Assembly: GCA_002791275.1 (NCBI GenBank)
Contig: PFWT01000025.1
Location: forward strand, 1 to 54,731
Direction: 5' to 3'
Length of the DNA stretch: 54,731 bases
DNA from: Candidatus Uhrbacteria bacterium CG_4_9_14_3_um_filter_41_35
Lineage (GTDB): Bacteria > Patescibacteriota > Patescibacteriia > UBA9934
The notes beneath the pieces were generated by a model. It had not been told where the DNA came from, ran no database searches, and worked only from the letters and a program-made list of their open reading frames with translations. The position numbers were made by a program, and so were the translations under genes. Of this stretch, positions 1 to 54,731 are shown piece after piece (within the stretch, counting starts at the first letter, position 1; every line of letters starts with the position of its first letter).

Positions 1-455
1 CCTCTATTGAAAGCCGTTTATATTGACTATTTTGCATATTTAGTGATCCTATCACTAAATTGCACTAGAATGTTGAGACCAAGTAACATTATAATAACTG
101 TTACAAAACAGTGACCTGGATAAGTATTTAAGCTGCAGATTTCTCTCTGCCGTAATCGCTATTTACGATCTAAAGAGTAGTAAAACTCACATATGCGAGG
201 GGTTACTGTGGATCAATAACTCGTGAGACGCAAGAAAATTTAGGTTTTGGTTATGATCCAATATTTATAAATCCCAAACTGAATAAAAACAAACGCTGAG
301 CTATCGGCCGAGAATAAATACAATAAGCCACCATAGTCAACATTAAGAAAAGCAAAACTTAGTTTAGAAAGTTAGTATAAATGAATATATTCAGAATATT
401 GTCCTGTCCGTACTTATAAACAAAAAAACGACCAGAAATAATCTGATCGGTATCC

Positions 456-530
456 TGGAGCCTTCGTCGGGGATTGAACCCGAGACCTCTTCCTTACCAT
501 GGAAGCGCTCTACCACTGAGCTACGAAGGC
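456..530 (-). tRNA. tRNA-Thr (anticodon GGT), CCA encoded
   Basis: The reverse complement folds by hand. Acceptor GCCTTCG/CGAAGGC, D stem GCTC/GAGC, anticodon stem CTTCC/GGAAG with loop ATGGTAA, T arm TCGGG-TTCAATC-CCCGA, 3' end TCCA. Confidence 0.9.
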
Positions 531-624
531 GATTCTTCAGTGCGAAAATTGTAAATGAATTAATGCCTTTCGTCAAATCTTTGAAATCTTGTTTATATAT
601 AACTCAGCTTGGATTATAGATAAA

Positions 625-728
625 TTTTATACACACCCTATTCGGTAGAATAAGGCCAAATTTGAATAAAATATTTCGCTAATATTAAACGAAAATATTA
701 TTTTATACACACCCTATTCGGTAGAATA
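625..728. repeat. 28-bp exact direct repeat TTTTATACACACCCTATTCGGTAGAATA (625-652 and 701-728)
   Basis: Read directly from the sequence. The second copy contains the stop codon and last codons of the ArsR-like gene and forms the palindrome ACACCCTATTC-GGTA-GAATAGGGTGT. A related third copy lies at 33807-33836. Confidence 0.85.
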
Positions 729-992
729 GGGTGTAAGCAGTATTTGATTAACCAACAGACCAGCGTTTGGTGCTAAATGATAAAACATATAAGTACCCGC
801 CTGCATTCGGTCAATCAATCCAGCATTTGCCAGCTTTGTTACATGCCGTGATGTTGCCTTAAGCGATAGATCAAGATGAATCGCAATATCACCAACAGTT
901 GCCGAGCCTCGCTTACTCAAATAATCTAAAATCTCGAGCCTTCTCCTGTTGGCTAGTGCCTTAAAAACTCTTTCTAATTTTAGAATGCGCAT
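714..992 (-). CDS. ArsR/SmtB-family winged-helix transcriptional regulator
   Basis: 92 aa. FKALANRRRLEILDYL followed by ATVGDIAIHLDLSLKATSRHVTKLANAGLI is the typical ArsR HTH pattern. Confidence 0.8.
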   Translation of the reverse strand: MRILKLERVFKALANRRRLEILDYLSKRGSATVGDIAIHLDLSLKATSRHVTKLANAGLIDRMQAGTYMFYHLAPNAGLLVNQILLTPYSTE

Positions 993-1102
993 AAAAACTC
1001 CCCAAGTTAATATTTAACCATGGGGAGTTTGTATTTTTATATTTTAACAAGCTCTTCCAAATAATCAAATAAAATTATCCACCTGCTCATCCGCAATCCA
1101 CC

Positions 1103-1372
1103 TTAACTATTATCATTTTCAATTTTTTCAAACTTTTCCTCAAATTCAGCAATTGGGCGCATCCACAACAACCCATCCTTTGATCGATAAAGTACCGCTA
1201 GGCTTAAATCAGACTCTACAAAACAAATATCTTGCACTTCATACAAGCCGCCCGATTTTTTGTGTAAATATTCCCCTGGCCGTACCCGCCTCCTTGCCTC
1301 CAACTGTTCACTTGATAAAACCTGCGGATCCTTTTTGGTTATATTTATCTTATCGTCTAGCATATTCCTCAA
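1103..1372 (-). CDS. small conserved protein, DUF1653-like (tentative)
   Basis: 89 aa. The pattern G.Y.HKKSGGLYEV...VLYRS..G.LW.RP...F resembles DUF1653 as I recall it. The start overlaps the end of the RNase HII gene. Confidence 0.55.
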   Translation of the reverse strand: MRNMLDDKINITKKDPQVLSSEQLEARRRVRPGEYLHKKSGGLYEVQDICFVESDLSLAVLYRSKDGLLWMRPIAEFEEKFEKIENDNS

Positions 1373-1994
1373 ATGCTTTAAACGTCAATCTGTGAATAGC
1401 ACAAGGACCAAATTCTTTTATAGCATCTTGATGTGCCCTCGTGGGATAACCCTTATGTTTTGCAAAACCGTACTGTGGGTATTTTTTATCATAATTCTTC
1501 ATGAGTCGATTTCGCGTAACCTTTGCGATAAGCGAAGCAGCGGCAATCGACTTTGTTTTATGCGCACCTTCCATTACTCCGCACTGATGTATCTCTAATT
1601 CAGGAATTGTCCAGGTATTCACCAAACAATAATCAGCCTCGTTTATCTCAGTGAGCGCTCGTTTCATTGCCAGTAATGTTGCTGATTTGATCCCCATTTG
1701 CATAATTTCCTTCACCGAAACAATGCCAACTCCCCAACTTCTCGCTCTTGAAATCAATCTTAAGTACAAAAACTCTCTTAAAAATGGGGTGAGAAATTTA
1801 GAATCATGAATTCTGCCAATTTTGCAGTTTACTGGAAGCACACAGGCAGCAGCTACAACTGGCCCAGCAAGCGCGCTACAACCAGCCTTATCAACCCCAA
1901 CAACAGCACGGTAACCCAGATTATTCAGCTCACGTTCATGCTCAAGATTGGGATTTTTAAACATATATATTTTTATATAATAACTGTAACTCAA
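1350..1994 (-). CDS. rnhB: ribonuclease HII homolog with a substituted active site
   Basis: The RNase HII signature is collinear: GVDKAGCSALAGPVVAAA, DSK, SIAAASLIAKV, YGFAKHKGYPT. The canonical DE, D and D positions read DK, N and A. The true start may be an internal Met. Confidence 0.75.
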   Translation of the reverse strand: MSYSYYIKIYMFKNPNLEHERELNNLGYRAVVGVDKAGCSALAGPVVAAACVLPVNCKIGRIHDSKFLTPFLREFLYLRLISRARSWGVGIVSVKEIMQMGIKSATLLAMKRALTEINEADYCLVNTWTIPELEIHQCGVMEGAHKTKSIAAASLIAKVTRNRLMKNYDKKYPQYGFAKHKGYPTRAHQDAIKEFGPCAIHRLTFKAFEEYARR

Positions 1995-2024
1995 ATAAAA
2001 AAAAGGGTCAAAGCCCTTTTTCCT

Positions 2025-2750
2025 CTATTTTTTTCCTGCAATAATCGCTAGCACATCCTCCGCTGATCGTTCACCAAATTCTGATTCAAAAAATGATAGA
2101 GTGTCGAGTTCCCATAAAATCATTAACACGACAACAATTGATGTTCCAAACGCTCCCTTTAGGAGGGATGGTACAAAAGCGTAAATTGTTGGTACTGCTG
2201 AAACTGTTAGCAGTAAAATGCCAGCCAGGAGCATAATGAGCACCCACTGATACATTGGAATTCGCTCAAGGCTTAGGTTAACCATTGCCTTTCGGCTAAG
2301 CTGTAGTTGTTGCAGAGAGCTAATTATATACTCCATTGAAAGCTTTTCGACATCTGAGTTGCCATCCTTAATTTTATCCAAGATTCTGTGAAGATCAGTA
2401 AGTGTTGTTGATTTATTTTTAAAGTGATAGTCCCAGGCGTCCTGTTCAAGTGCCACTCTGTAATGTTTTTTAATAACCTTAGCCGCCTCCTTGGTTGGCC
2501 CCGCTCCAAGATGTTTAAAACTGCGATAGATTGAAGATATGTGGCCATCAAAATTGGCTATTTCTTGTCGAAGTGAGCTATACCTCGAACCCTGTCTTGC
2601 CATAAAAAATCCAGTAAACGTCGCAAAAAGAAATGTAGCTATTGTTAAAATTATCTGCATTTCGTCTGTGGTTCCAAAAGTAAAAAAGAAATAAACAATC
2701 GTCAATAAAACAAAAACGATCAATGTAAACAATCTTGATATAACCTCCAT
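2025..2750 (-). CDS. hypothetical integral membrane protein (2+2 TM segments)
   Basis: Hydrophobic helices sit at both ends of the ORF. The start is placed at ATG 2750, because the upstream TTG start of the track ORF would include a TATAAT box. Confidence 0.6.
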   Translation of the reverse strand: MEVISRLFTLIVFVLLTIVYFFFTFGTTDEMQIILTIATFLFATFTGFFMARQGSRYSSLRQEIANFDGHISSIYRSFKHLGAGPTKEAAKVIKKHYRVALEQDAWDYHFKNKSTTLTDLHRILDKIKDGNSDVEKLSMEYIISSLQQLQLSRKAMVNLSLERIPMYQWVLIMLLAGILLLTVSAVPTIYAFVPSLLKGAFGTSIVVVLMILWELDTLSFFESEFGERSAEDVLAIIAGKK

Positions 2751-2780
2751 ATATATAATTATGGAGTCATTATAACACAA

Positions 2781-3731
2781 TTAAAATTCATTAAACAAAA
2801 CCACGTCTTTTTTAACAATTTCTTGATATAACTCTAAATTATGAAACTCACAATTTTTATCAATTATTGAGGAATGGATATCACAATTCACAATAATTGT
2901 ATTCTGAAGAATAATCGAATCTTTTATTTTTGAGTCTCTGATTTCACAGCTTGGATCAATATAGTTCACACCCTCAAAAGAATTTCCCAGTTCTATAGCT
3001 AAAAATTTTTCTGGAACCGAAGCCTCCCCCATTGCCACGTGCGTTTCCACATAGGCCCTAAACGAGCCAATATCATTCCAGTAGCCATCAAAAGGGAAAA
3101 CTCTTGGCTCAAAACCATGTTCCAAAAAAGAAGTAAAAATTGCTCCAAGTTTATCCGGCATTTCAAAAGAGGTTTTTACTATATGCGACAGTGTATTTGC
3201 CGGAAAGTAATAACAGCAAGTTCCTGCCAGTGTTGATCTTGGAGCCTCAGGTTTTTCCTCAAAGTTGGTAATTATACTTCCGTTAGCTACCACAATCCCA
3301 TATTTTTTTGCTTCCTCAAGGTCCTTAACATCAAAAGCTGCAAGTGTTGGTTTTCCCCCTGTCATTTCGAGCATCTTTGCAAAATCAAAATCAAAAACGT
3401 TATCTCCACCAATCGTGAGTAGTTCCTCATTAATTTTATAAGTTTCAATAACCAAACCAACAGCTCGTAAGGCACCCTTTTTTCCAGAATCAGAATCTGC
3501 ATCCTCGACAAATATTTCAATATCTCGCTCTTTGTAAAGTTCTCGCCAAACTTTAAAGTCGTTAGAAAAAATTGCATTCGTGGACACAATAATTGGCACA
3601 TCTTTCGGAATTTTATCGACTATGTGTGAAATTATAGCTTTATTTGCGATTGGTAAAAGGGGCTTTGCTTTATCAATCGTTAAAGGCCAAAGTCTGGTGG
3701 CAAAACCTCCGGCTAAAATTAGTGCCTTCAT
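2781..3731 (-). CDS. sugar-1-phosphate nucleotidyltransferase (NDP-sugar pyrophosphorylase)
   Basis: The N-terminus MKALILAGGFATRLWPLT..KAKPLLP is the G-x-G-T-R-L nucleotidyltransferase signature. ATG 3731 lies just after the stop of the upstream gene. Confidence 0.8.
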   Translation of the reverse strand: MKALILAGGFATRLWPLTIDKAKPLLPIANKAIISHIVDKIPKDVPIIVSTNAIFSNDFKVWRELYKERDIEIFVEDADSDSGKKGALRAVGLVIETYKINEELLTIGGDNVFDFDFAKMLEMTGGKPTLAAFDVKDLEEAKKYGIVVANGSIITNFEEKPEAPRSTLAGTCCYYFPANTLSHIVKTSFEMPDKLGAIFTSFLEHGFEPRVFPFDGYWNDIGSFRAYVETHVAMGEASVPEKFLAIELGNSFEGVNYIDPSCEIRDSKIKDSIILQNTIIVNCDIHSSIIDKNCEFHNLELYQEIVKKDVVLFNEF

Positions 3732-3732
3732 A

Positions 3733-5088
3733 TTAAGAAACAATTTTCTTTAAAACGTAAAGAGCAGTCTTGAACAAAATTTTAAAATCTTGGCTAATTG
3801 ACCAATGCTCGATATACCAAATATCCTGTCTGAGCAGATCGTCGTGAGTACCAGCTGTTTTTCCCTTATTTACCTGCCAGTGCCCAGTAATCCCAGGTTT
3901 TAACCTTAGTCTTTTTTGATGGAAATTCGTGTAGTGTTCAACTTCCTCTTTATACGGTGGTCTTGGTCCAACCATACTCATAGTGTTATTAAGCACATTA
4001 AAAAGTTGTGGAAGTTCATTTAATTCTGTTTTTCGTAAAAATTTGCCTACTCGCGTAGCATCTTCAAAACTTTTGTCTTTTACTACCCCTACACTATGCA
4101 AACGTAATTCCTCTCGATCAAGCGGTTTTTCATGCGCACCGTCTATTAACGTGATAAATCTAAACAAAGCAAATTCAGATCCAATTCGACCATCGACCCT
4201 TTGTTCATGAACAATTATATGCCAAGTTCGACGTTCAATAACTAGCACCATCACCAAAATTAGAAACACTGGACTCAATAAAAGAATCAAAGCTAGAGAC
4301 GCTACAATATCAAATATCTTTTTAAAGAAAAATCCCCATCCCTCCAGATTAGTTTCCCTCACGCTAATAAGTGGAAAACCAATAAAATTATTGATACTCA
4401 CCCTGGTTCCAAGTGCCCCAATCAGCGAAGGCAAAACGTGATATTCAAGGTTATATTTTTGACAGATAGCTGTAATTGTAACAGCCTGCTCAAGATTGCC
4501 TACTTGAATAACTGCCTCGGGTCGATAAGCCTCAATACGATTTTCTAGATCAATAAGTTTTCCAAGATAAGGCACGCCAATCACCGATTCTTTTCTTGAA
4601 TTATCAAGAAAACCGACAATATTTAGTCGTTGTAAAGAATCCTCCTGCGTATATTTCTCGAGCAGGTTTTCACCCGCTTTACTCATACCGATTAACAATA
4701 TTGGTATTTGACCAATTCCTCGTCTATAGTATCTAGCTTCGTACTCCTCCAAAATAATTCTAGCGCTCAACAGATAAACAAAGCTCAGCAATATTACTCT
4801 AAGGTACTCAAATATATTTAGCGAGTAAAAAGTATTAAAATAGAACACTAGAATAATTGTGACTGAAACTGCTATCAAAAATCGAAAACAACTCTGAATA
4901 ATCGAAAGTGACTTGCCTAGCTGGTAGGTACCAAAAATCGAAAGTAGCGTTATCATAACCAAGCTAAGGAGCGTAATCGAGGACAAAGTCAGCTCAAAGC
5001 CCGGTAAAAAAGCGAGCGCTAAAATAACCGAAGTGATATCCGTAAATATTTTGGCTAGTTTAAAGTAAATTTGTGTTTTTCGAACCAT
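3733..5088 (-). CDS. polyprenyl-phosphate glycosyl-1-phosphate transferase (WbaP/bacterial sugar transferase family)
   Basis: Multiple N-terminal TM segments. The C-terminal domain has ELPQLFNVL...MSMVGPRP and KPGITGHWQV. The start is set to Met-53 (5088) to avoid divergent overlap with the fba start and its promoter. Confidence 0.8.
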   Translation of the reverse strand: MVRKTQIYFKLAKIFTDITSVILALAFLPGFELTLSSITLLSLVMITLLSIFGTYQLGKSLSIIQSCFRFLIAVSVTIILVFYFNTFYSLNIFEYLRVILLSFVYLLSARIILEEYEARYYRRGIGQIPILLIGMSKAGENLLEKYTQEDSLQRLNIVGFLDNSRKESVIGVPYLGKLIDLENRIEAYRPEAVIQVGNLEQAVTITAICQKYNLEYHVLPSLIGALGTRVSINNFIGFPLISVRETNLEGWGFFFKKIFDIVASLALILLLSPVFLILVMVLVIERRTWHIIVHEQRVDGRIGSEFALFRFITLIDGAHEKPLDREELRLHSVGVVKDKSFEDATRVGKFLRKTELNELPQLFNVLNNTMSMVGPRPPYKEEVEHYTNFHQKRLRLKPGITGHWQVNKGKTAGTHDDLLRQDIWYIEHWSISQDFKILFKTALYVLKKIVS

Positions 5089-5229
5089 AAAAATGCTCTG
5101 TTCCCCTATTTCAACACAACCAGCACAATATATCAACCAACAAGTTTCAAAATCAGGGTTGTGATCAAAATAAGCATAGTGACGATCAATTTCTGCTATA
5201 ATCACTAAATCAATATTATTTAAAAAACT

Positions 5230-6231
5230 ATGTCCTCCCTTCATGAAATTGTTAAGCAGATGTTAGCACCTAAAAAAGGGCTTCTCGCTGCAGACGAAAG
5301 CATTAAGAGCGCAAGCCTACGCCTTACTGCAGTTGGTGCCCCAAGTACTGAAGAATACCGCCGGCGGTATCGTGAACTTTTTATCAATACGGACGGCATT
5401 CAAAATTATGTTTCTGGAATCATTTTACACGACGAAACTATGTACCAAATGGACAATTCTGGGCGTCCTTTTCTTGAAGTTCTAAAAGAAAAAAATATCC
5501 TGATTGGAATTAAAGTCGATGAAGGAACTCAAGTTGATCCAGATTCTGAAAACGAAACCGTAACTGAAGGCTTGGATGATTTAGAAGAACGATTGCAAAA
5601 ATATGTGGCTAAAGGCGCAGTTTTTGCCAAATGGCGAGCTGTAATTAAAATTGGAGAAAATTTACCAAGCCTTGGTAATATCAAAAAAGAGGCGAAGAAC
5701 CTTGCTAGCTACGCAGAACTTTGTCAGAAATATGGTCTCGTTCCAGTGATTGAGCCTGAAGTTTTACGGGAAGGTAACCACACAATCACAGAATCTGAAG
5801 CCGTGCTCATTCAAACACTAAAAACTGTCTTTGAAGCAATCGCAAAAAAGAATGTTGACCTAAGTGGCCTGATTTTAAAAACCAGTATGGTAATTGCTGG
5901 TAGTGAGCAAGAAAAATCAGCACCAGAAGTAGTTGCCAAGGCTACGGTCAGGGCTCTTAAAATTTCTGTACCGCAAAATATTGGTGGGATTGTTTTTTTG
6001 TCTGGCGGGCAAGAATCAGTCGAGGCTACCGAAAATTTAAATGCTATCAACTCAATTAAAGAACTTCCGCGCCGCGCTACCTATTCCTACGCTAGAGCTT
6101 TGCAGGAAGATGCCCTGAAAATTTGGGCCGGTAAAGAAGAAAATGTGAGTGAAGCCAGAAAGATATTCCTTCATAGGCTAAAAATGAATTCGCTGGCTTC
6201 CGTGGCCGAGTACTCGCCTGAACTTGAATAG
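5230..6231 (+). CDS. fba: fructose-bisphosphate aldolase, class I
   Basis: 333 aa. KGLLAADES near the N-terminus, with IIL.DET and LSGGQ motifs typical of class I aldolase. An extended -10 (TGcTATAAT) lies about 30 nt upstream. Confidence 0.85.
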   Translation: MSSLHEIVKQMLAPKKGLLAADESIKSASLRLTAVGAPSTEEYRRRYRELFINTDGIQNYVSGIILHDETMYQMDNSGRPFLEVLKEKNILIGIKVDEGTQVDPDSENETVTEGLDDLEERLQKYVAKGAVFAKWRAVIKIGENLPSLGNIKKEAKNLASYAELCQKYGLVPVIEPEVLREGNHTITESEAVLIQTLKTVFEAIAKKNVDLSGLILKTSMVIAGSEQEKSAPEVVAKATVRALKISVPQNIGGIVFLSGGQESVEATENLNAINSIKELPRRATYSYARALQEDALKIWAGKEENVSEARKIFLHRLKMNSLASVAEYSPELE

Positions 6232-6233
6232 AT

Positions 6234-6860
6234 ATGCCAAACACAAATCATTGCGGACTCATAATCTGCGATTTTGATCACACACTTTTTGACACCACCC
6301 GCTTTGTTTACGACCTTGAAAACGCCTTTGAAAAAGTCGGTATTTCAAAAAATGATTTTAGAAAAATACGTTCCGAACTAAAGGCAAAACAGCAGGTGTT
6401 TGACTTTAATGAAATGGCGAGCATTTTAAACAATAAATCATCTATAAATCCACACGAGGTGGTTCAAAATATCCTCAAAACAAAAGCGACTGAGTATATT
6501 TTCGACGACGTGAGTACGTTTATAAAAAATCATAAAGAAAATTTTGATTTTTTGATCCTTACTCAGGGGGACAAAAACCTTCAATTACAAAAATTAAAAT
6601 ATAGTGGTTTTAAGAATTTCAAAACAATTATCACTAAGTCTAGTAAAATTACGCCGCTTGCTAAACTTCTTTTAAAATACGATCACATCTATTTTATAGA
6701 TGATAAAGCTAAACATATCGATGACATAAAAACGAGTTTTCCTAACGTCATTACCTACTTACTCAAACGCCCTCAAGATGAACTCTATGGAAAAAACGAT
6801 CAACTAGTAAAAAAAGCTGATTTTAAAATTCAAAATTTAAATTTTGAATTAAAATGTTAA
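6234..6860 (+). CDS. HAD-superfamily hydrolase
   Basis: Motif I (ICDFDHTLFDT) at the N-terminus and a late FIDD motif. The gene starts 3 nt after the fba stop. Confidence 0.65.
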   Translation: MPNTNHCGLIICDFDHTLFDTTRFVYDLENAFEKVGISKNDFRKIRSELKAKQQVFDFNEMASILNNKSSINPHEVVQNILKTKATEYIFDDVSTFIKNHKENFDFLILTQGDKNLQLQKLKYSGFKNFKTIITKSSKITPLAKLLLKYDHIYFIDDKAKHIDDIKTSFPNVITYLLKRPQDELYGKNDQLVKKADFKIQNLNFELKC

Positions 6861-6951
6861 CAATTGTCAAAATTGTTTAGCTTATTGTGCTATAATTATA
6901 AATAATGGATTATTTTATCCAAGGCAGTGTTCAAAATTAACAATATTTGTT

Positions 6952-7227
6952 ATGACTATCAATGAAACACAAGCGCTCGAGTTAATTAATAAGATTATAG
7001 AAAAGCAAGCAATTATTTTAGGTCCTAAAATAGCAACAGGCAAGGCTCAAAATATTAAAGTTCTTAGTCTTTCAAAGACTGGTCTAGCAATTAGAATCAC
7101 TAGTGATCCAAAACAAGTAATCGAAGATCTGGTCGATGCCTATGTTCATCTTTCTGGAGAAATCATTAGAAACAGTATCAATGTTTTAATGTCCAACTTT
7201 CCGGACATAAAAAAATCCCTTAACTAA
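6952..7227 (+). CDS. hypothetical 91-aa protein, in frame with the downstream histidine kinase
   Basis: Open frame with a TGcTATAAT extended -10 upstream. It shares its frame with 7288..9042, separated by a single TAA. Confidence 0.5.
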   Translation: MTINETQALELINKIIEKQAIILGPKIATGKAQNIKVLSLSKTGLAIRITSDPKQVIEDLVDAYVHLSGEIIRNSINVLMSNFPDIKKSLN

Positions 7228-7287
7228 TCGTGGCATATTTCAGACACTTTAAGACTAGCTTTACTGTATTTTATTTCGCTATTTTCA

Positions 7288-9042
7288 ATGGTTATAGCGA
7301 TTGTTTCTTTGATTTACCTTACAAAGACTCGAAACGCTAGTAACAAACAGAAAAAAATTACCTCACGAAACCTTTTCGAAATTTCACTTCTCAAGGAGAT
7401 CGGTGAGCGGATCGGCTACTCGTTAAACGTGCAAAATATCGTTGATATTATTACTGGCTCCATTCATCAGTTTATGGAATACAGCACAGTTTCTTACATG
7501 CTCATCCAACCAGATGGTATTATTTTTAAAACCACACTCGAAGAATCTATTTCAGAAGATTTTATCGAGGATTTGGAGAGCCGAATGATTGCCTCTATAT
7601 CCGCTCTTCTTAACAAAGATCTAAGTGACGTTACTGTTAAAAAACTTACAACTGGTGCGGTTATTAGAAATGATAAAAAAGTTAGCATCCAATCGTTTTT
7701 CAATATCCCCCTCATTATTCGCTCAAATGTTGTTGGGGTAATTACCGTAGCTCACACCAAACCCGATCACTTTAAAGATGAGGAAACAACCCTTCTTTAT
7801 AAGATTACGCAAACTGCTTCAAATACCGTGTCCCGCCTAGAAACCGTCATCGAAACCGAAAAAACAAAGATGACGACTATGGTAAAGAGCATGGCCGACG
7901 GTATTTTAATGCTTGATAACGATTATAGAATTTTGATCGCAAACCCCTCGCTCAAGAAAATCATTGGCTTGGCTTACAAAGAACATATTGATATTTTTGA
8001 TATTATCGAAACACTGGGTACTACTTTTGATATTCGTGAACTAATAGATAACTGTATTTCACAAAAAACCAGCATAACTTCAGAAGAAGTTGAGATCAAT
8101 GATCGGTTCGTAAAATTTACCTCATCACCAGTTTGGTCCGAACCTGGCGAAACTTTAAGAATTATCGGAACCATTACTGTAGTTAACGACATCACAGAAG
8201 AGAAAAAACTAGAACAAATGCGGGAAGATTTTACAGCAATGATGGTACACGAACTTAGAGCTCCGCTCACTAGCATCAAGCTAACCTCAGAGATTATCAA
8301 AGACGGCACACTGGTACCTGGTACATCAGAATTTTCGGAATATACAAATTCACTACTAAGCACCTCAACACAAATTCTCGAATTAGTGAACGATATTCTT
8401 GATGTTTCAAAAATGGAAAAAGGTAGCTATAAATTAAATATCGTAGCTTCGGATATCAGAAATATCGCAAAAGGTAGTTTGGCAAGTTTCGAACCAAACG
8501 CCACTGCTAAAAAAATCACCTTAAACTTAAACATTGATCCGAAAATACCCGCAGACGTCTTGCTTGACCCCAAGTACTTACGTGAGTCGATTAATAATTA
8601 CCTCTCAAACGCAATTAAGTTCACAAAAGTTGGAAGTGTAAACCTGCAAATGCTCTTACACGAAGCTGGGAATAATTTAGAAAATGAGGCTTTTGTAGCT
8701 GGCATTAAGTGGTTCCTAAAAACAACTGATCAAATTCGTAATTTGCCAAATTCTATCATTGTAGCAGTTACAGACACTGGAATTGGTATTCCGCCTGAAG
8801 AGTTTAAATTACTTTTCAAAAAGTTCAGCCAAGTCTCCACAGCTCAACAATCAGAACAAAAAGGTACCGGGCTTGGTCTTGCAGTTGTTAAAGGTATTGC
8901 TAGCGCACATCACGGTATTGTTGGGATTGGCTCTGAAATAAACCACGGTTCAACTTTCTACATCACCTTCCCGCTTGTCCAACCAGAGGCTTCGGAAACA
9001 AAACAAACAGCTGATATTCCTCAGTTAGAAGACGCCAAATAA
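7288..9042 (+). CDS. sensor histidine kinase (GAF-like + PAS + HisKA + HATPase_c)
   Basis: H-box MVHELRAPLTSI, N-box NNYLSNAIKF, G-boxes DTGIGI and GTGLGL. The 5' boundary is uncertain (see findings). Confidence 0.85.
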   Translation: MVIAIVSLIYLTKTRNASNKQKKITSRNLFEISLLKEIGERIGYSLNVQNIVDIITGSIHQFMEYSTVSYMLIQPDGIIFKTTLEESISEDFIEDLESRMIASISALLNKDLSDVTVKKLTTGAVIRNDKKVSIQSFFNIPLIIRSNVVGVITVAHTKPDHFKDEETTLLYKITQTASNTVSRLETVIETEKTKMTTMVKSMADGILMLDNDYRILIANPSLKKIIGLAYKEHIDIFDIIETLGTTFDIRELIDNCISQKTSITSEEVEINDRFVKFTSSPVWSEPGETLRIIGTITVVNDITEEKKLEQMREDFTAMMVHELRAPLTSIKLTSEIIKDGTLVPGTSEFSEYTNSLLSTSTQILELVNDILDVSKMEKGSYKLNIVASDIRNIAKGSLASFEPNATAKKITLNLNIDPKIPADVLLDPKYLRESINNYLSNAIKFTKVGSVNLQMLLHEAGNNLENEAFVAGIKWFLKTTDQIRNLPNSIIVAVTDTGIGIPPEEFKLLFKKFSQVSTAQQSEQKGTGLGLAVVKGIASAHHGIVGIGSEINHGSTFYITFPLVQPEASETKQTADIPQLEDAK

Positions 9043-9086
9043 TTATCATCGCTTTTTAAAAGCTACAACGTATCATCTTATACAAT

Positions 9087-9118
9087 AAAAAAATCCTAGC
9101 GAAAGCTAAGATTTTTTT
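9087..9118. terminator. bidirectional intrinsic terminator
   Basis: A-run, then stem ATCCTAGC-GAAA-GCTAAGAT, then T-run. It lies between the convergent kinase gene and tRNA-Tyr. Confidence 0.6.
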
Positions 9119-9203
9119 GGTGGGCCGAGTAGGACTCGAACCTACGTAGGCTGATGCCAGCAGATTTACAGTCTGCCCTCGTTGACCGCTTGAGTATCGA
9201 CCC
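9118..9203 (-). tRNA. tRNA-Tyr (anticodon GTA), long variable arm, CCA encoded
   Basis: Reverse complement: acceptor GGGTCGA/TCGGCCC, anticodon stem GCAGA/TCTGC with loop CTGTAAA, variable arm, T arm GTAGG-TTCGAGT-CCTAC, 3' end ACCA. Confidence 0.9.
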
Positions 9204-9249
9204 ATTTTCAGAAAAAACATGATAAAGATAAACTTGGTCATGTTTTCTC

Positions 9250-9326
9250 TGGAGCCAACTATCGGATTCGAACCGATGACCTGCTGTTTACAAAACAGCT
9301 GCTCTAACCAGCTGAGCTAAGTTGGC
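9250..9326 (-). tRNA. tRNA-Thr (anticodon TGT), CCA encoded
   Basis: Reverse complement: GCCAACT TA GCTC AGCTGGTTA GAGC A GCTGT TTTGTAA ACAGC AGGTC ATCGG TTCGAAT CCGAT AGTTGGC T CCA. Confidence 0.9.
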
Positions 9327-9537
9327 GTTTAACTAGATTGTGGCAAAACTATATCACAACATATTTTTACTGTCTAGTCCCATGTGGATTTGTTTTAAAA
9401 GCGCTCAATAAATTTGAAAACCTGAATAAATTACCGTTTACAATTTTTGTCCTGACAGAGCAAAATAACAAGCAAGAAAAACACAAACTGATAACTTTTT
9501 AAGCTAAAAAAACTTACCTTTCCGTAAGTTTTTTTGG

Positions 9538-10851
9538 TTATTTTGTGTAAGCGTTAACGTAATCAATCACTGCGCTATCCACAATTACATCCTTTTCCCG
9601 AAATGGTTTTCTGAGGACTAAACCATCAAGCGAAGTGCATCTACTTAACGCCACGTACATCTGGCCGTGCGCAAAAGCCCCCCAACCCATATCCACCAAA
9701 ACTTTATCAAAAGTTTTGCCTTGTGCTTTGTGAATTGTAACTGCCCAAGCAAGTGTAAGTGGGTACTGCCGATAAGAGCCAGTTACCTGTGTGCCAATTT
9801 CCCCACTAACGCTCGGTGAATACTCAAACATTTCCCAAGTGTGGCGATTAACAGGGACAATTTTTCCATTTGCGAGTTCAACATAAATTGCATAAATTCC
9901 CAGTTCTTTTTTTATCTCAGTCACTGTACCTAAAGTTCCATTCACCCATCGTTTTTGCGAGTCGTTATTGGTAAACATTACTCTAGCACCAACTTTCAGC
10001 TTTAAAACATCTTCAGACGGCAGGCGACTAGCTCTAAAATCACCATTTTTCGTTCCGGTTAATTTATATTCTTCACCTTCAAGCTTCTGCAGTTCAGAGT
10101 AATTACGTTGCTCTGCCATTTTATTAGTTGTTGTAAGATGCACAAAATTGGTGTCATCTCCTGGGTCAAAATCTGCGTCATGACAAGTGTCGAGTATTTG
10201 CACATCAGAAGCGGTCATTCGTTTATTTCTAAGGTTATTGAGAAGCTCTACAAACCGATTATCCTGTTGCCTGTAGACTTTTTTTAGTTCAATAAAATTG
10301 ATATCAAAATCTCCAAGCACGTAGGCTGAGAAAAAATACGGCGATCTATATTCCTCCTCAAAAATATACCGCTCTTCGTCTGTAAGCACTGGCGGAAGCT
10401 GGAATAAATCACCAATAAAAATCATCTGCACCCCACCAAAAGCCTCTTTAGGTTTGTTGCGGTTAATTCGAAGTGATTTGTCGATACAGTCTAATAAATC
10501 GGCTCTAACCATTGAAATCTCATCAATTACAATCGTTTCTACTGATTCAAACAGTCTTCGCTTATCAACTGAAGCCTTACGGACGTTTTCTTTTCTAATC
10601 GAGGGGTTGAAACCAAAAAATGAGTGAATAGTCTGCCCTTTCACATTTAAAGCTGCGACCCCAGTTGGTGCTAACACTACAATTTTCTTCGCAGTGTGCT
10701 TTCTGAAATACTGTAAAAGCGTAGATTTACCAGTTCCAGCGTTTCCAGTTAAAAATAGGTGCTCTTTTGTATCCTCCATTATGGCAAGCGCCTTCTTAAA
10801 TTCTTTGCTAATTTTAATCATGTACTTTTTTTGCAGTTTCTTTAAATTCAA
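9538..10851 (-). CDS. PIF1/RecD-like superfamily-1 DNA helicase
   Basis: Walker A GNAGTGKST, IVIDEISMV, FIGDLFQLPPV and the C-terminal VTIHKAQGKTFD motif. Confidence 0.8.
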   Translation of the reverse strand: MNLKKLQKKYMIKISKEFKKALAIMEDTKEHLFLTGNAGTGKSTLLQYFRKHTAKKIVVLAPTGVAALNVKGQTIHSFFGFNPSIRKENVRKASVDKRRLFESVETIVIDEISMVRADLLDCIDKSLRINRNKPKEAFGGVQMIFIGDLFQLPPVLTDEERYIFEEEYRSPYFFSAYVLGDFDINFIELKKVYRQQDNRFVELLNNLRNKRMTASDVQILDTCHDADFDPGDDTNFVHLTTTNKMAEQRNYSELQKLEGEEYKLTGTKNGDFRASRLPSEDVLKLKVGARVMFTNNDSQKRWVNGTLGTVTEIKKELGIYAIYVELANGKIVPVNRHTWEMFEYSPSVSGEIGTQVTGSYRQYPLTLAWAVTIHKAQGKTFDKVLVDMGWGAFAHGQMYVALSRCTSLDGLVLRKPFREKDVIVDSAVIDYVNAYTK

Positions 10852-10866
10852 CCGAAGTATAACACA

Positions 10867-12114
10867 CTAACTTGCAGAATGGCTGCCAGCAATATAACCG
10901 GTTGTCCAGCAAAGCTGAAGTGAAAACCCACCAGATGGTCTATTGATGTGCAAAGTGTCACCAATAAGATAAAGATTTGGATAAATTTTTGATTGCATTG
11001 TTTTGAAATCAACCTCCCGAGGAACAACACCGCCATCTGCAATAATTCCCCACTCAAGACCCATAGTCCCACTTATTGGGAAGCGTAAATCTTTGAGTGT
11101 TTTAGTTAGTAACTTTCGTTCTTCCTTTGAAATTGCGTTCACCTGTTTTTCACCAATCCTAAGTCCTGGCAAAGTTAAAATTACTTCGAGCAGTTTCTTT
11201 TGAAGCAAGTCAGCTAGTACATTCCGGAGCATTTTGTTTTTATTTGCCTCAAACAAATCAAGAATCATTTTATCAAAATCACCAGCTTCAATCCTTGGAA
11301 ACAAATCTATGGACGCCTCAACTTCGCCATCTCTCAGTAGCGTTCCAACTTTAAAAGCAGAATTGATAACTAACGGCCCTGAAATTCCAAAGTGCGTAAA
11401 TAGTAACCGACCCGTTTCTTTAAACTTAACCTTATTCGCTTGAATATATCGCAAAGTCATTTCTTCGAGCAAAGCGCCAGCGAGTAAATGCACCCATTCT
11501 GCTGGTGTTTTAAGTGGGGCTAAATTCGTGTCCGAAGCCTCTACCTTGTGCCCGATCGCAGAAAGCATGTCAAAAATCTCACCAGTTGATCCAGTTTCTG
11601 GCGCCGCTAGCCCACCGGTTGCAATGATAATTTTATTTCCCAGATACTTTTTGCCGTTTGCTATCACCCCAGTAATTCGGCTATCAACTTTAATGATCTC
11701 CGTAACCTCTGAACCAAGTTTAACCCAAACATTACCAGTCTCCTCCACATATTCCTGCAGGATATTTGAAACATCCTCCGCCCTTTCAGATTGCGGAAAA
11801 GCCCGTTTTCTATCTTCTACCATCAACGGCAAACCGCGCCCTTCGAAAAACTCAAAAGTATTTTCCACATTAAACTGAGAAAACGGCGAAAACAAGAAAT
11901 GTTTAGCGTTTTCAAAATTCTCCAAGAAAATTCTATTATCAAACTCCGCATTTGTTATGTTACAGCGTCGCCCCCCGGTAATTTTCAATTTCTTTCCAAG
12001 CTGATCGTTTTTTTCAAGTAACAAAACTCGAGCACCTAGTTCACCTGCGCGCCCAGCTGCCATCATACCTGCGGGTCCGCCACCCACGACAATTACATCA
12101 TATTTAGTTTCCAT
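10867..12114 (-). CDS. FAD-dependent oxidoreductase, HI0933/BaiN-like flavoprotein
   Basis: The dinucleotide fold YDVIVVGGGPAGMMAAG follows Met at 12114. The track's longer N-terminus runs through two terminator hairpins. Confidence 0.75.
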   Translation of the reverse strand: METKYDVIVVGGGPAGMMAAGRAGELGARVLLLEKNDQLGKKLKITGGRRCNITNAEFDNRIFLENFENAKHFLFSPFSQFNVENTFEFFEGRGLPLMVEDRKRAFPQSERAEDVSNILQEYVEETGNVWVKLGSEVTEIIKVDSRITGVIANGKKYLGNKIIIATGGLAAPETGSTGEIFDMLSAIGHKVEASDTNLAPLKTPAEWVHLLAGALLEEMTLRYIQANKVKFKETGRLLFTHFGISGPLVINSAFKVGTLLRDGEVEASIDLFPRIEAGDFDKMILDLFEANKNKMLRNVLADLLQKKLLEVILTLPGLRIGEKQVNAISKEERKLLTKTLKDLRFPISGTMGLEWGIIADGGVVPREVDFKTMQSKIYPNLYLIGDTLHINRPSGGFSLQLCWTTGYIAGSHSAS

Positions 12115-12163
12115 GGCATCACTATGCCACAAACTCAGCTTTTTATAAAGCCAACAATAATAA

Positions 12164-12187
12164 AAGTCCAAGCGGGGACTTGGACTT
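12164..12187 (-). terminator. intrinsic terminator of the 12290..12877 gene
   Basis: Stem AAGTCCAAG/CTTGGACTT with a T-run on the minus strand. A second hairpin, GGTGGC..GCCACC, lies at 12195-12217. Confidence 0.6.
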
Positions 12188-12289
12188 TTATTGCGGTGGC
12201 CGACTAATTCAGCCACCAATTCCTTCTAAAAGGTGTTTAGTAATTTCGCTTACTGCATGGCTCAATCAGTTTAGCGAAACTAAAACCTA

Positions 12290-12877
12290 TTATTTCTTTC
12301 GAAGCTGATCAAAAAGTGCTCTTGCTCCCACTCTATCACCAGCACTTCTAAGTTCGTGAGCTTGTCTAAGAAGTTCTGCTCGTTCACTATCGTTTTCATC
12401 GAACATACCTTGACCCATGTGATCTCCGCGGCCAGCATTTCTACCAACTCCGGCTTGGCCTTGGCCTCGGCCTAACCCTTGACCTTGACCAAGTTCGAAC
12501 GGTGGCTTGAAGCCCATCTCCTCCATTATTGTTTTTGCAGCTTCATCATTGCCTGCTTCGTGCAGATTATGAACCTCGACTAACTTATTAAAGGAAGCTT
12601 CGTCCACAATTTCCGGACGATGTGGCGCATTTTCCGGTAGATCCGCTACCGCTTTCTTAAACGCTTCATAATCAGCGTTTGTAACTGCCTCTCTAATCGC
12701 GTCGTGCTCTGGTCGCATTTCAGCAAAAGCTGGGCGGTTATTTGTAGTTGATCGCGCTCCTCCGCCATCGTAGGCGAGCGCAGTTCCAGTCGTGATTACG
12801 ATTAGAACGAGTGCGATTACAGGAATCGCTAAATAATTTCTGGTTGAAGTTACACTATTTTTAATTTTTTCTCGCAT
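12290..12877 (-). CDS. secreted or membrane-anchored helical protein with a Gly/Gln-rich insert
   Basis: N-terminal TM/signal segment, then charged helices and GQGQGLGRGQGQAGVGRNAGRG. It is the last gene of the sigma-factor operon. Confidence 0.6.
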   Translation of the reverse strand: MREKIKNSVTSTRNYLAIPVIALVLIVITTGTALAYDGGGARSTTNNRPAFAEMRPEHDAIREAVTNADYEAFKKAVADLPENAPHRPEIVDEASFNKLVEVHNLHEAGNDEAAKTIMEEMGFKPPFELGQGQGLGRGQGQAGVGRNAGRGDHMGQGMFDENDSERAELLRQAHELRSAGDRVGARALFDQLRKK

Positions 12878-12886
12878 AAATAAGTA

Positions 12887-13789
12887 TTAATAATTACGCA
12901 TTTTCTGCAAAGAACTATACGGCCGTAAGTCCTTACACTTACTACTACGCATCTCATCTGAATTTATTTCACACCCGCTCGTTACGCAGTCTTCGATGTG
13001 TTCAAGAACAAGCGGTTTCGCTCTTTTTACGTTTACCTCCGACATTTTTAAACCCCAGGGCATCACAAAACAGGCGTGAAACAATTTCGTACCTCCGTCC
13101 GCTTCAGCCACACCTATAATTCGCACCCGACTAAACTCAGCAATGTTTTCGAAATCTTGCGCCCTTAAGTCACTCGTATCTATTTGCCAATTCTTACCAT
13201 CAAGCGCCACAAAATTATAAGCCGAAGCTGGCTCAAGCTCGCTATTAAATTCATTGAACGCTCCAGCGAGTAGTCCGTTTTCAGGGTGAAGCCAAATTGC
13301 TTCCTGATGCTCAACAACCGTGTCGTGAAAAGGCACTCTGTTACCGATCACCTCATCAAATAGTTGACCGAGCCCGAACACATAGAGGAAAACCCCGAAA
13401 ATTAAACTACCAATAACGCTACAAAACAGAATAAACGGAATTGAGTAGCGATAACCCTTGGTAGTGTGCCGAATATTCTCAAGACCAATGTAGAGAAAAA
13501 TACAAAGCACCAAGAGCCACATATATGGCATAGACTCAATAAAGAATCTAAAAAATGAATCGTGTGTTGCTGAATAATACTGCCAACCGGCGTTAAATAG
13601 AGTAAACAGCGACGAAGCAAAAGCGATCGCCCCTATCTGAACCGAAAACACCCAGATTAACCAAAACAAAACGTTTTTACCAGAATATTTCCATTTGGCA
13701 TTTGGAGTTACCTTTTCCGTTTCCAGTCTTTCCAGAATTTTATCCGCAAAGCTTGGAAAATCATTCGATTGTTTTGAATTATTTATCAT
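12887..13789 (-). CDS. multi-pass membrane protein, candidate anti-sigma factor
   Basis: Short cytoplasmic N-terminus, about 4-5 TM segments and a Cys-containing C-terminal domain. Its ATG overlaps the sigma gene stop (ATGA). Confidence 0.55.
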   Translation of the reverse strand: MINNSKQSNDFPSFADKILERLETEKVTPNAKWKYSGKNVLFWLIWVFSVQIGAIAFASSLFTLFNAGWQYYSATHDSFFRFFIESMPYMWLLVLCIFLYIGLENIRHTTKGYRYSIPFILFCSVIGSLIFGVFLYVFGLGQLFDEVIGNRVPFHDTVVEHQEAIWLHPENGLLAGAFNEFNSELEPASAYNFVALDGKNWQIDTSDLRAQDFENIAEFSRVRIIGVAEADGGTKLFHACFVMPWGLKMSEVNVKRAKPLVLEHIEDCVTSGCEINSDEMRSSKCKDLRPYSSLQKMRNY

Positions 13790-14370
13790 ACAGTTTTTTC
13801 TTCAAACTGTTTTAGGTGTTTACGCAAGGCTTTTTTCGCTCGATGCAAGTTAGTTGCCACGGAGCCAGTTGGTATTTTCAAAATATCCGAGATTTCGAGA
13901 TATTCCCTTTCTTCAAAGTAACGAAGAATGATTATATCGCGATATTTTTGACTTAATTTGTTCAGAGCCTCGTTTAAATACTCGGAGTTTATCTGTTGCT
14001 CGGTGCTCCAAGTAGTGTCGCCATCTGCCTGAATGCGCTTAAGCGCCTCTTCGTTATCACTTACATAGTAACCCTGTGGCCTGCGACTATTTTTTCTGAA
14101 AAAATTAATTGCCTCGTTGTGCGCTATTCGATAAATCCAGGAAGAAAAGGTTAATGACGTGTCAAAACTGTTTAAATTTCGATAACATTTCAAAAACACA
14201 TCTTGCAAAACATCCTCCGCATCCTGATTTTGATGGATGCCGAGGCGTTTTATATATCTCAGAAGTTTTTCCTGATATCTCTCGATGATGATCGCAAAGT
14301 CGCTCTGAAGAATCAGTGCTCTTAGCACAATCTCCTCATCAGGAAGTTCAGCTAATCTGGGTTCATTCAT
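13786..14370 (-). CDS. ECF-type RNA polymerase sigma-70 family factor
   Basis: Region 2 (DAEDVLQDVFLKCYRNL, SWIYRIAHNEAINFFRK) and region 4 (YRDIIILRYFEEREYLEISDILKIPTGSVATNLHRAKKAL). Confidence 0.85.
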   Translation of the reverse strand: MNEPRLAELPDEEIVLRALILQSDFAIIIERYQEKLLRYIKRLGIHQNQDAEDVLQDVFLKCYRNLNSFDTSLTFSSWIYRIAHNEAINFFRKNSRRPQGYYVSDNEEALKRIQADGDTTWSTEQQINSEYLNEALNKLSQKYRDIIILRYFEEREYLEISDILKIPTGSVATNLHRAKKALRKHLKQFEEKTV

Positions 14371-14467
14371 AACGTTCTACCTACTAATACACCTTTGCAG
14401 ACTTTTTCTTTCAACGCAACCCCAAACATCATCCACGATTTAATTATTTTGCAATAATTAGTATTTT

Positions 14468-16291
14468 TTAATAGATTCTTGGTAGCGTTATTACAAACAT
14501 TACACCCTGAGGCTTATTTTTCCTGGCGTAAATATTACCTCCATATCTTTCGATAGTTTTTTTGACAATATAAAGCCCTAGTCCAATATTACCCGTTTCT
14601 CCATATTTAAAGCCTTCCTCAAAAATTTGATCCATTACCTCCTCTTTAATTCCTCGCCCTCTGTCGGCTACCGTAATTTTAATATGACTTTTCGATTCCG
14701 ACATTTCGATATAAACAAAATCTACTCCGCTGTGAATTTTGGCATTTCTGAATAAATTTTCAAATACAGACTTCAAGGCTTCGTCGGCATAAATAACAGC
14801 ATCACCATTTATGATAGCTGTCATACCCTGCTCCTCTGCCACTTCTTTTAGGATTGGCACCAGTCTCTGCTCTGTTAATTCTGAACCAGATCGAACAGAT
14901 AACTCCAAATCTCTCATCTGATGCACGAGGTCAACTCCATACAAGGTTTCGGTATAAGCTTTTTTTACATCCTCATCTTTCTGAATTTGATCCGACATTT
15001 CAAGAGACGCACGAATGTTGGTTAATTTCCCTAATATATCGTGTCTCAATGTTTTATTTATGATTCCCAGTAATTCATTTAAATCAACCGATTCTTTCTG
15101 TGCTCTAATTCGTTCATTTATAGTTCTATGAATTATAAATGTTAAAAACACAATAATCATCAGTAATAATGAGTCTAAAACAACAATTCCTTTTAGTGAG
15201 TTCTTTGAGGTTTTAAAAATGTATTCTTGCGGAATACGAGAAACCAAAATCCAATAATGATCTTTATCAGCCAGCAGTACTTTATTTAGATTCTGAGCTT
15301 TGAGAAAGTCGCCGTTAGGTGCTCTTGTAGTTTCAAGCGGGTAAATTTTTCTAAAAGTGTATAAACCATTTTCATTAATAATTTGCCCACTATTCTTACT
15401 ATTTATTTGATCCCAAAATTTTGGATTTGAAACCTTCATAGTCCGACCCTGACCATTTTCAAACATAAAACCCCACTCCTTCGCTGCATTCTCTGACACA
15501 AACCAGTAACTGTCCTGATTAAGCATCGAAAACTCATCGTTTCTTGCGGTAAAGTAAGTTTTTAAAGAGTCAAGCAAGAATTTTCCAGAGTAGTTTAAAA
15601 CCACAACCCCAGACTTTTCCCCCTGACTATCAAAAACTACACCACTAAACCTAATTACAGGCTTAAAGGGTTGTTCGATCTTATTTTGATTTACATTTAA
15701 ATCAAAATGGGAAATATAGGCTTCACTGCTATTTAAATTCAGCGAATTTAAATAATAGTATCGATCACTCTTATCTTGAAGCTCAGACTCATCTACAACT
15801 CTAGGTTCACCATTTTGAAGATCAACCCGTATTTTTTCCATTCCGTTTATATTAAGTAGTCTTGTTTCAAGGTAGGGTCCTTTTATACGACTAAATTCCG
15901 AAAATTCCTGCTGTAATTCAATCAGAGCCTCGTTTTGTGTTTGTTTGTTCTGGAGAGAGGCCTCATCTGCAGACAATTCAAAATCCTGATCTGAGCCCGC
16001 TTCTTTATAACTCAGGGCATCGAAGTACTTTTTAATCGCGCCGTGCGATGACATTAAAAAAAGATCAGAAATTGCAGAGTCAAGTGAGCTATATATATAC
16101 CGCTCAGCTGTATCCATTTTATCTAATTCTGATAGCTCTGTTAATTTCAACTCGTTGTTTCTTTCAATAAAATAAACAATTCCGGTTACTGCTGAAATAG
16201 CTATAATAGAAATAAATATAATCGTGATTGAAATCAACCACGGTGTAAATACGATAGAATTTGTAATTTTAGCCCCCTCCTTTTTTTGCAT
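14468..16291 (-). CDS. sensor histidine kinase with a large extracytoplasmic domain
   Basis: Two TM segments flank a loop of about 330 aa. H-box LRHDILGKL. ATPase motifs FRNAKIHS, DRGRGI and GLGLYIVK. Confidence 0.8.
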   Translation of the reverse strand: MQKKEGAKITNSIVFTPWLISITIIFISIIAISAVTGIVYFIERNNELKLTELSELDKMDTAERYIYSSLDSAISDLFLMSSHGAIKKYFDALSYKEAGSDQDFELSADEASLQNKQTQNEALIELQQEFSEFSRIKGPYLETRLLNINGMEKIRVDLQNGEPRVVDESELQDKSDRYYYLNSLNLNSSEAYISHFDLNVNQNKIEQPFKPVIRFSGVVFDSQGEKSGVVVLNYSGKFLLDSLKTYFTARNDEFSMLNQDSYWFVSENAAKEWGFMFENGQGRTMKVSNPKFWDQINSKNSGQIINENGLYTFRKIYPLETTRAPNGDFLKAQNLNKVLLADKDHYWILVSRIPQEYIFKTSKNSLKGIVVLDSLLLMIIVFLTFIIHRTINERIRAQKESVDLNELLGIINKTLRHDILGKLTNIRASLEMSDQIQKDEDVKKAYTETLYGVDLVHQMRDLELSVRSGSELTEQRLVPILKEVAEEQGMTAIINGDAVIYADEALKSVFENLFRNAKIHSGVDFVYIEMSESKSHIKITVADRGRGIKEEVMDQIFEEGFKYGETGNIGLGLYIVKKTIERYGGNIYARKNKPQGVMFVITLPRIY

Positions 16292-16331
16292 AATTTATTT
16301 AATAATATCACAAAAAGTTCAAAGAAAAAAA

Positions 16332-16913
16332 TTACTCAAGTTCGATGTCAAAACCACTTAGTAATGAAATAGCTTCAGGTAAAGAAAACCGCGCTCCTTT
16401 AATTTTATTTGTTGCCGGATTAATAGAATAATTTTTTGCGGACCGAAAATCTGCTTTTTCTAATCTTGCCAAGTGAAAAGAAGAACCAGCCAAATCACAG
16501 TTTTGAAAATCTACTTTTTGAAGATCGGTTTCAAAAAAAGTGCAGTCCCGAATTATAATCTCGCTCAGTGTTGAAACAGTCATTTTTGTCATTGAAAAAT
16601 TACAGGTATCTAGCAGACTCTTAAAAAAATGCAGTTCAAAAAAACCAGACGAACATTTAGAAAAGTCAACTCCAACCAGTTTTGAATTTTTAAATATTAC
16701 ATTTCTAAAACTTGCATCCAAAACCTTAACCGGCCCCACACTGCAATTTTCAAAACTGCAATCGGAAAATTCCGCTCCACTTAAATCACAGTCTAAAAAA
16801 GTGCAACTTATAAATTTGCACTTTTCAAAAATTTTATCTTTCAAATCGCTCGAAAATATAACCCGACCATTAAATAGCTGATCTTCAAATTCATTCTCGG
16901 CAAATATATCCAT
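16332..16913 (-). CDS. pentapeptide-repeat protein
   Basis: Pentapeptide periodicity is visible, for example FISCTFLDCDLSGAEFSDCSFENCS and FQNCDLAGSSFHLARLEKADF. Confidence 0.8.
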   Translation of the reverse strand: MDIFAENEFEDQLFNGRVIFSSDLKDKIFEKCKFISCTFLDCDLSGAEFSDCSFENCSVGPVKVLDASFRNVIFKNSKLVGVDFSKCSSGFFELHFFKSLLDTCNFSMTKMTVSTLSEIIIRDCTFFETDLQKVDFQNCDLAGSSFHLARLEKADFRSAKNYSINPATNKIKGARFSLPEAISLLSGFDIELE

Positions 16914-16943
16914 AATGTATCCGGATTAAACTCGATCTTAAAA

Positions 16944-17168
16944 TTAGTCTTCATCAATCAACAATTCTGCGTTTAGTAATTCATCCAAATGTTCAACAGC
17001 CTCTTCGGCAGCTTCAATTTCTCTGTCTCTTTGCTCAATAAGTGCCTTCGCAAGCGCCTTAACATCCCCTTCTTCCATCACATCAACCAAGCTAATCAAT
17101 CGTTCTTTTTCTTCCTCAATAAATGTTGAATTCTTAATTAGTATCTTCAAAGCTTCTTGTGAAGTCAT
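16944..17168 (-). CDS. hypothetical acidic helical protein (74 aa)
   Basis: An open frame tightly packed between neighbours, 4 nt downstream of the 17173 gene. No motif was recognised. Confidence 0.5.
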   Translation of the reverse strand: MTSQEALKILIKNSTFIEEEKERLISLVDVMEEGDVKALAKALIEQRDREIEAAEEAVEHLDELLNAELLIDED

Positions 17169-17172
17169 ATAA

Positions 17173-17742
17173 TTAATCCTTAAAATGATTTATTGCCACT
17201 CGCTCTTCAACTGAAACCTCCATGCTTTCTTTATACACCTTTCGAAGTTCAAGTGCCATAGCTTTTAATTTTGGAAAATCCGCATATAACTGAAACGAGC
17301 TTTCAATGGCGTGCGATGGTAAAAGTCCGAGAAATAAAGGCTCTAAAAATTCAGTCAATACTGCAATCTTAACTGAAACATCTGGCGTGAGTTCAATTTT
17401 ACTCATTTTAACCAGTCCCAGATCTTCACCAGCCAGTTCTGCCATTTGCCGTTGTCGTTTATATTGAGCTCGCGCCAAGATTTTCGCAATGTCTGCTCCC
17501 CAAGACACCAGATCTCCAACTCCAGGCACTGTATCGGCAACCGAAATAAGCGCGTTTAGAGTGGTGCGCATCACCGCTTCCCTACCCTCTGCAAACTCAG
17601 CGTTTAAAAGCACCACTGCCAAAGCCTCCCGGACCGCTTTAACCCGAGCCACCAGCTCCAAAGCCCGAGGTTTAGCCTCAAACTCAGCCTCGCTTGATTC
17701 CTCCACCTGAGGCATATGCAAACCTTCACGTCTTTCACCCAT
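17173..17742 (-). CDS. hypothetical protein (189 aa)
   Basis: Longest frame in the interval, first gene of a three-gene minus-strand run. No motif was recognised. Confidence 0.55.
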   Translation of the reverse strand: MGERREGLHMPQVEESSEAEFEAKPRALELVARVKAVREALAVVLLNAEFAEGREAVMRTTLNALISVADTVPGVGDLVSWGADIAKILARAQYKRQRQMAELAGEDLGLVKMSKIELTPDVSVKIAVLTEFLEPLFLGLLPSHAIESSFQLYADFPKLKAMALELRKVYKESMEVSVEERVAINHFKD

Positions 17743-17850
17743 AAAAATACAATTATTTCTTATGAACTACATAATATCACAATATTTAACCTAAATCCCC
17801 CTATTGCCAAAATTCAAAAATTAAACTATTATGGGCACACAATTGAATAC

Positions 17851-17926
17851 AGGGGAGTAGCTCAGTTGGTAGAGTAGTGGTCTCCAAAACCATTGGTCGC
17901 AGGTTCGAATCCTGTCTCCCCTGCCA
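17851..17926 (+). tRNA. tRNA-Trp (anticodon CCA), CCA encoded
   Basis: AGGGGAG TA GCTC AGTTGGTA GAGT A GTGGT CTCCAAA ACCAT TGGTC GCAGG TTCGAAT CCTGT CTCCCCT G CCA. Confidence 0.9.
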
Positions 17927-17930
17927 AAAA

Positions 17931-17955
17931 ACTTTCGCTTACGCGGAAGTTTTTT
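17931..17955 (+). terminator. intrinsic terminator after tRNA-Trp
   Basis: 8-bp stem ACTTTCGC-TTAC-GCGGAAGT followed by TTTTT. Confidence 0.7.
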
Positions 17956-17994
17956 ATTAAGAGTTATAAGAGCCGTACCAACTGTGTTTTATTT

Positions 17995-18178
17995 TTACAA
18001 CATCTGACAAACTAAACAACGCACCAAACCGTCATTCTGAGCCAAACGTGAACCACGGCGAAGAATCTCATTATTGGATCACTGAGCAAATGTTGGTTTA
18101 GTAAAGGGCGAAGGAGATCCTTCAGCCAAATTCGACGCCCGCTTCAGGATGACGGTATGAATATGGGGTGAGGATACA
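17995..18178 (-). repeat. composite intergenic repeat, copy A (inverted relative to copies B and C)
   Basis: 18108-18155 is the exact reverse complement of 54438-54485 (48/48). 18029-18068 is one 47-bp-type subunit (CCGTCATTCTGAG..GTGAACCAC..GAAGAATCT). Confidence 0.85.
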
Positions 18179-18362
18179 CTGCTCCGTGAGACAAAACAGG
18201 GATAGGAGTGTGGAATATAAACATTTTGTGAGGTCTATTTCTCCGTCTTGGCGTCTTGTATATGCCCAAAAACGCCCAGTACCTGCGTGCCTGTGGCAAC
18301 GCTATTGTTACAAAGTAACGTATTTATCTTTCAAAACGATTGTGTTTATTATGACAGTAATC

Positions 18363-18395
18363 AAAAACCATCTTCCGAAGAAAATGGTTTTTATA
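18363..18395. terminator. AT-rich hairpin terminator downstream of the lipoprotein gene
   Basis: AAACCAT..ATGGTTT stem flanked by A and T runs. Confidence 0.45.
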
Positions 18396-18438
18396 AAAAA
18401 TAGATTAAATAACCGCACCGGTAAGTTTTTTATTGATC

Positions 18439-18909
18439 TTATCGAAGCACACCAACCGCAGAAACCTCAGATGTACAAACTACAGTACCCGCTATATCAC
18501 AAATATAGGTTCCTTTATCCTCCCCGTACTTAACCCGCACAGCACAATCAGCTGCGCCATCTGTTAGCGGAACTTCATTGAAACTAACCTCATTATTCAT
18601 CATTGCAGAAGCTACACTCTCTCTGTAAGATCCGTCGCCAGACTCAACTACGAAATAGCCAAGGTTTGGGTCCTCAAAGTAAGAAATTACGTTTGGTGCG
18701 CCGTGCGAAAGACAGTCTCCAGATTCGTGAGTGTATCTGAATTCTTTGTATGTATCTTTTCGATCCAAAATGTTTCCTAGAACCTCACTAAATGGTACAT
18801 TTGCCATTTGTTTAACTGTGTCATTGACCGCAGTATCTGAAGCATCACCGCCAACACAACCACCACCAATTAAAGTAAGCGCAACTAAAAGTCCTAAAGT
18901 TTTTTTCAT
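18439..18909 (-). CDS. lipoprotein, function unknown
   Basis: Signal peptide with lipobox MKKTLGLLVALTLIGGGC. No other motif was recognised. Confidence 0.7.
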   Translation of the reverse strand: MKKTLGLLVALTLIGGGCVGGDASDTAVNDTVKQMANVPFSEVLGNILDRKDTYKEFRYTHESGDCLSHGAPNVISYFEDPNLGYFVVESGDGSYRESVASAMMNNEVSFNEVPLTDGAADCAVRVKYGEDKGTYICDIAGTVVCTSEVSAVGVLR

Positions 18910-19031
18910 ATTAGTATAAGTTAATTATTAATCGAATATTATCATTTTTTGAATATTAGTAAAGATACCCTCAGAATTACTTCTTTAATAAAAAACAGCT
19001 AGCTTTAAGACAAACTAGCCGTTACACGATG

Positions 19032-19592
19032 TTACTCGCGTGCGCTGTACTGAAAGCGTACGTTCAGCACCTTCATCGCAGTTTCGATGTCTGGAACAAA
19101 GGTGATGTAGGATCCGTAGTTGTGGCGAGTCAGTCCCTGCTTAGCCTGCATATTCAGCAGTTCGGCCAACAAGTTCCATTCCTCACCAACACAAATGAGC
19201 GGCTTACCCTGACCGATCTCCCCTAGCGTGGTTCTTGCAAGCACCTCATGAATTTCGTAGGCAGTGCCCGCCCCGCCTGGCAAAGCCACAAAGGCGTCAC
19301 CCTTGCTAATCAGGAGACTCTGACGTTCGGGCAAAGTCTTGCCAAACTCAAGGCTATGGTAATACTTGTGTTCCGGTGGATATGCCGTAAGGTTCACAAT
19401 TTCCACCTGGCCACCAGTGCGAAAAGCTCCCTTACAGACCGCCTCCATCATACCTGTTGAACCGCCGTTCACACAGGTGTAGCCCTCCTCTGCCAGAAAC
19501 ACTCCAAAATCGTAAGCAAGCTTCAGATAAAAATCCCTCTTCTCGCCATGCGGAGATGATGCGCAAAACACAACCACCTTCAAGTTAGCCAT
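19032..19592 (-). CDS. LOG-family (TIGR00730-type) nucleotide-binding / phosphoribohydrolase protein
   Basis: NGGSTGMMEAV and ALPGGAGTAYE match the GGGxGxMG and PGGxGTxxE LOG motifs. The start is at Met-7, preceded by GGAGG. Confidence 0.75.
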   Translation of the reverse strand: MANLKVVVFCASSPHGEKRDFYLKLAYDFGVFLAEEGYTCVNGGSTGMMEAVCKGAFRTGGQVEIVNLTAYPPEHKYYHSLEFGKTLPERQSLLISKGDAFVALPGGAGTAYEIHEVLARTTLGEIGQGKPLICVGEEWNLLAELLNMQAKQGLTRHNYGSYITFVPDIETAMKVLNVRFQYSARE

Positions 19593-19666
19593 TTGACCTC
19601 CAAGTATCAAACTAACAGAAATCCAAGAATAGTCAACGCAAATTATTATAAGCTTGATTAAAAAAT

Positions 19667-20128
19667 ATGGTACAGTATCCTTATATGAAATACACTATTA
19701 TAGTTCTTAGTTTAATATTACTGCTCGGAGCCGGCTGTGCTGTTAAACCCATAAATGACTCGTTGAACTTGAGTAATCAAGATCTCACCTCTTTGCCTAA
19801 TAATTTACTCGAGGATACCTCAATTACTGAACTCGATATTTCAAATAACCAAATAAGTGGTTCATTACCGAGTCAGATTGGGCAACTCAAAAATCTACGC
19901 ACACTAAACGCCAGCAACAATAATTTCACTGGGATTCCTGCCGAAATCGGACAACTCTCGAACTTAGAAATTATAAACTTTTCAAATAATCAACTCACGG
20001 GGCTACCAAATGAACTCGGAAATCTTACTAATCTTCAAATCCTAGATCTTTCAGGCAACAAAGTTTCAGAAATTGATCTTGAAGCAATCAGAAAAGCGTT
20101 ACCTAAAACTACACAGATTATCCTATAA
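19667..20128 (+). CDS. leucine-rich-repeat lipoprotein
   Basis: Lipobox LLLGAGC, then about four 23-aa LRRs (L..L.L..N.L.G.LP..IG.L.NL). Confidence 0.8.
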   Translation: MVQYPYMKYTIIVLSLILLLGAGCAVKPINDSLNLSNQDLTSLPNNLLEDTSITELDISNNQISGSLPSQIGQLKNLRTLNASNNNFTGIPAEIGQLSNLEIINFSNNQLTGLPNELGNLTNLQILDLSGNKVSEIDLEAIRKALPKTTQIIL

Positions 20129-20130
20129 AC

Positions 20131-20158
20131 AAAAACTGACCTTAGAGGTCAGTTTTTT
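20131..20158. terminator. bidirectional intrinsic terminator
   Basis: AAAAACTGACCT-TAGA-GGTCAGTTTTTT between the convergent LRR and tdk genes. Confidence 0.7.
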
Positions 20159-20711
20159 ACCTAATTACCGGCTCATAACACCCTAAACATCTGGGTTCGT
20201 ATTCTCCATCACCGACCTGAATCCGATCGAACGACTCGTTTAACCGTTGACTCCGCGTAGCTTCCCTCACCCTGCACTTCATACAAACCGCGGTCAGCTT
20301 AACTACTGGGTGAGCGAGCGCGATTAGTTGCGCCATTACCTCAAAGGGTTTTTCAAATGAATCGGTGTCTAAACCAGAGACGATAACTCGTTTCTTCTTT
20401 CGGATAAGCTGGAGCACTACGTCCACCAAACCAGGGTCAAAAAACTGCGCTTCATCGATACCAACAACGTGATCTACATCTTTTACAATAGTTAAAATTT
20501 CAGCCGAGTCCTTTACTTCGTGCGCATCGAGTGTTCCGCCACTACGCGACTTTACCTCTGCGCCTGTTCTTGTGTCTCTAGCTGGTTTGAAGGTTACAAC
20601 GCCAAGACCGGCAATTCTTGATCGTTTTAATTGTCTTATAAGTTCCTCCGTTTTTCCGGAAAACATACAGCCGGTGATAACTACTAACTGGGGGTTTAGT
20701 ACAGAATCCAT
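20157..20711 (-). CDS. tdk: thymidine kinase
   Basis: P-loop GCMFSGKTEELIR, VVGIDEAQFF, and a C-terminal Cys pair zinc motif (CMKC...CLGC). Confidence 0.9.
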   Translation of the reverse strand: MDSVLNPQLVVITGCMFSGKTEELIRQLKRSRIAGLGVVTFKPARDTRTGAEVKSRSGGTLDAHEVKDSAEILTIVKDVDHVVGIDEAQFFDPGLVDVVLQLIRKKKRVIVSGLDTDSFEKPFEVMAQLIALAHPVVKLTAVCMKCRVREATRSQRLNESFDRIQVGDGEYEPRCLGCYEPVIR

Positions 20712-20753
20712 AACATTTTCTTTGCTCGCATTTTACACTATTTATATTTTTAG

Positions 20754-20784
20754 TAAAAAAATGAGGCGGACAAATGTCCACCTC
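20754..20784 (-). terminator. intrinsic terminator of the 155-aa orphan gene
   Basis: Minus strand: GAGGTGGACA-TT-TGTCCGCCTC followed by ATTTTTTT. Confidence 0.65.
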
Positions 20785-20804
20785 TAGCTAACCTTGGCTA
20801 CGTT

Positions 20805-21266
20805 TTATAGCACGTAGTAGGCAACCACACCTGGCGAGTCCTTGGAGACAAGAGTGGCACCAGTGCCACTTGGCTCAAGCGACGCGTCTCCCTCAAACTG
20901 TGTGAGCAAGTCCCAAGCCTCCTCTTCAGAGGAGGCTACAACCACAGCCACACTTCCGCGGCGAGTCTTGATCGAGTAAATCTTATACTCGATCAAGTGG
21001 TAGCCAAAGGTCTCGTGAAAGACCTCCAGAATGCCGCTCACGAACTCAGGAATAAGTTCATTCGCGGTCCCGTTCGGAAACGCTCGTCCGTTCTTCGCGT
21101 ACTGAAGCGTCTCAAAACCCTTGCTCATCTCGTAATCCCGAGCCGTTGTTTCTCCACGGCTCCTGCTGGTCAAATTTTCCGAAAAATCCTTTGCTCTCCT
21201 GAATTCCCTCCGGACTCCGGCAAGCAAATTATCGATCTTAGTAGACCGATTACGATGTTGACTCAT
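20805..21266 (-). CDS. hypothetical protein (153 aa)
   Basis: GGAGG lies 6 nt before ATG 21266. It has its own TTGACA-type promoter and terminator. No motif was recognised. Confidence 0.6.
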   Translation of the reverse strand: MSQHRNRSTKIDNLLAGVRREFRRAKDFSENLTSRSRGETTARDYEMSKGFETLQYAKNGRAFPNGTANELIPEFVSGILEVFHETFGYHLIEYKIYSIKTRRGSVAVVVASSEEEAWDLLTQFEGDASLEPSGTGATLVSKDSPGVVAYYVL

Positions 21267-21428
21267 TTTCAACCTCCAGATTGAAATGATTTTTTACTAC
21301 ATTTTATTATTTTTGTCAACGTCTATATATCTGAACGATCCCATCGCATATTATAACTTTAACGGTTTCAGAACTATAAAATTGATTGATATTTTCAAAT
21401 TAAAAATCGCCTTTTGCGGGGCGATCTA

Positions 21429-22358
21429 CTAGAGTGAGTCGGGATCCGGGTGACCCGCTAAGCGCGCAAAGATCTGCTTACAGTAAGGACCTGTTGAGCT
21501 AATCGTCTGGAGTTTGTACATAGCCTGTGGCCAAAATTCGGTTTCTGCGTAGGCGCAGAGCCCACCAAGTGCAGTAACTCCCCACTGATTAGCGAGCACA
21601 CATTCCCTTCGGTAGGCTTCGAGTTCTGAAAACCACATACTAGTACACTCATCCTCCAACGTGAAGTGGTAAGAGTCACACTCTGCAGTCTTCTCCGCTT
21701 CGTTAGCGCAGTACATCAGCATCTGGTTCCGGTAAGTGTCGCCCAGCCAGATCTTGTAGTGCTGAAACTCGTGATAGATCACTAGAAGTGCGGTGGTAAT
21801 TTCCTCGTCGGTTGCCAGACTTGCTAGCCATCTTGGATTTACACCAAGAACCGGTTGTTCACCTCTCGTGATGGTGTTTTGAGACCACGCAATTGACTCT
21901 TGCGGGATAACCCTAAACTCGGCACTAAACGCTTGATCTGTTTCCCAAGAAAGCGCAATCTCGCCAGACTCGATCAGCTTAAAAAAATCCTCGCGGATTT
22001 CGGGCTCCGGGTGCCCCTTAATCAGGTCACGCAAGCGAAACGAAAGCGTTTCTCCGCCCAGCCTAGTGCCTTCACCAAAATCAAGCACTAGAGTAGGAGT
22101 TAATCTTGGCAAAGTGATCTTTTTGAAAGTAGCCTCTTGCGCAGGCAGAAGTGGAAGTTGCCAAAGTGTCTCGGTGCCAACAACCTCAAGCGCCGTGTCT
22201 GACGGCTGATCAAGCTGATACTTGTTGTGGAGCTCACTTCGAAGCCAGGTTCCGAACCGAAGTGAGTTCAGAATGAGCAGGCAAATCACGATCAAAAACG
22301 CTAGCAAGCTTAAGTTGAGACTCCAGTTTGGTCCATAAAACTGCCGAGTATTATTCAT
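21429..22358 (-). CDS. membrane-anchored hypothetical protein with an HExxH motif
   Basis: N-terminal TM helix (LSLLAFLIVICLLILN), a single YHEFQH motif and several Cys. Own promoter (TTGACA-17-TAATTT) and terminator (about 21405-21430). Confidence 0.6.
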   Translation of the reverse strand: MNNTRQFYGPNWSLNLSLLAFLIVICLLILNSLRFGTWLRSELHNKYQLDQPSDTALEVVGTETLWQLPLLPAQEATFKKITLPRLTPTLVLDFGEGTRLGGETLSFRLRDLIKGHPEPEIREDFFKLIESGEIALSWETDQAFSAEFRVIPQESIAWSQNTITRGEQPVLGVNPRWLASLATDEEITTALLVIYHEFQHYKIWLGDTYRNQMLMYCANEAEKTAECDSYHFTLEDECTSMWFSELEAYRRECVLANQWGVTALGGLCAYAETEFWPQAMYKLQTISSTGPYCKQIFARLAGHPDPDSL

Positions 22359-22471
22359 TTGTAAGAACCCCCAAAGAACGTTGTTCTTGACTTTCAAGAA
22401 CAAGAAATTAACACTAAATCAGTTAATTGTCAAAGAAAAAATCACCCACAGGGTGATTTTTTCTGTTAAAT

Positions 22472-24265
22472 TTAAGCAACTTTATTTCGTTTTCGGTCGG
22501 CTTCTGTAAGGAAGATCTTGCGAATTCGAATTGTTTCCGGAGTTACCTCAACATATTCATCTGACTCAATGTATTCAAGAGCGCGCTCTAAATTCATATC
22601 GATTGGTGGCGCTAGCATAATCGCAGCATCCGCACCACTTGATCGCATATTGGTAAGCTTCTTACCCTTCACCGCGTTCACGGTCATATTGTCCTTAGCG
22701 CTAGCTCCGATAACCATACCTTCGTAGAGCTCTTCACCTGGACCTACAAACAACGTTCCACGTTGTTGAATTCCATCAAGCGCGTAAGCAGTAGCCTTTC
22801 CAGGAAACCCAGAAATGATTGAACCCGCAGTTCGTCGAGAAATCTCTCCCTTATGCTCTCCGTATTCCGCAAAGATGTGCGACAGTGTTCCCTCCCCCTT
22901 CGTGTCAGTTACGAACTCTGTTCGGTAACCAAGCAGTCCGCGAGTTGGGATCTTGTACTCAAGCCTGGTAGATCCGCGTTCGCTCTTCATATTCAGCATT
23001 TCTCCTTTTCGTTTTCCAAGCTTTTCAATCACTGAACCAGCAAGATCGTCTGGAACGTCAATAGTAACCGCTTCGTATGGCTCCTGTTTACTAGACCCCT
23101 CACCAAGCATAATCACCTGTGGCTGAGAAACCTGCAATTCGTAACCTTCGCGACGCATAGTTTCGATAAGCACAGCAAGGTGCATTTCGCCACGTCCGCT
23201 AACTTTAAAAACATCACCACTTGAAAGCTCAATTTTTAGTCCAACGTTTGTTTCAAGTTCACGCTCTAGTCGTTCGCGGATCTGTCTTGAAGTCACAAAT
23301 TTACCTTCACGACCTGCAAACGGAGAATTATTTACAAGGAAGTTCATTGTAAGTGTAGGCTCGTCAACGTTAATAGCTGGCAAAGGTTCAGCGTCTTTAT
23401 TCTGAGCAATAGTCTCTCCCACGTTAATGTTTGCAATTCCAGCCACCTGTACAATGTCTCCAGCGTAAGCTTCCTCAACTGAAATATTGTGCAAACCCTG
23501 AGTTGTAAAGAGTTTTGAAACCTTCTGCTGTTCTCTTGTACCATCTAGTTTAATAACCGTGATTGGCATGCCAACCTTAATTGTTCCTTCATAAATTCGG
23601 CCTGAACCCATTCGACCAACATAGTCGTCATAAGCTAAGTTAGCAGGTTGCATTCGAAGTGGCGCATTCACATCGCTCTTCGCAGATGGCACTGTGTCTA
23701 AAATGAGCTTGAATAATGGCTGAAGGTCAGTTGAACCGTCGCCAACGTTATTCATTGCAATACCATCACGTGCGATTGTATAAATATGTTTAAAATCAAG
23801 CTGTTCGTCGTTTGCACCAAGTTCAACGAATAGATCAAAAACCATATCAAGAACCTCATCCGGTCTTGCAGATGGTTTATCAATTTTGTTAATCACCACA
23901 ATTGGCTTTAGCCCGAGTTCTAGTGATTTTCGAAGTACAAATTTAGTTTGTGGCATTGGACCTTCGTACGCATCCACCAAAATAAGCACAGAATCAACCA
24001 TTCTAAGCACACGTTCAACCTCAGAACCAAAGTCAGCGTGACCTGGAGTATCAACAATATTGATTTTTACATCACCAATATTAATCGCAGTATTTTTGGC
24101 GTAAATAGTAATACCACGCTCCTTTTCTTGATCGTTACTGTCCATTACTCTTTCCGTGATCTCTTCACGATCTGAGAAAGTACCTGATTGTTTAAGCATC
24201 GCATCAACTAGTGTTGTTTTACCATGGTCAACGTGAGCGATAATCGCAATATTTCGGAAATCCAC
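22472..24265 (-). CDS. typA: translational GTPase TypA/BipA
   Basis: [22 protein letters not shown] and the full-length EF-G-like layout. GTG start. Confidence 0.95.
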
Positions 24266-24295
24266 AAAGCTTATAATTATATTTTCAAGACGCTG

Positions 24296-24324
24296 ATCAT
24301 AGCGAACTTCAGCTAATTTGTCAA
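24296..24324 (-). promoter_or_regulatory. sigma-70-type promoter of typA
   Basis: Minus strand TTGACA (24324-24319), 17-nt spacer, TATGAT (24301-24296). Confidence 0.55.
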
Positions 24325-24367
24325 TCTCAATTATTTGAACTAACTCTGCATTATGGAACTTTTAACC

Positions 24368-24646
24368 CTAAAACAACTTCTCGAGCTCTCTTTTAACCCG
24401 CCATTTATCTTCTAAACTCACATAAATATAGAGCTCCTGAAAAAAAGATGGGCCATAAACCACCACTTGCCAACCAGCTGGCACTGCCTTAAATTTAAGA
24501 CGTCGTTTTTTTGAACTACCTTTTTTTATAATTCCGAGGACTATTTTTCTCACTTCTTGCATTTTTTCAGCGTTATCAACTACAAGTGCCGACGTCGCAA
24601 TAACGGTTGTATGACTTCCGGTAATTTTTCCACCAGCTCGATGCAT
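24368..24646 (-). CDS. hypothetical basic protein (92 aa)
   Basis: Open frame with no competing ORF. No motif was recognised. Confidence 0.5.
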   Translation of the reverse strand: MHRAGGKITGSHTTVIATSALVVDNAEKMQEVRKIVLGIIKKGSSKKRRLKFKAVPAGWQVVVYGPSFFQELYIYVSLEDKWRVKRELEKLF

Positions 24647-24765
24647 ATTATTTTAAGTGTATTTTAGCAAATTTTTGCCAAACAAAAAACCTGTGCTGGC
24701 TAGGCACAGGTAGAGCTCCTGAGACACAAACGCGTTGTTGCCCAGAATCAAACCTTATAGGTAAT

Positions 24766-25527
24766 TCAGTCGCTACCCTGCTTTTCAAGGCGCTGTTGTT
24801 TTTGACTTATGACAAACTCGGAGTAATTGTCGAAAAGCTGAAAGCCGGCGCGCTCGACAAGCTTAGCACAAGCCTTACCATAAGGCGCTGCATTAACTCG
24901 ACCGTTTGTGGTTTCACGCAATTGGTAGCGCATCCTGTTCCAGTCGTCTCGACCACCGCACCGACACAGTTCCTGCCGGTTCTTGAATAGTGCACAATCA
25001 GTACCGGTCTCAGGTGAGCCTCGCGAGAAAATGTAGCTATCGCCCCTAGCGAATCCCTCCGCAAACTCTCGAACACCAGGCAGAGCTTCCTGTCTCCGTA
25101 CCTCTGCCGGACCAACGAACAGAGGGACACGGTCATCTGCCACCAGGAGTTTACCAACCGTGTTTTTATCACGGTAGTTGATCGCTTCCGCCATAGATTG
25201 CGCGCACAGGTCGCAAACGAAGGGCGCCTCACCCTTGGCAGAGGATTCAAGCAAAAAAAGGTAGTTGTCACTTTGATGTAAACGCACGGTCGGTATTTTT
25301 GCGGTGCGCTCGAAGATTGCTGTAAGAACCTCCGGATTCAACCGAAAACCCAAATGTTCTGGCACTAGCACTGGACAAAGAGTGCACTTCTTAGCGTTTT
25401 GTGTCCAAGCTCTGCCAATCTTACAAAGACCGTCAGTGGCAATTTCATTTCCTTTACGACCCGGCTTCATGTGAAGCTGGTGACCACAAGTTTTTCCATC
25501 ATTTGCCAAATTGCAGTTACAGTACAT
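24766..25527 (-). CDS. Cys-rich hypothetical protein (253 aa)
   Basis: GGAGGTG SD before ATG 25527. Promoter TTGACA-17-TATTGT (25609-25581) and terminator (about 24697-24720). N-terminal CxC..C..H and later CxxC and CxC clusters. Confidence 0.6.
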   Translation of the reverse strand: MYCNCNLANDGKTCGHQLHMKPGRKGNEIATDGLCKIGRAWTQNAKKCTLCPVLVPEHLGFRLNPEVLTAIFERTAKIPTVRLHQSDNYLFLLESSAKGEAPFVCDLCAQSMAEAINYRDKNTVGKLLVADDRVPLFVGPAEVRRQEALPGVREFAEGFARGDSYIFSRGSPETGTDCALFKNRQELCRCGGRDDWNRMRYQLRETTNGRVNAAPYGKACAKLVERAGFQLFDNYSEFVISQKQQRLEKQGSD

Positions 25528-25625
25528 CTTCACCTCCAGAATTATTGTAAAATTACCTTCTACTTGTGTAGAACTAAACAACAATAAGGAAATGTAGGGA
25601 TTATGTCAAGTATTTTAGCCAGCTA

Positions 25626-25654
25626 TTGACAAATATTCTGTTATTTTGTAATAT
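25626..25654 (+). promoter_or_regulatory. sigma-70-type promoter of rpmG
   Basis: TTGACA (25626-25631), 17-nt spacer, TAATAT (25649-25654). Confidence 0.55.
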
Positions 25655-25680
25655 TCCAGCATCAAATCTATAGAAATACT

Positions 25681-25836
25681 ATGAGCCAAGATAACATGAT
25701 CCGGCTAGAGTGTACTGACTGCAAAACAGTTAACTATCATTCTCGGAAAAACAAAAAAACCCTAAAGGAACGACTGGAGATCAAAAAGTTCTGTAAGAGT
25801 TGTGGAACCCACATTGGTCACAAAGAAACAAAATAA
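25681..25836 (+). CDS. rpmG: 50S ribosomal protein L33
   Basis: Hand translation gives MSQDNMIRLECTDCKTVNYHSRKNKKTLKERLEIKKFCKSCGTHIGHKETK. This is the CxxC..CxxC L33 pattern, followed by a hairpin plus T-run. It is below the ORF-track size cutoff. Confidence 0.9.
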   Translation: MSQDNMIRLECTDCKTVNYHSRKNKKTLKERLEIKKFCKSCGTHIGHKETK

Positions 25837-25872
25837 AAAAATCGTCCATTTGGACGATTTTTTTTTAGTTTT

Positions 25873-26664
25873 TTACTTATTCACAGTCATTTCCGAGATC
25901 CTCTTTTCAAAAATGTCTATTTTTTTGTTCTCTGGATTTACTCGTCTAAGTCGATCAAGCGTACTCATAGCCTCGTTCTTTTCACCAACCTCAATTGTGG
26001 TACTGATTAAAAAGTCGAGATACTTTGGGTTCTTTGGACTTATTTTTACAGCTCTCTTAAATTGAGTCTGCGCCTTTTTTATATTTCCCAGTTTTTCTTC
26101 CACTTCACCAAGCGAAGCAATCACGCTTGCATCCTTTGGATTAAGTTTCACCAAAAAAGCAAAAGTCTCTTGAGCTAATTTAAAATCCTTTTTCATTAAA
26201 TATAACCGACCCAAATTTTCGTAAGCCTCACTATCTTTTGGATCACTTGAAATTACTTCAATAAACTTTTTCTCCGCTCTTTCCCAAGCCTCTTCATCGG
26301 TCAATTTTTTCCCCTCTTCAATAAGTCGCTTAGCCGTTTCCCGGTCTAGCTTACCGCCCGCCCCAACTTTCTGTTTTTCCTGATACCGACGTTCAACCGC
26401 TACTAGTTTACCCGCCATTTTTCTAAAAATGGTTTGTATACCAACGCCTACTGGCTTAATCACACCCGAACTAATTTTATCAATCTGCTTACCACCAGCC
26501 CGTTCCACTCTCTGGCGCATAATTTCGTACTTCAGTTTTTTTGCCTGTACATCTTTATCTGAATCAGGGTTCACAATTCGTAGCTGTGGCAATTTTTTCC
26601 AGACCAAAAAACCTAAAACAATCACCGCTAAAAAAAGTAACATCAGTAAAACTGTTGTGAGCAT
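25873..26664 (-). CDS. membrane-anchored TPR-repeat protein
   Basis: N-terminal TM helix. The C-terminal half has TPR-like repeats (AYENLGRLYLMKKDFKLAQETF and similar). Confidence 0.7.
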   Translation of the reverse strand: MLTTVLLMLLFLAVIVLGFLVWKKLPQLRIVNPDSDKDVQAKKLKYEIMRQRVERAGGKQIDKISSGVIKPVGVGIQTIFRKMAGKLVAVERRYQEKQKVGAGGKLDRETAKRLIEEGKKLTDEEAWERAEKKFIEVISSDPKDSEAYENLGRLYLMKKDFKLAQETFAFLVKLNPKDASVIASLGEVEEKLGNIKKAQTQFKRAVKISPKNPKYLDFLISTTIEVGEKNEAMSTLDRLRRVNPENKKIDIFEKRISEMTVNK

Positions 26665-26665
26665 A

Positions 26666-27436
26666 TTATATTTGCGCGTTCAAAATATCACTTGCTAAAT
26701 TAATAATCTCGGTAAATTGATTAAGTTTTAGACTAGCTCCACCAATCAACAACCCATCAATTTCACTCTCTCTTAAGTACCCGTATGCGTTTTCACTAGT
26801 TACCGAGCCACCGTAGAGAACCTCCACTCGTTCAGGTTCTGCGCCTGTATATTTAGCAACCTCAGCTCTGATAATTTGATGCATTTCAACTATATCCGCC
26901 ACCGAAGCTGGTGCGCCGGTTCCAATTGCCCAAATAGGTTCGTACGCTACCATAAGTCTAGAGGTTTTTGGAATTGTTTGATTTTCAAAAATCTCCTTTA
27001 ACTGATTTTTTACAAAAGTAATTGCTTGCCCAGCTTCTCGCTCAATTTTTGATTCTCCGACACACAAAACTGGGGTTATTTTTTCTTCAAGCGCTAGCCT
27101 GAACTTTTTATGAAGCAGAACTCCGTCCTCCTGCATATAATTTCGACGTTCAGAGTGACCGATAATCACAAATGAACAGCCTACATCTTTAAGCATCGGT
27201 ACTGAAATCTCACCAGTAAAAGCCCCCGCTCGATCAGGTCCGCAGTTTTGCGCACCAAGCGCTAATTTACTCTTTGAAACTGCTTTTTGCACCTCAGATA
27301 GCACTGTAAACGGTGGGCAAATCACCACATCCGGCGTGAGTTCTTTACCTTTTAAAGACTGCAATACTCCGTGCGCTAAAGCCACGCTTTCCCGTATACC
27401 TAAATTCATTTTCCAATTTCCAATAACAGTTTTCAT
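26666..27436 (-). CDS. tpiA: triosephosphate isomerase
   Basis: GNWKMN, IIGHSERR, AYEPIWAIGTG and GGAS motifs. Confidence 0.95.
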   Translation of the reverse strand: MKTVIGNWKMNLGIRESVALAHGVLQSLKGKELTPDVVICPPFTVLSEVQKAVSKSKLALGAQNCGPDRAGAFTGEISVPMLKDVGCSFVIIGHSERRNYMQEDGVLLHKKFRLALEEKITPVLCVGESKIEREAGQAITFVKNQLKEIFENQTIPKTSRLMVAYEPIWAIGTGAPASVADIVEMHQIIRAEVAKYTGAEPERVEVLYGGSVTSENAYGYLRESEIDGLLIGGASLKLNQFTEIINLASDILNAQI

Positions 27437-27442
27437 ACCTCC

Positions 27443-28720
27443 TTACTTTATCGCAGGAAAATGCTTTAGTAAAGCTTCTTCGCTTTCGTAAGGACCAATT
27501 GCTGCTAGTGCAATTTTCTTAAAATTAAACACATCACCAGCAACACGCTGAATATCTGCCATTGTTACTTCCTGAAACTTTGCGATTCTTTCGTCAACTG
27601 TTCTCACTTCTCCTAAGAATAGTTCCTGCTGACCTACAAATTCTGCTTGCGCTGATGAATTTTCAAGTGCTAACTTAAGGCCACCGGCAATATTATCCTT
27701 TGCATATTCAAGCTCTTCGGCAGTTACTCCACCACTCACAACTTTTTCGAGCTCCTCGTAAATAGTTTTCGTTGCCTCGCTTAACCGTTTTTCATCGAGT
27801 CCAGCTCTTACCATAAACATTCCCACGTCTTCATAGGTCTCATAGCTGGCCCTAATTGTATAACACAGTCCACGACGTTCCCGTACCTCAATAAATAGTC
27901 TTGAACTCATCGCTCCACCTAAAATTTTGGCCAAAATTGATAAAGCTGGAACATCATCGTGCCGTTTTCCGGGCCCAGGGAAGCTTATGCCGATCTGAAC
28001 CTGTTCAACTTCTTTTGTCTGAAATTCAACCTTTGGTTTTTCCTGTTCTGGCATTTCACCAAACGGAATAAAACTAGCTGGTTTCGTTGCTTCTTTCACA
28101 GTTCCAAAAGTCTTTTCAAGTTGCTCCATTGCGTCCTCTGGCACCTTTCCGGCAATCACAATCACCGTTTCAGATGGTACATAATACCTATCTCGATACT
28201 CAATCAAGTCCTCGCGTTTCATATTCCTAATACTTTCCGGTGATCCAGCAATTTCCTTTCCAAGCCGGCTACCCTTAAACATCGCAATCTCGAGCAGATC
28301 TTCAAGATGCATTATTGGGTTTTCCTCGTACATCTTTATTTCTTCAATAATAACCCCCCGTTCTTTGTCGATTTCTTTAGGATCATAAAGCGAGTGGTAC
28401 ATCATGTCGTGCAACAAATCGATCGCAATATTAGTTTTTTCCGCATCAATTTTTACGTAATAACCAGTCAAATCCTTACCTGTATATGCGTTATAATTCG
28501 CTCCATACCTATCGAGCGTCTTTGAAATATCGATTGTGTTTGGTCGGCGCTCTGTACCTTTGAACATTAGGTGCTCGATGAAATGTGAGCCACCCAAAAC
28601 GTTATCCTCTTCGTATCTTGAACCGACTTTGGTGAGTACTAAAACTGTTGAGGCTTCTGTGCCTGAAAAAGGTACGAGGTGAACTCGCATTCCATTATTC
28701 AATTTCTTTGGTTTGATCAT
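27443..28720 (-). CDS. M16-family (pitrilysin-like) zinc peptidase
   Basis: Inverted zinc motif HFIEHLMFKG (HxxEH) near the N-terminus. The length is typical of M16B. Confidence 0.85.
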   Translation of the reverse strand: MIKPKKLNNGMRVHLVPFSGTEASTVLVLTKVGSRYEEDNVLGGSHFIEHLMFKGTERRPNTIDISKTLDRYGANYNAYTGKDLTGYYVKIDAEKTNIAIDLLHDMMYHSLYDPKEIDKERGVIIEEIKMYEENPIMHLEDLLEIAMFKGSRLGKEIAGSPESIRNMKREDLIEYRDRYYVPSETVIVIAGKVPEDAMEQLEKTFGTVKEATKPASFIPFGEMPEQEKPKVEFQTKEVEQVQIGISFPGPGKRHDDVPALSILAKILGGAMSSRLFIEVRERRGLCYTIRASYETYEDVGMFMVRAGLDEKRLSEATKTIYEELEKVVSGGVTAEELEYAKDNIAGGLKLALENSSAQAEFVGQQELFLGEVRTVDERIAKFQEVTMADIQRVAGDVFNFKKIALAAIGPYESEEALLKHFPAIK

Positions 28721-28768
28721 AATTTTACGTATATTTACAGATAACTACCCTTAACTTAAGTCATTTTC

Positions 28769-30073
28769 TTAAAGGTTCTTGTTGAAGAATACTTCAAGCT
28801 CGTCAATCTTGATTCGATCTTGCTTCATAGTATCGCGATCTCGCACGGTTACCGCACCATCTTCTAAGCTGTCAAAGTCAAAAGTAATACAGTAAGGTGT
28901 TCCGATTTCGTCTTGCCGCCGGTAGCGTTTTCCAATTGATTGAGTTTCGTCGTAATCAACATTCCACTTCTTCGCTAGCTTCTTAGCAAGCGCTTCAGCA
29001 GGAATACTGAGTTCGTCCTTCTTTGAAAGTGGCAAGACTGCAATTTTATACGGCGCAAACGCTTTTTCAAATTTCATCACCACTCGCACATCACCATCCA
29101 CCTCCTCCTCAGTGTACGCTGAGAGCAAGATAGCAAGCACTGTTCGATCAACTCCCATCGAAGGTTCAACCACGTGAGGAATGTATTTCTCTTGAGTTTG
29201 CGGATCAGTGTAAACCAAATCTTTCTGAGATGCTTCTGAGTGATTCTTCAAATCAAAGTCCCCTCTGTAAGCCAAACCGTAAAGCTCTTCCCTGCCAAAC
29301 GGAAAATCAAATTCAATATCAACCGTGCGTCTTGAGTAGTGAGCTAAATCAGCACCCAGAACCTCGAGTTCATGCACTCTATTCTTGTCGATCCCGCAGA
29401 AATCAATCCAGGCGTGTAGTTCTTTTAGCCACGCTTCAAAATGTGTTTGCCAGTCGTTTTCGTGAACAAAATACTCAATCTCCATTTGCTCAAACTCCCT
29501 AGTTCTAAAAATATAATTACCTGGTGTAATTTCATTTCTAAAAGCCTTCCCAATCTGTGCCACTCCAAACGGAATGCGTTTTCGAGAGGTTGTAAGAATG
29601 TTAGCAAAGTCAACAAAAATTGCCTGTGCAGTTTCTGGACGCAAATAAACCACATTTGACTGATCTTCCTTTGGACCCAAAAAGGTTTTAAACATTAAAT
29701 TGAAAGACGCTGGTTCGGTCAGCGTATCTTTTTTTCCACATTTTTGACATGGTTTTGTAAGGTCGATTTTGTCCGCTCTATACCGCTCATTACAATTTTT
29801 ACATTCAACTAACGGATCCGTAAAAGTATCGAGGTGACCCGAAGCCTGCCACACCTTTGGGTTCATAATTAAAGCAGCGTCGAGGCCAACCATATCCAGT
29901 CTTGCGTGCACAAACCGCTTCCACCACTGCGACTTCACGTTATTTTTAAGTTCAACTCCGAGCTGTCCGTAGTCCCATGAGTTTTGAAGTCCACCATAAA
30001 CCTCTGATCCAGGAAAAATAAAGCCTCTGGTTTTTGCCAACTGTATAATTTTTTCCATTGTAATTTCGGACAT
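28769..30073 (-). CDS. glyQS: glycine--tRNA ligase (homodimeric GlyQS type)
   Basis: The N-terminal RGFIFPGSEVYGG..NSWDYG pattern plus class II motifs and the anticodon-binding C-terminus pattern. Confidence 0.9.
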   Translation of the reverse strand: MSEITMEKIIQLAKTRGFIFPGSEVYGGLQNSWDYGQLGVELKNNVKSQWWKRFVHARLDMVGLDAALIMNPKVWQASGHLDTFTDPLVECKNCNERYRADKIDLTKPCQKCGKKDTLTEPASFNLMFKTFLGPKEDQSNVVYLRPETAQAIFVDFANILTTSRKRIPFGVAQIGKAFRNEITPGNYIFRTREFEQMEIEYFVHENDWQTHFEAWLKELHAWIDFCGIDKNRVHELEVLGADLAHYSRRTVDIEFDFPFGREELYGLAYRGDFDLKNHSEASQKDLVYTDPQTQEKYIPHVVEPSMGVDRTVLAILLSAYTEEEVDGDVRVVMKFEKAFAPYKIAVLPLSKKDELSIPAEALAKKLAKKWNVDYDETQSIGKRYRRQDEIGTPYCITFDFDSLEDGAVTVRDRDTMKQDRIKIDELEVFFNKNL

Positions 30074-30135
30074 AATATTCAGTACTGATTTTACCTTTAT
30101 TTTATTCTATTGTTTAAACTAAACTACAAACTATT

Positions 30136-30678
30136 TTAGATGGTGGTTACCTCCGTTTCTTTCTTTGCACCAATTTCTTCAACTCGACTTACATAGCTTC
30201 GAACTACATCTTCGAGATCTGCTTTATCAGCTTTTTTATCGTCCTCGCTAGCGTCCTCGTCTTTTTCAATTTTCTTTTTTATTTCTTCTCGAATCCGGCG
30301 GATTTGAATTTTTGCGTCTTCTAACTTTTCCTTTAAAGTTTTCACCATCCGCTGACGTGTTTCGTCGGTCATCATTGGCATAATTAACCGAATAGTTTTC
30401 CCATTGACGTTTGGATTAATGCCAATATCTGATTTTAGAATCGCGCTTTCGATCGCCTTAGCTCCAGCGTTATCCCAAGGATCAATCTGTACAGTTTTTG
30501 CATCTGGTGTTGAGATCGATGCCAAGGCTTTGAGTGGTTGTACAGCGCCATACATTTCCACATTCAAATTTTCCACCAAAGCTGGAGTTGCTCGACCAGT
30601 TCGAATAGCCCCAAGCTCTTTTGCGAGGTGTTCAATCGTTGCTTCAAATTGTGGTTTTGCATCGCTTAAAAATGACAT
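30136..30678 (-). CDS. frr: ribosome recycling factor
   Basis: 180 aa. LAKELGAIRTGRATPALVENL..V..YG and the charged helical C-terminus typical of RRF. Confidence 0.9.
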   Translation of the reverse strand: MSFLSDAKPQFEATIEHLAKELGAIRTGRATPALVENLNVEMYGAVQPLKALASISTPDAKTVQIDPWDNAGAKAIESAILKSDIGINPNVNGKTIRLIMPMMTDETRQRMVKTLKEKLEDAKIQIRRIREEIKKKIEKDEDASEDDKKADKADLEDVVRSYVSRVEEIGAKKETEVTTI

Positions 30679-30901
30679 ACGTTATTTTAGGTTGTGGGCG
30701 TAAGGAGATAGGCTTTAGGTTTTTAATCTTGCACCCAGCTATTCACCCTTTTAATTATGGGGTTTTAGCGTTAGATTAGAACCCAAGGTCTAGTGCCTAA
30801 AGCCAGTACCCAACACTTAATTAATTTTATTTATTACTAAAGAAGATTACGATAAATGAGAAAAGGCGTCAATATAGAACTGACGCCTTTTTCTATAAAT
30901 T

Positions 30902-31966
30902 TTACTTCTTTTCAAGACTTGCAAAGCCCACAAAAACTCTTTCAGTGCCGTCTGGATGAACCTTCATAACTTTCGGTGCCCGACTTGATGGTAAATCAGC
31001 TGTCATCCAACTACCCTCTGGCGTTGACTGGTAGTAAGTTCCTACGATTCCGTAGTACAAAATACTGTCATCCTTTGGATTTACTGCAATACTCCAGATT
31101 CTTTCATCGGCTGGTGGTGGAATAATTGAGATTTCTTTCCAGGTGGCTCCGTTGTCGTTACTTTCGATAAGTCCAAATCGACTATTCATCACTAATCGAC
31201 CACCTGATCTTGACTGAGCAAAACCGTAAACTTCACTTGACCGGTTAAAATCGCGTCGCATATTTTTCTCAAGGCTTTCCCATGTTGCTCCACTGTCTAC
31301 GCTTCTGTATACTCCAGAAGTTTTAGTTCCTACTAATATGATTCGACTATCCGCATTGCTAAGGATAATATCGGTAACATCATCCTTTGTTCGTTCAACT
31401 GTGCTCCAGCTTCGGCCTCCGTCAATGCTTTTTAGAACCTCACCGGCAGTTGTTCCGGCCCAAAGGGTATCTGGATTAAACCAATCAAGCACGAGCGCTG
31501 TGAGCATTTCTATCACTCGACCTTCCGAGTACACAGTTTCAAAAGTTCGACTGCAGTTTGTAGATTTCAAAAGTCGGTCAGGCTTTAAAGCATAAATAGT
31601 ACAAACGTCACGAGGGTCAACTTCAATATCGGTGATCGCACCTGTTCTAGCCTGTTCATCTTCCGGACGTTGCCAAGTAGTACCGTGATCAAGGGTAAAA
31701 AACATTCCGTTGCCGTCTGACCCGATGTAATAGGCCGAGCTGTCGGTTGGGTCAATTTCTATTGAGTTTACACTCACGCCAGCGATTGTATTCACTCCGC
31801 TTGCTTGCGGAAGAGTTGCCATCTGAGTCCAGCTAGAACCTTGGTTCTCTGTTCTCCATAAAGCTCCGTCTGCAGTGTTTGAGCCTGTTTTTGTTGTATT
31901 TAGGCACCCTTGACCTGTCAAAAGTAGTAGAAGACCTACAAGTCCGATCTTTTGAATATTTTTCAT
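30902..31966 (-). CDS. BNR/Asp-box repeat beta-propeller lipoprotein
   Basis: Lipobox LLLTGQGC. Repeated S-x-D-x-G-x-(T/S)-W boxes (TENQGSSWT, LDHGTTWQ, SIDGGRSWS, SVDSGATWE, SNDNGATWK). Confidence 0.75.
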   Translation of the reverse strand: MKNIQKIGLVGLLLLLTGQGCLNTTKTGSNTADGALWRTENQGSSWTQMATLPQASGVNTIAGVSVNSIEIDPTDSSAYYIGSDGNGMFFTLDHGTTWQRPEDEQARTGAITDIEVDPRDVCTIYALKPDRLLKSTNCSRTFETVYSEGRVIEMLTALVLDWFNPDTLWAGTTAGEVLKSIDGGRSWSTVERTKDDVTDIILSNADSRIILVGTKTSGVYRSVDSGATWESLEKNMRRDFNRSSEVYGFAQSRSGGRLVMNSRFGLIESNDNGATWKEISIIPPPADERIWSIAVNPKDDSILYYGIVGTYYQSTPEGSWMTADLPSSRAPKVMKVHPDGTERVFVGFASLEKK

Positions 31967-31983
31967 ATCTGTTCCGATTATTA

Positions 31984-32940
31984 TTAGAAGGCCAGAACAA
32001 AATGTTCAAGTGCCAAAGTTACATTTCCATTATACCTCAATGATAGCTCAGTTTCACCTATTGCCTCAAGGACTTTTGCCCAGTCCCTTGCTGCGCTTAT
32101 GTGTACAAGTTCCCCAATCCTTGCCGGTCGGTTTGAATAGCTCAGTAAATGTTCGCAATTCTGGCTAAATAGTAAGCAATCGTGAGCAATCGATCGCCAG
32201 ATCGCTAATTGTTCCTGAAGTTCTGTTTTTGACAAATCTTTAGCGATTTTTTCCGCAGTCTCTAGCCTGGTAGCGAGTGGAGCTTTTAAAAAATTGAATG
32301 CTTCTTCCAGAGCGTCACTGTAAGCCTCCCGTTTTTCTTTGTCTAACAACTCTTTTGCGATCCCTGGCCTGCCCGCGGAAATCCCCGCCAGCTCGTGCGC
32401 TGTCTCTTTAATAAGAGTCGTTTCAAGTTCCTTGCAAATTGTGTCCCGTGCTACCAACCCAAACCTTAGGTGCACCACTCTCGATAAAATTGTTTGCAAA
32501 AGTGCTTCCGGCCTGTTTGCTACCAAAATTATTAATGTCTTTCCGCTCGGTTCTTCGAGCGTTTTGAGTAAGGCATTTTGTGCCTGTGTGTTCATAAGTT
32601 CGGCGTTTTCAATAATCGCTACCTTGGTCCCGCCAGAAAAAGATGATAACGCCAGGCGCTGAGTGAGCAAGCGAATTTCTTCTACTCCGATATAATTTTT
32701 ATACTCTTTCTTCTTTTTATCAAAAGCTTTTTCGGCAAAAATAACTTCCGGGTGCGATCGTAATTTTTGAACATCTATTTTTAGTAGATTTGCCACAAAC
32801 CGCAGAGCAACCAATGTTTTTCCTAAGTGTTCATCCCCGGAAAAGCAATAACCATGCGCTAATTTATCCGCTTCTAGAACCCCTATTAAATATTCCTTCT
32901 GCACCTCGTGCCCAATAATCCCCGTAAAACCCTGATTCAT
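31984..32940 (-). CDS. holB: DNA polymerase III delta-prime subunit
   Basis: AHGYCFSGDEHLGK (degenerate P-loop), NALLKTLEEP and ILSR motifs. Confidence 0.8.
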   Translation of the reverse strand: MNQGFTGIIGHEVQKEYLIGVLEADKLAHGYCFSGDEHLGKTLVALRFVANLLKIDVQKLRSHPEVIFAEKAFDKKKKEYKNYIGVEEIRLLTQRLALSSFSGGTKVAIIENAELMNTQAQNALLKTLEEPSGKTLIILVANRPEALLQTILSRVVHLRFGLVARDTICKELETTLIKETAHELAGISAGRPGIAKELLDKEKREAYSDALEEAFNFLKAPLATRLETAEKIAKDLSKTELQEQLAIWRSIAHDCLLFSQNCEHLLSYSNRPARIGELVHISAARDWAKVLEAIGETELSLRYNGNVTLALEHFVLAF

Positions 32941-33097
32941 ATAGCCCGATTATAGCACAGAAGCAACGTTCAACAAAGCTTTTTTACTGGTTATTTAGTA
33001 GCAATTTATGTCTAGGTCTCAGTACAAAATTGCCGAAAAAATGCCAAAAATTACCTAACATTGGTAATTTTATATGTTGAATATTGCATAGCTCAAC

Positions 33098-33126
33098 TTG
33101 ACAAAGCTTTGAAAATATGATATATT
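33098..33126 (+). promoter_or_regulatory. near-consensus sigma-70 promoter of the orphan small-ORF unit
   Basis: TTGACA (33098-33103), 17-nt spacer, TATATT (33121-33126) with TGa just upstream. Confidence 0.6.
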
Positions 33127-33183
33127 ACTTGGTCGTTTAATGATGACTAAAACTGCTCTTAAAAAAGAGCTGGAGGTGAAAAC

Positions 33184-33291
33184 ATGAATATCAAAAAGCC
33201 GTTTTTTAATATTCAAAAACTCACAAAGTTCCTGACCGTCCACCACAGGGCGAATGGACATTCAATTATTTACACCAATCTGGAGGAATGA
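33184..33291 (+). CDS. putative 35-aa peptide (MNIKKPFFNIQKLTKFLTVHHRANGHSIIYTNLEE)
   Basis: GGAGG (33172-33176) lies 7 nt before the ATG. Hand translated. There is no homology evidence. Confidence 0.3.
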   Translation: MNIKKPFFNIQKLTKFLTVHHRANGHSIIYTNLEE

Positions 33292-33296
33292 GTTTT

Positions 33297-33395
33297 ATGT
33301 CTTTGACAATCTCGGAGGAGAGAGTTGGGACTCATGATATTCAAGTGCCTGGACTCGGCCTCGCTGACTCCATGCACACACCCGAATATCTCTGA
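33297..33395 (+). CDS. putative 32-aa peptide (MSLTISEERVGTHDIQVPGLGLADSMHTPEYL)
   Basis: GGAGG (33282-33286) lies 10 nt before the ATG. The SD sits inside a 14-bp long-range inverted repeat. There is no homology evidence. Confidence 0.3.
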   Translation: MSLTISEERVGTHDIQVPGLGLADSMHTPEYL

Positions 33396-33486
33396 AACAT
33401 ATCACTGCTTGCAGTGATCACTGGATCGCGTTGGGCTAAGCTTGACAGCTCGACCTCCAGATTGGTGAGAGTAATTATTATAGTTT

Positions 33487-33522
33487 AAAAAAACCGCCGG
33501 TATTATTACTTGGCGGTTTTTT
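33487..33522 (+). terminator. intrinsic terminator of the small-ORF unit
   Basis: A-run, stem AAACCGCC..GGCGGTTT, then T-run. Confidence 0.7.
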
Positions 33523-34135
33523 GTTATTACTGTTTTACCAAAGCGAACGACAATGTGGGTCGAAGGATCTCCTTCGCCCTGTGCTGAACCGACATTTGCT
33601 TGGTGATTCGGTAATGAGATTCTTCGGTGTGATTCACGTTCACCTCTGAATGACGGTTTGGTTAGATTCTTCGTCGTGGTTCACGCAGGCTCTGGCACCG
33701 CTCTCATCATAACGCCACATGACGCCTCGATCGGCTTCAAGTGGTAAATCAACAAGCAAGCAAACAGACACTCTGTTTTGCAACCTTAGACCCAGCTGGG
33801 GTCTTTTTTTATACACACCCTTTTCGGGCGAATAAGACATTATCCAAAACTACACCCTCTCTAACAACCTGGACCTATATTTACGGTGTACTGCAACATT
33901 TAGATTCTTTGCCATGGCTTACATCAGGCTCAGAATGACGGTTTAGTTAGATTCTTCGACGTGATTCACGCCAAGGTCTGAATGACGAAGCGATAAGATT
34001 CTTCGACGTAATTCACATCAATCTCAGAATGACGGTTTGGTTTATTTGGTGTAATTGTATTATTTTGACCCGCACCCATACCGTCATCCTGAAGCGAGCG
34101 CCAGGTTACGCTGAAGGATCTCCTGCGTTCTTTAT
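33522..34135 (+). repeat. composite intergenic repeat, copy B (about 2.3 tandem units, interrupted)
   Basis: 47-bp subunits start at 33617, 33664, 33902, 33949 and 33996. 34032-34058 is identical (27/27) to 54614-54640. 34051-34127 repeats the start of the copy C unit. Confidence 0.85.
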
Positions 34136-34139
34136 TGTA

Positions 34140-34895
34140 TCAAAACCCACTCAACCTCTTCACCTCTTGCCACGCTAACTCAAGTGTTGCTCGTGCGGTG
34201 TCTGCGATTGCTTTTGAGGTTATTTCAATAGCTATTATATTTTCCGCGTACGAAAATAAAACTAGTCTGTCACCAGCTACTGTCATTTCACCCGGGGTTA
34301 TAAACAAACTTGGTGAGATCTGAAGTATTTCAATATTTGATAAATTACCCGTCGTAACCTCTCTGTCGGTTACTAAAATCGAACGAACGTGCGTTTTAGT
34401 TTTTATAGATTCTTTACGATTTGATTTTTCACTGTCGCCAAGCAGTTTTAAAAAATTATCGTAGCCCACAATTTGTAAAATATCATCCCCTCTTTCTTCA
34501 AACTCACGGCGCATTAATTGCAGTCCATCAAGGGTTTCAATATACCTGATTTTTGGGGCCGAACTACCTGTTGACTTAATTGCTTGTAAACTAAGTTTTA
34601 AATCATCCGCAAGTTCAATTTTTTCTTTTAAAACATCGGCCTGAATTTTTAGAGCTGTCACCAACCTTTCTGGAGGCTCAGCTGTATAGTATCGCTCCTC
34701 ACCTTTTTGTATAAAAATAACTAAACCTTTTTGCTTTAAGGTTTCCAGCACATTATAAACTGTTGCTCGATTAATATTAGATTTTCGAGCAATTACAGTA
34801 ACGTTTGCTTTTCCGAGCTGTAAAAGCGCTAGGTAAACTGCCGATTCTTTTTCGGAAAACCCAAGCTGTTCTAATCTACTTATTAAACTCTTCAT
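34140..34895 (-). CDS. TrmB-family transcriptional regulator
   Basis: N-terminal LGFSEKESAVYLALLQLGKANVTVIARKSNINRATVYNVLETLKQKGLV winged-helix motif. Confidence 0.8.
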   Translation of the reverse strand: MKSLISRLEQLGFSEKESAVYLALLQLGKANVTVIARKSNINRATVYNVLETLKQKGLVIFIQKGEERYYTAEPPERLVTALKIQADVLKEKIELADDLKLSLQAIKSTGSSAPKIRYIETLDGLQLMRREFEERGDDILQIVGYDNFLKLLGDSEKSNRKESIKTKTHVRSILVTDREVTTGNLSNIEILQISPSLFITPGEMTVAGDRLVLFSYAENIIAIEITSKAIADTARATLELAWQEVKRLSGF

Positions 34896-36012
34896 AGGCC
34901 AAAATGCGTCTTAATATCTCAAAAGTCAGTCTAGCAGTTTCCTCCCATGAAAAATCGTGAACTCGCGCCGAACCCCTTAAAACCAACTCACCCCTTAATT
35001 TATCGTCGTCAGAAATTAACCTCATGTTCTCCGCCCAAGCATCAATATCTCCAGGATCCGCAAATAGACCAGCGTCTTCCACAACTTCGTGAAGAGCGGG
35101 AATACTAGAAGCGAGCAGTGGCGTTCCGGAAGCCATTGTTTCAAGTGCTGGCAAACCAAAGCCCTCACACCAACTTGGCAAAACATAAGCTAGCGCCCCC
35201 GCCATTAGAGCTGGAACATCCGCGTCTCTAACATATCCTAATAGTTTTATACGGTTTTTAAACTTTGAACTGTTAATTGCCCTTTTTATATCCTCTGCCC
35301 CAAAACCATATTTACCACCCAGCACCAAATCAGCTTTTCCATTTTCTGCATACTTTGAAAAAGCCCTAATTAAATTAGCGATATTTTTCTTTGCCTCAAG
35401 TCGCCCTAAATAAAAGAAATATTCTCCCTGATTCAGTTCGTAGTGAAACAAAGTTTCAGTTAAGCCGTCCGCGTGTGCCATAAAACGTGACAGATCTGCA
35501 GAGAGCGGCACCACATCAATCTTGGTTTCCGCAACTTTATATATTTTTAGCAGATCATTTTTTGTGGCATTAGAAACAGCAATCAGTTGATCTGAAGATT
35601 TTATTTGTCTTGCAATCGCCTTTTCCTGCCTTATCTTTTCTTCCTCTGAGTAAACCTCGGGTTTTAGATGAAAGGCAACGTCGTGTACTGTAGCCACAAT
35701 TTTTGTTTTGTTTGAAAAAAACGGCACCTCGTGAGCAGGTGAAAAAAATACATCCGGCGACCTAGTTAAAAGCTCAAAGCTAAGCCGAGCTTTTGTCCAG
35801 CCTTTTTTAAATGGCCAGTTTAATATCCGCCACTCAAAACCTGTCGGTAACTCCGCAAACTCTGGAACGACTGCACTTGAATAAAGAAGCACCCGCTCCC
35901 CCTCCTGAAGGGGTAGTTTTATTAAATTACTAATCAAATAAAACAGGTACCATTCAGTCCCTGTTCGATTCGTTCTTGTGAGCGGATTAACATCAATCCC
36001 GTAAGTCGTCAT
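34876..36012 (-). CDS. glycosyltransferase family 1 (GT4-like)
   Basis: C-terminal PSWCEGFGLPALETMASGTPLLAS (E-x7-E region). The start is set at Met 36012, just after the mreB stop. Confidence 0.8.
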   Translation of the reverse strand: MTTYGIDVNPLTRTNRTGTEWYLFYLISNLIKLPLQEGERVLLYSSAVVPEFAELPTGFEWRILNWPFKKGWTKARLSFELLTRSPDVFFSPAHEVPFFSNKTKIVATVHDVAFHLKPEVYSEEEKIRQEKAIARQIKSSDQLIAVSNATKNDLLKIYKVAETKIDVVPLSADLSRFMAHADGLTETLFHYELNQGEYFFYLGRLEAKKNIANLIRAFSKYAENGKADLVLGGKYGFGAEDIKRAINSSKFKNRIKLLGYVRDADVPALMAGALAYVLPSWCEGFGLPALETMASGTPLLASSIPALHEVVEDAGLFADPGDIDAWAENMRLISDDDKLRGELVLRGSARVHDFSWEETARLTFEILRRILAYEEFNK

Positions 36013-36016
36013 ACTA

Positions 36017-37039
36017 CTAGTTCGTGAACACACTTCGTTTATAGGCCTCCAAGTTTTCAAGAGCTAAACCAGTACCTCTGGCTACGGCCATCTGTGGCTC
36101 TTCAGTTACATAGGTTGGTACGCCGGTTGATTCTGCAATTAATCTATCCAGATTTCGAAGCTGTGAACTTCCACCAGAAATTACAATACCTTTATCCATC
36201 ACATCTGCTGAAAGTTCGGGCGGAGTTTTAAACAAAACCTCTTTCAAGGTTGTTAAAATACCCTCGAGTAAAGACTGAATTGCCTGAGTTACGTCGTCTG
36301 AAGAGACCTCAATAATCTTCGGAAGCCCAGTGATCATATCCCGACCCTTAACTTCCATCGTGAGTTTTTCTTCAAGATACATTGCTGAACCGACATTGAT
36401 CTTAATTTCCTCAGCCGTTCGTTCACCGATTGCCAAGTTATAGTTTCGGCGGACGTGCTCCATAATAGCGAGGTCAAATTTCACTCCTCCAATTCTAACA
36501 GAATCGCTAGCTACAATTCCACCGAGTGAAATGACTGCCATTTCAGTGGTACCTCCCCCGATCTCCACAATCATATGCCCTGACGGGCTACCGATTGGAA
36601 TATTTGCCCCAATCGCCGCCACGATCGGTTGTTTAATGATAAAGGCAGCTTTTGCTCCTGCTGAAATCGCAGCGTCGATCACCGCTCGTCGTTCCGTTGA
36701 AGTAATACCACCCGGTACCGCAACCATTACTTCTGGTCTAAAAATCCTCACTCCGCCCACCGCTTTGTTAATAAAATAACGAAGCATAGCTTCGGTGGTT
36801 CGATAATCGGCAATCACTCCATCTTTGAGTGGACGTTTTGCAACAATCGTATCCGGTGTACGCCCAAGCATATCCTTTGCTTCCTTACCAACCGCCAAAA
36901 CTTTTTTATCTATCTTTGAAATCGCCACCACCGACGGTTCGTTTATAATAATTCCTCTTTTAGGAAGATAAACCAAAACACTCGTGGTTCCTAAATCAAT
37001 ACCGATCTTCTTTGAAAACACCATAAATCTATAATTCAA
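36017..37039 (-). CDS. mreB: rod-shape-determining actin homolog MreB
   Basis: IGIDLGTTSVLVY, VVAVPGGITSTERRAV, EIGGGTTE and ISGGSSQLRNLD motifs. Confidence 0.9.
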   Translation of the reverse strand: MNYRFMVFSKKIGIDLGTTSVLVYLPKRGIIINEPSVVAISKIDKKVLAVGKEAKDMLGRTPDTIVAKRPLKDGVIADYRTTEAMLRYFINKAVGGVRIFRPEVMVAVPGGITSTERRAVIDAAISAGAKAAFIIKQPIVAAIGANIPIGSPSGHMIVEIGGGTTEMAVISLGGIVASDSVRIGGVKFDLAIMEHVRRNYNLAIGERTAEEIKINVGSAMYLEEKLTMEVKGRDMITGLPKIIEVSSDDVTQAIQSLLEGILTTLKEVLFKTPPELSADVMDKGIVISGGSSQLRNLDRLIAESTGVPTYVTEEPQMAVARGTGLALENLEAYKRSVFTN

Positions 37040-38747
37040 CAGTGAAGACGGTGTCTTGAGACAAAATAGAATTTAAATAATATTTATTGTCACCAAATTG
37101 TTCTTCACTTTCAACTGGCTCTGCAGCTCTCACTTTTTTACCAAAATCAAGGTCTAAAGTCAAAGTTACCGCATCAACCCCAATCTGTTTCAAAACCTCA
37201 AGTTGATAAACCCCACCCTTTATTGCGCTCGCAATATCGGCCGATAAATTAAAGGTTACTTCTACCTCAGCTTCACTACCCGCTAGCACCGAGTGTGTAA
37301 ATGCCACCCGAGTGTACGCCCCTTGGTCTTCTGAAAAAAATCCTGCGGGTCCAGCTGTTACAACACTCTGACCTTTGATTAAAATATTAGTCACTCCCTG
37401 CCAGTCCTCACGGTTTTTGTTGAAGTAGTTAATTTTAACAGTACCGGTATAACCATTTTTATTTGACGTAATTCTATATTCAGTTTTGCGGGTTAAAAAT
37501 AAATCACTGGCCGTACTCGTGTTTGCGTCTGCAACCATCAGTAAATCATCATAATTTGCCTCGACTCGACCCGACCAGCTGGCGTCGTCGTACGATTTTT
37601 GTACCTCATCTGAAAATGAGTAGACAACAAGTTTCTTTTCTTGAATACTTTTCCTTACGATCTCAAGAAATTGAAAAAGTTCACTACCATTAAAATTATA
37701 GAGCGTCATCAATAACTCCTGTGAAACTTTAGCGGTTTCTCCACTATTACTAAACGATAATTTTTTTGCGTTTACTGAACCGATTTGTGCCACCTCGTTT
37801 AAAAAATCTGGGGTAATCCCAACAACAGCATTTACTTTTGGAGCTGGTAAGCCGTGCTCCTTGGCTATTAGCTGAACATTATCGGCCGCCCGTTCTGCTA
37901 CCACGGAAAAATCCGGCAACCAGTATGTGTCGTTTATTGTTAACGGCTCAAAATCTACTTTTTGAACCTGACCATTTTTCATAAAAACAAGTCCGACCTG
38001 ATAAATTTCACCACCTGATGGTTTATAAGTTTCGTTATCTAAAAACAACACTAGCCACTGCGCACCACCCTGAAGTCCAGCAAACTCATCAACACCAGCT
38101 GTAATTGGAATTACCACATCGAGCACACTTGAATACTCACTAAACTTATCACTCACCATGACTACTACATCTTTGAAAACTGGGTGCAGATTCAGGCGCT
38201 TTAATTCCTCAAGTTTTGCGTTAATTACTTTTGTTCTAATGACCACCCTTTGCAGATCAGCGTTTACAAATTTAATATTTTGAAGCAGTAACTCTCTTTT
38301 GTCCGCTGGTAAATCGTTAAAACTAATATCTAGGTTATCCTGATCAACCACCTTATTCATAATGAGTAACGCGTCTTCAGCCACGTGTGTCATATCGACT
38401 GCCACGTCTAAACTTATATCTACGCCTTTAACTTGGTCCCCCACCCAGGGCAGGATTTTTAGCCAACTTAAAAACTTAATCCCTGAACTCATCTCCTCTA
38501 GACCCAACCTAATATTTGGAATTTCACCTTCTATTTTTGAAAATTCACTGCTTGCGAGATCAACCTGAATGTTATCGAAAGTTCCAGTCGTGCTCGACAA
38601 TCCACTAGCAATTCGAGTTGCCCCAAAAATTGTTAAGCCGATTAAAATCAAAAAACCGATTACAAAAAGAAAAACGCCAGCGATAAATACCGAGCGTTTT
38701 CCCTGTTTTTTATTGCTTGCATCTTGTAAAAATTGGTTTTTCTTCAT
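37029..38747 (-). CDS. membrane-anchored large extracytoplasmic protein, DUF4012-like (tentative)
   Basis: Single N-terminal TM helix, about 530 aa outside the membrane, and a position among envelope glycosyltransferases. The family assignment is from memory only. Confidence 0.55.
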   Translation of the reverse strand: MKKNQFLQDASNKKQGKRSVFIAGVFLFVIGFLILIGLTIFGATRIASGLSSTTGTFDNIQVDLASSEFSKIEGEIPNIRLGLEEMSSGIKFLSWLKILPWVGDQVKGVDISLDVAVDMTHVAEDALLIMNKVVDQDNLDISFNDLPADKRELLLQNIKFVNADLQRVVIRTKVINAKLEELKRLNLHPVFKDVVVMVSDKFSEYSSVLDVVIPITAGVDEFAGLQGGAQWLVLFLDNETYKPSGGEIYQVGLVFMKNGQVQKVDFEPLTINDTYWLPDFSVVAERAADNVQLIAKEHGLPAPKVNAVVGITPDFLNEVAQIGSVNAKKLSFSNSGETAKVSQELLMTLYNFNGSELFQFLEIVRKSIQEKKLVVYSFSDEVQKSYDDASWSGRVEANYDDLLMVADANTSTASDLFLTRKTEYRITSNKNGYTGTVKINYFNKNREDWQGVTNILIKGQSVVTAGPAGFFSEDQGAYTRVAFTHSVLAGSEAEVEVTFNLSADIASAIKGGVYQLEVLKQIGVDAVTLTLDLDFGKKVRAAEPVESEEQFGDNKYYLNSILSQDTVFTVEL

Positions 38748-39571
38748 TTTATTTTTTTAAGTCTAGGATTCTCTTGACCCTTATATTTCTTTTGATATTT
38801 AAAAAAGCTTGAAATATGAATCCAGGTCATTTTAGAAGTAAGTTGTTTAAACAAACCACCATCTGCCGAAGCGCGCCGGTGGTAGTGAGTCATCACAGCA
38901 CCCGGGTGATAAACAACTTTGTAACCTTTTTCCCAGAACCTTCGGCAAAGATCATTGTCTTCATAGTACAGGAAGAAACGTTCGTCGAACATCCCAACGT
39001 CAAACAAGGCTTCACGCCTTGTAAAAATTGCCGCCCCAATCATAGCGTCCACCTCCATATCCTGTGAGTGGTCGTCGTTCACCATTAAGTAGTGGTCCAC
39101 AATTTCTTTACCTCTTTTTGTTTTTCCAAGCGGTGTGCGTCTGTACATTGGTAACGAGAGTCCTGGTAATCTGTAACACGAGTACTGCAAACTGCCGTCT
39201 GAGTTTCGAAGTTGTGGTCCGCAGACACCAACCTCTTTGTTGTCGTCCATAAACCGAACCAGTTCTTCGATCGAACCAGCACCAACCACAATATCTGGGT
39301 TGAAAATGAAAATATAACGTCCCTTTGCGATGTTAATTCCCTCGTTCATGGCACCACCAAAACCTTTGTTTTGGTCATTCGCAATATACCTAACATGTGT
39401 AAAATCAGACTTCAAAACATCGTACATGCCTGCTGCTGGATTGTTATCAACCACAATAATTTCGTAGTTCACTTTAGGTGCAGCTCGACCGATACTTTTC
39501 AGAGTTTGTCTTATTTGCTCTTTCTCAAAAGTATGAACAATGATTATTGAAACATCAACTATTTCGGACAT
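38744..39571 (-). CDS. glycosyltransferase family 2
   Basis: VSIIIV.., VVDNNP and NKGFGGAMNEG motifs, a DxD-like FNPD, and a later YYEDNDLCRR motif. Confidence 0.8.
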   Translation of the reverse strand: MSEIVDVSIIIVHTFEKEQIRQTLKSIGRAAPKVNYEIIVVDNNPAAGMYDVLKSDFTHVRYIANDQNKGFGGAMNEGINIAKGRYIFIFNPDIVVGAGSIEELVRFMDDNKEVGVCGPQLRNSDGSLQYSCYRLPGLSLPMYRRTPLGKTKRGKEIVDHYLMVNDDHSQDMEVDAMIGAAIFTRREALFDVGMFDERFFLYYEDNDLCRRFWEKGYKVVYHPGAVMTHYHRRASADGGLFKQLTSKMTWIHISSFFKYQKKYKGQENPRLKKIK

Positions 39572-40604
39572 ATTTTCTAATTTCAGCGTTTGATTTAATT
39601 TGCGTTTCGGTAATAAGTTTTCTGTCCTTTAAAGCTCTACGTGCCAGTCGCCAGATTGAGAGTAGCCTACCCCTTGTTTGTTTTTCAAAAATAAAACCAT
39701 AAAGCACTCGAGCTCCTTCGCCAAAAATAAGCTGTGGGGCTGACCTTATAAAATCTGCAAACGATAAATTCTTGAGTAGCACAAGTAGTTGATTTCGCGT
39801 TGAAAGAGCCGCGAAAAATGGTCGTTGATTCCGCCGATTTTTAATTCTATCGAGCCACGTTTGCTTTTCCGCTCCATACATTCCTCTGTAATGCCAAGCA
39901 ATAGCCTGCGGAGCAAACTTTGTAATAATACCTAGTTTCTGAAGTCGCCAAGCTAAATCACAATCTTCCCGGTAAGCAAAAAACTCACCATCGTAGAACT
40001 CGTCGTTTAGCATTACTTTTTGAATTACACTCAAACGATAAAGTCCGATAGTCCCTGTTGGTCCAAAAAGACCAAGTTTATTGTCGTACTGCCCTTTGTC
40101 GAGCTCACCTGCTCCGCGATCTGACATTCGCCAGTCTTTACCCACGTTCATACCCGTTGAATCGAGAATATCTGACTTCACAGTTTCCTCTAAAACTTCA
40201 TTGCCAGTATTCTCTCCAAAAGCGCGGTACAATTTTGGTTGAACCGCCCCCACATCAGTATTTTCGTCCAGTACCTTTACCATTTCCGCAATACAGTTCT
40301 CGTCGAGAATCATATCTGAGTTCATTAGCAAAAAGTAAGGATCTTCATCCTCATCTATACGGTGTTCGATTGAAAACTTTATTAGCTGATTAAACCCCGG
40401 GGCAAAACCCAAATTCTTAACATTCCGACCAACAATAGTTTTAGGGTAATAAGTTTGAAGATATTTAAGAGTATCGTCCGTGCTACCGTTATCTAAAATC
40501 CGAACCGTAAATTCAGAATAGGTTTGTTTTTCAAAAGATTCAAAAAGATCCGGCAAATATATCCGATCGTTCCAAACCAAAAAGTGTACGTATATTTTAG
40601 TCAT
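39555..40604 (-). CDS. glycosyltransferase family 2
   Basis: ILDNGSTDDT, NLGFAPGFN, MNSDM and AYREDCDLAWR motifs. Confidence 0.8.
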   Translation of the reverse strand: MTKIYVHFLVWNDRIYLPDLFESFEKQTYSEFTVRILDNGSTDDTLKYLQTYYPKTIVGRNVKNLGFAPGFNQLIKFSIEHRIDEDEDPYFLLMNSDMILDENCIAEMVKVLDENTDVGAVQPKLYRAFGENTGNEVLEETVKSDILDSTGMNVGKDWRMSDRGAGELDKGQYDNKLGLFGPTGTIGLYRLSVIQKVMLNDEFYDGEFFAYREDCDLAWRLQKLGIITKFAPQAIAWHYRGMYGAEKQTWLDRIKNRRNQRPFFAALSTRNQLLVLLKNLSFADFIRSAPQLIFGEGARVLYGFIFEKQTRGRLLSIWRLARRALKDRKLITETQIKSNAEIRKYVRNS

Positions 40605-40730
40605 AGCCTTAGTCTACTTTAAGTTAAGCTTCTGGTCAAAAAAAGTTATAAATCCTGATTTTTTCATAATTTGTACAGTAAATCTGAACAACAAATATAG
40701 CTAATACTAGCCAATAATATATGCATTTAC

Positions 40731-40759
40731 TTGACAAAAGCTTTAAAATGTGTTATTAA
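40731..40759 (+). promoter_or_regulatory. near-consensus sigma-70 promoter of the high-GC cassette
   Basis: TTGACA (40731-40736), 17-nt spacer, TATTAA (40754-40759) preceded by TGt. About 26 of 32 positions match the promoter at 33096-33127. Confidence 0.6.
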
Positions 40760-40766
40760 ATGTGCA

Positions 40767-40967
40767 TAGTAAAGATGAGAAAAGGAGGTACGAGCCCTTG
40801 ATCATCCGTTCACAATTCAGAAACCTACTTAAACAGCTACAAGGGCTTGTAAAAGTAATTTTCACAAGGAGAGACCCTAGCCTGGGGTAATTAGGCATTA
40901 AGCATTATTATGCTTAAAAAGACTGGATTGTGTATTTCTCACCGACATATATAATCCAGTCTTTTTC
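40767..40967 (+). ncRNA. putative structured leader or small RNA ending in an intrinsic terminator; it could encode a 30-aa peptide (40798-40890, TTG start)
   Basis: Stem AGCCCTTG (40793-40800) / CAAGGGCT (40840-40847), hairpin 40898-40917, and terminator AGACTGGATT..AATCCAGTCT+TTTTT (40920-40967). GGAGG lies at 40784-40788. Confidence 0.35.
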
Positions 40968-41036
40968 ATTTTCGAAATTGACTACAGAAACTACAGTCCC
41001 CTGTCTGGGACTTTAAATAAATGACCGGAGGTCATT

Positions 41037-41492
41037 ATGACCAAGATTGGAATGGATATCCCGGCAACAAATTTTCCCGCGCAACGCCTCGTGGCGCTGC
41101 GCCAGGCACTCCGCTACGACCTCGTGGGCGATTTCGCCCACGAGGTCGTCGTCACCGACCAGGGCGACATCCTCGCCCAGACGGTGTGGGTGCATACCCA
41201 CACCGGCGAGCTCGTAAAGAGCCCGCCGGTGTCAAAGCGAGACGGACTCGTCCGTCTCGCCGACCACCTCGCCTGGCTCCAGGCGAAGGTGGAGACGTCC
41301 GCAAAGGTCGCGGCGCGACGCGCTGCGACCGAGCGACACCGAAACTCGTTCGAGTTCGGTGTCGTGGGCGGGGGCGATAAGCGCCCCCGCCGACTACAAG
41401 GCCAAGAAGGCCAAGAAGTCGGCGGAGTCCCGGAAGATCCGGGACTCAATGAAGGGAGGCTACTCCCTGAAGAGCGGGCGATAAGCGGCTGA
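41037..41492 (+). CDS. hypothetical protein on a high-GC foreign segment; the 3' part is probably frameshifted (alternative end 41484)
   Basis: GGAGG SD at 41027-41031. Strong G/C third-position bias holds in this frame up to about 41370. After the palindrome at 41367-41391 the bias moves to the +1 frame (ADYKAKKAKKSAESRKIRDSMKGGYSLKSGR*). Confidence 0.55.
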   Translation: MTKIGMDIPATNFPAQRLVALRQALRYDLVGDFAHEVVVTDQGDILAQTVWVHTHTGELVKSPPVSKRDGLVRLADHLAWLQAKVETSAKVAARRAATERHRNSFEFGVVGGGDKRPRRLQGQEGQEVGGVPEDPGLNEGRLLPEERAISG

Positions 41493-41565
41493 CCCCTACA
41501 ACATGCAAATGTTTGTAGGGGTCCCATACAATGTTCATAAAATTGCTTGTGAGTATTGCTGGGAA

Positions 41566-41598
41566 ATAAAAAAATCAACTGCAAGCAGTTGATTTTTT
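41566..41598. terminator. bidirectional intrinsic terminator
   Basis: A8, stem ATCAACTGC-AA-GCAGTTGAT, then T6. It lies between the convergent high-GC ORF and the GT2 synthase gene. Confidence 0.75.
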
Positions 41599-41601
41599 GT
41601 T

Positions 41602-43092
41602 TTACTGTTCTTTCGTCTTCTTCTCGGTTACATTAAACCCTAAATAGGTTCCAAGCATAAACCGCGTCTGCGCATCTATCGCTGGAATTGCCCCGAAGAG
41701 AATGAAGGTTATTGGTAATAGTCCCCACTGCGCAATCATAATTAACCAGTTATGCTTTCCAACCTCTCCTGGTCTTTTTGGCAGAAAGAGGAAGCTCATA
41801 ATACCACTAGCAAACACCCCGATTGTGGCTACCTGCATCATTCGCTCAAGAGCAAATGGCGAGTTCGCAATAATCGCAGTTGGTGAGTCGCCAGCTACAA
41901 AGAACGGTAAATATCCCAGCATAAAAATCAGCATTGGCGCTGTGGCCCAAGTGTACATTCCTTCGATGTGATTAAAAAGGAACTTGAATTTAACGCTTCT
42001 TGGCAGTTCCGGGTGTTTTCTGAACTGTTCGATCATATACGGCAAATGCTCAACTCCCCAGGCCCAACGACGTTGCTGTTTGTAGAGAGCTTTCAGACTT
42101 TCAAAGTAAGTCTCACCCTCGACCGCATCCATATGCACCGGAATAAACATTGGGACAACTCTGTAATCACCGTCATAGTGAATAAGTCCCTGCAAGAAAA
42201 TTCGTGAGTCCTCCGACACCAAATCCGCTTCGTGGTAACCAACATCCACCAGCATTTGCCAGGGCATTGAGTGACTGGAAAAAGTCCACATTCTTTCTTC
42301 ACGCACCAGTTCCGTGAGTAACCAAAAAGTTGTTCCAAAAGCAGAAATGCGCACCGGTGCCGTGGCGTACCAAATATTATTTGAAAAGAGCGTGAGTGGT
42401 TGGTAGCTGGCGCGAAGAGGATTTTCGACGGTTAAAAATAAATAAGTTAACCGAGCAAAATACTGTTCGTGCGCAATAGTGTCTACATCAAAGGCTGAGA
42501 CGAGAATATTTTCGTACGGCAAGTGCATTTCGTTTATAATCGGCCGAACCTCTTTTGCCATCCACCTCATGTTACTGCCCTTTCCCGCCATTTCTCCAGG
42601 CAAACCTTTCGGGTGCACAGTAAACATCAGTTTTTTAAACTTATCCGCAAATTCTTTTGATAAAATTTTCTTGTACTCTAGGAAGTTCTGTTCATCCCCC
42701 TCTTCACCACCAAGAACAACGATAAACCTATCAGAGCGATATTTGGTTTCGCTCAGAGATTTAAGGGCGTGGCGTAAAATTGAGATATCTTCCTTGTAAG
42801 TTGGGAGCATTACTACGTGGTAAATTCTTTCCCAGTTCTCGAACTTCTGAACCTCAGTCTGCCAATCATGGTGCACAGTTTGCTGATATTGTTTGTAGGC
42901 AAAGATGGTGTGGACCAGGAAGTAGAGCACTCTGAGTGTCCAATATAAATCAAAGATTATGATAAAGACAACGGCGATAACTGGGGCAAAAAATGATGCA
43001 AAAATTGCTAGCAAAATAGTGCTCCAAGCTAAAAAACCGGGCACTATTTCCCAAAACCGTAAACGGCCATACTGTCCAAATTGTTCAGGCAT
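41602..43092 (-). CDS. integral-membrane processive family-2 glycosyltransferase (synthase-like)
   Basis: TM helices at both ends and the QQRRWAWG motif (Q-x-x-R-W). ATG 43092 lies 2 nt after the ftsX stop. Confidence 0.7.
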   Translation of the reverse strand: MPEQFGQYGRLRFWEIVPGFLAWSTILLAIFASFFAPVIAVVFIIIFDLYWTLRVLYFLVHTIFAYKQYQQTVHHDWQTEVQKFENWERIYHVVMLPTYKEDISILRHALKSLSETKYRSDRFIVVLGGEEGDEQNFLEYKKILSKEFADKFKKLMFTVHPKGLPGEMAGKGSNMRWMAKEVRPIINEMHLPYENILVSAFDVDTIAHEQYFARLTYLFLTVENPLRASYQPLTLFSNNIWYATAPVRISAFGTTFWLLTELVREERMWTFSSHSMPWQMLVDVGYHEADLVSEDSRIFLQGLIHYDGDYRVVPMFIPVHMDAVEGETYFESLKALYKQQRRWAWGVEHLPYMIEQFRKHPELPRSVKFKFLFNHIEGMYTWATAPMLIFMLGYLPFFVAGDSPTAIIANSPFALERMMQVATIGVFASGIMSFLFLPKRPGEVGKHNWLIMIAQWGLLPITFILFGAIPAIDAQTRFMLGTYLGFNVTEKKTKEQ

Positions 43093-43094
43093 AA

Positions 43095-44009
43095 CTAAAC
43101 TTTCAAGTAATTCCTCATTGCAAACCAAGTTGTAAGCACACTAAGTAGCGTAAGTACAACAAATTGTGAGCCAAAAATCAAGAGCCCGTTATCTAGGAAG
43201 TAGTTGAAAACTGAAATATTCACTTCACCGAAGAAATTAGAGATCTGCGTTTCAAAACTTCCGAGGAATAAAAATGTTCCGCCCATCACCGCTGAAGTTG
43301 CAAGAAGGCTGTAAAAAATTGATTCAAGCAGGAATGGTCCGCGAATAAACCAATCGTTTGCACCAACTAATTTCATAATTCCAATTTCGTCCCGATGCAC
43401 GTAAATCGCAACACGAATAGTGTTAAAAATTATCATTATGGCAATAAGCCCAAAGAATCCTGCAATAACTATTCCACCAATTTGGATTCGACCATTAATC
43501 GTTTCGATATTTTTTATAATATCTTCGTAGTTCTGATAATCCTTATTACGAATATACGGCGAAAATTCTGGTGTTTCAATTGCTTCTAAAATAAACGGAA
43601 AATCAGCTGGCGAATGTGCCGAAACCACCACTGCGTGACCAAGCGGAGTCCCGCCAACTTCATCGATTGACGATAAAATTATAGGTTCAGTTTTATGCTT
43701 TTCTCTAAAGTCGCTTGTTGCGTCTTCGGCTGAAATAAATACTGCGTCTCTTACCTGTGGCAATCCGAGCAAGTAGCCCTGAGAAGCTTTAGCAATATCC
43801 TCTGAAGCATCAATATTGAAGTAAACGGTAATTTCCACTTTGTCTTCAATACTCTTTAGCGTAGCGTTTGCCATTAGATTTAAAAAAATGATGGCGTTAA
43901 TTGTAAGTAGCGTTAGAATGAAAATTGTAATCGTAACAAAAGACAGCCAAAAGTTTCGAAAGAAATTTTGAATTGCGAATTTAAAAAGTCGGTAGGTCGA
44001 GGTAAACAT
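43095..44009 (-). CDS. ftsX: cell-division ABC transporter permease FtsX
   Basis: Four-TM FtsX topology with a periplasmic loop. It follows ftsE with a 1-nt gap. Confidence 0.8.
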   Translation of the reverse strand: MFTSTYRLFKFAIQNFFRNFWLSFVTITIFILTLLTINAIIFLNLMANATLKSIEDKVEITVYFNIDASEDIAKASQGYLLGLPQVRDAVFISAEDATSDFREKHKTEPIILSSIDEVGGTPLGHAVVVSAHSPADFPFILEAIETPEFSPYIRNKDYQNYEDIIKNIETINGRIQIGGIVIAGFFGLIAIMIIFNTIRVAIYVHRDEIGIMKLVGANDWFIRGPFLLESIFYSLLATSAVMGGTFLFLGSFETQISNFFGEVNISVFNYFLDNGLLIFGSQFVVLTLLSVLTTWFAMRNYLKV

Positions 44010-44010
44010 A

Positions 44011-44694
44011 TTAAGAAAGCTTATATTTACCGTGCTCCATATCCGAGGCCACCTCACCTTCTTGAATAGTGATCACACGTTTATTTAAAGCGTTAACAAT
44101 ATCCCGATCGTGCGTAACAAGAACAATAGTCGTTCCATAGGAGTTAATATGTTTAAGTAATTGAATAATTTCGTGTGAGTGAATAGTGTCGAGGTTACCG
44201 GTTGGCTCGTCAGCGACTAAAATCTTTGGCCGGTGCACTAGCGCGCGCGCAATTGACACTCGTTGCTGTTCCCCACCTGAAAGTTGGCGTGGATAACGGT
44301 CGATTTTATCCGATAGCCCGACGATCTTTAAAACTTGTGGCACCACTTCCCGGATACGTTTTCCCCGGTCCCCCGCTACCTGCAGCGCAAAGGCTATATT
44401 TTCACCAACAGTTTTTCTTTGTAATAATTTGAAGTCCTGAAAAACTACGCCGATCTGACGCCGAAGCATTGGAATTTCACTTCTACGGATTCGGCTAATA
44501 TCCCAATCACCGATAACTATACTTCCGCCAGTAGGTTTTTCCTCCGCAAACAAAAGTTTAGCCAAAGTAGTCTTTCCGGACCCACTTTGCCCAACGATCG
44601 AGACAAATTCTCCAGCTTTAATGTGTAAACTCACGTCCTTCAAAGCTTGCGTCTCGGGCTTATAAAGTTTGCTAACGTTTTTCAGTTTGATCAT
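44011..44694 (-). CDS. ftsE: cell-division ABC transporter ATP-binding protein FtsE
   Basis: Walker [10 protein letters not shown], signature LSGGEQQRV, Walker [13 protein letters not shown]. Confidence 0.9.
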
Positions 44695-44820
44695 GAAATA
44701 ATTATATCATGAAAAGTAATCAAAAATTAGCCAAAAGATATAAACAGGTAAATTATAGTTAAGACAATTTTTAATCGTTTTGGGGCAAATAAAAAAGCTG
44801 GGACGAATCCCAGCCAGTAA

Positions 44821-45999
44821 CTACCAGGCTAGCTCAGCCTCACGAAAAGCTGTTCTTGCCTCCTCATACAAACCGAGCCCAAAGTAGTGGCTTCCGAGCG
44901 CGGTCCGTTTATAGAACTTGGCAAGTACTGGTGAGCGTAGTGTTTTATCAACTACGACCTTGCCAGTAGCGTCTTGAACAAGACTCGCTCGCATAGCTTC
45001 GAGCTCACTGTGCAGTAAAGCAAGCTTTGCGACGTGAACGCTCTTTTCGTGCTCCTTACGCGGACGCTTTTCGATTTCCGCAAAAGCTCGGCGCATCCAG
45101 TCAACGTATTCACGCTGAAATTCCAGTGCTTCAAGGACAAACTTAACCCGACGAAGCCGTTGAAGCGCACTTCCGGAATGGCCAGCATTCAGTAGAATGC
45201 TGGCTGGGCGAAGGTCATCCACAATACACCTGCGGTAAGCGTTCCGCCAAGGCTGAAAGTGCGTAACTTCAAGCCTTAAAATAAGCTCCGAGATTTGCCA
45301 AATGGCGTGGTTAAAGTTGCCACGCCCAGCTTCCCGCTCGACCTCGTAGATAATTGAACCAATTTCGAGGTGACGAAGTCGCATCTCGTGCTCTTCGTGA
45401 GCAATGAGTTGCCGAACGAGCAAATGGCGTTCTTCAATATGCCCGCAGATATCGATCATCGCGCGGTACAGCCGATAGCCGTTATCGCCAGCAGCGATGA
45501 GTTGCGCTGCTGACTTCCCAGGATTCTGCCTGCCGAGCGAGTCCCTGCACTCCGCAGAATCACCAAGACGCCAAGCCATCTGGATCCGCTCTTCGTGCAG
45601 AGCGCCCGAAAGCTCAGCCTTTGCTTCAAGTGCCTGCGCCGTAAACGCGACCCGCTCGTCAGCGCTTAACCGTTTCCAGGCCCGCACCTGTCCGTTAAGG
45701 TCAAGGCAGGTTTGGATTAACCGAAGCATTACAGAAATATAGCCCTCGTTTTGAAAGCTACCGTAGCCGTAGCCGTCCTTGGTGTGACCAAGGCTTCGGT
45801 CAAACTTGTCGAGAGACGCAAAGTAGTGCCACACTTTCTGACGATGGTTATAGGCCAGTACACCCCCGTGCTCGAAGATCTGCGCAGAGTCCTCCACAAG
45901 GTAATACAAATGATTACTCAGCCTCACGAGTGCAGAGCGCGGGACATGCACTGTCCTGTTTTTTGCAACCCGAAAAATCTTTTCGTCCTCATTCGACAT
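44821..45999 (-). CDS. hypothetical all-helical protein (392 aa)
   Basis: Long open frame with its own terminator (about 44790-44815) and a TTGACAAAAGC -35-like element upstream. No motif was recognised. Confidence 0.65.
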   Translation of the reverse strand: MSNEDEKIFRVAKNRTVHVPRSALVRLSNHLYYLVEDSAQIFEHGGVLAYNHRQKVWHYFASLDKFDRSLGHTKDGYGYGSFQNEGYISVMLRLIQTCLDLNGQVRAWKRLSADERVAFTAQALEAKAELSGALHEERIQMAWRLGDSAECRDSLGRQNPGKSAAQLIAAGDNGYRLYRAMIDICGHIEERHLLVRQLIAHEEHEMRLRHLEIGSIIYEVEREAGRGNFNHAIWQISELILRLEVTHFQPWRNAYRRCIVDDLRPASILLNAGHSGSALQRLRRVKFVLEALEFQREYVDWMRRAFAEIEKRPRKEHEKSVHVAKLALLHSELEAMRASLVQDATGKVVVDKTLRSPVLAKFYKRTALGSHYFGLGLYEEARTAFREAELAW

Positions 46000-46129
46000 C
46001 TTTTACCTCTCTTCAAAATTGTTGAAAGAACAAGATTTGTTTACTATAATTAGAGGCTTTTGTCAATTTAAAAACTAGAGAAAAAGTAACACAAAAACAA
46101 AATATCCCGTCCGTAAGAACAGGATATTT

Positions 46130-46205
46130 TGGAGCCTTCGGGCGGATTTGAACCGCCGACCTCTACTTTACGAAAGTATTGCTCTACCAGCTAAGCTACG
46201 AAGGC
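46130..46205 (-). tRNA. tRNA-Thr (anticodon CGT), CCA encoded
   Basis: Reverse complement: GCCTTCG TA GCTT AGCTGGTA GAGC A ATACT TTCGTAA AGTAG AGGTC GGCGG TTCAAAT CCGCC CGAAGGC T CCA. There is one A-G mismatch at the top of the anticodon stem. Confidence 0.85.
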
Positions 46206-46250
46206 ATTAAATTTGTAATTTTTTATCACAAAACAAAAACGGTGTCGAGT

Positions 46251-47138
46251 CTATCTTACAAAAAATTTAATTTTACTTTGTTCCTTAAATTTTGTAAACG
46301 CTGGAAGCATTCCTGTTTTATTAACTGTTATTACTTGCAAGGCAACCCGCGCCCGCTCATTTGGATCACCCGAAATATCCACTACTTTAGCGATTGAATA
46401 AAAATCCTCAGCTTCTAAAATTGGTGAAACCGTCCCCAGTTCGGCCTCAAACATATCTTTATATAGAGCCGGCAATTCATCTTTTGTAAAATAACCAGTA
46501 TCGCCACCACTCGGTGCTGAGAGATCGTCACTTCGAGTCATTGCAAGATCCGTAAAATTAAACCCCGAATCCAGGTCATTTAAGATTTTGTGCATTTTTT
46601 CCAGAGGTTCAGTTTGAAACTCTGCGTTTTTCGCTACTACAGTTTCTGAGTCTTGAGCGATTAAAAGTGGGGTGACTATATATTTTCGATAATCAGCCTC
46701 CGACCACTGAACCGACTCTAAAAAATCCGCTAAACCCGGCTCGTTCATTACAAAATTCTGAACCGAACTTTGCGAAACGTGCACACCAAGCGATTCACCG
46801 AATTGCTCCAGTTGTTTGTCGGCAATCAGTCTCCTTAAAGCCAAAGTAAATGGATCATTATTTTCGTTGCTAGTTTTTTTCTGAATTGAGTCCATTATTC
46901 CCGCCATTTTTGCTACATCACCATACCAAATTATATCCCTATCCACGACCGCTGCTGGAACTGGAAAAACTCTGGCGATTAAACTGGCTGGCCCTTGGTA
47001 CCAATGCTCAACATAAAATCCAAATAAGCCAATAATTATACTCGCGAAAAGTACGGCTAAAGCAAAAAAAGATCCCACATACGAAAGTGAAAGTCGTTTT
47101 TCGTGGTTATGGAATTTTTCGTGACGCGCTATTTTCAT
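46251..47138 (-). CDS. membrane-anchored parvulin-type peptidyl-prolyl isomerase (PrsA/SurA-like)
   Basis: N-terminal TM helix, with the C-terminal GGDTGYFTKDELPALYKDMFEAELGTVSPILEAEDFYSIAKV PpiC pattern. Confidence 0.7.
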   Translation of the reverse strand: MKIARHEKFHNHEKRLSLSYVGSFFALAVLFASIIIGLFGFYVEHWYQGPASLIARVFPVPAAVVDRDIIWYGDVAKMAGIMDSIQKKTSNENNDPFTLALRRLIADKQLEQFGESLGVHVSQSSVQNFVMNEPGLADFLESVQWSEADYRKYIVTPLLIAQDSETVVAKNAEFQTEPLEKMHKILNDLDSGFNFTDLAMTRSDDLSAPSGGDTGYFTKDELPALYKDMFEAELGTVSPILEAEDFYSIAKVVDISGDPNERARVALQVITVNKTGMLPAFTKFKEQSKIKFFVR

Positions 47139-47554
47139 AACAGACTTTCGCGCTCAAATTTCTGTTTATCGAAAAAATAATAAAACCAACGTTTTGGATT
47201 GGAAACAAAACTTTCCGTTTCTTCAGGGATATTTTGCATAGCTCTAAAGTCACCCGATTTATCTTGCACAACAATTAGAGTCTCGCCTTCTTTTGACAGT
47301 CCGTATTTTAGCCGACCTTCTTTTTCGAGATAATCTTCACTTGAAAGTGTGTCTATTAAACCGAGGGTGTTTAATCTATCTTGTTCTAACATTGCCCGTT
47401 CCTGCTCCATTTGCGCGATTTCGTGCTCAATCTGTGAGTTGCCAACATATTCTTTACCAAAAGTTAAAGCCAAAAAGAAAATCACCACAATATTCAGTAA
47501 GATAAATATTTTGATCTTATTCTGTTTTTTGATTAGTGGTTTTTTCTTCGACAT
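47135..47554 (-). CDS. septum-formation initiator (FtsB/DivIC family)
   Basis: Basic N-terminus, a single TM helix and a coiled coil (IEHEIAQMEQERAMLEQDRL). There is an ATGA overlap with the downstream gene. Confidence 0.65.
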   Translation of the reverse strand: MSKKKPLIKKQNKIKIFILLNIVVIFFLALTFGKEYVGNSQIEHEIAQMEQERAMLEQDRLNTLGLIDTLSSEDYLEKEGRLKYGLSKEGETLIVVQDKSGDFRAMQNIPEETESFVSNPKRWFYYFFDKQKFERESLL

Positions 47555-48119
47555 TTATTGGGATGGTTGGGGTTTTAAAGGGTGTCTTTGATTTTTCTAA
47601 GTCCACCGCCTGTTTCTCTTCAGCTTCTTCTCCTGTTACCAAACATTTTACCTCAAGAATTAAATCTCGAACATGGTTCGGATTTTTTAGTCCGTAAAAT
47701 TCGAGATCAAATGTTTCACCTTTGATTGTGTGAACCCGCAAAGCTCCTAAATTCAGTAGCCCAACGATCCCAATTTTTTTGATTTTAACAGACTTAATTT
47801 TCTTATACCAAAGTTCGTGAATTTCGCGTTTAAAGAGGCTTACCTGGTGCAAATCAATGATCCGCCGATCGGTTACAATTAACATTGATAATCGCCAAAT
47901 ATTCCAAATTCGAAAAGTGTACCAAACACCAGCAAGTTCAATTAAAACAAAAAATAAAATACCTGTTAACTCCAATTTCATTAACGAAAAGAAGAAAAAG
48001 AATGGCAAAAGAATCCAAATAAAACCAAACAATAATCGTGAAAGTTCGAGTAAAATGCTCTTTTTCACAATCGCAATGATCTCCTCATCAACATCTAACT
48101 CTACAAAACCTGCCTTCAT
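47517..48119 (-). CDS. membrane protein with a bacterial PH (YdbS/YdbT-like) domain
   Basis: Two TM helices followed by LIVTDRRIID... ATG 48119 overlaps the murE TGA (ATGA). Confidence 0.5.
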   Translation of the reverse strand: MKAGFVELDVDEEIIAIVKKSILLELSRLLFGFIWILLPFFFFFSLMKLELTGILFFVLIELAGVWYTFRIWNIWRLSMLIVTDRRIIDLHQVSLFKREIHELWYKKIKSVKIKKIGIVGLLNLGALRVHTIKGETFDLEFYGLKNPNHVRDLILEVKCLVTGEEAEEKQAVDLEKSKTPFKTPTIPINVEEKTTNQKTE

Positions 48120-49453
48120 AGTGTCAGTTTTTTCTTCATAGCCGAGATAGCTGATGCTTTGTCGCTCCATGGAATTTTTTTACCGTGTGCCACTGCCATT
48201 ACTGGCTCGTTACCCTTACCGGTTAGAATGACAATATCCCCTTTTTCCGCCAGCATAATTGCTTTTTCTATCCCAGCATTTCGGTTATCAATCAAAAATA
48301 AATCCACCCCCTCTTTTTTTCCAGCACTTACTGCACCTTTTGCCACCTGTTCAATAATTTTGCGCGGATCATCGTCGTACGGATCTTCGTTAGTCACAAT
48401 CACAATATCCTCCTGTTCGCCAGCAAGGCGACCAATAGGGGCTCGTCTTGCTACATCTCGGCCACCGCCTGCTGAACCGTGGACGCCAATAATACGCTTT
48501 GGCTTTAGTGCTTTCACGGACTTTAACAGAGCCGAAATAGCGTATGGTTCATAGGCATAGTCCACAATCACCATAAAATCCTGCCCAAGGTCCACAATCT
48601 CAAAGCGCCCTGGCAGGGGCTCAACTTTTTCTGCAGATGCAACAATATCACGCAACGGCAACCCAACCGCTACCAGTGCCCCCATAGCTGCCACAATATT
48701 TTTTATCTGAAAGTTAGCGCTTAGCCGAACCTTAAACTCGAGCCCATTTACGGCCATCGTCACCCCAGTCTGGCTGTGCTTAACAATGTTAGCAGACAAA
48801 CGATCTTGGCCAAAATCTTCACCATCTCCAGCCTCGTCCTCGTTGAACTGATACCAAATAGTTCGATCCGCCCTGAACTTAGCAAAGTAATCGGAATATT
48901 CATCGTCAGCATTTAAAACACTGATTTTATATATCACCTTCTTGTTGATCGTCTTTTTAGGTGAGTCGATAAGGTGTTTAAATAGCTTCCCTTTAGCTTT
49001 TTTATAGTTTTCAAAACCACCGTGCGCTTCAATATGTTCTGGTGTTAAATTCGTAAAAACCACCACATCATAATTTATACCAAGATGCCGAAACTGATCT
49101 ATGCCCTGTGATGATGTTTCAATAATCGCGTAATCACAACCCGTTTTTACCATTTTATGCATCAGGCTTTGCAGATAAAACCGACCAGGCATAGTCATTT
49201 TCATTTTGTTTTCTATTGCCTCACCAGCAATCTTAAAACCTGCGGTTGTGGTATAACCTACCTTTGCTCCGGTCGCTACAAGCATTTGTTCGATAAACTG
49301 TACGGTTGATGATTTACCGTTCGTTCCAGTCACGCCAATAACGATTAGCTTATTTGAAGGATAACCATAAGCAAACGCTGAAATTTTCGCTAGCGACCAG
49401 TGATAACTCTGGAGCCATGGTTTTGGGATTATTTGTTTGATTTTATGTAGCAT
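48116..49453 (-). CDS. murE: UDP-N-acetylmuramoyl-L-alanyl-D-glutamate--diamino acid ligase MurE
   Basis: GVTGTNGKSST P-loop and Mur ligase middle and C-terminal domains. The start is placed at Met 49453 (alternative 49474), because the track ORF extends into murD. Confidence 0.85.
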   Translation of the reverse strand: MLHKIKQIIPKPWLQSYHWSLAKISAFAYGYPSNKLIVIGVTGTNGKSSTVQFIEQMLVATGAKVGYTTTAGFKIAGEAIENKMKMTMPGRFYLQSLMHKMVKTGCDYAIIETSSQGIDQFRHLGINYDVVVFTNLTPEHIEAHGGFENYKKAKGKLFKHLIDSPKKTINKKVIYKISVLNADDEYSDYFAKFRADRTIWYQFNEDEAGDGEDFGQDRLSANIVKHSQTGVTMAVNGLEFKVRLSANFQIKNIVAAMGALVAVGLPLRDIVASAEKVEPLPGRFEIVDLGQDFMVIVDYAYEPYAISALLKSVKALKPKRIIGVHGSAGGGRDVARRAPIGRLAGEQEDIVIVTNEDPYDDDPRKIIEQVAKGAVSAGKKEGVDLFLIDNRNAGIEKAIMLAEKGDIVILTGKGNEPVMAVAHGKKIPWSDKASAISAMKKKLTL

Positions 49454-49562
49454 ATTCTTACACCAGCCTATCATTTTCGGTGGGTTTAAAACAAATTTGG
49501 GGACTTCAGTTTCGCCTAAACTGGCAGAAACCGGCCCCCATTTTATAATCAACAATCTAAAA

Positions 49563-51041
49563 CTACAAATTACGAACTTCTTCACGGAACTGTTCACCTC
49601 TATCAAATTCGTTAGCAAAGAGGTTAAAACTAGCTGCACCAGGGCTCAGCAAAACAATATCGCCCACTGACGAAACAGCCTTTGCCCTTGTAACCGCTTC
49701 TTTCATTGATTTTACGCCAGTCTCGATAGAGACTTTACCATTAAGAAGTTTTTCAATTTTATCGGAAGCGTCCCCCTCAAAGAGAATTACGTGCTTACAT
49801 GCTTTTGGAATTTCGTCGGTCATTGGTTCGTAGTCGAGCATCTTATCCATTCCGCCGGCAATTAAAATCACGTCTTTGTCGGCACCAAAATGTTTTAAAG
49901 CTGCGACCACTGCGGTTGGGTTAGTAGCGGTTGTGTCGTTAATATAGCTAATTTCGTCCACCTCACGCACCAATTCCTGACGATCAGAAACACCTTTGAA
50001 CTCACGTGCTACTTGTCTTACTACCTCTACTGGAATACCACGAAGCAAACCAGACGCAACAGAAGTCAGAATATTTGAAACACTATGCTCCCCCTTTAGG
50101 CCTACTTCAGCCAGCGGGATAATTTCAGTTTCAGCCATCTCTCTTCTAAATACAATCATGCCATCTTCCCTCACATAACAACCGTCGTGCTCTGGCTGGT
50201 CAATCTTCGAGCACCAGAAAAGCTTCCCCTTCACTTTTGTTTCCATTGACCTTACTGTTTCGTGATCCCAGTTCAAAACCGTGTACTGTTCCTCTGACTG
50301 CCACTCATAAATAATTTCTTTTGAGTGAATGTAGTGACCATAGGAGTGGTACCTGTTTAAATGGTCTGGGTAAACGTTGGTTAGCACGGAAATATCCGGC
50401 CCACGTTTTAGATCTATAAAAGCCTGGGGCATACTTTCAAGTAACCAACTTGAGAGCTCGAGTACGATAAGTGTAGGTTCGCCTCTTGTTAAAATTTCGT
50501 CGAGCATTTCAAGTGGTGATACTTTAATATTACCGGCAATTACGGTTTTTTCATCAATCTTTTCGAGCATCTCGCCAATCATTTTTGTGGTTGTAGTCTT
50601 TCCCTTTGTGCCGGTTACCGCAATGATTGCGTAGGGGCAGTATCTAAAAAATAAACTTACATCTGATTCAATTGAAACACCTTTTGCCCGCGCCGCTACT
50701 ATAAACTCAGACTCACTCGGTACTCCAGGATTTTGAACAACACAATCGACATCTACGAAATCTTCTTCTCGGTGCTCACCTAAAACAAAAAGTGGCGCAT
50801 AAATAGTGCGGTTTGGATACATATCTCGGTACTTATGGTACCAGTCCATCACTAGAGACATCGATTCTTCGAGTTCGACCTCATCTTTAAGATCTGTAAT
50901 AATGGTTTGCGCTCCGTGACGAATTAGCCATTTTGCAGCACCAAGACCACTTCCTTGTTTGTAACGACCAAGACCCATCACAGTTACCACAGCGTCTTGA
51001 AAGTTTTCGATTTTAGATAAATCCATATTATATAAATCCAA
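49563..51041 (-). CDS. murD: UDP-N-acetylmuramoylalanine--D-glutamate ligase MurD
   Basis: N-terminal Rossmann fold VMGLGR, a P-loop AVTGTKGKTTTT and a Mur ligase C-terminal domain. Confidence 0.85.
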   Translation of the reverse strand: MDLYNMDLSKIENFQDAVVTVMGLGRYKQGSGLGAAKWLIRHGAQTIITDLKDEVELEESMSLVMDWYHKYRDMYPNRTIYAPLFVLGEHREEDFVDVDCVVQNPGVPSESEFIVAARAKGVSIESDVSLFFRYCPYAIIAVTGTKGKTTTTKMIGEMLEKIDEKTVIAGNIKVSPLEMLDEILTRGEPTLIVLELSSWLLESMPQAFIDLKRGPDISVLTNVYPDHLNRYHSYGHYIHSKEIIYEWQSEEQYTVLNWDHETVRSMETKVKGKLFWCSKIDQPEHDGCYVREDGMIVFRREMAETEIIPLAEVGLKGEHSVSNILTSVASGLLRGIPVEVVRQVAREFKGVSDRQELVREVDEISYINDTTATNPTAVVAALKHFGADKDVILIAGGMDKMLDYEPMTDEIPKACKHVILFEGDASDKIEKLLNGKVSIETGVKSMKEAVTRAKAVSSVGDIVLLSPGAASFNLFANEFDRGEQFREEVRNL

Positions 51042-51109
51042 ATGTTAAAGCTCTAATGTCAAATAATAAGATAGCTTTGACATTGGATATTAGAAACTTG
51101 ATATTAAAA

Positions 51110-53728
51110 TTATACCACAGACATCTTTTTTAGACGTTTAAGATTGTAGATTTCTTTGACAATTTCAATAATAATCAACTGAACAAAAGCTAAGCCAAAC
51201 AGAATCACCCACTCCTGCGTAGATAATTGGGTTAATTTAAATAGATCTCTTAGCATAGGAATTGAAAACGGTATAAACAGCATAACAAAACCAAGTACCA
51301 CACTCGCTACCAACAACCGGTTTTCAAATGGGTGTGAGGTGAAGATGCTTCGACGAAATTTCCGAACAGCAAAAATGTAAATCAGTGAATCTAGACCGAG
51401 TGTTAGGAAGATAAACGTACGAATTTCTTCGATATTTGTACTGTGGTGAAGTAAATAGAAATAAATCCCAAACAACAAGAAATCCGTGAGCATTCCCACC
51501 AAGAAAATGAGAATCTTCATTTCACTGTTTAAAATTGGCTCACTCTTTGGCCGTGGTGGTTCGTCCATAATACCGTCTTCGCCTGGCTCAAAAGTAAGCG
51601 CCACACTTGGTAACCCATCTGCGATTAAATTAATCCACAGAATCTGAGCTGGTAAAATCGGCAGTGGTAGCGACAACGCCAAGGCACCAACCACTAAAAT
51701 AATTTCACTAAAACTATCCGACAAGAAGTAGACCATCATTTTGCGGATATTATCAAAAATTGTTCGGCCCTCATAAATTGCGTCGATAATAGTTTTTACA
51801 TTATTGTCGAGCAAAATCATATCCGCTGTTTCTTTTGCCACCGCCGTTCCAGAACCAAGCGCAATACCAATATCCGACGCTTTTAGGGCTGGTGCGTCGT
51901 TCACACCATCACCAGTCATCGCTACTGATTTACCCCGACTCTGCCAAGCCCGAATAATCCTAAGTTTATGTTTAGGAGCTACCCGGGCGTAAATGTAGAA
52001 CTGATCCACCCGTTTTTTTAAATCTTCGTCATTCATTTCATCGAGCTCAGCTCCAGTCAAAATCGCCTGAGCCCCTGCTTCTATTCCAGCCTCAAGCGCA
52101 ATCGCCCGAGCTGTTTGTGGGTGGTCGCCTGTAATCATAACTACCCTAAGGCCGGCTTTTTTGGCTTTGGCGATGGTTGCATTTGTCTCTTTCCTGATCG
52201 GATCTTTCAAGCCCACAAAACCAATTACTTTGAGATCATTAACTAAAGAATCTGTAAGCTCCTTATGTTCAGGCATTTCTTCTGCTTTTGCCACTAACAG
52301 CACACGTAAACCGCTTGCAGTCATTTCTTCAAAGGTTTTCAGGAGTTGTTGACGTTCCTTGTCACTTACATCGGCCTTTGCTAACAACATTTCTGGAGCG
52401 CCAACAGCGTATAAAATTCGGTGTTTTTTAAACGTAAAAGAACTAGCTGAGTATTTTTTTATTGAATCAAATGGTAGCTCGCTTATTAGTGTGTATTTAT
52501 CACATTCTAAATTAGGTTCTAAACGCTCGGTGTAACGTCTGAGCGCAATTTCGGTTGGCGAACCTTTCAACACCTCTTTGTGTGTTTTATCGTCTATCTC
52601 TAAAATCGATGCATTTGTTGTTAAAATTGCCCGCCCAATTTCATAAAGCTTTTGGTCATTACTACCGATTGGGACTATATCATTACCAACTCTGATTTCG
52701 GAAACTTCCATCTGCCCAGTGGTTAAAGTTCCGGTTTTATCCATACAGATCACCGATACACTCCCTAAGGTTTCAGCTGAAACAAGTTTTCTGACCAGTG
52801 CCTTCTTTTTTAGAATTCTCTGCATACCGATTGCTAAAATCACAGTAAGCGAAACCGCCATTCCTTCTGGCACCGAGGAAACAGCTATCGCTACCGATAG
52901 GTAGAACATTTCGGCAATATTAAAACCCGCCAAAGATCCGCCAATGAAAATGATTCCTGCCAAGGCAAGCACTGCCAATCCAAGAATGCTCGCAAAACGA
53001 CCAAGTTGTGCTTGTAGTGGTGTATCTTCGTCCTCAATCTCTGAAACAAGCTGAGATATTTTTCCGATTTCTGTATGCAAACCGATCGCTGTAACCAAAA
53101 TCTGCGCGTGGCCACCAACCACAACAGTCCCAGCAAAAACCATATTTTTTTGATCGGCAATCGCTAACTCTGACGCTACCGCCTCTGAATGTTTTTTTAC
53201 GGCACTTGATTCACCGGTTAGGGCTGACTCGTCCACTGAAAAAGTTTGCGCATCGATCACACGACCGTCTGCTGTAATTTTTTCACCCGCAGCTAATAGC
53301 AAAATATCACCCACAACAATTTGAGAAGCTGAAATTTCGTGAATTTTACCCTCTCGTTTTACATTAACAGTTTGTGGCAGATAAGCCTGAAGCGCGTGAA
53401 GTGAACGATCTGCCTTATACTCCTGAAAAAAGCCAAGTACCACATTTAGAGTTACCGCAAGACTAATCACTATTACATCAAAAAACTCTTTTAAAAATAA
53501 GCTTACTATTGCAGCAAAAATCAAGATGAGCATAAAAGGGCTCATAAATTGCTGAATAAAAATAGAAAATACGGCCCTTGGTGGCTGTTTCGGAATCTCA
53601 TTTACTCCGTTTTCCCGTAATCGACGCTCCGCCTCTTTTACTAATAATCCCTTTTTTGAGCTAGAAAATGCTTCAAAAACATCTTTTTTGGACTGCGCGT
53701 GCCAGGAAATTTGATTTTTTACCTCCAT
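51110..53728 (-). CDS. cation-transporting P-type ATPase (type II, Ca2+/Mg2+-like)
   Basis: TGES, ICMDKTGTLT, MITGD and MTGDGVNDAPAL motifs, with about 10 TM segments. Confidence 0.9.
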   Translation of the reverse strand: MEVKNQISWHAQSKKDVFEAFSSSKKGLLVKEAERRLRENGVNEIPKQPPRAVFSIFIQQFMSPFMLILIFAAIVSLFLKEFFDVIVISLAVTLNVVLGFFQEYKADRSLHALQAYLPQTVNVKREGKIHEISASQIVVGDILLLAAGEKITADGRVIDAQTFSVDESALTGESSAVKKHSEAVASELAIADQKNMVFAGTVVVGGHAQILVTAIGLHTEIGKISQLVSEIEDEDTPLQAQLGRFASILGLAVLALAGIIFIGGSLAGFNIAEMFYLSVAIAVSSVPEGMAVSLTVILAIGMQRILKKKALVRKLVSAETLGSVSVICMDKTGTLTTGQMEVSEIRVGNDIVPIGSNDQKLYEIGRAILTTNASILEIDDKTHKEVLKGSPTEIALRRYTERLEPNLECDKYTLISELPFDSIKKYSASSFTFKKHRILYAVGAPEMLLAKADVSDKERQQLLKTFEEMTASGLRVLLVAKAEEMPEHKELTDSLVNDLKVIGFVGLKDPIRKETNATIAKAKKAGLRVVMITGDHPQTARAIALEAGIEAGAQAILTGAELDEMNDEDLKKRVDQFYIYARVAPKHKLRIIRAWQSRGKSVAMTGDGVNDAPALKASDIGIALGSGTAVAKETADMILLDNNVKTIIDAIYEGRTIFDNIRKMMVYFLSDSFSEIILVVGALALSLPLPILPAQILWINLIADGLPSVALTFEPGEDGIMDEPPRPKSEPILNSEMKILIFLVGMLTDFLLFGIYFYLLHHSTNIEEIRTFIFLTLGLDSLIYIFAVRKFRRSIFTSHPFENRLLVASVVLGFVMLFIPFSIPMLRDLFKLTQLSTQEWVILFGLAFVQLIIIEIVKEIYNLKRLKKMSVV

Positions 53729-53818
53729 ACACGAACATTATATCACGAAGATAAATTATCTAATATTAGCCTGAAAATTTCATTTTAAAATTGACAAAAT
53801 GAGGAAAATGTAATACAG

Positions 53819-53847
53819 TTGACAGTTCTTTTATTTCTTTGTATTAA
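53819..53847 (+). promoter_or_regulatory. sigma-70-type promoter of the two-gene small-protein unit
   Basis: TTGACA (53819-53824), 17-nt spacer, TATTAA (53842-53847). A second TTGACA lies at 53791. Confidence 0.55.
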
Positions 53848-53860
53848 ACCTGGAGGCTAA

Positions 53861-54202
53861 ATGGTGATTATAATTATTACCAGTGGCTTCTGTGCACTGG
53901 TTCTGTTCAATGTACTAGCGAGCACTGCGCAGCCGGTCAAAAGCCAAAAAGCGCCAGCGAATGCTTACTGGCGAAACCAAAAAATCGCCAGCTTGAAAAA
54001 CCACCAGCTCGAAACGTTGCTTGCTGAGATTTGCATCAGCTCAACTTCCACTGAGCAAGTTAAGTGGCGGATCGAAACGGAACTTGGGTATACTGGTGAC
54101 ACCTTTGTAAAAAAAATGTGTGTAGGCAGGAATTCGATCGAGTTCTTTGTCTTCCTAGTAGCGCCAGACGGAAATCTGATAACCTATCTGCACAACAAAT
54201 AG
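53861..54202 (+). CDS. hypothetical small exported or membrane-anchored protein (113 aa)
   Basis: GGAGG lies 4 nt before the ATG. The N-terminus is hydrophobic (VIIIITSGFCALVLFNVLA). No motif was recognised. Confidence 0.6.
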   Translation: MVIIIITSGFCALVLFNVLASTAQPVKSQKAPANAYWRNQKIASLKNHQLETLLAEICISSTSTEQVKWRIETELGYTGDTFVKKMCVGRNSIEFFVFLVAPDGNLITYLHNK

Positions 54203-54212
54203 GAGGTCATTG

Positions 54213-54350
54213 ATGGATAAAGAAAAAGTTGCGGCTTATCACCGCCAAACACTTCACAACAAGTTGATGGCGACGAGCTCCTTGCTCTTCTGCACCATCG
54301 TTGTCGTGGTGTACAGCGACAGAGTTGTACACGTCCTGAGTCTTGGCTAA
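54213..54350 (+). CDS. putative 45-aa single-TM peptide (MDKEKVAAYHRQTLHNKLMATSSLLFCTIVVVVYSDRVVHVLSLG)
   Basis: AGGAGG lies 6 nt before the ATG, which is 10 nt after the upstream stop. A strong terminator follows. Hand translated. Confidence 0.45.
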   Translation: MDKEKVAAYHRQTLHNKLMATSSLLFCTIVVVVYSDRVVHVLSLG

Positions 54351-54372
54351 AGCCAGACCCAGAAAAAACCAC

Positions 54373-54400
54373 ACGCCCCGTCTGCAAAGACGGGGCGTTT
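54373..54400 (+). terminator. intrinsic terminator
   Basis: 11-bp stem ACGCCCCGTCT-GCAA-AGACGGGGCGT followed by TT.TCTT. Confidence 0.7.
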
Positions 54401-54406
54401 ATCTTA

Positions 54407-54640
54407 TGTAATTGTATTATTTCGACCCGCACTCATTCCGTCATCCTGAAGCGGGCGTCGAATTTGGCTGAAGGATCTCCTTCGCTTTCGTGCTGAATCG
54501 AGACTTGTTTACGATGTAATTCAACACTGAGATTCTTCGGTGTGGTCCACGCTCACCTCAGAATGACAGGGTTTGTGATTTACTTCAAAATAATTCACGT
54601 CAGTCTTAAAATTACGGTTTGGTTTATTTGGTGTAATTGT
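54407..54640 (+). repeat. composite intergenic repeat, copy C (one 225-bp unit bounded by TGTAATTGT direct repeats)
   Basis: TGTAATTGT occurs at 54407-54415 and 54632-54640. The internal palindrome GAAGGATCTCCTTC and 47-bp subunits starting at 54530 and 54577 are present. It matches copies A and B as described. Confidence 0.85.
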
Positions 54641-54731
54641 GAGCTAATCGACATTTAAAGTTGGTTTTTGCCCCTGTCGTGTAGCCAAATACCAAGCAGC
54701 GAGGATGAGCTTTTTTTGAAGTGAGAATCCT

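Follow-up and report, generated by a model that had tools for sequence, protein, structure and literature searches.

Nearly all genes of the window (the 54,731-nucleotide stretch analysed here, from a groundwater Patescibacteria genome, Uhrbacteria-like) lie on the minus strand, and three plus-strand units interrupt them. Are these units copies of one recurring module that travels with a composite repeat, as an earlier note proposed, or do unrelated elements happen to share a layout? The promoters, GGAGG sites, hairpins and repeat which that note listed are all present. The single co-travelling module is not borne out: the three units are unrelated to one another and the repeat is separable from them. 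Probably the "module" is a coincidence of layout involving a conserved structured RNA, two lineage-specific orphan-gene insertions and REP-like repeats.

Unit 1 and the GGAGG sites of all units are placed as follows.
33098-33522, plus strand: unit 1, a structured-RNA gene (fold, covariation, homologs)
33098-33126, plus strand: promoter P1, sigma-70-type, TTGACA-17-TATATT with extended TG (11/12 matches)
33133-33271, plus strand: RNA 5' extension, unconserved in relatives
33272-33476, plus strand: conserved RNA core (147.8 bits with the R1 covariance model; 35 pairs in RNAalifold)
33489-33522, plus strand: intrinsic terminator, a AAAAAAACCGCCGG...CCGGCGGTTTTTT-type hairpin, read and folded
33173, 33283, 33315, 40784, 41028, 53853 and 54202, plus strand: GGAGG sites, read from sequence

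Promoter P1 is divergent from holB and drives a transcript some 390 nt long, of which the core makes up about 200 nt; in the relative L181, TTGACA-17-TATAGT stands at the equivalent place. A structured RNA had been suspected here, and the fold of the unit (-139 kcal/mol, z = -8.2) and its covariation support it. Its core comprises helix P1, a long-range pairing of CUGGAGG with CCUCCAG; a junction reading GAGAGAG; a hairpin that varies; the P3-P5 hairpin, which surrounds CAAGUGC...UGCACACACCCG; and hairpin P6, with AUCACU after it. The GGAGG sites described as Shine-Dalgarno sequences do occur in all three units, but those at 33283 and 33315 sit within this core, the former being the 5' strand of helix P1. 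A 35-aa ORF with a strong Shine-Dalgarno sequence (33184-33291) lies in the 5' extension and its stop codon falls within the 5' strand of helix P1; no counterpart was seen in L181, and the small ORFs of unit 1 show no conservation.

The RNA core defines a family present in at least 11 other Patescibacteria contigs, and in all contigs with readable neighbours it adjoins or occupies the gap between holB and the TrmB-like gene. Full-length homologs scoring 98-159 bits (nhmmer and covariance model) occur in L142, L144, L153/L176, L162, L171, L175, L181, L184 and L186, and a 48-bit homolog in L183. The order holB, RNA, TrmB is the same in L181 as in the window, without the repeat, and the RNA also lies beside a holB homolog in L176, L175 and L152. 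In a 12-sequence alignment, paired cells reach 95% against 33-40% with slid partners, and 22 pairs show compensatory changes; none of 500 shuffles attained the observed values. A 49-nt block is 88% identical in a relative whose TrmB-like protein is 53% identical. Unit 1 is a single-copy gene. Because it stays next to holB even in relatives in which holB identity has dropped to 39-46%, it looks vertically inherited rather than mobile, and this synteny already contradicts the proposal that it is a mobile cassette.

Conserved bacterial structured RNAs with their own promoter and intrinsic terminator include raiA, OLE and ROOL. The unit-1 RNA resembles this class in its multi-helix structure supported by compensatory changes, its invariant single-stranded stretches, its restriction to one clade with one copy per locus, its own promoter and intrinsic terminator, and its neighbours, which reveal no function. 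It differs from known structured RNAs in having no sequence or structure match in Rfam (window and homolog loci searched against 4227 families, permissive thresholds included), and all contigs in which it has so far been seen are of Patescibacteria type, with the RNA inside or next to the holB-TrmB gap where the neighbours are readable.

How might such an RNA act? In L181, L175 and L184, as in the window, a strong terminator directly follows helix P1. Since the RNA is intact in these four genomes (107-157 bits, all helices kept), the best inference is that it is a stand-alone, trans-acting molecule; in three of the four (the window, L181 and L184) the next downstream gene converges on it. The same terminators and convergent genes make it unlikely that the RNA acts in cis as a leader (a riboswitch-like element or an RNA thermometer) that exposes or hides the Shine-Dalgarno sequence of a downstream gene, the regulated gene having been lost in the window with the terminator and repeats in its place; the genes downstream of the RNA are also unrelated orphans without a common function. 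A leader would nevertheless fit the 3' strand of helix P1, CACCUCC, which resembles an anti-Shine-Dalgarno sequence, and the multi-helix junction with its invariant single-stranded stretches, which is aptamer-like. It would also fit the same-strand ORF that follows the RNA in L144, L142, L153/L176, L162, L171 and L186, the Shine-Dalgarno-like site before the downstream ORF in all five loci inspected for one, and L183, where the RNA heads seven co-oriented small genes.

Unit 2 lies between two glycosyltransferase genes.
about 40645-41598, plus strand: unit 2, lineage-specific insertion, length about 950 bp (junction comparison with relatives)
40731, plus strand: promoter P2, TTGACA-17-TATTAA
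40765-40972, plus strand: short structured transcript (fold z = -6.6)
40918-40968, plus strand: long terminator hairpin of the short transcript, read from sequence
41037-41492, plus strand: high-GC orphan gene (65% GC, GC3 0.81)
41493-41521, no strand assigned: hairpin CCCCTACA...TGTAGGGG, read from sequence
41569-41598, no strand assigned: bidirectional terminator; together with the preceding hairpin it closes both unit 2 and the minus-strand glycosyltransferase gene upstream

For this unit the idea of an accessory insertion holds: relatives have only 39-41 nt at the junction, compared with 997 nt in the window, and the minus strand still carries the conserved GT2 promoter at 40639-40611. Neither terminal inverted repeats nor a target-site duplication were found at the edges. 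The short transcript, with a possible 30-aa TTG-start ORF (40798-40890) inside it, occurs in this species only and matched nothing in Rfam, Pfam or R1. The orphan gene has a GC3 of 0.81 against 0.29-0.40 for backbone genes, and no homologs of its protein were found. It also carries a C5/C4 polymorphism at 41384-41388: the C5 run of the window frameshifts the gene while the C4 allele encodes 148 aa. The small ORFs of 30-151 aa that had been reported are present, but the 151-aa ORF is the frameshifted form of the 148-aa one. We propose that a foreign insertion of about 950 bp split the glycosyltransferase gene pair and would have brought the short terminated transcript together with the 148-aa orphan gene and its high-GC codon usage.

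Genomic islands occur next to tRNA or tmRNA genes. The unit-1 RNA might mark, or help run, a site-specific acquisition hotspot, beside which unrelated high-GC orphan genes would insert again and again; unit 2 would be another cassette of this class that has landed. ORFs with a GC3 of 0.76-0.95 flank the RNA in L144, L142, L176, L184 and L186, compared with 0.32-0.50 for the TrmB genes of these genomes where measured; four of the flanking ORFs and the unit-2 ORF are mutually unrelated, and two searched against a protein collection gave no homolog. Moreover, the holB-TrmB gap, about 0.6 kb at its shortest, reaches at least 6 kb in other genomes, and the same palindrome follows both L144 ORFs. 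We nevertheless regard this explanation as quite improbable: no integrase, transposase or reverse transcriptase lies near the RNA in any locus examined, unit 2 is neither adjacent to the RNA nor provided with a copy of it, and hotspots between conserved genes are frequent even without dedicated machinery. The frequency of genomic islands in groundwater Patescibacteria (PMC12455944) also counts against the hotspot explanation. Like the genomic islets of these bacteria (PMC12455944), units 2 and 3 and the RNA-adjacent genes of relatives are host-discordant in composition and lineage-specific, in a gap that varies between syntenic genomes; unlike them, the very small insertions here hold one or two genes in 0.5-1 kb and no integrase, and the foreign genes exceed the host in GC and lack any detectable homolog. 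Integrons offer another parallel, with small ORFs of foreign composition followed by imperfect palindromes and, in the relatives, variable cargo downstream of a conserved element. However, an IntI integrase is absent, as is a co-oriented cassette array in the window, and unit 2 comes with promoters of its own, which the gene cassettes of integrons usually lack.

Unit 3 is a species-specific small orphan gene pair whose products have hydrophobic segments.
53791-54398, plus strand: unit 3, encoding two orphan proteins with hydrophobic segments
53791-53847, plus strand: two tandem TTGACA promoters, read from sequence
53791, plus strand: second unit-3 promoter, TTGACA-17-TACAGT
53819, plus strand: promoter P3, TTGACA-17-TATTAA
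53861-54202, plus strand: orphan protein of 113 aa, hydrophobic segment at the N-terminus
54213-54350, plus strand: 45-aa ORF with a hydrophobic stretch and GGAGG upstream
54373-54398, plus strand: intrinsic terminator hairpin (11 bp, 8/11 G-C)

That the unit is species-specific agrees with the larger protein having no relative among 1.84 billion representative proteins. Its C-terminal domain is modelled as two main helices followed by three strands, and the model gave no structural match at E < 0.2. The 45-aa ORF is annotated as a gene in two independent assemblies and matched no protein family. The earlier note had recognised no motif in the products of the units, and our family searches of the small ORFs were negative as well; its suggestion of toxin-like peptides finds no support, as these ORFs matched no toxin, defence or phage family. 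Unit 3 does recall type I toxin-antitoxin loci and small hydrophobic toxins by its 45-aa hydrophobic peptide behind a strong Shine-Dalgarno sequence. In contrast to such loci, it has no identified antisense RNA or overlapping partner, and the 45-aa ORF is without a family match and co-transcribed with the 113-aa orphan protein.

The covariance model of the unit-1 RNA has no match in units 2 and 3, even with filters off, and the proteins of the units show no relationship when compared with one another; the three units therefore do not form one family. The proposed common ancestry of promoters P1 and P2 has suggestive support only. With 24/32 matches they rank first in similarity among the 275 promoter-like pairs of the window (mean 15.6 matches, sd 2.3), but the runner-up pair has 22. 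That P1 and P2 are the closest promoter pair of the window is a point against coincidence as the explanation.

The composite repeat occurs at three loci of the window only, in copies that are 77-93% identical. It consists of two diverged hairpin subfamilies of one element, GTCATYCTGA...GAAGRATCT, in inverted orientation: alpha (GTCATCCTGA...GAAGGATCT) and beta (GTCATTCTGA...GAAGAATCT).
18023-18167, no strand assigned: copy 1, an inverted alpha/beta doublet (repeat comparison)
33528-33685, no strand assigned: block a, with a 5'-truncated alpha, spacer, inverted beta and half beta
33686-33896, plus strand: non-repeat segment interrupting the array, read from sequence
33897 to about 34128-34143, no strand assigned: block b, with three beta units, the 19-nt linker GTTTATTTGGTGTAATTGT and an alpha unit
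54397-54640, no strand assigned: copy 3, with linker, alpha, spacer, inverted beta, degenerate beta and linker

Copy 1 sits in the gap where tRNA-Trp and a lipoprotein-like gene on the opposite strand converge, some 100 nt beyond the tRNA gene. It does lie downstream of the lipoprotein-like gene, as had been noted, but about 270 nt past its stop and with no terminator detected there. Block a matches the complement of 18023-18157 at 77% over 135 nt. The interrupting segment has a plus-strand terminator-like hairpin (33783-33810), shares a 32-nt motif with 624-655 and 700-731, and has no homolog found in relatives. The beta units of block b have a 47-nt period (2.6 copies in TRF), and the block ends about 12 nt short of the stop codon of the TrmB-like gene. 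Copy 3 is bounded at both ends by the same 19-nt linker. The repeat begins 6 nt beyond the terminator of unit 1 and overlaps the final bases of that of unit 3, so that its reported placement within about 10 nt of two terminators is confirmed.

As RNA, the doublet at 18015-18175 forms a hairpin (z = -3.9); as DNA, doublets fold modestly better than shuffled sequence (z = -1.3 to -1.9), and single alpha or beta units no better. The same hairpin type is found in many bacterial phyla, with 106 of 137 units outside long ORFs. Many assemblies break inside the repeat, and all those with the copy-3 locus end at the window end or within about 50 nt past it. To our knowledge, the unit sequence corresponds to no known REP class. 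In type the array is REPIN/BIME-like; its closest known counterparts are REP and BIME elements and the REPINs that RAYT transposases mobilise (Bertels and Rainey 2011, PMC3116915; PMC3337134). Like them, the repeats are short imperfect palindromes outside genes, occur in arrays concentrated at gene 3' ends, break short-read assemblies and form inverted pairs around a spacer, which allows the doublet to form a long hairpin. They differ in that the 55-kb window has no RAYT, single units fold weakly and beta units are also arranged head-to-tail at the 47-nt period.

Could the units nonetheless be a single family of small mobile cassettes, moving with a terminator-seeking composite repeat or targeted by it? 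The superficial layout common to the three units, the similarity of P1 and P2, the repeat abutting two unit terminators, a true insertion in unit 2, an orphan unit 3, and L144, with its promoter, high-GC ORF and nearby beta-like unit, can be cited in favour. We hold this to be very improbable, given that distant relatives have unit 1 at the same syntenic position and no repeat beside it, that units 2 and 3 have no RNA copy by the covariance model and the unit proteins are unrelated, that unit-2 edges lack terminal inverted repeats and a target-site duplication, and that the window encodes no recombinase (nor, in its 55 kb, a transposase of any kind). No alpha or beta unit lies at unit 2, and none was seen next to the RNA in the scanned contigs of relatives. 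With tRNA-Trp followed by a repeat as well, the idea that the repeat travels with the units fails. The L144 promoter, which is similar, drives an orphan gene of high GC, with the beta-like unit about 230 nt downstream of that gene; the pattern "promoter, foreign ORF, hairpin repeat" therefore does recur to some extent in the clade.

What, then, places the repeat behind the units? Within the window, it occupies two of the five internal convergent gaps and none of the 49 tandem or divergent ones (p about 0.007, hypergeometric estimate); the gap after unit 3 holds a repeat but falls outside this count, its far neighbour lying beyond the window. Two of the three repeat loci are thus demonstrated convergent gaps, and all repeats lie behind plus-strand units. 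The co-occurrence of repeat and units follows from this restriction: the repeat is confined to convergent gaps, and in a minus-strand region such as this one these gaps arise only behind plus-strand units. Both copies in the same orientation start 0-6 nt from a terminator, an observation which fits a preference for insertion at terminators as well as selection against harm.

The alpha and beta repeats may instead be useful to the host, as 3'-end stabilisers, terminators or insulators of converging genes. Their occurrence only at convergent 3' ends, their contact with terminators (the T-rich linker forms the tail of the unit-3 terminator) and the long RNA hairpin of the doublet (z = -3.9) are in line with such a use. 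It is a possibility that we doubt, since three of the five internal convergent gaps have no repeat, the copies are degenerate, truncated and interrupted, and relatives with the same gene layout have none. Rather, a repeat of the REP-like kind would spread as a non-autonomous element or through local duplication, and it would persist only where its insertion is harmless, in the 3'-to-3' gaps between converging transcripts.

The window has a GC content of ~41% and a negative GC skew throughout, and nearly all of its genes lie on the minus strand, including those for RRF, a BNR-repeat protein, holB, a TrmB-like regulator, glycosyltransferases, MreB, FtsE/FtsX, Mur ligases and a P-type ATPase. The TrmB-like protein is residue-for-residue identical on many groundwater metagenome contigs and in NCBI GCA_002795965.1, and its more distant relatives carry the labels Patescibacteria or Candidatus Uhrbacteria. 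Same-species contigs are 99.9-100% identical and are thus uninformative for covariation or selection. An earlier note had described three plus-strand units, each with a promoter, a GGAGG site and a terminal hairpin, as one recurring module that might travel with a composite repeat. All of these elements are indeed present, and the region does hold a structured RNA and accessory insertions; the units, however, do not form a single family and have no link to the repeat. The features concerned are:

33098-33522, plus strand: unit 1, a structured RNA gene (promoter 33098-33126, conserved core 33272-33476)
about 40645-41598, plus strand: unit 2, an insertion with its own promoter
53791-54398, plus strand: unit 3, two orphan ORFs
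18023-18167, inverted: composite repeat, first locus
33528-33685 and 33897-34143: composite repeat, second locus, behind unit 1
54397-54640: composite repeat, third locus, behind unit 3 at the right end of the window

For the predicted transcript of unit 1 (33130-33525) the folding energy is -139 kcal/mol, compared with -94 for shuffled sequences (z = -8.2). By BLAST, a 49-nt block within it (33339-33387) has 88% identity to the contig of a relative, while the TrmB-like proteins of the two share only 53%; position and relative orientation are kept. Metagenome contigs were scanned with a pattern of the invariant bases, CAAGTGC...TGCACACACCCG; about 28 of the 37 matches were due to chance and were removed by nhmmer and a covariance model, further homologs remaining after the nhmmer filtering. 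In the resulting nine-sequence alignment, RNAalifold predicted 35 pairs, and compensatory changes occurred in 21; 95.2% of cells were paired, compared with 34-41% when the partners were slid, and none of 500 shuffles reached the observed values. The covariance model of this RNA (R1) recovered three members from outside its training set (contigs L184, L186 and L183), and with these included the twelve-sequence alignment gave 95.0% against 33-40%, with 22 compensatory pairs. The architecture consists of five parts:

long-range helix P1, CUGGAGG/CCUCCAG
a GAGAGAG junction
a variable hairpin
the P3-P5 hairpin, bearing the invariant CAAGUGC and UGCACACACCCG
the P6 hairpin, then AUCACU

Two GGAGG motifs of unit 1 find another place in this structure: that at 33283, which had been taken for a Shine-Dalgarno site, is the 5' strand of helix P1, and that at 33315 is located inside the conserved core. 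Conservation of the 35-aa ORFs of unit 1 was not found in relatives. One of them (33184-33291), seen only in this species, belongs to a 5' extension of the RNA that is not conserved and has a canonical Shine-Dalgarno site, GGAGGTGA, at 6-nt spacing. Its stop codon falls within the 5' strand of helix P1, which would be unwound if the ORF were translated.

The RNA could be read as a riboswitch or leader, and its conserved structured domain supported by covariation would suit such a role. A leader would occupy the 5' UTR of functionally coherent genes; here the genes downstream are unrelated orphans or are absent. A terminator directly follows the RNA in four genomes, and in three of those the next downstream gene is convergent. 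With its own promoter, a Rho-independent terminator and no conserved ORF, unit 1 has instead the features of a stand-alone small RNA gene; promoter and terminator are both found in the window and in L181, and terminators in L175 and L184. At gathering thresholds, Rfam matched only tRNAs in the whole window, and permissive scans of units 1-3 and five homolog loci returned scattered sub-threshold matches with no consistent family. ARAGORN found no tmRNA. RNase P RNA, SRP RNA, 6S RNA, tmRNA and glycine-riboswitch-like motifs were weighed by eye as candidates and rejected, both because no model matches and on architecture, since the unit-1 RNA forms a multi-helix junction, not a rod, and lacks P4-type pairing. 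The literature on Patescibacteria RNA motifs yielded nothing relevant. The unit-1 RNA is a new family without an Rfam counterpart, of which the window holds a well-supported member.

Where the neighbours could be read, the RNA is conserved in or beside the gap between holB and TrmB across distantly related Patescibacteria. It adjoins a holB homolog in L181, L176, L175 and L152, as in the window, even though these four HolB proteins are only 39-46% identical to that of the window. The layout of L181 is that of the window, with holB, the RNA and a converging TrmB; L181 has nothing else at this place and no repeat, and its RNA has its own TTGACA-17-TATAGT promoter and terminator. The RNA occurs once in the window, and unit 1 looks inherited, not mobile. 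The distance between TrmB and holB varies widely: it is 1.2 kb in the window, drops to about 0.6 kb in L181 and reaches about 2 kb in L186, 2.8 kb in L144, about 3 kb in L184, 4.35 kb in L142 and more than 6 kb in L183. In the last of these (7783-12651), an RNA homolog (48 bits) stands at the head of seven co-oriented paralogous small genes, whose products are membrane-anchored and whose 5' regions recur every 560-790 nt, and the array neighbours a gene with a Bro-N domain.

Unit 2 has a different origin, having been inserted between two glycosyltransferase genes. In relatives these genes are separated by 39-41 nt, a spacer formed by a TTTTTGACC-N17-TAAGCT promoter; the window retains this promoter at 40639-40611 and carries about 950 extra bases up to the upstream stop codon. 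Neither an alpha or beta unit of the composite repeat (see below) nor a copy of the unit-1 RNA is contained in the insert, and no terminal inverted repeats or target-site duplication were seen at its edges. It contains a short structured transcript (z = -6.6) and an ORF of 65% GC (GC3 0.81), the latter preceded by another promoter-like site and a Shine-Dalgarno site. A run of five C (41384-41388) shifts the frame of this ORF in the window, and only the allele with four C gives a sensible frame, of 148 aa with a lysine-rich tail. The C5 form is found in the window and at least three assemblies and the C4 form in three others (compare L001 3413-3859); the run lies within a perfect GC hairpin, GGCGGGGGCG-ATAA-CGCCCCCGCC. 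The polymorphism could be a sequencing error, gene decay or phase variation. No homolog of the ORF was detected in any resource tried, including phage GenBank and IMG/VR, the protein search returning only its own cluster or a fragment of the query, and its AlphaFold model was too poor for a structural search.

The resemblance between the promoters of units 1 and 2 had been taken as a sign of shared ancestry. The pair does rank first among 275 promoter-like pairs in the window, scoring 24/32 against a mean of 15.6 (sd 2.3), with the next pairs at 22 and 21. Many promoters of the window have TTGACAAA, an A-rich spacer and an extended -10 in common, and we read the likeness as mostly consensus.

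Unit 3 encodes ORFs of 113 and 45 aa, both with hydrophobic segments. For the 113-aa protein, no relative turned up among 1.84 billion representative proteins, where the search gave back nothing but its own cluster or a fragment of the query, or in phage and viral collections. AlphaFold models were built from single sequences and had low to moderate confidence; in that of the 113-aa protein the C-terminal domain reached a pLDDT of about 80, and Foldseek returned no match to the unit-3 protein model in the PDB. The suggestion that the units encode toxin-like peptides gained no support, the small ORFs being negative for toxin, defence and phage families in Pfam, PHROGs, PADLOC and NCBIfam. All independent assemblies with unit 3 (L131-L140) stop at the end of the window (54640-54731) or no more than about 50 nt beyond it, and many assemblies of the TrmB locus stop within the repeat array (L003, L004, L006-L009). 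What follows these assembly ends is probably repeated or variable in the population.

The composite repeat is found at exactly three loci, with at least 12 units in 54.7 kb, and its copies are 77-93% identical. Its units belong to two subfamilies of a single hairpin element, alpha (GTCATCCTGA-N-GAAGGATCT) and beta (GTCATTCTGA-N-GAAGAATCT), which are oppositely oriented at all three loci; beta units are also iterated with a 47-nt period. A 19-nt linker occurs at both ends of copy 3 and also separates the beta array from the alpha unit at 34040; matches to this linker on viral contigs were rejected as an unrelated conserved coding stretch. The units are 38-40 nt long; their outer stem, ATYCT/AGRAT, has tandem G.A pairs, and the inner stem is short. 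As DNA strands, single units have no added stability over shuffled sequence (z = +0.95 to -1.8) and the three doublets have a modest one (z = -1.3 to -1.9); as RNA, the doublet at 18015-18175 forms a long hairpin (z = -3.9). A separate 32-nt motif, TTTTATACACACCCTATTCGGTAGAATAAGG, is present in tandem upstream of tRNA-Thr (624-655 and 700-731, the latter copy forming an 11-bp hairpin) and a third time at 33806-33837, within the non-repeat segment that interrupts the array after unit 1.

The repeat starts 6 nt past the terminator of unit 1 and overlaps the last bases of that of unit 3; the earlier note had raised the possibility that it travels with the cassettes. One of the three loci follows a tRNA gene, not a cassette, and no alpha or beta unit adjoins the RNA in the relatives' contigs scanned, the sole unit in L144 lying about 1.5 kb from the RNA beside a different ORF. 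When the 54 internal intergenic gaps of the window were classified, repeats were found in two of the five convergent gaps and in none of the 49 tandem or divergent ones; the third locus, behind unit 3, has no far neighbour within the window and does not count among these gaps. The repeat appears to follow plus-strand units because, in a minus-strand region, convergent gaps exist only behind such units; since the repeats in the classified gaps are confined to convergent ones, the association is no evidence that cassette and repeat travel together. It is a by-product of where repeats are tolerated or inserted. The supposed module dissolves into ordinary parts, namely extragenic palindromic repeats in harmless gaps and small foreign insertions.

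The hairpin type extends well beyond the window. A scan for its generic ends, with one genome per species, gave more than 120 loci among the matches listed; by our estimate, chance alone could produce roughly 90 matches. The matches listed span Acidobacteriota, Chloroflexota, Bacteroidota, Clostridia, Patescibacteria, Omnitrophota and others as well as a Nanoarchaeota MAG, and nearly all share a GTCATYCTGAG-stem-CGAAGRATCT design; 106 of 137 units among them lie outside long ORFs. These hairpins (L011-L130) have a palindromic stem that includes ATCCT/AGGAT, with tandem G.A pairs, and are mostly extragenic, some being arrayed at a spacing of 170-260 nt (L064, L114). We found no Rfam family and no name for the type, and a full-text literature search for the repeat core sequence returned unrelated primers only.

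By its layout, the composite repeat may work like REP/BIME/REPIN elements (PMC3116915, PMC3337134). Their units are imperfect palindromes of about 20-40 nt, and those described here measure 38-40 nt, although single ones fold like shuffled sequence; they are extragenic, as are all three loci of the window; they occur in inverted pairs able to form a long hairpin, as alpha and beta units do at all three loci; and they reach tens to hundreds of copies per genome, to be compared with at least 12 units counted in the window alone. Genomes with such elements encode a cognate RAYT (Y1 HUH) transposase, whereas no transposase domain of any kind was seen among the window proteins scanned. The repeat is a candidate member, its membership unproven because no RAYT was seen in the window and the copies counted are those of the window alone. 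An integron offers another model for small cassettes, but it would combine IntI and attI with co-oriented cassettes ending in attC, whereas the units here are scattered, not arrayed, and no integrase was found in the window or in the relatives' loci.

In several relatives, the RNA is flanked by ORFs with a GC content far above that of the host; such an ORF lies downstream of it on the same strand in L144, L142, L176/L153 and L186, and upstream of it in L184 and L186:

L144: 10902-11678 and 12837-13163
L142: 13407-13736
L176: 12030-12491
L184: 7056-8087
L186: 6648-7292 and 7594-8460

Their GC3 is 0.76-0.95 with a GC2 of 0.39-0.56, a coding signature on the basis of which we read them as coding; the TrmB genes of L144, L184 and L186 have a GC3 of 0.32-0.50. 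The four that were compared have no mutual relationship, and three gave nothing in Pfam. For the 258-aa ORF of L144, a search of 5.8 billion clusters returned no homolog, only its own cluster or a fragment of the query, so that neither of the two high-GC genes searched, this one and the ORF of unit 2, has a detectable homolog. Both high-GC ORFs of L144 have behind them a palindrome of another type, GTAGGGGCGACCGGCCGGTCGCCCCTAC (13282-13309 and about 10850-10875), to which the inverted form at the end of unit 2, CCCCTACA...TGTAGGGG (41493-41521), is related.

Because high-GC orphan ORFs recur beside the RNA in relatives, it is tempting to speculate, though we consider it quite improbable, that the RNA beside holB anchors an undescribed gene-acquisition site in Uhrbacteria-like Patescibacteria, with unit 2 as another landing. 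Unrelated high-GC orphan genes would then be repeatedly inserted or exchanged beside the RNA, each carrying its own Shine-Dalgarno site and, in many cases, having palindromic hairpins behind it. Were this so, the idea of small promoter-ORF-hairpin modules would be right at the level of the clade, though the three units of the window are not one family. The pattern of high-GC orphans could in any case bear on how the reduced genomes of these Patescibacteria acquire genes. To our knowledge, the non-coding RNAs of Patescibacteria have been little studied, and the most useful outcome is the new RNA family itself, whose covariance model could now be applied to all Patescibacteria genomes.

What the first reader, a model, noticed from the sequence alone, without database searches (positions are those of the whole stretch)
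33098..33522. Orphan transcription unit with two SD-preceded mini-ORFs and a 14-bp long-range inverted repeat that sequesters the second SD
A near-consensus promoter and a strong terminator bracket about 390 nt with no ORF of 60 aa or more on the transcribed strand. Two mini-ORFs (35 and 32 aa) each follow a GGAGG at proper spacing. CACCAATCTGGAGG (33273-33286) covers the end of ORF1 and the SD of ORF2. It is perfectly complementary to CCTCCAGATTGGTG (33454-33467), enclosing all of ORF2 in a loop of about 195 nt that also contains the hairpin ATCACTG-CTTG-CAGTGAT. Long-range SD sequestration is a hallmark of tightly controlled small-peptide mRNAs such as type I toxins. However, the peptides here are not hydrophobic, so the function is open. 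It could be a peptide precursor, a translationally coupled pair, or a purely non-coding RNA.
Basis: seen in the sequence. Interest (0 to 1): 0.6.

Follow-up and report, generated by a model that had tools for sequence, protein, structure and literature searches.

The report
Conserved folded RNA gene, not peptides
The flagged stretch is a gene for a folded non-coding RNA of an uncatalogued family, kept at the same chromosomal spot across a whole order of ultra-small (Patescibacteria) bacteria; the two "mini-genes" and the "hidden ribosome site" are by-products of its fold, and its function is still unknown.

Summary

The repeat is the closing helix (P1) of a conserved structured RNA, core 33269-33471 on the + strand.
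- A covariance model finds the RNA in 113 of 151 genomes of the order. That is an undercount.
- It nearly always lies divergent from holB and upstream of a convergent TrmB-like gene.
- On 59 copies, 92% of cells pair against 35-43% in slid controls, and 43 of 48 pairs show compensatory changes.
- No Rfam 15 family matches, and no paper was found.

The peptides do not hold up.
- ORF2's frame hits a stop inside P3 in 17 of 29 homologues.
- ORF1 sits in a lineage-specific leader and has no relative.
- GGAGG/CCUCC is a nearly invariant part of P1. It is not the ribosome site of a conserved ORF.

Two layouts exist among relatives. In 38 of 59 copies the RNA, single or tandem, leads orphan genes with extreme GC3. 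In 10 of 59, including this window, a terminator follows at once and there is no cargo. The fold still covaries among cargo-less copies, so the RNA probably acts on its own. Function is unknown.

This scan has reported the same locus type before on other genomes.

The parts
33098..33126 (+). Promoter: TTGACA, 17 nt, TG-n-TATATT (extended -10). Predicted transcript start near 33133.
   Evidence: 11 of 12 matches, TG present. The same TTGACA-17-TGn(-10) type sits 6-268 nt upstream of the RNA in 12 of 30 homologous loci.
33133..33263 (+). 5' leader of about 130 nt. It is lineage-specific and contains small hairpins and ORF1.
   Evidence: blastn to relatives never covers query positions 1-218. Leader length varies from 0 to about 260 nt among loci with a clear promoter.
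33184..33291 (+). ORF1 (35 aa; strong SD GGAGGTGA, 7-nt spacing). Not conserved; coding status untested. Its stop codon lies just after the P1 5' strand.
   Evidence: No tblastn match in 153 fetched loci or elsewhere in the genome (best E 0.09, a chance hit inside another gene). No Pfam hit. Low Atlas recognition, best score 0.77.
33269..33471 (+). Core of the conserved structured RNA (covariance-model match, models R1 and R2).
   Evidence: 166 bits with R1 and 149 bits with R2. The reverse strand scores only 27 bits. The single-sequence fold reproduces the consensus helices.
33264..33286 (+). The inner CUGGAGG is nearly invariant in the family.
   Evidence: I2. Family pairs: outer P1 covaries freely, inner GGAGG/CCUCC is 42-57 of 59 identical.
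33454..33476 (+). P1 3' strand (CCTCCAGATTGGTG...).
33288..33335 (+). P2, a variable arm (AUGAGU.../...ACUCAU). It is absent from the smallest family members. It carries a second GGAGGAGAGAG box (33314-33324) preceded by CAAUCUC, which could also pair with the P1 3' strand.
   Evidence: ORF2 (33288-33395) runs through this arm and into P3.
33336..33390 (+). P3, a long conserved hairpin. It has a 7-bp base (GAUAUUC/GAAUAUC), an asymmetric loop (AA / ACACCC), GUGC/GCAC, UGG/CCA, an invariant 2x2 loop (AC/CU) and an apical CUCGGC-CUC-GCUGAC with an invariant G.U pair.
   Evidence: Every base-helix pair covaries. The G.U pair at 33357/33365 is GU in 58 of 59 copies, which fixes the strand.
33395..33426 (+). 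GAUCACUG. In this copy the outer helix is weak, with 3 of 5 pairs.
   Evidence: helices 5-7 are 94-98% paired in the family.
33428..33449 (+). P5, a variable hairpin that is absent from many relatives.
33488..33522 (+). Intrinsic terminator, 12 nt after the extended P1 helix (17 nt after the model match). It is A-tract/T-tract symmetric, so it could work in both directions. No alternative pairing with P1 was found.
   Evidence: I12. Terminators 0-22 nt after the RNA occur in 12 of 59 family copies.
31984..32940 (-). Flank: DNA polymerase III delta'-like gene (holB), divergent from the RNA. Conserved neighbour.
   Evidence: Pfam PF13177 at 3e-32. Best NCBIfam hit is TIGR00678 holB, below its cut-off. 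Synteny.
34140..34895 (-). Flank: TrmB-like winged-helix regulator gene, convergent with the RNA. Conserved neighbour.
   Evidence: Pfam PF01978 at 9e-19. Synteny.

Best explanation
The unit is a gene for a structured non-coding RNA, not a peptide mRNA.

Shown:
- A strong sigma-70-type promoter (33098-33126) and an intrinsic terminator (33488-33522) bracket a transcript of about 390 nt.
- Its 3' part (33264-33476) belongs to an RNA family absent from Rfam 15. The family is found through one order of Patescibacteria at a fixed site: divergent from holB and upstream of a convergent TrmB-like gene.
- The fold is a long closing helix P1, two conserved arms (P3, P4) and two optional arms (P2, P5).
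- GGAGG/CCUCC is a nearly invariant part of P1. ORF2 is an accidental frame through P2-P3. ORF1 lies in a leader found only in this lineage.
- In most relatives the RNA, single or in tandem, is the 5' leader of orphan genes with extreme GC3. In this genome and about a fifth of sampled copies a terminator follows within 0-22 nt and there is no cargo. The fold still covaries among those cargo-less copies.

Inferred:
- The RNA is a factor-binding regulatory domain. Its invariant internal loops in P3 and P4 would bind a protein or a small ligand. Its P1 would keep a CCUCC anti-Shine-Dalgarno-like strand either locked or free.
- Here it would work as a free-standing small RNA, about 55% likely, rather than as a switch for a downstream gene.

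The confidence given (0.85) is for the shown part: a conserved structured non-coding RNA gene of an uncatalogued family, not a peptide mRNA.
For: Conservation:
- blastn finds the core in 13 of 60 relatives.
- Model R1 finds one + strand copy in 42 of 68 genomes of the family.
- Model R2 finds it in 113 of 151 genomes and 48 of 55 genera of the order.
- A search with filters off finds it in two genomes that had scored negative.

Structure:
- RNAalifold on a plain MAFFT alignment of 8 copies gives 48 pairs, 25 with compensatory changes.
- On 59 copies, 92.3% of cells pair against 35-43% when partners are slid. 43 of 48 pairs change on both sides, and 0 of 500 shuffles reach the observed values.
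- The 32 top mutual-information column pairs are all model pairs or extend P1.
- The window's own minimum-energy fold gives the same helices.

Not coding:
- The ORF2 frame hits a stop within P3 in 17 of 29 homologues.
- A start codon follows GGAGG in only 20 of 57 copies.
- ORF1 has no relative.

Not a known RNA:
- No Rfam hit on the window at E up to 10 other than terminator look-alikes.
- No Rfam family recurs on 20 homologues.
- Five literature searches found nothing.

Context:
- Of 29 loci in the family, 26 have holB and/or trmB within 1.5 kb. The same neighbours recur in other families of the order.

Two layouts:
- 38 of 59 copies have no immediate terminator and a same-strand ORF with GC3 of 0.73-0.98 downstream.
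- 10 of 59, including the window, have a terminator and no such ORF.

Selection without cargo:
- In 13 copies with no such ORF downstream (some also lack an immediate terminator), at a mean identity of 52%, 92% of cells pair and 37 of 48 pairs show compensatory changes.
Against: - No expression data exist; the transcript, its ends and any processing are predictions.
- The function is not shown. No partner protein, ligand or target was identified.
- The covariance alignments are fitted to the model and so lean towards its structure. The MAFFT-based result and the slid controls lessen this concern.
- Related genomes are not independent samples, so the shuffle counts and the 2x2 association overstate significance.
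- In this copy the outer P4 helix is weak, with 3 of 5 pairs.
- A strong SD before ORF1 is unexplained. No genome of the same genus was available to test ORF1.
- Tandem copies and a 5'-leader position in most relatives fit a cis-acting element better than a trans-acting RNA.
Confidence: 0.85

Rival explanations
1. Cis-acting switch in this genome too. The RNA would be a riboswitch-like sensor, and the terminator at 33488-33522 would be its regulated gate. Read-through would run into the downstream repeat region and antisense to the convergent TrmB-like gene.
For: - Most relatives carry the RNA as a 5' leader, often in tandem as with known tandem aptamers.
- Terminators sit only 0-22 nt after P1, which is the usual geometry of an expression platform.
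- The convergent trmB-like gene is a conserved neighbour.
- Invariant internal-loop nucleotides suggest a binding pocket.
Against: - I found no pairing between the P1 3' strand and the terminator's 5' half that would exclude either.
- There is no + strand gene downstream. trmB lies 600 nt away behind a second terminator at 33788-33810.
- The downstream genes in relatives share no family.
Confidence: 0.15
2. Divergent housekeeping RNA. This would be the lineage's 6S-like RNA, binding RNA polymerase, which Rfam models cannot recognise. A much less likely version is its SRP RNA.
For: - Size is 165-225 nt, mostly one copy per genome in this family. It has a consensus promoter, ends clamped by a long helix, and is near-universal in the order.
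- RF00013 (6S) and RF00169/RF01854 (SRP RNA) find nothing in this genome or in 5 near-complete relatives.
Against: - The consensus is a branched junction, not a rod with a large central bubble.
- There are 2-3 copies, often tandem, in a sister family, and the RNA is used there as an mRNA leader.
- For SRP RNA: no GNRA/AGCA domain IV motif, and no Ffh or FtsY gene in the genome to bind it.
Confidence: 0.1
3. Dual-function transcript. ORF1 (33184-33291) would be translated into a 35-aa basic peptide, and ribosomes finishing at its stop codon would open P1, coupling translation to the RNA's fold.
For: - The SD GGAGGTGA is an 8-nt perfect match to the 16S 3' end, with 7-nt spacing and an ATG start. 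The stop codon lies directly after the P1 5' strand.
- One relative (L035) also has an SD-led 66-codon ORF in a long leader.
Against: - There is no homologue anywhere.
- Most loci with a mapped promoter have short leaders with no SD-led ORF ahead of the RNA.
- The leader is not conserved at the DNA level.
Confidence: 0.08
4. One reading: a tightly controlled small-peptide mRNA (type I toxin-like, or a peptide precursor) whose second SD is sequestered by the 14-bp long-range pairing.
For: In this one sequence, GGAGG lies in the helix and an ATG follows 10 nt later.
Against: - The ORF2 frame is broken in 17 of 29 homologues, and similarity is confined to the P3 nucleotides.
- The peptides are not hydrophobic.
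- Helices inside the 'ORF' covary as RNA.
- No antisense partner was seen.
Confidence: 0.02

Closest known systems
Orphan structured bacterial RNAs of unknown function, such as the raiA motif RNA (about 200 nt, own promoter and terminator); comparison from my own knowledge
   Same: A multi-stem RNA of about 200 nt with strong covariation. It is a discrete gene with a promoter and terminator, is conserved across a whole lineage, and has no known function.
   Different: No sequence or structure match to any Rfam 15 family, raiA, OLE, ROOL, GOLLD and HEARO included. It is confined to one order of Patescibacteria. In relatives it also serves as an mRNA leader.
Tandem riboswitch aptamers (for example the glycine riboswitch), and terminated riboswitches that also act as small RNAs (Listeria SreA/SreB); from my own knowledge
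   Same: In relatives it sits in a 5' leader, often as tandem copies about 10 nt apart. It has invariant internal-loop nucleotides and a terminator directly after P1.
   Different: No ligand is known. The downstream genes are unrelated orphans. No antiterminator was found. The window copy has nothing downstream to regulate.
6S RNA (Rfam RF00013)
   Same: Similar length, a strong promoter, 5' and 3' ends paired in a long closing stem, and mostly single copy in this family. The genome also lacks a recognisable 6S RNA.
   Different: No model match. The core is branched rather than a rod with a central bubble. Tandem and leader forms exist.
Type I toxin mRNAs with long-range 5'-3' pairing
   Same: A long-range helix that covers an SD-like GGAGG.
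   Different: There is no conserved ORF and no hydrophobic peptide. The helix is the closing stem of a conserved RNA fold.

Membership tests
Type I toxin-antitoxin mRNA | A small ORF encoding a hydrophobic, membrane-active peptide that is conserved among homologous loci | tested here: not met
   Neither ORF1 nor ORF2 is hydrophobic. The ORF2 frame is interrupted in 17 of 29 homologues. ORF1 has no homologue.
Type I toxin-antitoxin mRNA | An overlapping or nearby antisense RNA antitoxin gene | tested here: inconclusive
   Only weak promoter-like sites (9 of 12) occur on the - strand, and none lies inside the unit. There are no expression data.
6S RNA (RF00013) | Match to the family covariance model | tested here: not met
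   No hit at E up to 10 on the window region or on 20 homologues. No hit in the whole genome or in 5 relatives.
6S RNA (RF00013) | A rod-like fold with a closing stem, a large central bubble and a terminal stem | tested here: not met
   The consensus is a 3- to 5-way junction (P1, P3, P4, with or without P2 and P5) supported by covariation.
6S RNA (RF00013) | Binds sigma-70 RNA polymerase and templates product RNAs | not testable with these tools
   This needs biochemistry.
SRP RNA (RF00169 / RF01854) | Model match, and the domain IV motif (tetraloop plus conserved AGCA/GGA loops) | tested here: not met
   No model hit. The P3 and P4 loops do not carry the motif. A genome-wide motif scan gave only hits inside other contexts.
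SRP RNA (RF00169 / RF01854) | The partner protein Ffh (M domain) is encoded in the genome | tested here: not met
   PF02978 gives no hit. PF00448 gives only weak P-loop hits. There are no DTAGR-type GTPase motifs in six frames. The SecY control is found at 2.6e-98.
Riboswitch (cis-regulatory aptamer) | A conserved structured domain with invariant nucleotides in junctions and internal loops | tested here: met
Riboswitch (cis-regulatory aptamer) | Lies in the 5' UTR of the gene(s) it controls, and these share a function | tested here: not met
   The window has no downstream + strand gene. In 40 of 59 relatives an ORF follows, but the ORFs are unrelated orphans with no Pfam family. They share only extreme GC3.
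Riboswitch (cis-regulatory aptamer) | An expression platform whose pairing excludes the aptamer's P1 | tested here: inconclusive
   No antiterminator pairing was seen in the window. This was not analysed systematically in relatives.
Riboswitch (cis-regulatory aptamer) | Specific ligand binding | not testable with these tools
   This needs in-line probing or similar.
CsrB/RsmY-type protein sponge | The partner CsrA is encoded; there are multiple GGA motifs in loops | tested here: not met
   PF02599 was not found in this genome or in 12 relatives.
Any Rfam 15 family | A covariance-model match at or near the gathering score | tested here: not met

The most novel reading that the evidence does not exclude
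The RNA is a new class of sensor or effector whose closing helix is a built-in Shine-Dalgarno/anti-Shine-Dalgarno duplex (GGAGG:CCUCC, nearly invariant). By opening or closing P1 on binding an unknown factor, it frees a CCUCC strand. That strand governs translation of the lineage's peculiar GC3-extreme orphan genes: in cis where the RNA is their leader, and in trans where, as here, it stands alone.
Probability: 0.15. Interest if true: 0.85.

Novelty: categorically new. Interest (0 to 1): 0.68.

Why it matters
Patescibacteria make up a large share of bacterial diversity, yet almost nothing is known about their RNA biology.

This is an RNA fold with very strong comparative support. It is near-universal in one order, held at a fixed chromosomal site, absent from Rfam, and absent from the searchable literature. 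In relatives it is tied to a puzzling set of fast-evolving genes with extreme GC3.

The window adds a useful piece. A copy that has no cargo, ends in its own terminator and still keeps the fold points to a function of the RNA itself. It also gives the simplest construct for probing, pull-downs or ligand screens.

For annotation, the lesson is that SD-like GGAGG motifs and mini-ORFs inside such loci should not be called genes.

Tried and rejected
I used tblastn against 153 fetched loci plus the genome, Pfam and the ESM Atlas. All gave nothing for ORF1. For ORF2 they gave only the P3-encoded segment.
- Close relatives for a dN/dS-type test. There is no same-genus genome among the relatives. A metagenome scan with HolB returned nothing above 45% identity. 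A genome-collection scan with the TrmB-like protein gave 3 weak loci with no RNA within 1.5 kb.
- SRP RNA: rejected.
- 6S RNA: no model match and the wrong shape.
- RNase P RNA and tmRNA: both are present elsewhere in the genome.
- CsrA sponge: there is no CsrA.
- Pseudoknots: no mutual-information signal outside the nested structure. Invariant positions cannot show one.
- Conserved leader ORF ending at P1: not a family feature.
- Conserved mini-ORF after GGAGG: not present.
- Family outside the order: three weak class-level hits share only the P1 clamp.
- Literature: five searches found no description.

Full report
**Observation**

- A near-consensus extended -10 promoter lies at 33098-33126: TTGACA, 17 nt, TG-n-TATATT. 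It matches 11 of 12 positions and is the best site in 1.5 kb.
- A perfect 11-bp G+C-cored hairpin with flanking A and T runs lies at 33488-33522.
- The longest + strand ORFs between them are 35 aa: 33184-33291 and 33288-33395.
- CACCAATCTGGAGG (33273-33286) is perfectly complementary to CCTCCAGATTGGTG (33454-33467). The pairing extends to 23-nt arms.
- The hairpin ATCACTG-CTTG-CAGTGAT is at 33401-33418.
- The predicted transcript folds far better than shuffled versions: z = -8.3 for the whole and z = -6.7 for 33264-33476.

**Surroundings**

The unit lies in a 1.2-kb gene-free gap. On one side is a DNA polymerase III delta'-like gene (31984-32940, - strand, PF13177). On the other is a TrmB-like winged-helix regulator gene (34140-34895, - strand, PF01978). 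No Rfam 15 family matches the unit at E up to 10, apart from terminator look-alikes. No tRNA or tmRNA is present there.

**Relatives**

blastn of the unit against 60 related genomes hit 13 of them, always over window positions of about 33309-33423 and never over the 5' 220 nt. By eye, and then by RNAalifold on a plain MAFFT alignment of eight copies, the conserved block is flanked by the same long-range helix. That helix and three further helices show compensatory changes: 48 pairs, 25 of them with double changes.

Covariance-model searches then gave the following.
- Model R1, built from these eight copies, found one + strand copy in 42 of 68 genomes of the family, in 14 of 15 genera.
- Model R2, built from 29 copies, found the RNA in 113 of 151 genomes of the order, in 48 of 55 genera.
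- In a sample of the class, it was found in only 3 of roughly 147 genomes outside the order. Those three share only the P1 clamp.
- Prevalence is underestimated. With filters off, the RNA appears next to trmB in two genomes that the filtered search had scored negative.

**Structure**

On a 59-copy alignment, 92.3% of pair cells are standard pairs, against 35-43% when the 3' partners are slid by 1-3 columns. 43 of 48 pairs change on both sides. The covariation score is 0.665 against at most 0.13 in the slid controls, and none of 500 shuffles reaches any observed value (the 29-copy result is). The 32 best mutual-information column pairs are all pairs of this structure or extend P1, and no pseudoknot signal appears.

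The fold has these parts.
- P1 is a closing helix of about 20 bp. Its outer part covaries freely. Its inner CUGGAGG/CCUCCAG is nearly invariant and is followed on the 5' side by AGAGAG.
- P2 is optional.
- P3 is a long hairpin with an AA/ACRCCC loop, an invariant AC/CU 2x2 loop, and an apical CUNGGC...GCUN'AC with an invariant G.U pair.
- P4 has CAUAU and UCACUG around a small capped hairpin.
- P5 is optional.

The smallest members (about 141 nt) have only P1, P3 and P4. In window coordinates:
- P1 = 33264-33286 with 33454-33476
- P2 = 33288-33335
- P3 = 33336-33390
- P4 = 33395-33426
- P5 = 33428-33449

The invariant G.U pair, and the 27-bit against 166-bit score of the reverse strand, fix the + strand.

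**The peptides**

- ORF2: read in the frame of the window's ORF2, 17 of 29 homologues meet a stop inside P3. One-base indels occur in the P3 loop.
- ORF2: tblastn similarity is limited to the residues encoded by P3.
- GGAGG: a start codon lies 3-10 nt after the P1 GGAGG in only 20 of 57 copies. The resulting ORFs have 3 to 56 codons and are unrelated.
- ORF1: it lies in the 5' leader, which is not conserved. Among loci with a recognisable promoter, the leader varies from about 0 to 260 nt.
- ORF1: it has no match in 153 fetched loci or in the genome, no Pfam family, and low Atlas recognition.
- ORF1: its strong SD (GGAGGTGA, complementary to the 16S 3' end GGAUCACCUCCUUUCU) remains unexplained. 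No genome close enough to test it was available.

**Genomic context and two layouts**

In the family, 26 of 29 loci have holB upstream and divergent, and/or the TrmB-like gene downstream and convergent, within 1.5 kb. The same neighbours recur in other families of the order, where the gap is expanded to 3-6 kb.

In the sister family, genomes often carry 2-3 copies. Some are tandem with linkers of about 10 nt, and others flank genes. The ORFs that follow have no Pfam family and are unrelated to one another. They do share a strong codon periodicity, with GC3 of 0.85-0.90 against 0.38-0.49 in the adjacent holB.

Across 59 copies the layouts split as follows.
- 38 have no immediate terminator and a same-strand GC3-extreme ORF within 1.6 kb.
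- 10, including the window, have an intrinsic terminator 0-22 nt after P1 and no such ORF.
- 2 have both.
- 9 have neither.

These copies are related, so the numbers describe the data and do not test it.

Among 13 cargo-less copies alone, some of which also lack an immediate terminator, mean identity is 52%. Even so, 92% of cells pair and 37 of 48 pairs show compensatory changes. The fold is therefore maintained where there is nothing downstream to lead.

**What it is not**

- RNase P RNA and tmRNA are found elsewhere in the genome.
- 6S and SRP RNA models find nothing in this genome or in five near-complete relatives.
- The RNA is branched rather than rod-like, it lacks the SRP domain IV motif, and the genome has no Ffh or FtsY to bind an SRP RNA.
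- CsrA is absent.
- Twenty homologues scanned against Rfam at E up to 10 give no recurrent family on the RNA.
- Five full-text searches found no description.

**How it most likely works**

Shown by the sequence data:
- It is a discrete promoter-to-terminator unit.
- It is a conserved branched fold whose ends are clamped.
- It has invariant internal loops.
- It occurs both as a leader, sometimes tandem, and as a stand-alone gene.

Inferred:
- The invariant P3/P4 loops form a binding site for a protein or small molecule.
- The near-invariance of both strands of inner P1 goes beyond what pairing requires. One explanation is that the CCUCC strand must also be able to pair with Shine-Dalgarno sequences, which would force its P1 partner to be GGAGG. 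I could not test this.
- In the window, the terminator is separated from P1 and no competing pairing was found. I therefore favour a free-standing small RNA, at about 55%. A regulated terminator is about 15% likely. A 6S-like housekeeping role is about 10% likely, and it overlaps the free-standing reading rather than competing with it.
- The window also carries a second P1-5'-like strand (CAAUCUCGGAGGAGAGAG, 33305-33324) inside P2 that could compete for the P1 3' strand. Its significance is unknown.

**Relation to earlier notes of this scan**

Notes on other genomes describe a 182-nt RNA beside holB, tandem "GGAGAGAG-box" units, and a GC3-extreme orphan operon between holB and trmB in Uhrbacteria. 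I used them as leads.

I checked three points myself: the synteny, the tandem copies and the GC3 bias. I could not verify the taxon name "Uhrbacteria". The only support is one weak TrmB match to a MAG of that name.

**Verdict**

The peptide and SD-sequestration reading is rejected, and the non-coding RNA reading is strongly supported. The RNA is a stand-alone member of an RNA family that is not catalogued in Rfam or in the searched literature. Its function is unknown.

Noticed in passing
whole genome G000 and samples of its class and phylum: No signal-recognition-particle machinery was found.
- There is no Ffh M domain (PF02978).
- SRP54-type GTPase (PF00448) gives only weak P-loop hits in this genome, in 4 near-complete relatives, in 60 further genomes of the class and in 40 of the phylum. 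All 14 control genomes ring.
- There are no DTAGR-type motifs in six frames and no SRP RNA model hit.
- SecY is found at 2.6e-98, so the tool works here.
If this is real, loss of SRP and FtsY across Patescibacteria would be notable. I found no statement either way in the literature searched.
   Followed up: partly
window 33522-34135: Between the RNA's terminator and trmB lies a repeat-rich non-coding stretch. It has 47-nt direct sub-repeats at 33612-33684 and 33897-34063 and a second terminator at 33788-33810. Another first-reader note says the same element occurs at two other places in the window. It occupies the slot where relatives carry GC3-extreme orphan genes.
   Followed up: no
relatives, e.g. 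L064:2616-3443, L072:2250-3755, L071:3549-5021, L069:3710-4354, L062:3888-4757: The ORFs directly downstream of the RNA in most relatives have GC3 of 0.85-0.90 (up to 0.98), against 0.38-0.49 for the neighbouring holB. They have no Pfam family and no similarity to each other.
   Followed up: partly
L058:1501-1641, L059:1501-1685, L060:1501-1694, L061:1501-1643 (other families of the class): RNAs outside the order share only the closing clamp (…CUGGAGGAGAGAG … CUCACCUCCAG…) around a different interior. This suggests a reusable end module common to several RNA families.
   Followed up: partly
window 33102-33111 and 32973-32982: A perfect 10-bp palindrome CAAAGCTTTG overlaps the -35 element and the spacer of the RNA promoter. 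ACAAAGCTTT recurs 128 nt upstream, near the holB start (D6 and I18). It may be an operator; it was not seen in the promoters of other loci by eye.
   Followed up: no
window 33305-33324: CAAUCUCGGAGGAGAGAG lies inside P2 and nearly duplicates the P1 5' strand. With one bulged C it could pair with the same 3' strand (CCUCCAGAUUG). It is the only GGAGGAGAGAG in the genome.
   Followed up: partly
L035 (oriented), leader upstream of its RNA copy: An SD-led 66-codon basic ORF (AAAGGAGGA…ATG) sits in a 262-nt leader and ends 41 nt before the RNA. It is the only other long leader ORF seen, and it is not clearly similar to ORF1.
   Followed up: no
window 33123-33138 and 33504-33519: A direct repeat, TATTACTTGGTCGTTT / TATTACTTGGCGGTTT, links the transcript start region and the terminator's 3' half (D2). 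It may be chance.
   Followed up: no

Follow-up and report, generated by a model that had tools for sequence, protein, structure and literature searches.

Palindromic repeats of probable REP/BIME kind at intergenic loci of a Candidatus Uhrbacteria genome

Introduction

Three intergenic sites in a 54.7-kb stretch of Candidatus Uhrbacteria DNA (the window, by which we mean this whole stretch) carry the same palindromic mosaic repeat, which makes up about 1.5% of the contig. What kind of element is it, and how might it have spread? Candidate-phyla-radiation bacteria have very small, streamlined genomes. An earlier note on this DNA had left the choice between a mobile sequence of MITE or REP type, a protein-binding array and a structured RNA family. 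The repeat is of an ordinary bacterial kind, met here in a tiny-genome, Uhrbacteria-like member of the Patescibacteria. The three loci are probably intergenic mosaic elements of the REP/BIME kind, that is, non-autonomous palindromic repeat DNA spread as hairpin doublets and by tandem duplication.

Results

One hairpin family at three loci

Twelve units or fragments of a single hairpin family are confined to three loci (A, B and C) and absent elsewhere in the 54.7 kb, as determined by a covariance model with filters off and by pattern search. Covariance-model matches over the window ranged from E 1e-21 to 4e-3, the first one beyond the family having E 0.27; the eleven with E < 0.01 were all inside the three loci. 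The pattern GAGATYCTTC-N18-32-GRATGACGG was matched five times in the window (0.00 expected), and a looser version of it nine times (0.03 expected). A repeat search tied together 18023-18167 (inverted), 33528-34143 and 54397-54640 through repeat families D1-D5 and I1-I7. Repeat search, patterns and covariance model all bear out the earlier claim of one repeat at these three places, and the words then quoted from it (ATTATTTYGACCCGCAC, CCGTCATCCTGAAGCG, GAAGGATCTCCTTC, GTGCTGAA and the tail GGTTTGGTTTATTTGGTGTAATTGT) were all found. The loci consist of two subtypes of the hairpin unit, T1 and T2, with linkers and spacers, as follows (scores in bits are from the covariance model).

Locus A
17995-18028, no strand: degenerate form of the tail spacer, lying beyond the CGTC end of T1 (minus strand GGTTTGGT...); resembles in part the tail at 54616-54640 and 34036-34058
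18026-18071, plus: T1, on the given strand 5'-CCGTCATTCTGA..GAAGAATCTC-3'; 72 bits, E 5e-21, and pattern match
18072-18111, no strand: conserved linker joining T1 and T2, whose tails face each other; alignable with 17 other doublet linkers
18112-18158, minus: T2 (CCGTCATCCTGAAGC..GCTGAAGGATCTCC); 31.4 bits, E 8e-8, and pattern match
18160-18223, no strand: extra mosaic module adjoining the CGTC end of T2; 89% identity over 64 nt to L140:3849-3912
Locus B
33541-33575, plus: T2 without its 5' half, with the GAAGGATCTCCTTC palindrome at its end; repeat family D5, tail word present, no CGTC half-site
33576-33613, no strand: doublet linker (..CTGTGCTGAACCGACATTTGCTTGGTGATTCGGTAAT); homologous to the aligned linker block, inverted repeat I1
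33614-33659, minus: T1; 69 bits
33663-33694, minus: truncated T1, 47 bp past the preceding T1; 17 bits, E 0.004, matching just model positions 12-38, D1
33695-33898, no strand: about 210 bp interrupting the array, outside the family; only the D6 motif recurs elsewhere
33788-33812, plus: intrinsic terminator within the interrupting DNA
33806-33837: D6 hairpin repeat within the interrupting DNA
33899-34038, minus: three head-to-tail T1 (33899-33944, 33946-33991, 33993-34038); 55.1, 53.9 and 65.1 bits
34039-34077, no strand: spacer flanked by two CGTC ends that face each other, composed of the tail GGTTTATTTGGTGTAATTGT and the leader ATTATTTTGACCCGCACCCAT; D3, aligned with L140 and locus C
34078-34124, plus: lone T2; 35.1 bits and pattern match
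Locus C
54408-54434, no strand: leader GTAATTGTATTATTTCGACCCGCACTCAT; starts 9 nt past a terminator at 54373-54398
54435-54481, plus: T2; 30.8 bits and pattern match
54482-54526, no strand: doublet linker, from the linker alignment
54527-54572, minus: T1 with the tag variant TGTC; 62.6 bits
54573-54640, minus: degenerate second T1 (54573-54620) and tail ending in GTAATTGT; 19.3 bits, E 7e-4, D2

The module L140:3849-3912, the relative of the extra module of locus A, likewise adjoins a cluster on an Uhrbacteria contig.

Locus B had been read as about 2.3 tandem units. This was an over-reading, for it consists of a 5'-truncated doublet (33541-33694), some 210 bp of unrelated DNA, and a second part (33899-34124) made of three T1, a spacer and a lone T2, which ends 17 nt from the stop codon of a TrmB-like gene (34140-34895, minus strand). 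The exact 47-bp spacing of the subunits stands (starts 33902/33949/33996 and 33617/33664), and Tandem Repeats Finder (TRF) reported a period of 47 x 2.6 at 33921-34042. Not all of the proposed subunits are complete, however: the unit at 33664 is truncated (17 bits) and that at 54577 degenerate (19 bits).

The unit hairpin

All units follow one formula on one strand, CCGTC-AUYCU-GA-[variable stem-loop]-GA-AGRAU-CUC. The unit is an imperfect palindrome of about 41 nt (33-34 nt for the stem-loop alone, 41-42 nt including tag and tail). An unpaired CCGTC tag leads into the 5-bp stem ATYCT/AGRAT; then come a 2x2 internal loop, a variable upper stem-loop and an unpaired CTC tail. The internal loop gives tandem G.A mismatches on one strand only.

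T1 has the lower stem ATTCT/AGAAT and the loop GTGAAYCAC; its 5-bp stem leads through the 2x2 G.A/A.G loop to 3 bp and a 13-14-nt apical region with a further 3-bp helix. Over 30 distinct copies this structure was 95.2% paired and two pairs varied on both sides (CG/GC/AU and CG/UA/UG), values that no shuffle or slid register matched. GA/GA was retained in 25 of the 30 copies, and the pairs A9-U41 and U10-A40 were invariant in all of them. G6, T7 and C8 of the tag were likewise invariant, with C5 conserved in at least 90%.

T2, with the lower stem ATCCT/AGGAT, carries the CCGTC tag in 17 of 18 variants and shows little covariation in its upper stem. The tail reads CTC in T1 (at times CTA or CTT) and CTCC in T2. 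In T2 the T1 hairpin recurs in inverted orientation, and the T1 model gives the three T2 copies 31-35 bits. The opening module, which had been taken for a distinct part of the element, is therefore an inverted copy of the subunit hairpin. At several loci the T2 tail can pair as GAAGGA/TCCTTC, followed by a T-rich run.

Doublets, linkers and arrays

The basic element is a doublet of T2, a conserved linker of 46-50 nt and an inverted T1, with the CGTC ends pointing outward. Additional T1 copies run head-to-tail, one per 47 bp, a period made up of the 41-nt unit and a constant spacer of about 6 nt, and the doublets are themselves iterated in tandem. There are two kinds of conserved linker motif, the tail-side linker and the head-side spacer. 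Two REP subtypes that alternate in orientation with conserved linkers and are tandemly iterated constitute the arrangement by which a BIME is recognised.

The doublet is about 135 bp long, non-coding and multicopy, with imperfect terminal inverted repeats (CCGTCATYCTGA / TCAGRATGACGG). No target-site duplication was recognisable at the element boundaries; the octamer GTAATTGT at both ends of locus C is part of the repeat itself. As RNA, the locus C doublet can form one structure along its whole length on either strand (z -2.3, and -4.1 on the minus strand), whereas with DNA folding parameters separate hairpins are favoured over one long hairpin.

Further clusters, gene context and relatives

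Copies beyond the window, which the earlier note had left to a census, do exist. A metagenome scan yielded 19 further loci, equal to about 11 non-redundant clusters, on "Candidatus Uhrbacteria" metagenome contigs. Together with the window they amount to 63 strict units in 14 clusters, which share one T2-linker-T1 plan and conserved linkers, T2 being inverted relative to T1 in every cluster. To judge from shared samples and shared minor repeats, the extra clusters presumably belong to the same species as the window. Extrapolated from about one cluster per 20-30 kb, a genome would hold some 150-300 units. Units per cluster range from 2 to 9 between loci. Locus L140 holds 2.7 tandem copies of a 271-bp [T1 T1 T2] unit that are 98% identical, a sign of recent tandem duplication. 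The D6 hairpin, an M3 module and a 50-nt perfect palindrome accompany T1 and T2.

The units are extragenic. All 14 clusters lie between ORFs, either between convergent genes or downstream of genes, and the ORFs that overlap them (25-83 aa) are unsupported; gene callers put ORFs of 32-66 aa in the intergenic region of locus B, at least one of them overlapping the repeat. The genes near the window clusters are TrmB, holB, tRNA-Trp and a P-type ATPase, and the metagenome clusters are flanked by genes of ordinary housekeeping function, named 'Candidatus Uhrbacteria bacterium'. Most clusters sit just beyond intrinsic terminators, a terminator-like hairpin separating the neighbour gene from the cluster in at least 10 of the 14. 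Locus B follows directly after a stop codon with no intervening terminator and would therefore be transcribed there.

Locus B was recovered in six independent JGI, ENA and NCBI assemblies at 99.98-100% identity, either as the whole locus or up to a contig end within it, which rules out an assembly artefact for this locus. Contigs from other assemblies break off within T1 units, every contig carrying the neighbour gene of locus C stops at most about 140 nt from the repeat, and every assembly ends at most about 140 nt from the window ends. A multicopy repeat produces contig ends of this sort, and the repeats explain why each assembly of the Uhrbacteria organism breaks at these sites.

In a relative at 53% identity with the same TrmB...holB gene order, the gap holds other genes and zero units, and the element is therefore a lineage-specific addition. 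The sole contig carrying an 85%-identical relative of the TrmB gene beside locus B stops 8 nt past the TrmB stop codon, again as a multicopy repeat would produce. Among the six other copies of the window region, which are 99.98-100% identical and hence uninformative in this respect, neither an insertion polymorphism nor an empty site turned up.

The hairpin core in other phyla

The earlier note pointed to similar repeat words in other phyla, and rightly so. Among the matches listed, the same hairpin flanks occur in Acidobacteriota, Omnitrophota, Verrucomicrobiota, Bacteroidota, Planctomycetota, Patescibacteria, Proteobacteria and others. The figures that follow also refer to the matches listed. 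At the free positions, 86 of 120 cross-phylum matches have TGA, and among these 86 the two bases of the Y/R pair in the lower stem change together without exception (48 C-G, 38 U-A, 0 mismatches). Upper stems of at least 3 bp were found in 41% of these matches, compared with 5% of shuffled ones; they vary freely, with compensation. Neighbouring units were mostly inverted (53 inverted vs 8 direct pairs), with 43 pairs facing by their tails, 10 by their heads and 8 arranged head-to-tail. Furthermore, 44% of the matches lay within a long ORF, as against 90% of random positions. Some cross-phylum pattern matches are probably chance or coding sequence; a doubtful example is one Acidobacteriota word conserved together with its flanks in six genomes. 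The general pattern occurred at only 66 loci in viral contigs, with no sign of the motif being phage-borne.

Searches for a known identity

No Rfam family matches the repeat. Nothing was found over the units at gathering score across the whole window, at E <= 10 in locus B, at E <= 1 in 600 nt covering locus C and its right flank, or at gathering score in 18 unit-bearing loci from other phyla; the searches gave only tRNAs and terminator-driven noise.

A cognate transposase did not appear in the DNA searched either. Pfam searches of 40 flanking ORFs revealed no HUH/Y1-type transposase beside any cluster, and the only transposase was one of IS3-type DDE kind abutting a cluster. A phmmer search with E. 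coli RayT had no match at E <= 10 among 9,295 ORF segments (about 1.9 Mb), a search of low sensitivity that covered a fraction of the genome. IS30-like and IS3-like genes were seen, and their ends are unlike the repeat.

Several structural look-alikes were considered and rejected. A CRISPR array is contradicted by the constant spacer in the 47-bp period, the lack of unique spacers and the absence of cas genes nearby, and a type III antitoxin array by the lack of a toxin gene nearby. The attC reading was rejected, the hammerhead-like core has neither a three-way junction nor the CUGAUGA box, and a k-turn would have a bulge, which is missing here. Literature searches with the sequence words of the repeat returned primer and plasmid noise only, and we found no paper describing REP-type elements in candidate-phyla-radiation bacteria.

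Discussion

Origin and possible roles of the repeat

Short tagged extragenic palindromes, at many loci, alternating in orientation and joined by conserved linkers, make the repeat REP-like, and to this extent the first option of the earlier note holds. The mobile part of that option has neither a polymorphic or empty site nor, in the DNA searched, a transposase to show for it, and we infer mobility. A single-stranded hairpin might be recognised through its tag and stem mismatch, by analogy with REPs and their tyrosine (HUH) transposase, for which nuclease binding needs both the REP 5' tetranucleotide and the stem mismatch (PMC3479197). Recognised hairpins would then be copied into new intergenic sites, and arrays could grow locally via tandem duplication or unequal recombination. 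Copies may survive where they are least harmful, just past intrinsic terminators and in the gaps between convergent genes. At the DNA level, a secondary use by the host is conceivable, for example as a putative binding site for topology proteins, as with BIMEs.

Such a use could also be the primary reason for the repeat, though this seems unlikely to us. The clusters would then be arrays of cruciform-prone palindromes between convergent transcription units, where positive supercoils accumulate, and would act as putative sites of binding or cleavage for topology or nucleoid proteins. The model is that of BIMEs with gyrase and IHF; binding of several proteins to BIMEs is described (PMC2817692). 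The position of the clusters outside terminators and often between convergent genes would suit this role, as would the presence of both orientations in each element, the regular spacing of 46-50 nt and 47 bp, and the lack of strand bias relative to genes (18 sense and 12 antisense single units relative to the upstream gene in other phyla, among the matches listed). However, it has no known protein partner, the range of 2-9 units per locus together with truncated and degenerate units looks like drift rather than maintenance, and the element is missing from the syntenic locus of a relative. The role would in any case be compatible with a selfish origin.

It is rather improbable that the units act as RNA, that is, as hairpins of 3' UTRs or intergenic regions that would stabilise the upstream mRNA, reinforce termination or give rise to small RNAs by processing. 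Compensatory changes keep the stems, yet hairpins of single-stranded DNA would show equal stem covariation. Tandem G.A, a stable RNA motif, is present on a single strand. On that strand G-U pairs outnumber A-C pairs two to one, but this count (12 vs 6), like the folding energies of the two strands (82:49) and the orientation of units relative to genes (18:12), is too weak to fix the strand of action. The folding of the doublet into one long hairpin (z = -4.1, minus strand), the pairing T2 tail with its T-rich run and the position of locus B immediately after a stop codon would agree with an RNA role. Against it, most clusters lie past strong terminators, no convincing promoter linked to the clusters was seen, each element contains both orientations, sense and antisense units in other phyla show no strand bias, and neither the window nor the 18 loci of other phyla gave an Rfam match. 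The structured RNA family of the earlier note thus has little to recommend it.

A local duplication, an assembly artefact, a known RNA gene or a CRISPR or type III antitoxin array is practically dismissed: the window has just three loci, with short 47-bp tandem arrays superficially like repeat-RNA arrays, but independent assemblies carry the same sequence, about 11 more clusters occur next to different genes, and unique spacers, neighbouring cas or toxin genes and an Rfam match are all absent.

Returning to repeat DNA of the REP/BIME kind as the favoured reading, the finding sharpens the question of what recognises and spreads CGTC-type elements. CGTC-type REPs are not known to have a dedicated transposase. 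More speculatively, and with little likelihood, CCGUC-AUYCU-GA-[any stem-loop]-GA-AGRAU-CUC could be the cross-phylum recognition module of one widespread enzyme that processes single-stranded DNA or RNA, the missing mobiliser of CGTC-REPs. If this were true, this CPR genome of about 1 Mb, which would hold dozens of clusters and a small number of candidate nucleases, would offer the smallest search space for that enzyme.

Comparison with known repeat systems

Like MITEs, the doublet is a non-coding multicopy element of about 135 bp with imperfect terminal inverted repeats; unlike them, its ends fold on themselves as hairpins, and neither a recognisable target-site duplication nor a parent IS with matching ends was found.

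REPs typically occur in more than 100 copies per genome, and a RAYT is a single-copy HUH/Y1 transposase that is usually flanked by REPs. The REPIN-RAYT system shares with our repeat the inverted REP doublet that can fold into one long hairpin and the tetranucleotide tags at the outer 5' feet (Bertels & Rainey 2011, PMC3116915, PMC3337134). It differs in that the Uhrbacteria spacer is long and conserved, no RAYT was found in the DNA searched, and transposition of the Uhrbacteria repeat is putative.

The E. coli BIMEs, which are built of Y and Z REPs and bind IHF, gyrase or Pol I, have in common with the Uhrbacteria elements two alternating REP subtypes, two kinds of linker, tandem iteration of pairs and a position at gene 3' ends. 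Their tag is GTAG instead of CGTC, and the Uhrbacteria linkers are longer (46-50 nt) and accompanied by extra head-to-tail T1. Furthermore, E. coli BIMEs usually lie within the transcribed 3' UTR, whereas most Uhrbacteria clusters are beyond the terminator.

Of the kinds already described, the CGTC-tagged REP superfamily comes nearest, here in a BIME- or REPIN-like arrangement. According to the text and a supplementary peptide table of Di Nocera, De Gregorio & Rocco (2013, PMC3733652), on which the following comparisons rest, these REPs have an unpaired CGTC (sometimes TGTC or CCTC) tag, a stem starting with A-T, T-A and a short unpaired tail. They form mostly inverted dimers and are mostly intergenic, downstream of genes or between co-directional or convergent ones, in several phyla, and their units flank no transposase gene. 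The Uhrbacteria repeat shares these traits, its clusters lying downstream of genes or between convergent ones. Its 5' half CGTCATTCTGAG would correspond to the back-translated Sulfurovum CGTC-2 peptide RHSELVSGS (Additional file 3 of PMC3733652). In Neisseria, CGTC-1 (dRS3-type) hairpins are interleaved with other short repeat families in large intergenic regions (PMC3733652), a mixture also seen in Uhrbacteria, where the hairpin sequence and the phylum are different and no link to phage integration or an IS110-type recombinase was seen.

By the text description and the peptide table of PMC3733652, the Uhrbacteria hairpin does not fit the four described CGTC families in stem, loop or tail; a variant with the G.A loop could conceivably be among those described. 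Families 1-4 have a continuous 8-9-bp stem and a 4-5-nt loop, from both of which our unit departs, and a CCA tail in place of CTC/CTCC. Head-to-tail arrays are negligible in them, whereas the Uhrbacteria T1 forms such arrays with a 47-bp period. Patescibacteria are outside the five phyla listed there for CGTC REPs. A hairpin core that recurs across phyla, with a conserved foot, a free upper stem and no Rfam entry, widens the range of CGTC-REPs beyond these five.

Repeat family in the window

The repeat in the window is genuine and clearly defined, and belongs to an ordinary, REP/BIME-like kind. A repeat search of the whole window placed one family at 18023-18167 (inverted), 33528-34143 and 54397-54640, the three places named in the earlier note, and the sites can be delimited as follows.

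17995-18223, inverted: locus A
33541-34124: locus B
54408-54640: locus C

The pattern GAGATYCTTC-N18-32-GRATGACGG matched five times in the window against 0.00 expected, and a looser form nine times against 0.03. The half-site CGTCATYCTGA was restricted to the three loci, as were exact matches to the tail word GAAGRATCTC, whose one-mismatch matches elsewhere were at chance level. A covariance model built from 30 distinct copies of one hairpin subtype, T1, and run with filters off, gave 11 hits with E<0.01 in the window (six T1, three of the second subtype, T2, and two further T1, of which one is degenerate and the other truncated). Each lay inside the three loci, and the next-best hit had an E of 0.27. 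The 47-bp subunit spacing proposed earlier also holds, as the T1 direct repeats start 285, 47 and 47 bp apart, and TRF found a period of 47 bp × 2.6 at 33921-34042. Six independent assemblies (JGI, ENA, NCBI) were 99.98-100% identical to the window at the repeat, and three of them ended there, two inside T1 units and one in a 210-bp insert of locus B. Because independent assemblies agree and some end in units, the repeat is genuine, and multicopy enough to break assemblies.

At the left (L153:15208-15357) and right (L149:1-50) ends of the window, all assemblies stop within ~140 nt. The left break falls in the start of what we take, from an N-terminal motif (MQNSQYKRLSIEDREEIGLGIARGERQNIIAQSLNVSSSTISRELARNGG), to be an IS30-like transposase. 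The right break lies ~50-140 nt past locus C, in sequence without Rfam or tRNA match.

Structure of the hairpin unit

On the CGTC strand, each unit reads CCGTC (unpaired)-ATYCT-GA-upper stem-loop-GA-AGRAT-CTC. In T1 the lower stem is ATTCT/AGAAT and the apex GCC-(4 nt)-GTG-AAY-CAC-GGC, whereas T2 has ATCCT/AGGAT plus AGC...GCT. T2 copies score 31-35 bits under the T1 model; the “opening” module and the 47-bp subunits, previously described as different parts, are the same hairpin in opposite orientations.

The stems are kept by compensation. Among the 30 distinct T1 copies, 95.2% of cells are paired, and two upper-stem pairs vary on both sides (CG 18/GC 7/AU 2 and CG 18/UA 7/UG 3); neither shuffled alignments nor slid registers attained this pairing or covariation. 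Of the 30, 25 have GA/GA in the 2x2 loop. Tandem G.A is possible on one strand only, because the opposite strand would be TC/TC.

Organisation of doublets and arrays

The units form doublets within mosaics. A doublet consists of a leader (..CACYCATW), T2, a conserved 46-50-nt linker (CTTCG..TGCTGAAYCGA.A.TTG.TTA..GTAATYCA.CA.T) and an inverted T1, with the CGTC ends outward. Often, one or two extra T1 copies are appended head-to-tail at 47 bp, followed by a tail, GGTTTGGTTTATTTGGTGTAATTGT, directly next to the leader of the following doublet. Folded as RNA, the doublet of locus C gives a single long end-to-end hairpin (plus strand z -2.3, minus strand z -4.1). DNA folding parameters prefer separate hairpins.

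Locus B is not the regular array of ~2.3 tandem units that it had been taken for. It is composed of a 5′-truncated doublet, ~210 bp of DNA that is unrelated to the family and holds a plus-strand terminator of its own, then three T1 and, past a spacer, a single T2, whose end is 17 nt from the stop codon of the TrmB-like gene (34140-34895, minus strand). In another contig, L140, a 271-bp [T1 T1 T2] unit is repeated 2.7 times at 98% identity, therefore arrays grow by recent tandem duplication.

Further modules accompany the clusters. A 64-nt module at 18160-18223, 89% identical to L140:3849-3912 on an Uhrbacteria contig, adjoins a T1/T2 cluster in both and is a further mosaic component. A separate short hairpin repeat, D6 (TATACACACCCTWTTCGG.AGAATA.GG), lies at window 624-655, 700-731 and 33806-33837, L140:3947-3974 and L131:1137-1164, twice beside T1/T2 clusters and in tandem near a tRNA-Thr gene. 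It includes TAGAAT, a -10-like word, and at 706-731 one copy forms an 11-bp hairpin without mismatch (ACACCCTATTC-GGTA-GAATAGGGTGT). The 24-25-nt word GAGCTAATCGACATTTAAAGTTGG flanks the element at opposite ends, at window 54641-54664 after T1-tail-GTAATTGT and at L141:12807-12831 after T2-leader-ACAATTAC. When the junctions are combined, GTAATTGT is flanked by inverted arms of 12 nt, an arrangement reminiscent of a recombination core site that, with two instances only, may be a coincidence. A perfect palindrome of ~50 nt (CTAAGACTGAGTTGCAGATGCGACTTAGTCGCATCTGCAACTCAGTCTTAG; L127:9958-10002, L129:10553-10597, L141:12559-12603), absent from the window, lies ~50-170 nt from three T1/T2 clusters on Uhrbacteria contigs.

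Host lineage and copy number

The window, a complete NCBI contig of 54,731 bp, has the gene content typical of a small Patescibacteria genome, and its TrmB-like gene has homologues under the names Candidatus Uhrbacteria or Patescibacteria. Scanning metagenomes for a T1-specific word retrieved 19 loci in ~11 non-redundant clusters, none overlapping the window. Including the window, this amounts to 63 strict units in 14 clusters of 2-9 units. Seven of eight flanking proteins of the metagenome loci carry the name “Candidatus Uhrbacteria bacterium” and come from two or three MAGs, the metagenomes with extra loci also contain the window’s contig, and three other short repeat modules are common to both. 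From these names, shared metagenomes and shared minor repeats, we infer that the extra loci belong to the same or a very close species. Cluster density is ~1 per 20-30 kb in cluster-bearing contigs and window alike, so that we estimate dozens of clusters per roughly 1-Mb genome, an extrapolation from cluster-bearing contigs rather than a count.

Genomic placement

The clusters are extragenic, between convergent genes or downstream of a gene, and their neighbours are ordinary: tRNA-Trp, TrmB, holB, P-type ATPase, NrdR, RecR, MurG, MraY-type, PGI, a DsbA-like protein, uridine kinase and YecM. A strong intrinsic-terminator-like hairpin separates gene from cluster in at least 10 of the 14 clusters, for example:

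window 17929-17952: terminator-like hairpin, precedes locus A
window 54373-54398: terminator-like hairpin, precedes locus C
L138 cluster: convergent terminators on both sides

These clusters therefore lie outside the transcription unit; the TrmB side of locus B is an exception. The presence of the units is lineage-specific: where a relative (53% identity) shares the TrmB...holB order, the gap is filled by other genes and lacks units. The sole contig of an 85% relative ends 8 nt past the TrmB stop codon.

Downstream of the tRNA-Trp (17851-17955 region) lies a hairpin bordered on either side by A and T runs, and a similar bidirectional hairpin (18364-18395) follows the convergent gene at 18439-18909. 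Between them lie locus A and ~140 nt of further sequence (18224-18363). Next to locus B, at 33098-33525 (+), a near-consensus promoter (TTGACA-17-TATATT with TG, 11/12) is followed by ~390 nt up to a bidirectional terminator (33483-33520). The transcript fold has z = -8.2 (RNA). The region has two ORFs of 35 aa, each behind a good ribosome-binding site (33184-33291 and 33288-33395, +), and CACCAAUCUGGAGG (33276-33290) pairs long-range with CCUCCAGAUUGGUG (33455-33470), burying the Shine-Dalgarno of the second. The annotation has a 63-aa gene on the opposite strand instead. The region had no Rfam hit and no copy among the other loci examined, and could encode small proteins on a structurally controlled mRNA, or be a novel ncRNA.

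Hairpin core in other phyla

The hairpin core is unusually widespread, beyond the Uhrbacteria lineage. A flanks-only pattern, searched in one genome per GTDB species, gave at least 120 matches; the following figures are among the matches listed. These include Acidobacteriota, Thermoanaerobaculia, Omnitrophota, Verrucomicrobiota, Planctomycetota, Bacteroidota, Patescibacteria, alpha-, gamma- and delta-proteobacteria, Cloacimonadota and others. The positions left free by the pattern are TGA in 86/120, and all of those 86 keep the lower-stem Y/R position paired, 48 as C-G and 38 as U-A, without a mismatch. Upper stems are unrelated in sequence yet pair (≥3 bp in 41% vs 5% shuffled), many as perfect 6-9-bp hairpins. 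Neighbouring units are mostly inverted and have their tails facing (43; heads facing 10, head-to-tail 8). Units avoid long ORFs (44% inside vs 90% for random positions), and single units were not biased in orientation with respect to the gene upstream (18 vs 12). No Rfam model covered the units in 18 loci from other phyla, and only 66 loci in 2.9 million viral contigs fit a broader pattern.

In six Acidobacteriota genomes (L015, L036, L055, L062, L089, L096), GGGCAAGAAGGAGATCCTTCGTCGC.GAAGGCGCTCCTCTGGATGACGGCCAA is kept with its flanks, without the TGA/GA core. This is probably coding sequence fitting the pattern by chance, therefore not all cross-phylum hits are repeat units.

Possible mobility and roles

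We infer that the units would spread to new sites via a single-stranded hairpin intermediate. No HUH/Y1 gene was found beside any cluster, no RayT match was obtained with a single, low-sensitivity query in ~1.9 Mb of DNA covering a minor part of the genome, and no empty site was found in the six near-identical assemblies. The only transposases seen were the IS30-like start at the left contig break and an IS3-type, neither with ends related to T1/T2. The IS3-family element (orfA plus rve integrase-core orfB; L133:5336-6624, L135:320-1608) directly adjoins a T2 that has foreign sequence in place of its linker, which suggests that the IS inserted into the cluster. Some IS elements are known to target REPs.

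Nothing observed conflicts with a host role at the DNA level of the sort proposed for BIMEs. An RNA role is disfavoured, as cluster position, dual orientation and lack of strand bias count against it.

Relation to known repeat systems

The organisation recalls known systems. As in BIMEs, the two subtypes alternate, with conserved linkers and tandem iteration, and as in REPINs, an inverted doublet folds as one hairpin. REP/BIME-like elements have, to our knowledge, no earlier description in this phylum, and T1/T2 form a new family there.

CGTC-tagged REPs, as described by Di Nocera et al. (2013, PMC3733652), have a CGTC (or TGTC/CCTC) tag, stems of 8-9 bp starting A-T, loops of 4-5 nt and a CCA tail. 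They occur in five phyla, usually as inverted dimers, in intergenic regions whose bordering genes are co-directional or convergent, and flank no transposase gene. T1/T2 share the tag, A-T start, dimer habit and location, but differ from families 1-4, as described there, in stem/loop geometry and tail. We therefore place them as a new family in the CGTC-REP superfamily, outside families 1-4. In GTAG REPs, both the 5′ tetranucleotide and a stem mismatch are required for binding by the HUH nuclease TnpA-REP (PMC3479197). An enzyme that works on single-stranded hairpins may, by analogy, recognise these units through their invariant CGTC tag and conserved G.A/A.G loop.

Follow-up and report, generated by a model that had tools for sequence, protein, structure and literature searches.

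The 997-bp interval at 40605-41601 of the window (the whole 54,731-nt stretch of DNA analysed here) raises the question of how a short, very G+C-rich coding block came to lie behind an AT-rich leader, between two glycosyltransferase genes of a low-GC genome. The original prediction explained the block as a foreign fragment recently placed under a resident expression signal or, alternatively, as the product of a chimeric assembly.

Composition, authenticity and insertion of the unit

40605-40730 (no strand): AT-rich left spacer of the insert, corresponding to a spacer of 8-45 nt in 15 sister loci
40700-40709 (within the left spacer): upstream element GCTAATACTA, common, with changes, to the L004 and L047 copies of the unit
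41075-41490 (no strand): G+C-rich block, 66-67% G+C from base counts
41564-41603 (no strand): intrinsic terminator for both directions (A run, 14-bp stem, T run), serving the cassette as well as GT508, a convergent gene with its end at 41602

The abrupt switch to very high G+C is real. Direct base counting gives 66.1% at 41058-41490, against 40.8% for the window, and sliding windows of 430 bp over the 54.7 kb (mean G+C 0.408, sd 0.050) place the maximum, 0.667, at 41076, with the runner-up elsewhere reaching 0.570 at 45285; the block thus lies 5 SD over the mean. The jump is located at 41075-41080, about 40 nt past the ORF start: the upstream stretch 40605-41036 has 33.8% G+C and the initial 38 nt of the ORF 39.5%. 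For the initial 330 nt of frame 41037, GC1/2/3 amount to 0.72/0.43/0.80, and the flanking genes exhibit a GC3 of 0.34-0.47 and a total G+C of 38-44%, which shows that the 45-50% earlier assigned to housekeeping genes was too high. A recount returned the previously given 41/60 for positions 41101-41160 and 15/60, instead of about 17/60, for the leader positions 40621-40680. All four overlapping ORFs that had been listed for the block were found (41021-41380 and 41037-41492 on the plus strand, 41114-41584 and 41013-41201 on the minus strand). The further statement that all six frames are nearly stop-free holds insofar as stops are depleted, 11 over the six frames of 41075-41490 vs 18.2 +/- 3.7 in shuffled sequence (P = 0.03), but it is overstated, since the sole fully open frame across this segment is frame 41037. 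Three features described below, namely the frame change, the conservation of the leader RNA and the extreme density of palindromes, are not in the original prediction.

The abrupt change of composition is the feature that would favour an assembly chimera, in which a low-GC contig is joined to a high-GC read set. However, the same 151-aa product is encoded on 22 contigs, which represent three assemblers (SPAdes, MEGAHIT, JGI) and at least four projects, with several ENA and JGI samples among them. Identity across both composition junctions is 99.9-100%, and the contigs bearing these junctions are 14-55 kb long with identical flanks on both sides. The recurrence of identical junctions in different samples makes a chimera hardly conceivable.

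The whole 1-kb unit is an accessory insertion. Presence or absence in sister genomes had been named as a check, and the unit is missing there: GT349 begins 8-45 nt after GT508 in 15 related Uhrbacteria-like loci, including the closest, L007 (75% identity), and L043. The cassette is oriented opposite to the two co-directional glycosyltransferase genes. With 32 of the 35 long ORFs of the window encoded by the minus strand and a GC skew of -0.14 for the plus strand, its transcription opposes the majority direction. Judging from its hexamers, the left spacer probably holds a replacement promoter for the minus-strand GT349 gene (TTGACC-17-TAGACT, 40639-40611). A repeat search revealed no convincing target duplications or terminal inverted repeats flanking the unit; no tRNA was found near it and no mobility gene in its flanks. 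Unrelated inserts occupy the same GT508/GT349 site in other lineages, and the slot holds other genes with a GC3 of 0.73-0.82 in sister genomes. Across Uhrbacteria, small GC3-rich genes seem to have landed at this glycosyltransferase junction repeatedly; many of them encode secreted proteins, and such cargo may bear on the cell-surface variation of these episymbionts.

Leader RNA and protein gene

40731-40759 (+): sigma-70-type promoter with TTGACA (40731-40736), a 17-nt spacer and the extended -10 element TGT-TATTAA (40754-40759)
40764-40970 (+): conserved structured leader RNA (about 205 nt), recognised by sequence blocks and helices and starting with the 5' block GCAUAGUAAAG
40774-40806 (+): P1/P2 stem-loop of the leader, apical loop GUACGAG
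40789-40851 (+): lineage-specific hairpin of the leader
40866-40888 (+): leader block AAGGAGAGACCC-loop-GGGG
40898-40917 (+): small hairpin of the leader
40916-40966 (+): intrinsic terminator of the leader, located by inverted-repeat search, with a stem of about 20 bp (AAAAAGACUGGAUUGUGUAU...AUAUAUAAUCCAGUCUUUUU), a conserved UCUC-containing loop and a U run
40995-41036 (+): 5'UTR of the ORF, with two hairpins retained in L047
40995-41012 (+): 5'UTR hairpin AGUCCC/GGGACU (L047 counterpart UCCC/GGGA)
41020-41036 (+): 5'UTR hairpin AAUGACC-GGA-GGUCAUU (L047 counterpart UCUG-GAGU-CAGA)
41037-41344 (+): N-terminal portion of the protein gene, read in frame 1 (codons 1-102) and homologous to P0002

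The sole homologue of the encoded protein found among about 15 billion proteins is P0002, on contig L047. The match has E = 3.3e-4 in phmmer against 1.84 billion cluster representatives and E = 4e-12 to 9e-13 in pairwise BLASTP. The codon alignment is collinear over 146 codons with one 2-codon gap, and the VWV, HL.WL and MKGG motifs, the start context and the stop position are conserved. Besides P0002, neither a word-index search of 5.8 billion proteins nor an exhaustive HMMER search of the 1.84 billion cluster representatives turned up a relative. INPHARED phages and PLSDB plasmids (blastn, tblastn) gave only two chance matches of 29-36 nt, a protein-pattern scan of IMG/VR no relative, a profile search of PDB sequences nothing, and Pfam, PHROGs, PADLOC and NCBIfam nothing for the overlapping ORFs, P0002 or the protein with repaired frame. 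An AlphaFold2 model of P0002 built on the two-sequence alignment reached a pLDDT of 57 and was discarded; Foldseek against the PDB gave no match below E = 0.6. As judged from these searches, the protein (about 148 aa, with a lysine/arginine-rich C-terminal tail) and P0002 are the only known members of their family; the tail hints at nucleic-acid binding.

The conservation between the two loci extends well upstream of the ORF. The promoter, GCATAGTAAAG, GTACGAGCCCT, AAGGAGAGACCC, the two terminator arms and the hairpins of the UTR all recur in L047, and the leader blocks are 100% identical between the window and L047, while the ORFs have 27% amino-acid identity. The terminator, which sits between promoter and ORF, has 20 conserved pairs with L047, where both arms are identical. 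The leader folds with a z-score of -5.1 in the window and -6.2 in L047; since the available copies amount to three leader alleles and two ORF lineages, covariation support is thin, with two compensatory pairs in P1/P2. The composition is shared as well: in L047, in a different genomic context, the AT-to-GC switch likewise occurs just past the start codon, with a leader of 40% G+C, a P0002 ORF with GC1/2/3 of 0.59/0.43/0.78 and a neighbour gene with a GC3 of 0.39. The gene adjoining the L047 cassette is an orphan too and hence provides no context. The common leader blocks, terminator, UTR hairpins and composition switch indicate that leader and GC-rich ORF are one inherited unit. On this comparison, high G+C, especially a GC3 of about 0.8, is a trait of the gene family in low-GC hosts and not a fusion scar. 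More generally, an ORF in which G+C jumps sharply just past the start need not be foreign DNA joined to a host promoter; in this case the GC3-rich body has been inherited along with its AT-rich control region.

The RNA would start near 40764. The promoter is clade-typical, because the same ACTTGACAAAAG...TGnTATAnT pattern occurs in L047, in L004 and in an unrelated insert of L014; it was missed by an automatic scan owing to the A at the last base of the -10 hexamer. The leader has no match among the 4227 families of Rfam 15 at gathering score, and a search of the region and of L047 at E <= 10 gave nothing credible; taken together, the search of the whole window and that of the region and L047 returned only tRNAs plus noise matches to the hairpins. 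Covariance model R1, built on the 5' domain of the leader, matches only the window, L004 and L047 in the 43 sources searched. Pattern scans led to the same outcome: GCATAGTAAAG...TACGAGCCC gave one chance match in IMG/VR, inside a GIY-YIG coding sequence, and zero in JGI metagenome contigs, a collection evidently without even the known copies; AAGGAGAGACCC...GGGG gave zero matches in IMG/VR, and the terminator-arm pattern 13 palindromes, all unrelated. Among the three leader alleles no antiterminator pairing kept across members was identified, a 7-nt candidate (AAUUCAG, 40815-40821) being destroyed in L004 and missing at that place in L047. A leader peptide of 30 codons from the TTG at 40799 was rejected, as it is frameshifted in L004 and missing in L047. 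The second 5'UTR hairpin partly sequesters the SD sequence GGAGG (41027-41031). Taken from its layout, the cassette may be governed by read-through of the leader terminator, in an attenuator- or riboswitch-like manner, together with the SD hairpin, and the leader is a candidate new attenuator RNA. It would then represent a candidate new cis-regulatory RNA class in Patescibacteria, in which, to our knowledge, very few regulatory RNAs are known.

Palindrome array and frame change

41079-41523 (no strand): tiling array of about 13 near-perfect local Watson-Crick palindromes, from inverted-repeat search and folding
41342-41344 (+): candidate +1 frame-change site, the run AAA, with one A as the single extra base left unpaired in the palindrome CGACACCGAA(A)CUCG / CGAGUUCGGUGUCG
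41345-41484 (+): C-terminal basic tail in frame 2 (...SAPADYKAKKAKKSAESRKIRDSMKGGYSLKSGR), with stop TAA at 41482-41484, aligning with the P0002 tail NAKRAKSIATRERMKGG
41372-41383 and 41476-41487 (+): 12-nt direct repeat GGGCGATAAGCG, with a TAA in each copy

The GC-rich block is tiled by local inverted repeats. Its perfect stems measure 16, 10, 11, 8, 10, 10 and 11 bp; their arms lie 2-5 nt apart, except in the last one (41491-41523), where the spacer has 11 nt. The further stems have one mismatch or one indel each, and about 69% of the bases are paired. The block folds with z-scores of -13.8 (plus strand) and -14.6 (minus strand), and 41020-41605 with -18, compared with -1.3 for the homologue and a span of -1.3 to +0.2 for the homologue together with five other GC-rich ORFs from sister loci. 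As these other inserts are not palindromised, GC-richness alone is no trigger. Outside the block, the 54.7-kb window contains none of its 13-mers. A sense/antisense coding symmetry, with palindromes phased to the reading frame, was rejected, since the phases vary (2, 1, 0, 1, 0, 0).

The 162 pairs comprise 121 G-C, 38 A-T and only 3 G-U (2%). Furthermore, three palindromes are complementary right up to a 2-nt spacer, an arrangement that RNA folding cannot use. Together with the strand symmetry and the scarcity of G-U pairs, this points to copying at the DNA level. Individual cases can be followed against P0002 at 41182-41205, 41264-41292 and 41453-41468; for example, the conserved GTG TGG GTG (VWV) is mirrored as ACC CAC ACC where L047 has TGC CGC AGT. 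An arm-asymmetry test, in which one arm should be ancestral and the other overwritten, gave no significant overall asymmetry with a single distant outgroup (mean |L-R| 0.228 vs a null of 0.195, P = 0.21). Compared with synonymous-codon shuffles the native fold has z = -9.7, a value compatible both with a mutational origin and with selection acting on structure.

In the alignment with P0002 the ORF is frameshifted by one base. Removal of one A at 41342-41344 yields a 148-aa ORF that aligns gap-free with P0002 from residue 66 to the homologous stop, and the GC3 peak shifts from frame 41037 to frame 41038 downstream, reaching 0.85 in the tail frame. The annotated frame-1 ORF continues to the TGA at 41490-41492; the TAAs within the GGGCGATAAGCG copies are the stops of the frame-3 ORF and of the frame-2 tail. 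With the basic tail out of frame, the allele in the window has probably been inactivated or truncated recently, and we infer from the alignment that it may be a pseudogene; the same frameshift in all available copies leaves room for a tolerated or functional shifted product, or for programmed frameshifting. In the last case, +1 ribosomal frameshifting would join both frames and the gene would be intact, which agrees with two frames open to within 8 nt of one another, a frame-2 tail still perfectly homologous and of high GC3, and a very stable hairpin (41367-41391) just 3' of the shift region. Nevertheless, neither an in-frame stop nor a slippery motif of a known type lies at the shift site, the 0 frame has no stop before 41490, P0002 is read in a single frame, and the extra A is most simply an insertion breaking an otherwise perfect palindrome. 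Programmed frameshifting is therefore considered very improbable.

Origin of the cassette and relation to known systems

Taken together, it is likely that the locus is a self-contained accessory cassette (promoter, leader RNA with terminator, 5'UTR hairpins and orphan gene) that sits in an Uhrbacteria-like Patescibacteria genome and has been palindromised and frameshifted in that lineage, and an origin of the palindromes by template switching is favoured. Template switching is known to create or perfect hairpins, also within coding sequence (PMC8794818, PMC8604942, PMC7202029). The cassette comprises, in this order, a sigma-70 promoter, the ~205-nt leader with its strong terminator, the 5'UTR hairpins and the ~148-aa gene. 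In this lineage about 13 coding segments would have been turned into perfect Watson-Crick inverted repeats, most likely by intra-strand template switches that recurred as a GC-rich gene in head-on orientation was replicated, with events that destroyed conserved residues being filtered out. Afterwards, a single A inserted in one palindrome arm would have put the basic tail out of frame. The roughly 13 inverted repeats tiling one gene provide a natural example and, if they derive from template switching, an unusually dense record of it in coding sequence; the locus could serve the study of how proteins tolerate mirror mutations and of why a bacterium with a minimal genome may be prone to them.

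The main competing explanation is that the hairpin array itself was selected, either as structured RNA (a nuclease-resistant or ribosome-throttling mRNA, or a long RNA replacing a decaying ORF) or as DNA (cruciforms, or single-stranded hairpins acting as a replication or transcription barrier). The z-scores of -14 to -18, far beyond the controls, the strong contribution of codon choice seen against synonymous shuffles, hairpins that tile the entire transcript, UTR and 3' region included, and a frameshift suggesting that the protein may be dispensable are all consistent with it. The block is also invariant save for one SNP, at 41352, vs 8 differences in the leader region of L004, but nothing can be concluded from this near-invariance, the strains being almost clonal (99.9% over 10.7 kb). 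On the other hand, the homologue has no excess structure, the loops share no common motif, G-U pairs are nearly absent and both strands fold equally well, complementarity reaches positions that an RNA hairpin cannot use, and conserved residues and reading frame are kept through the array. Selection of the array is hence regarded as unlikely, though worth keeping in mind. A capture of the kind originally proposed, with a high-GC fragment from an actinobacterial host or its phage recently acquired and joined to AT-rich resident signals (promoter, SD and initial codons), would account for a composition break 40 nt into the ORF with a GC3 of 0.80, for the absence of the unit from the closest relatives and for the other GC3-rich genes (0.73-0.82) in the same slot, and high-GC Uhrbacteria are possible donors (L014 59%, L030 62% G+C). 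The L047 homologue, with the same leader, terminator, UTR hairpins and switch position, speaks against it, since two independent captures behind the same signal would be needed, which is implausible, and the searches of protein, phage, plasmid and viral collections gave no relative that would support an actinobacterial or phage source. This model is decidedly improbable.

A similarly low probability is assigned to a type III toxin-antitoxin-like or other RNA-protein module, in which the leader would be a separate small RNA and occasional read-through would yield the protein. Its order of promoter, non-coding RNA, intrinsic terminator and small ORF is the ToxIN layout, the RNA part is far more conserved than the protein, and the window copy is frameshifted, as inactivated toxins often are. 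However, the leader has no tandem repeats (TRF gave only weak 2-copy matches of 10-12 nt), and the protein matches no ToxN, AbiQ, CptN or TenpN, nor any PADLOC, Pfam or NCBIfam model. A bolder and more tentative form of the cassette reading, possible though doubtful, would see a coding sequence rewritten almost wholly as head-to-tail perfect palindromes with frame and conserved residues kept. The cause would be either hyperactive local template switching, in a repair-poor CPR bacterium and on a GC-rich gene in head-on orientation, or selection acting directly on an mRNA or DNA saturated with hairpins. In this reading the leader in front of the gene would be an attenuator- or riboswitch-like element not described before, and would define a mobile cassette that is new and extremely rare and whose coding body stays GC3-rich in low-GC hosts.

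Among known systems, horizontally acquired genomic islets likewise exhibit atypical G+C and GC3, absence in the closest relatives and a slot with differing cargo. Unlike them, the cassette has no integrase, tRNA, target duplication or terminal repeat and no donor was found, its only relative lying in the low-GC context of L047; moreover, its odd composition is conserved in the gene family together with the AT-rich leader. Attenuation leaders and riboswitches have the same order of parts (promoter, structured 5' leader, terminator, SD, ORF), and the cassette resembles them in leader blocks and helices more strongly conserved than the ORF, a terminator directly 5' of the SD region and a hairpin over the SD; it differs from described riboswitches in lying outside all 4227 Rfam families, with only three alleles and no conserved antiterminator found. 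Type III toxin-antitoxin systems (ToxIN, AbiQ, CptIN) also combine a promoter, a non-coding RNA, a leaky terminator and a small protein gene, in contrast to which the cassette RNA has no tandem repeats and the protein is unrelated to known toxins.

For the array, REP/BIME elements, Rickettsia palindromic elements and mitochondrial GC clusters provide a comparable case of GC-rich palindromes in the reading frame of an AT-rich genome. Unlike REP, MITE and RPE sequences, each cassette palindrome is unique, with no 13-mer recurring within the window, and, unlike dispersed palindromic elements, the block is collinear with a homologous protein and has no inserted segments. It also differs from a structured RNA replacing a gene in the z-score of the homologue (-1.3), the equal folding of both strands and the 2% of G-U pairs. 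A further resemblance is to quasipalindrome template-switch products (PMC8794818, PMC8604942, PMC7202029, PMC5941160), with which the cassette shares perfect inverted repeats, spacers of 2-5 nt and multi-nucleotide differences, here from P0002, that turn one arm into the mirror of a conserved arm. While the known cases are isolated events, here about 13 palindromes extend over 440 bp of one coding sequence, with frame and conserved residues persisting.

An insertion between two glycosyltransferase genes

Base composition changes abruptly within the cassette (40605-41601). Against a window mean of 40.8% G+C (sd among 430-bp windows 5.0%), the segment 41058-41490 reaches 66.1%; the highest 430-bp window starts at 41076 (66.7%), and the runner-up anywhere is 57% at 45285. 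The upstream part (40605-41036) contains 33.8% G+C and the first 38 nt of the ORF 39.5%. In frame 41037, GC1/2/3 over the first 330 nt are 0.72/0.43/0.80, and the genes flanking the cassette have GC3 values of 0.34-0.47 and a total G+C of 38-44%. The abrupt high-G+C segment of the original prediction is borne out with minor corrections: its count of 41/60 for line 41101-41160 is exact, that of about 17/60 for leader line 40621-40680 becomes 15/60 on recount, and the overlapping ORFs are real. The six frames, described as nearly stop-free, show moderate stop depletion (11 stops vs 18.2 ± 3.7 in shuffles), but only one is fully open. A second composition outlier of the window is a 392-aa ORF with no Pfam match at 44821-45999 on the minus strand (52-57% vs 41% G+C).

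The exact 151-aa product of the ORF (41037-41492, plus strand) is recorded in 31 blocks of a public assembly index. All 22 contigs compared, which stem from SPAdes, MEGAHIT and JGI assemblies and from several ENA and JGI samples, have the ORF in the same position, flanked by the glycosyltransferase and FtsEX genes. Over 40500-41700 five of these loci match the window exactly, L062 has a single base difference in 5.9 kb, and L004, the locus of a near-identical strain, is 99.89% identical over the 10.7 kb right of 40765. Because independent assemblies agree on placement and sequence, the chimeric join once considered is not tenable.

The cassette is directly followed by this gene:

41602-43128, minus strand: 508-aa glycosyltransferase gene (GT508)

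GT508 has homologues in 40 species-level MAGs that carry the labels Candidatus Uhrbacteria or Patescibacteria (identity 51-75%). At 15 such loci, the closest (L007) among them, the homologue of the 349-aa glycosyltransferase (GT349) begins 8-45 nt past the 508-aa gene. Since the window holds 997 bp at this point, all of 40605-41601 is an insertion into the operon in the opposite orientation, and the proposal of an acquired accessory element holds. Other lineages carry inserts of 0.4-3.9 kb at the same junction; several of these hold genes for small, unrelated proteins, many with signal peptides, and the genes reach GC3 values of 0.73-0.82 in genomes of 44-49% G+C. The GT508/GT349 junction thus varies across Uhrbacteria and appears to be a slot in which GC3-rich accessory genes have landed repeatedly. 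The comparison set also contains Uhrbacteria genomes with 55-62% G+C. Past the GT508 homologue, L009 and L010 encode His-rich secreted proteins in this slot, L011, L012 and L044 encode proteins with signal peptides, and L008 has two helical ORFs; a subgroup of the related genomes (L022, L025-L029, L033, L045 and L046) has another conserved gene of ~770 nt there, with 63-74% nucleotide identity from one to the next.

The coding region and its single homologue

The ORF product has no relatives in Pfam, PHROGs, PADLOC, NCBIfam or PDB, and the region no matches in phage, plasmid and IMG/VR collections. Among 5.8 billion proteins, a word-indexed search recovered the query alone, and exhaustive phmmer comparison with 1.84 billion cluster representatives gave one further protein, P0002 (E = 3.3e-4; pairwise BLASTP, E = 4e-12 to 9e-13); a two-sequence profile of both found nothing additional. 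With P0002 the sole relative found in these searches, the suggested actinobacterial or phage source is unsupported. P0002 is encoded on a 1.85-kb contig, L047, where its gene adjoins an unrelated orphan gene. The codon alignment is collinear over 146 codons with a single two-codon gap, and preserves VWV, G.L.K.P, HL.WL and a terminal R..MKGG. The ORF is a genuine gene, if a nearly unique one. The AlphaFold model, made for P0002 from a two-sequence alignment, is poor (pLDDT 57), with no fold matches.

The first ~100 residues, read in frame 41037, are homologous to P0002; beyond them the homology runs on in frame 41038, through a Lys/Arg-rich tail (AKKAKKSAESRKIRDSMKGG vs NAKRAKSIATRERMKGG in P0002), to the TAA at 41482-41484. 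GC3 likewise peaks in frame 41037 at first (0.80), but over the last 126 nt the peak is in frame 41038 (0.85). Deletion of one A from AAA 41342-41344 restores a 148-aa ORF, gap-free against P0002 from residue 66 to the end, and this extra A is the lone unpaired base of the palindrome GCGACACCGAA(A)...TTCGGTGTCGT. The frameshifted version, found in all available copies, is read here as a recent one-base insertion that would have inactivated the allele or swapped its tail. The two frames would also be joined by programmed +1 frameshifting, which is less likely, because there is neither a 0-frame stop nor a slippery motif and the homologue has no shift. Two exact copies of a 12-nt direct repeat, GGGCGATAAGCG, lie at 41372-41383 and 41476-41487, 104 nt apart, each with a TAA stop in a different frame.

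A leader RNA shared with the homologue

The following elements are common to the window and L047:

promoter, ACTTGACAAAAG-N-TGnTATAnT
RNA 5' block, GCATAGTAAAG
leader block, GTACGAGCCCT
leader block, AAGGAGAGACCC-loop-GGGG
long terminator hairpin, both arms shared (AAAAGACTGGATT / TAATCCAGTCTTTTT), with a UCUC-containing loop
two hairpins in the 70-nt 5'UTR, one covering the Shine-Dalgarno

The leader blocks are identical, while the proteins are just 27% identical. Relative to shuffled controls the leader folds with z = -5.1 in the window and -6.2 in L047, and two compensatory pair changes occur in the 5' P1/P2 stem-loop. The leader has no Rfam matches, and pattern scans and a covariance model found no further copies. 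L004 (JGI 3300007985) carries a third leader allele: from 40765 leftwards its flank is entirely different and has a third promoter variant, and of the 11 differences over 10.7 kb, 8 fall in the lineage-specific leader hairpin (40799-40905). This pattern suggests either that recombination took place at the leader or that the genome has two leader copies. The stretch of L004 compared with window 40560-40905 (its positions 1-760) has a divergent gene for a secreted protein on its left flank. A 30-codon leader peptide was rejected, as it is not conserved across leader alleles.

The same promoter type occurs in an unrelated Uhrbacteria insert, so the expression signals are native to the clade. In L047 the ORF has 60% G+C (GC3 0.78), the leader 40% and the neighbour gene GC3 0.39, and the switch from AT to GC lies just past the start codon, as in the window. 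As the switch recurs in L047, the composition boundary is inherited with the cassette rather than left by a fusion, and the GC3-rich body is a family trait. A foreign fragment captured behind a resident signal is thus the wrong mechanism, L047 having the same leader blocks, terminator and composition switch; of the original interpretation, the acquired accessory element survives.

A short hairpin motif, GTACTnnAAnGTAC, occurs five times in ~0.6 Mb of fetched loci (~0.3 estimated by chance):

L015, 4182-4195, plus strand
L015, 7540-7553, minus strand
L015, 7684-7697, minus strand
L010, 5998-6011, minus strand
L047, 997-1010, plus strand

The motif may represent a small element, RNA or DNA, dispersed in the clade. 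Its occurrences include an 18-nt identity, CGTACTGAAAGGTACGGT, between the variable stem of the L047 leader and a site beside a tRNA in L015.

The palindrome array and its probable origin

The predicted RNA fold of 41020-41605 reaches -335.7 kcal/mol, vs -213.9 ± 6.7 for dinucleotide shuffles (z = -18.2). For the GC block alone (41075-41490), z is -13.8 (plus strand) and -14.6 (minus strand), whereas the controls, namely the P0002 ORF of L047 and five further GC-rich ORFs from sister loci, range from -1.3 to +0.2. The native fold is also far more stable than synonymous-codon shuffles (z = -9.7), so the structure does not simply follow from the amino-acid sequence. The array (41079-41523) comprises ~13 local hairpins of 12-34 nt arranged head-to-tail, with perfect stems of 16, 10, 11, 8, 10, 10 and 11 bp, and the palindrome phase relative to the reading frame varies. 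The 162 predicted pairs consist of 121 G-C, 38 A-T and 3 G-U, and in three palindromes complementarity reaches a 2-nt spacer, closer than an RNA hairpin can use. Palindrome richness is absent from all slot genes in L008-L012, L020 and L044. Copies of a dispersed repeat were rejected, since no two palindromes are alike and the rest of the window contains none of the block's 13-mers.

The strand symmetry, the almost complete lack of wobble pairs and complementarity that extends into the spacer point to DNA-level copying rather than stepwise RNA-level compensation. In several cases in the codon alignment with L047, one arm corresponds to conserved codons and the other is their mirror image, as in GTG TGG GTG / CAT / ACC CAC ACC (VWV-H-THT, vs VWV-ECRS in L047) and, near the conserved HL.WL, CTC GCC TGG / CT / CCAG GCG A. 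Such arms are the signature expected of template switching, which at quasipalindromes creates and perfects hairpins, coding sequence included (PMC8794818, PMC8604942, PMC7202029, PMC5941160); intra-strand switching of this kind probably produced them. Orientation is a possible local cause: 32 of the 35 long ORFs in the window lie on the minus strand and plus-strand GC skew is -0.14, so the cassette is transcribed against the majority and presumably against replication, and a strongly promoted, GC-rich, head-on gene would be a plausible fork-stalling hotspot. The main rival, selection for hairpin-saturated mRNA or DNA, fits the extreme structure and the codon-level contributions equally well. 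Since an arm-asymmetry test with one distant outgroup was not significant (P = 0.21), a template-switch origin is what we infer from the mirrored arms.

Collectively, the cassette is rare and self-contained, joining a candidate new attenuator-type leader RNA to an orphan gene for a small basic protein; the copy in the window carries a frameshift and is unique in being filled with perfect palindromes, and it is this array that specialists would find surprising. No conserved antiterminator pairing was identified among the three leader alleles. The order of promoter, structured leader, strong terminator, Shine-Dalgarno hairpin and ORF is that of an attenuator or riboswitch, and control of this type is taken as the working model. 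In kind, the cassette is a variant of the accessory islet with a cis-regulatory leader.
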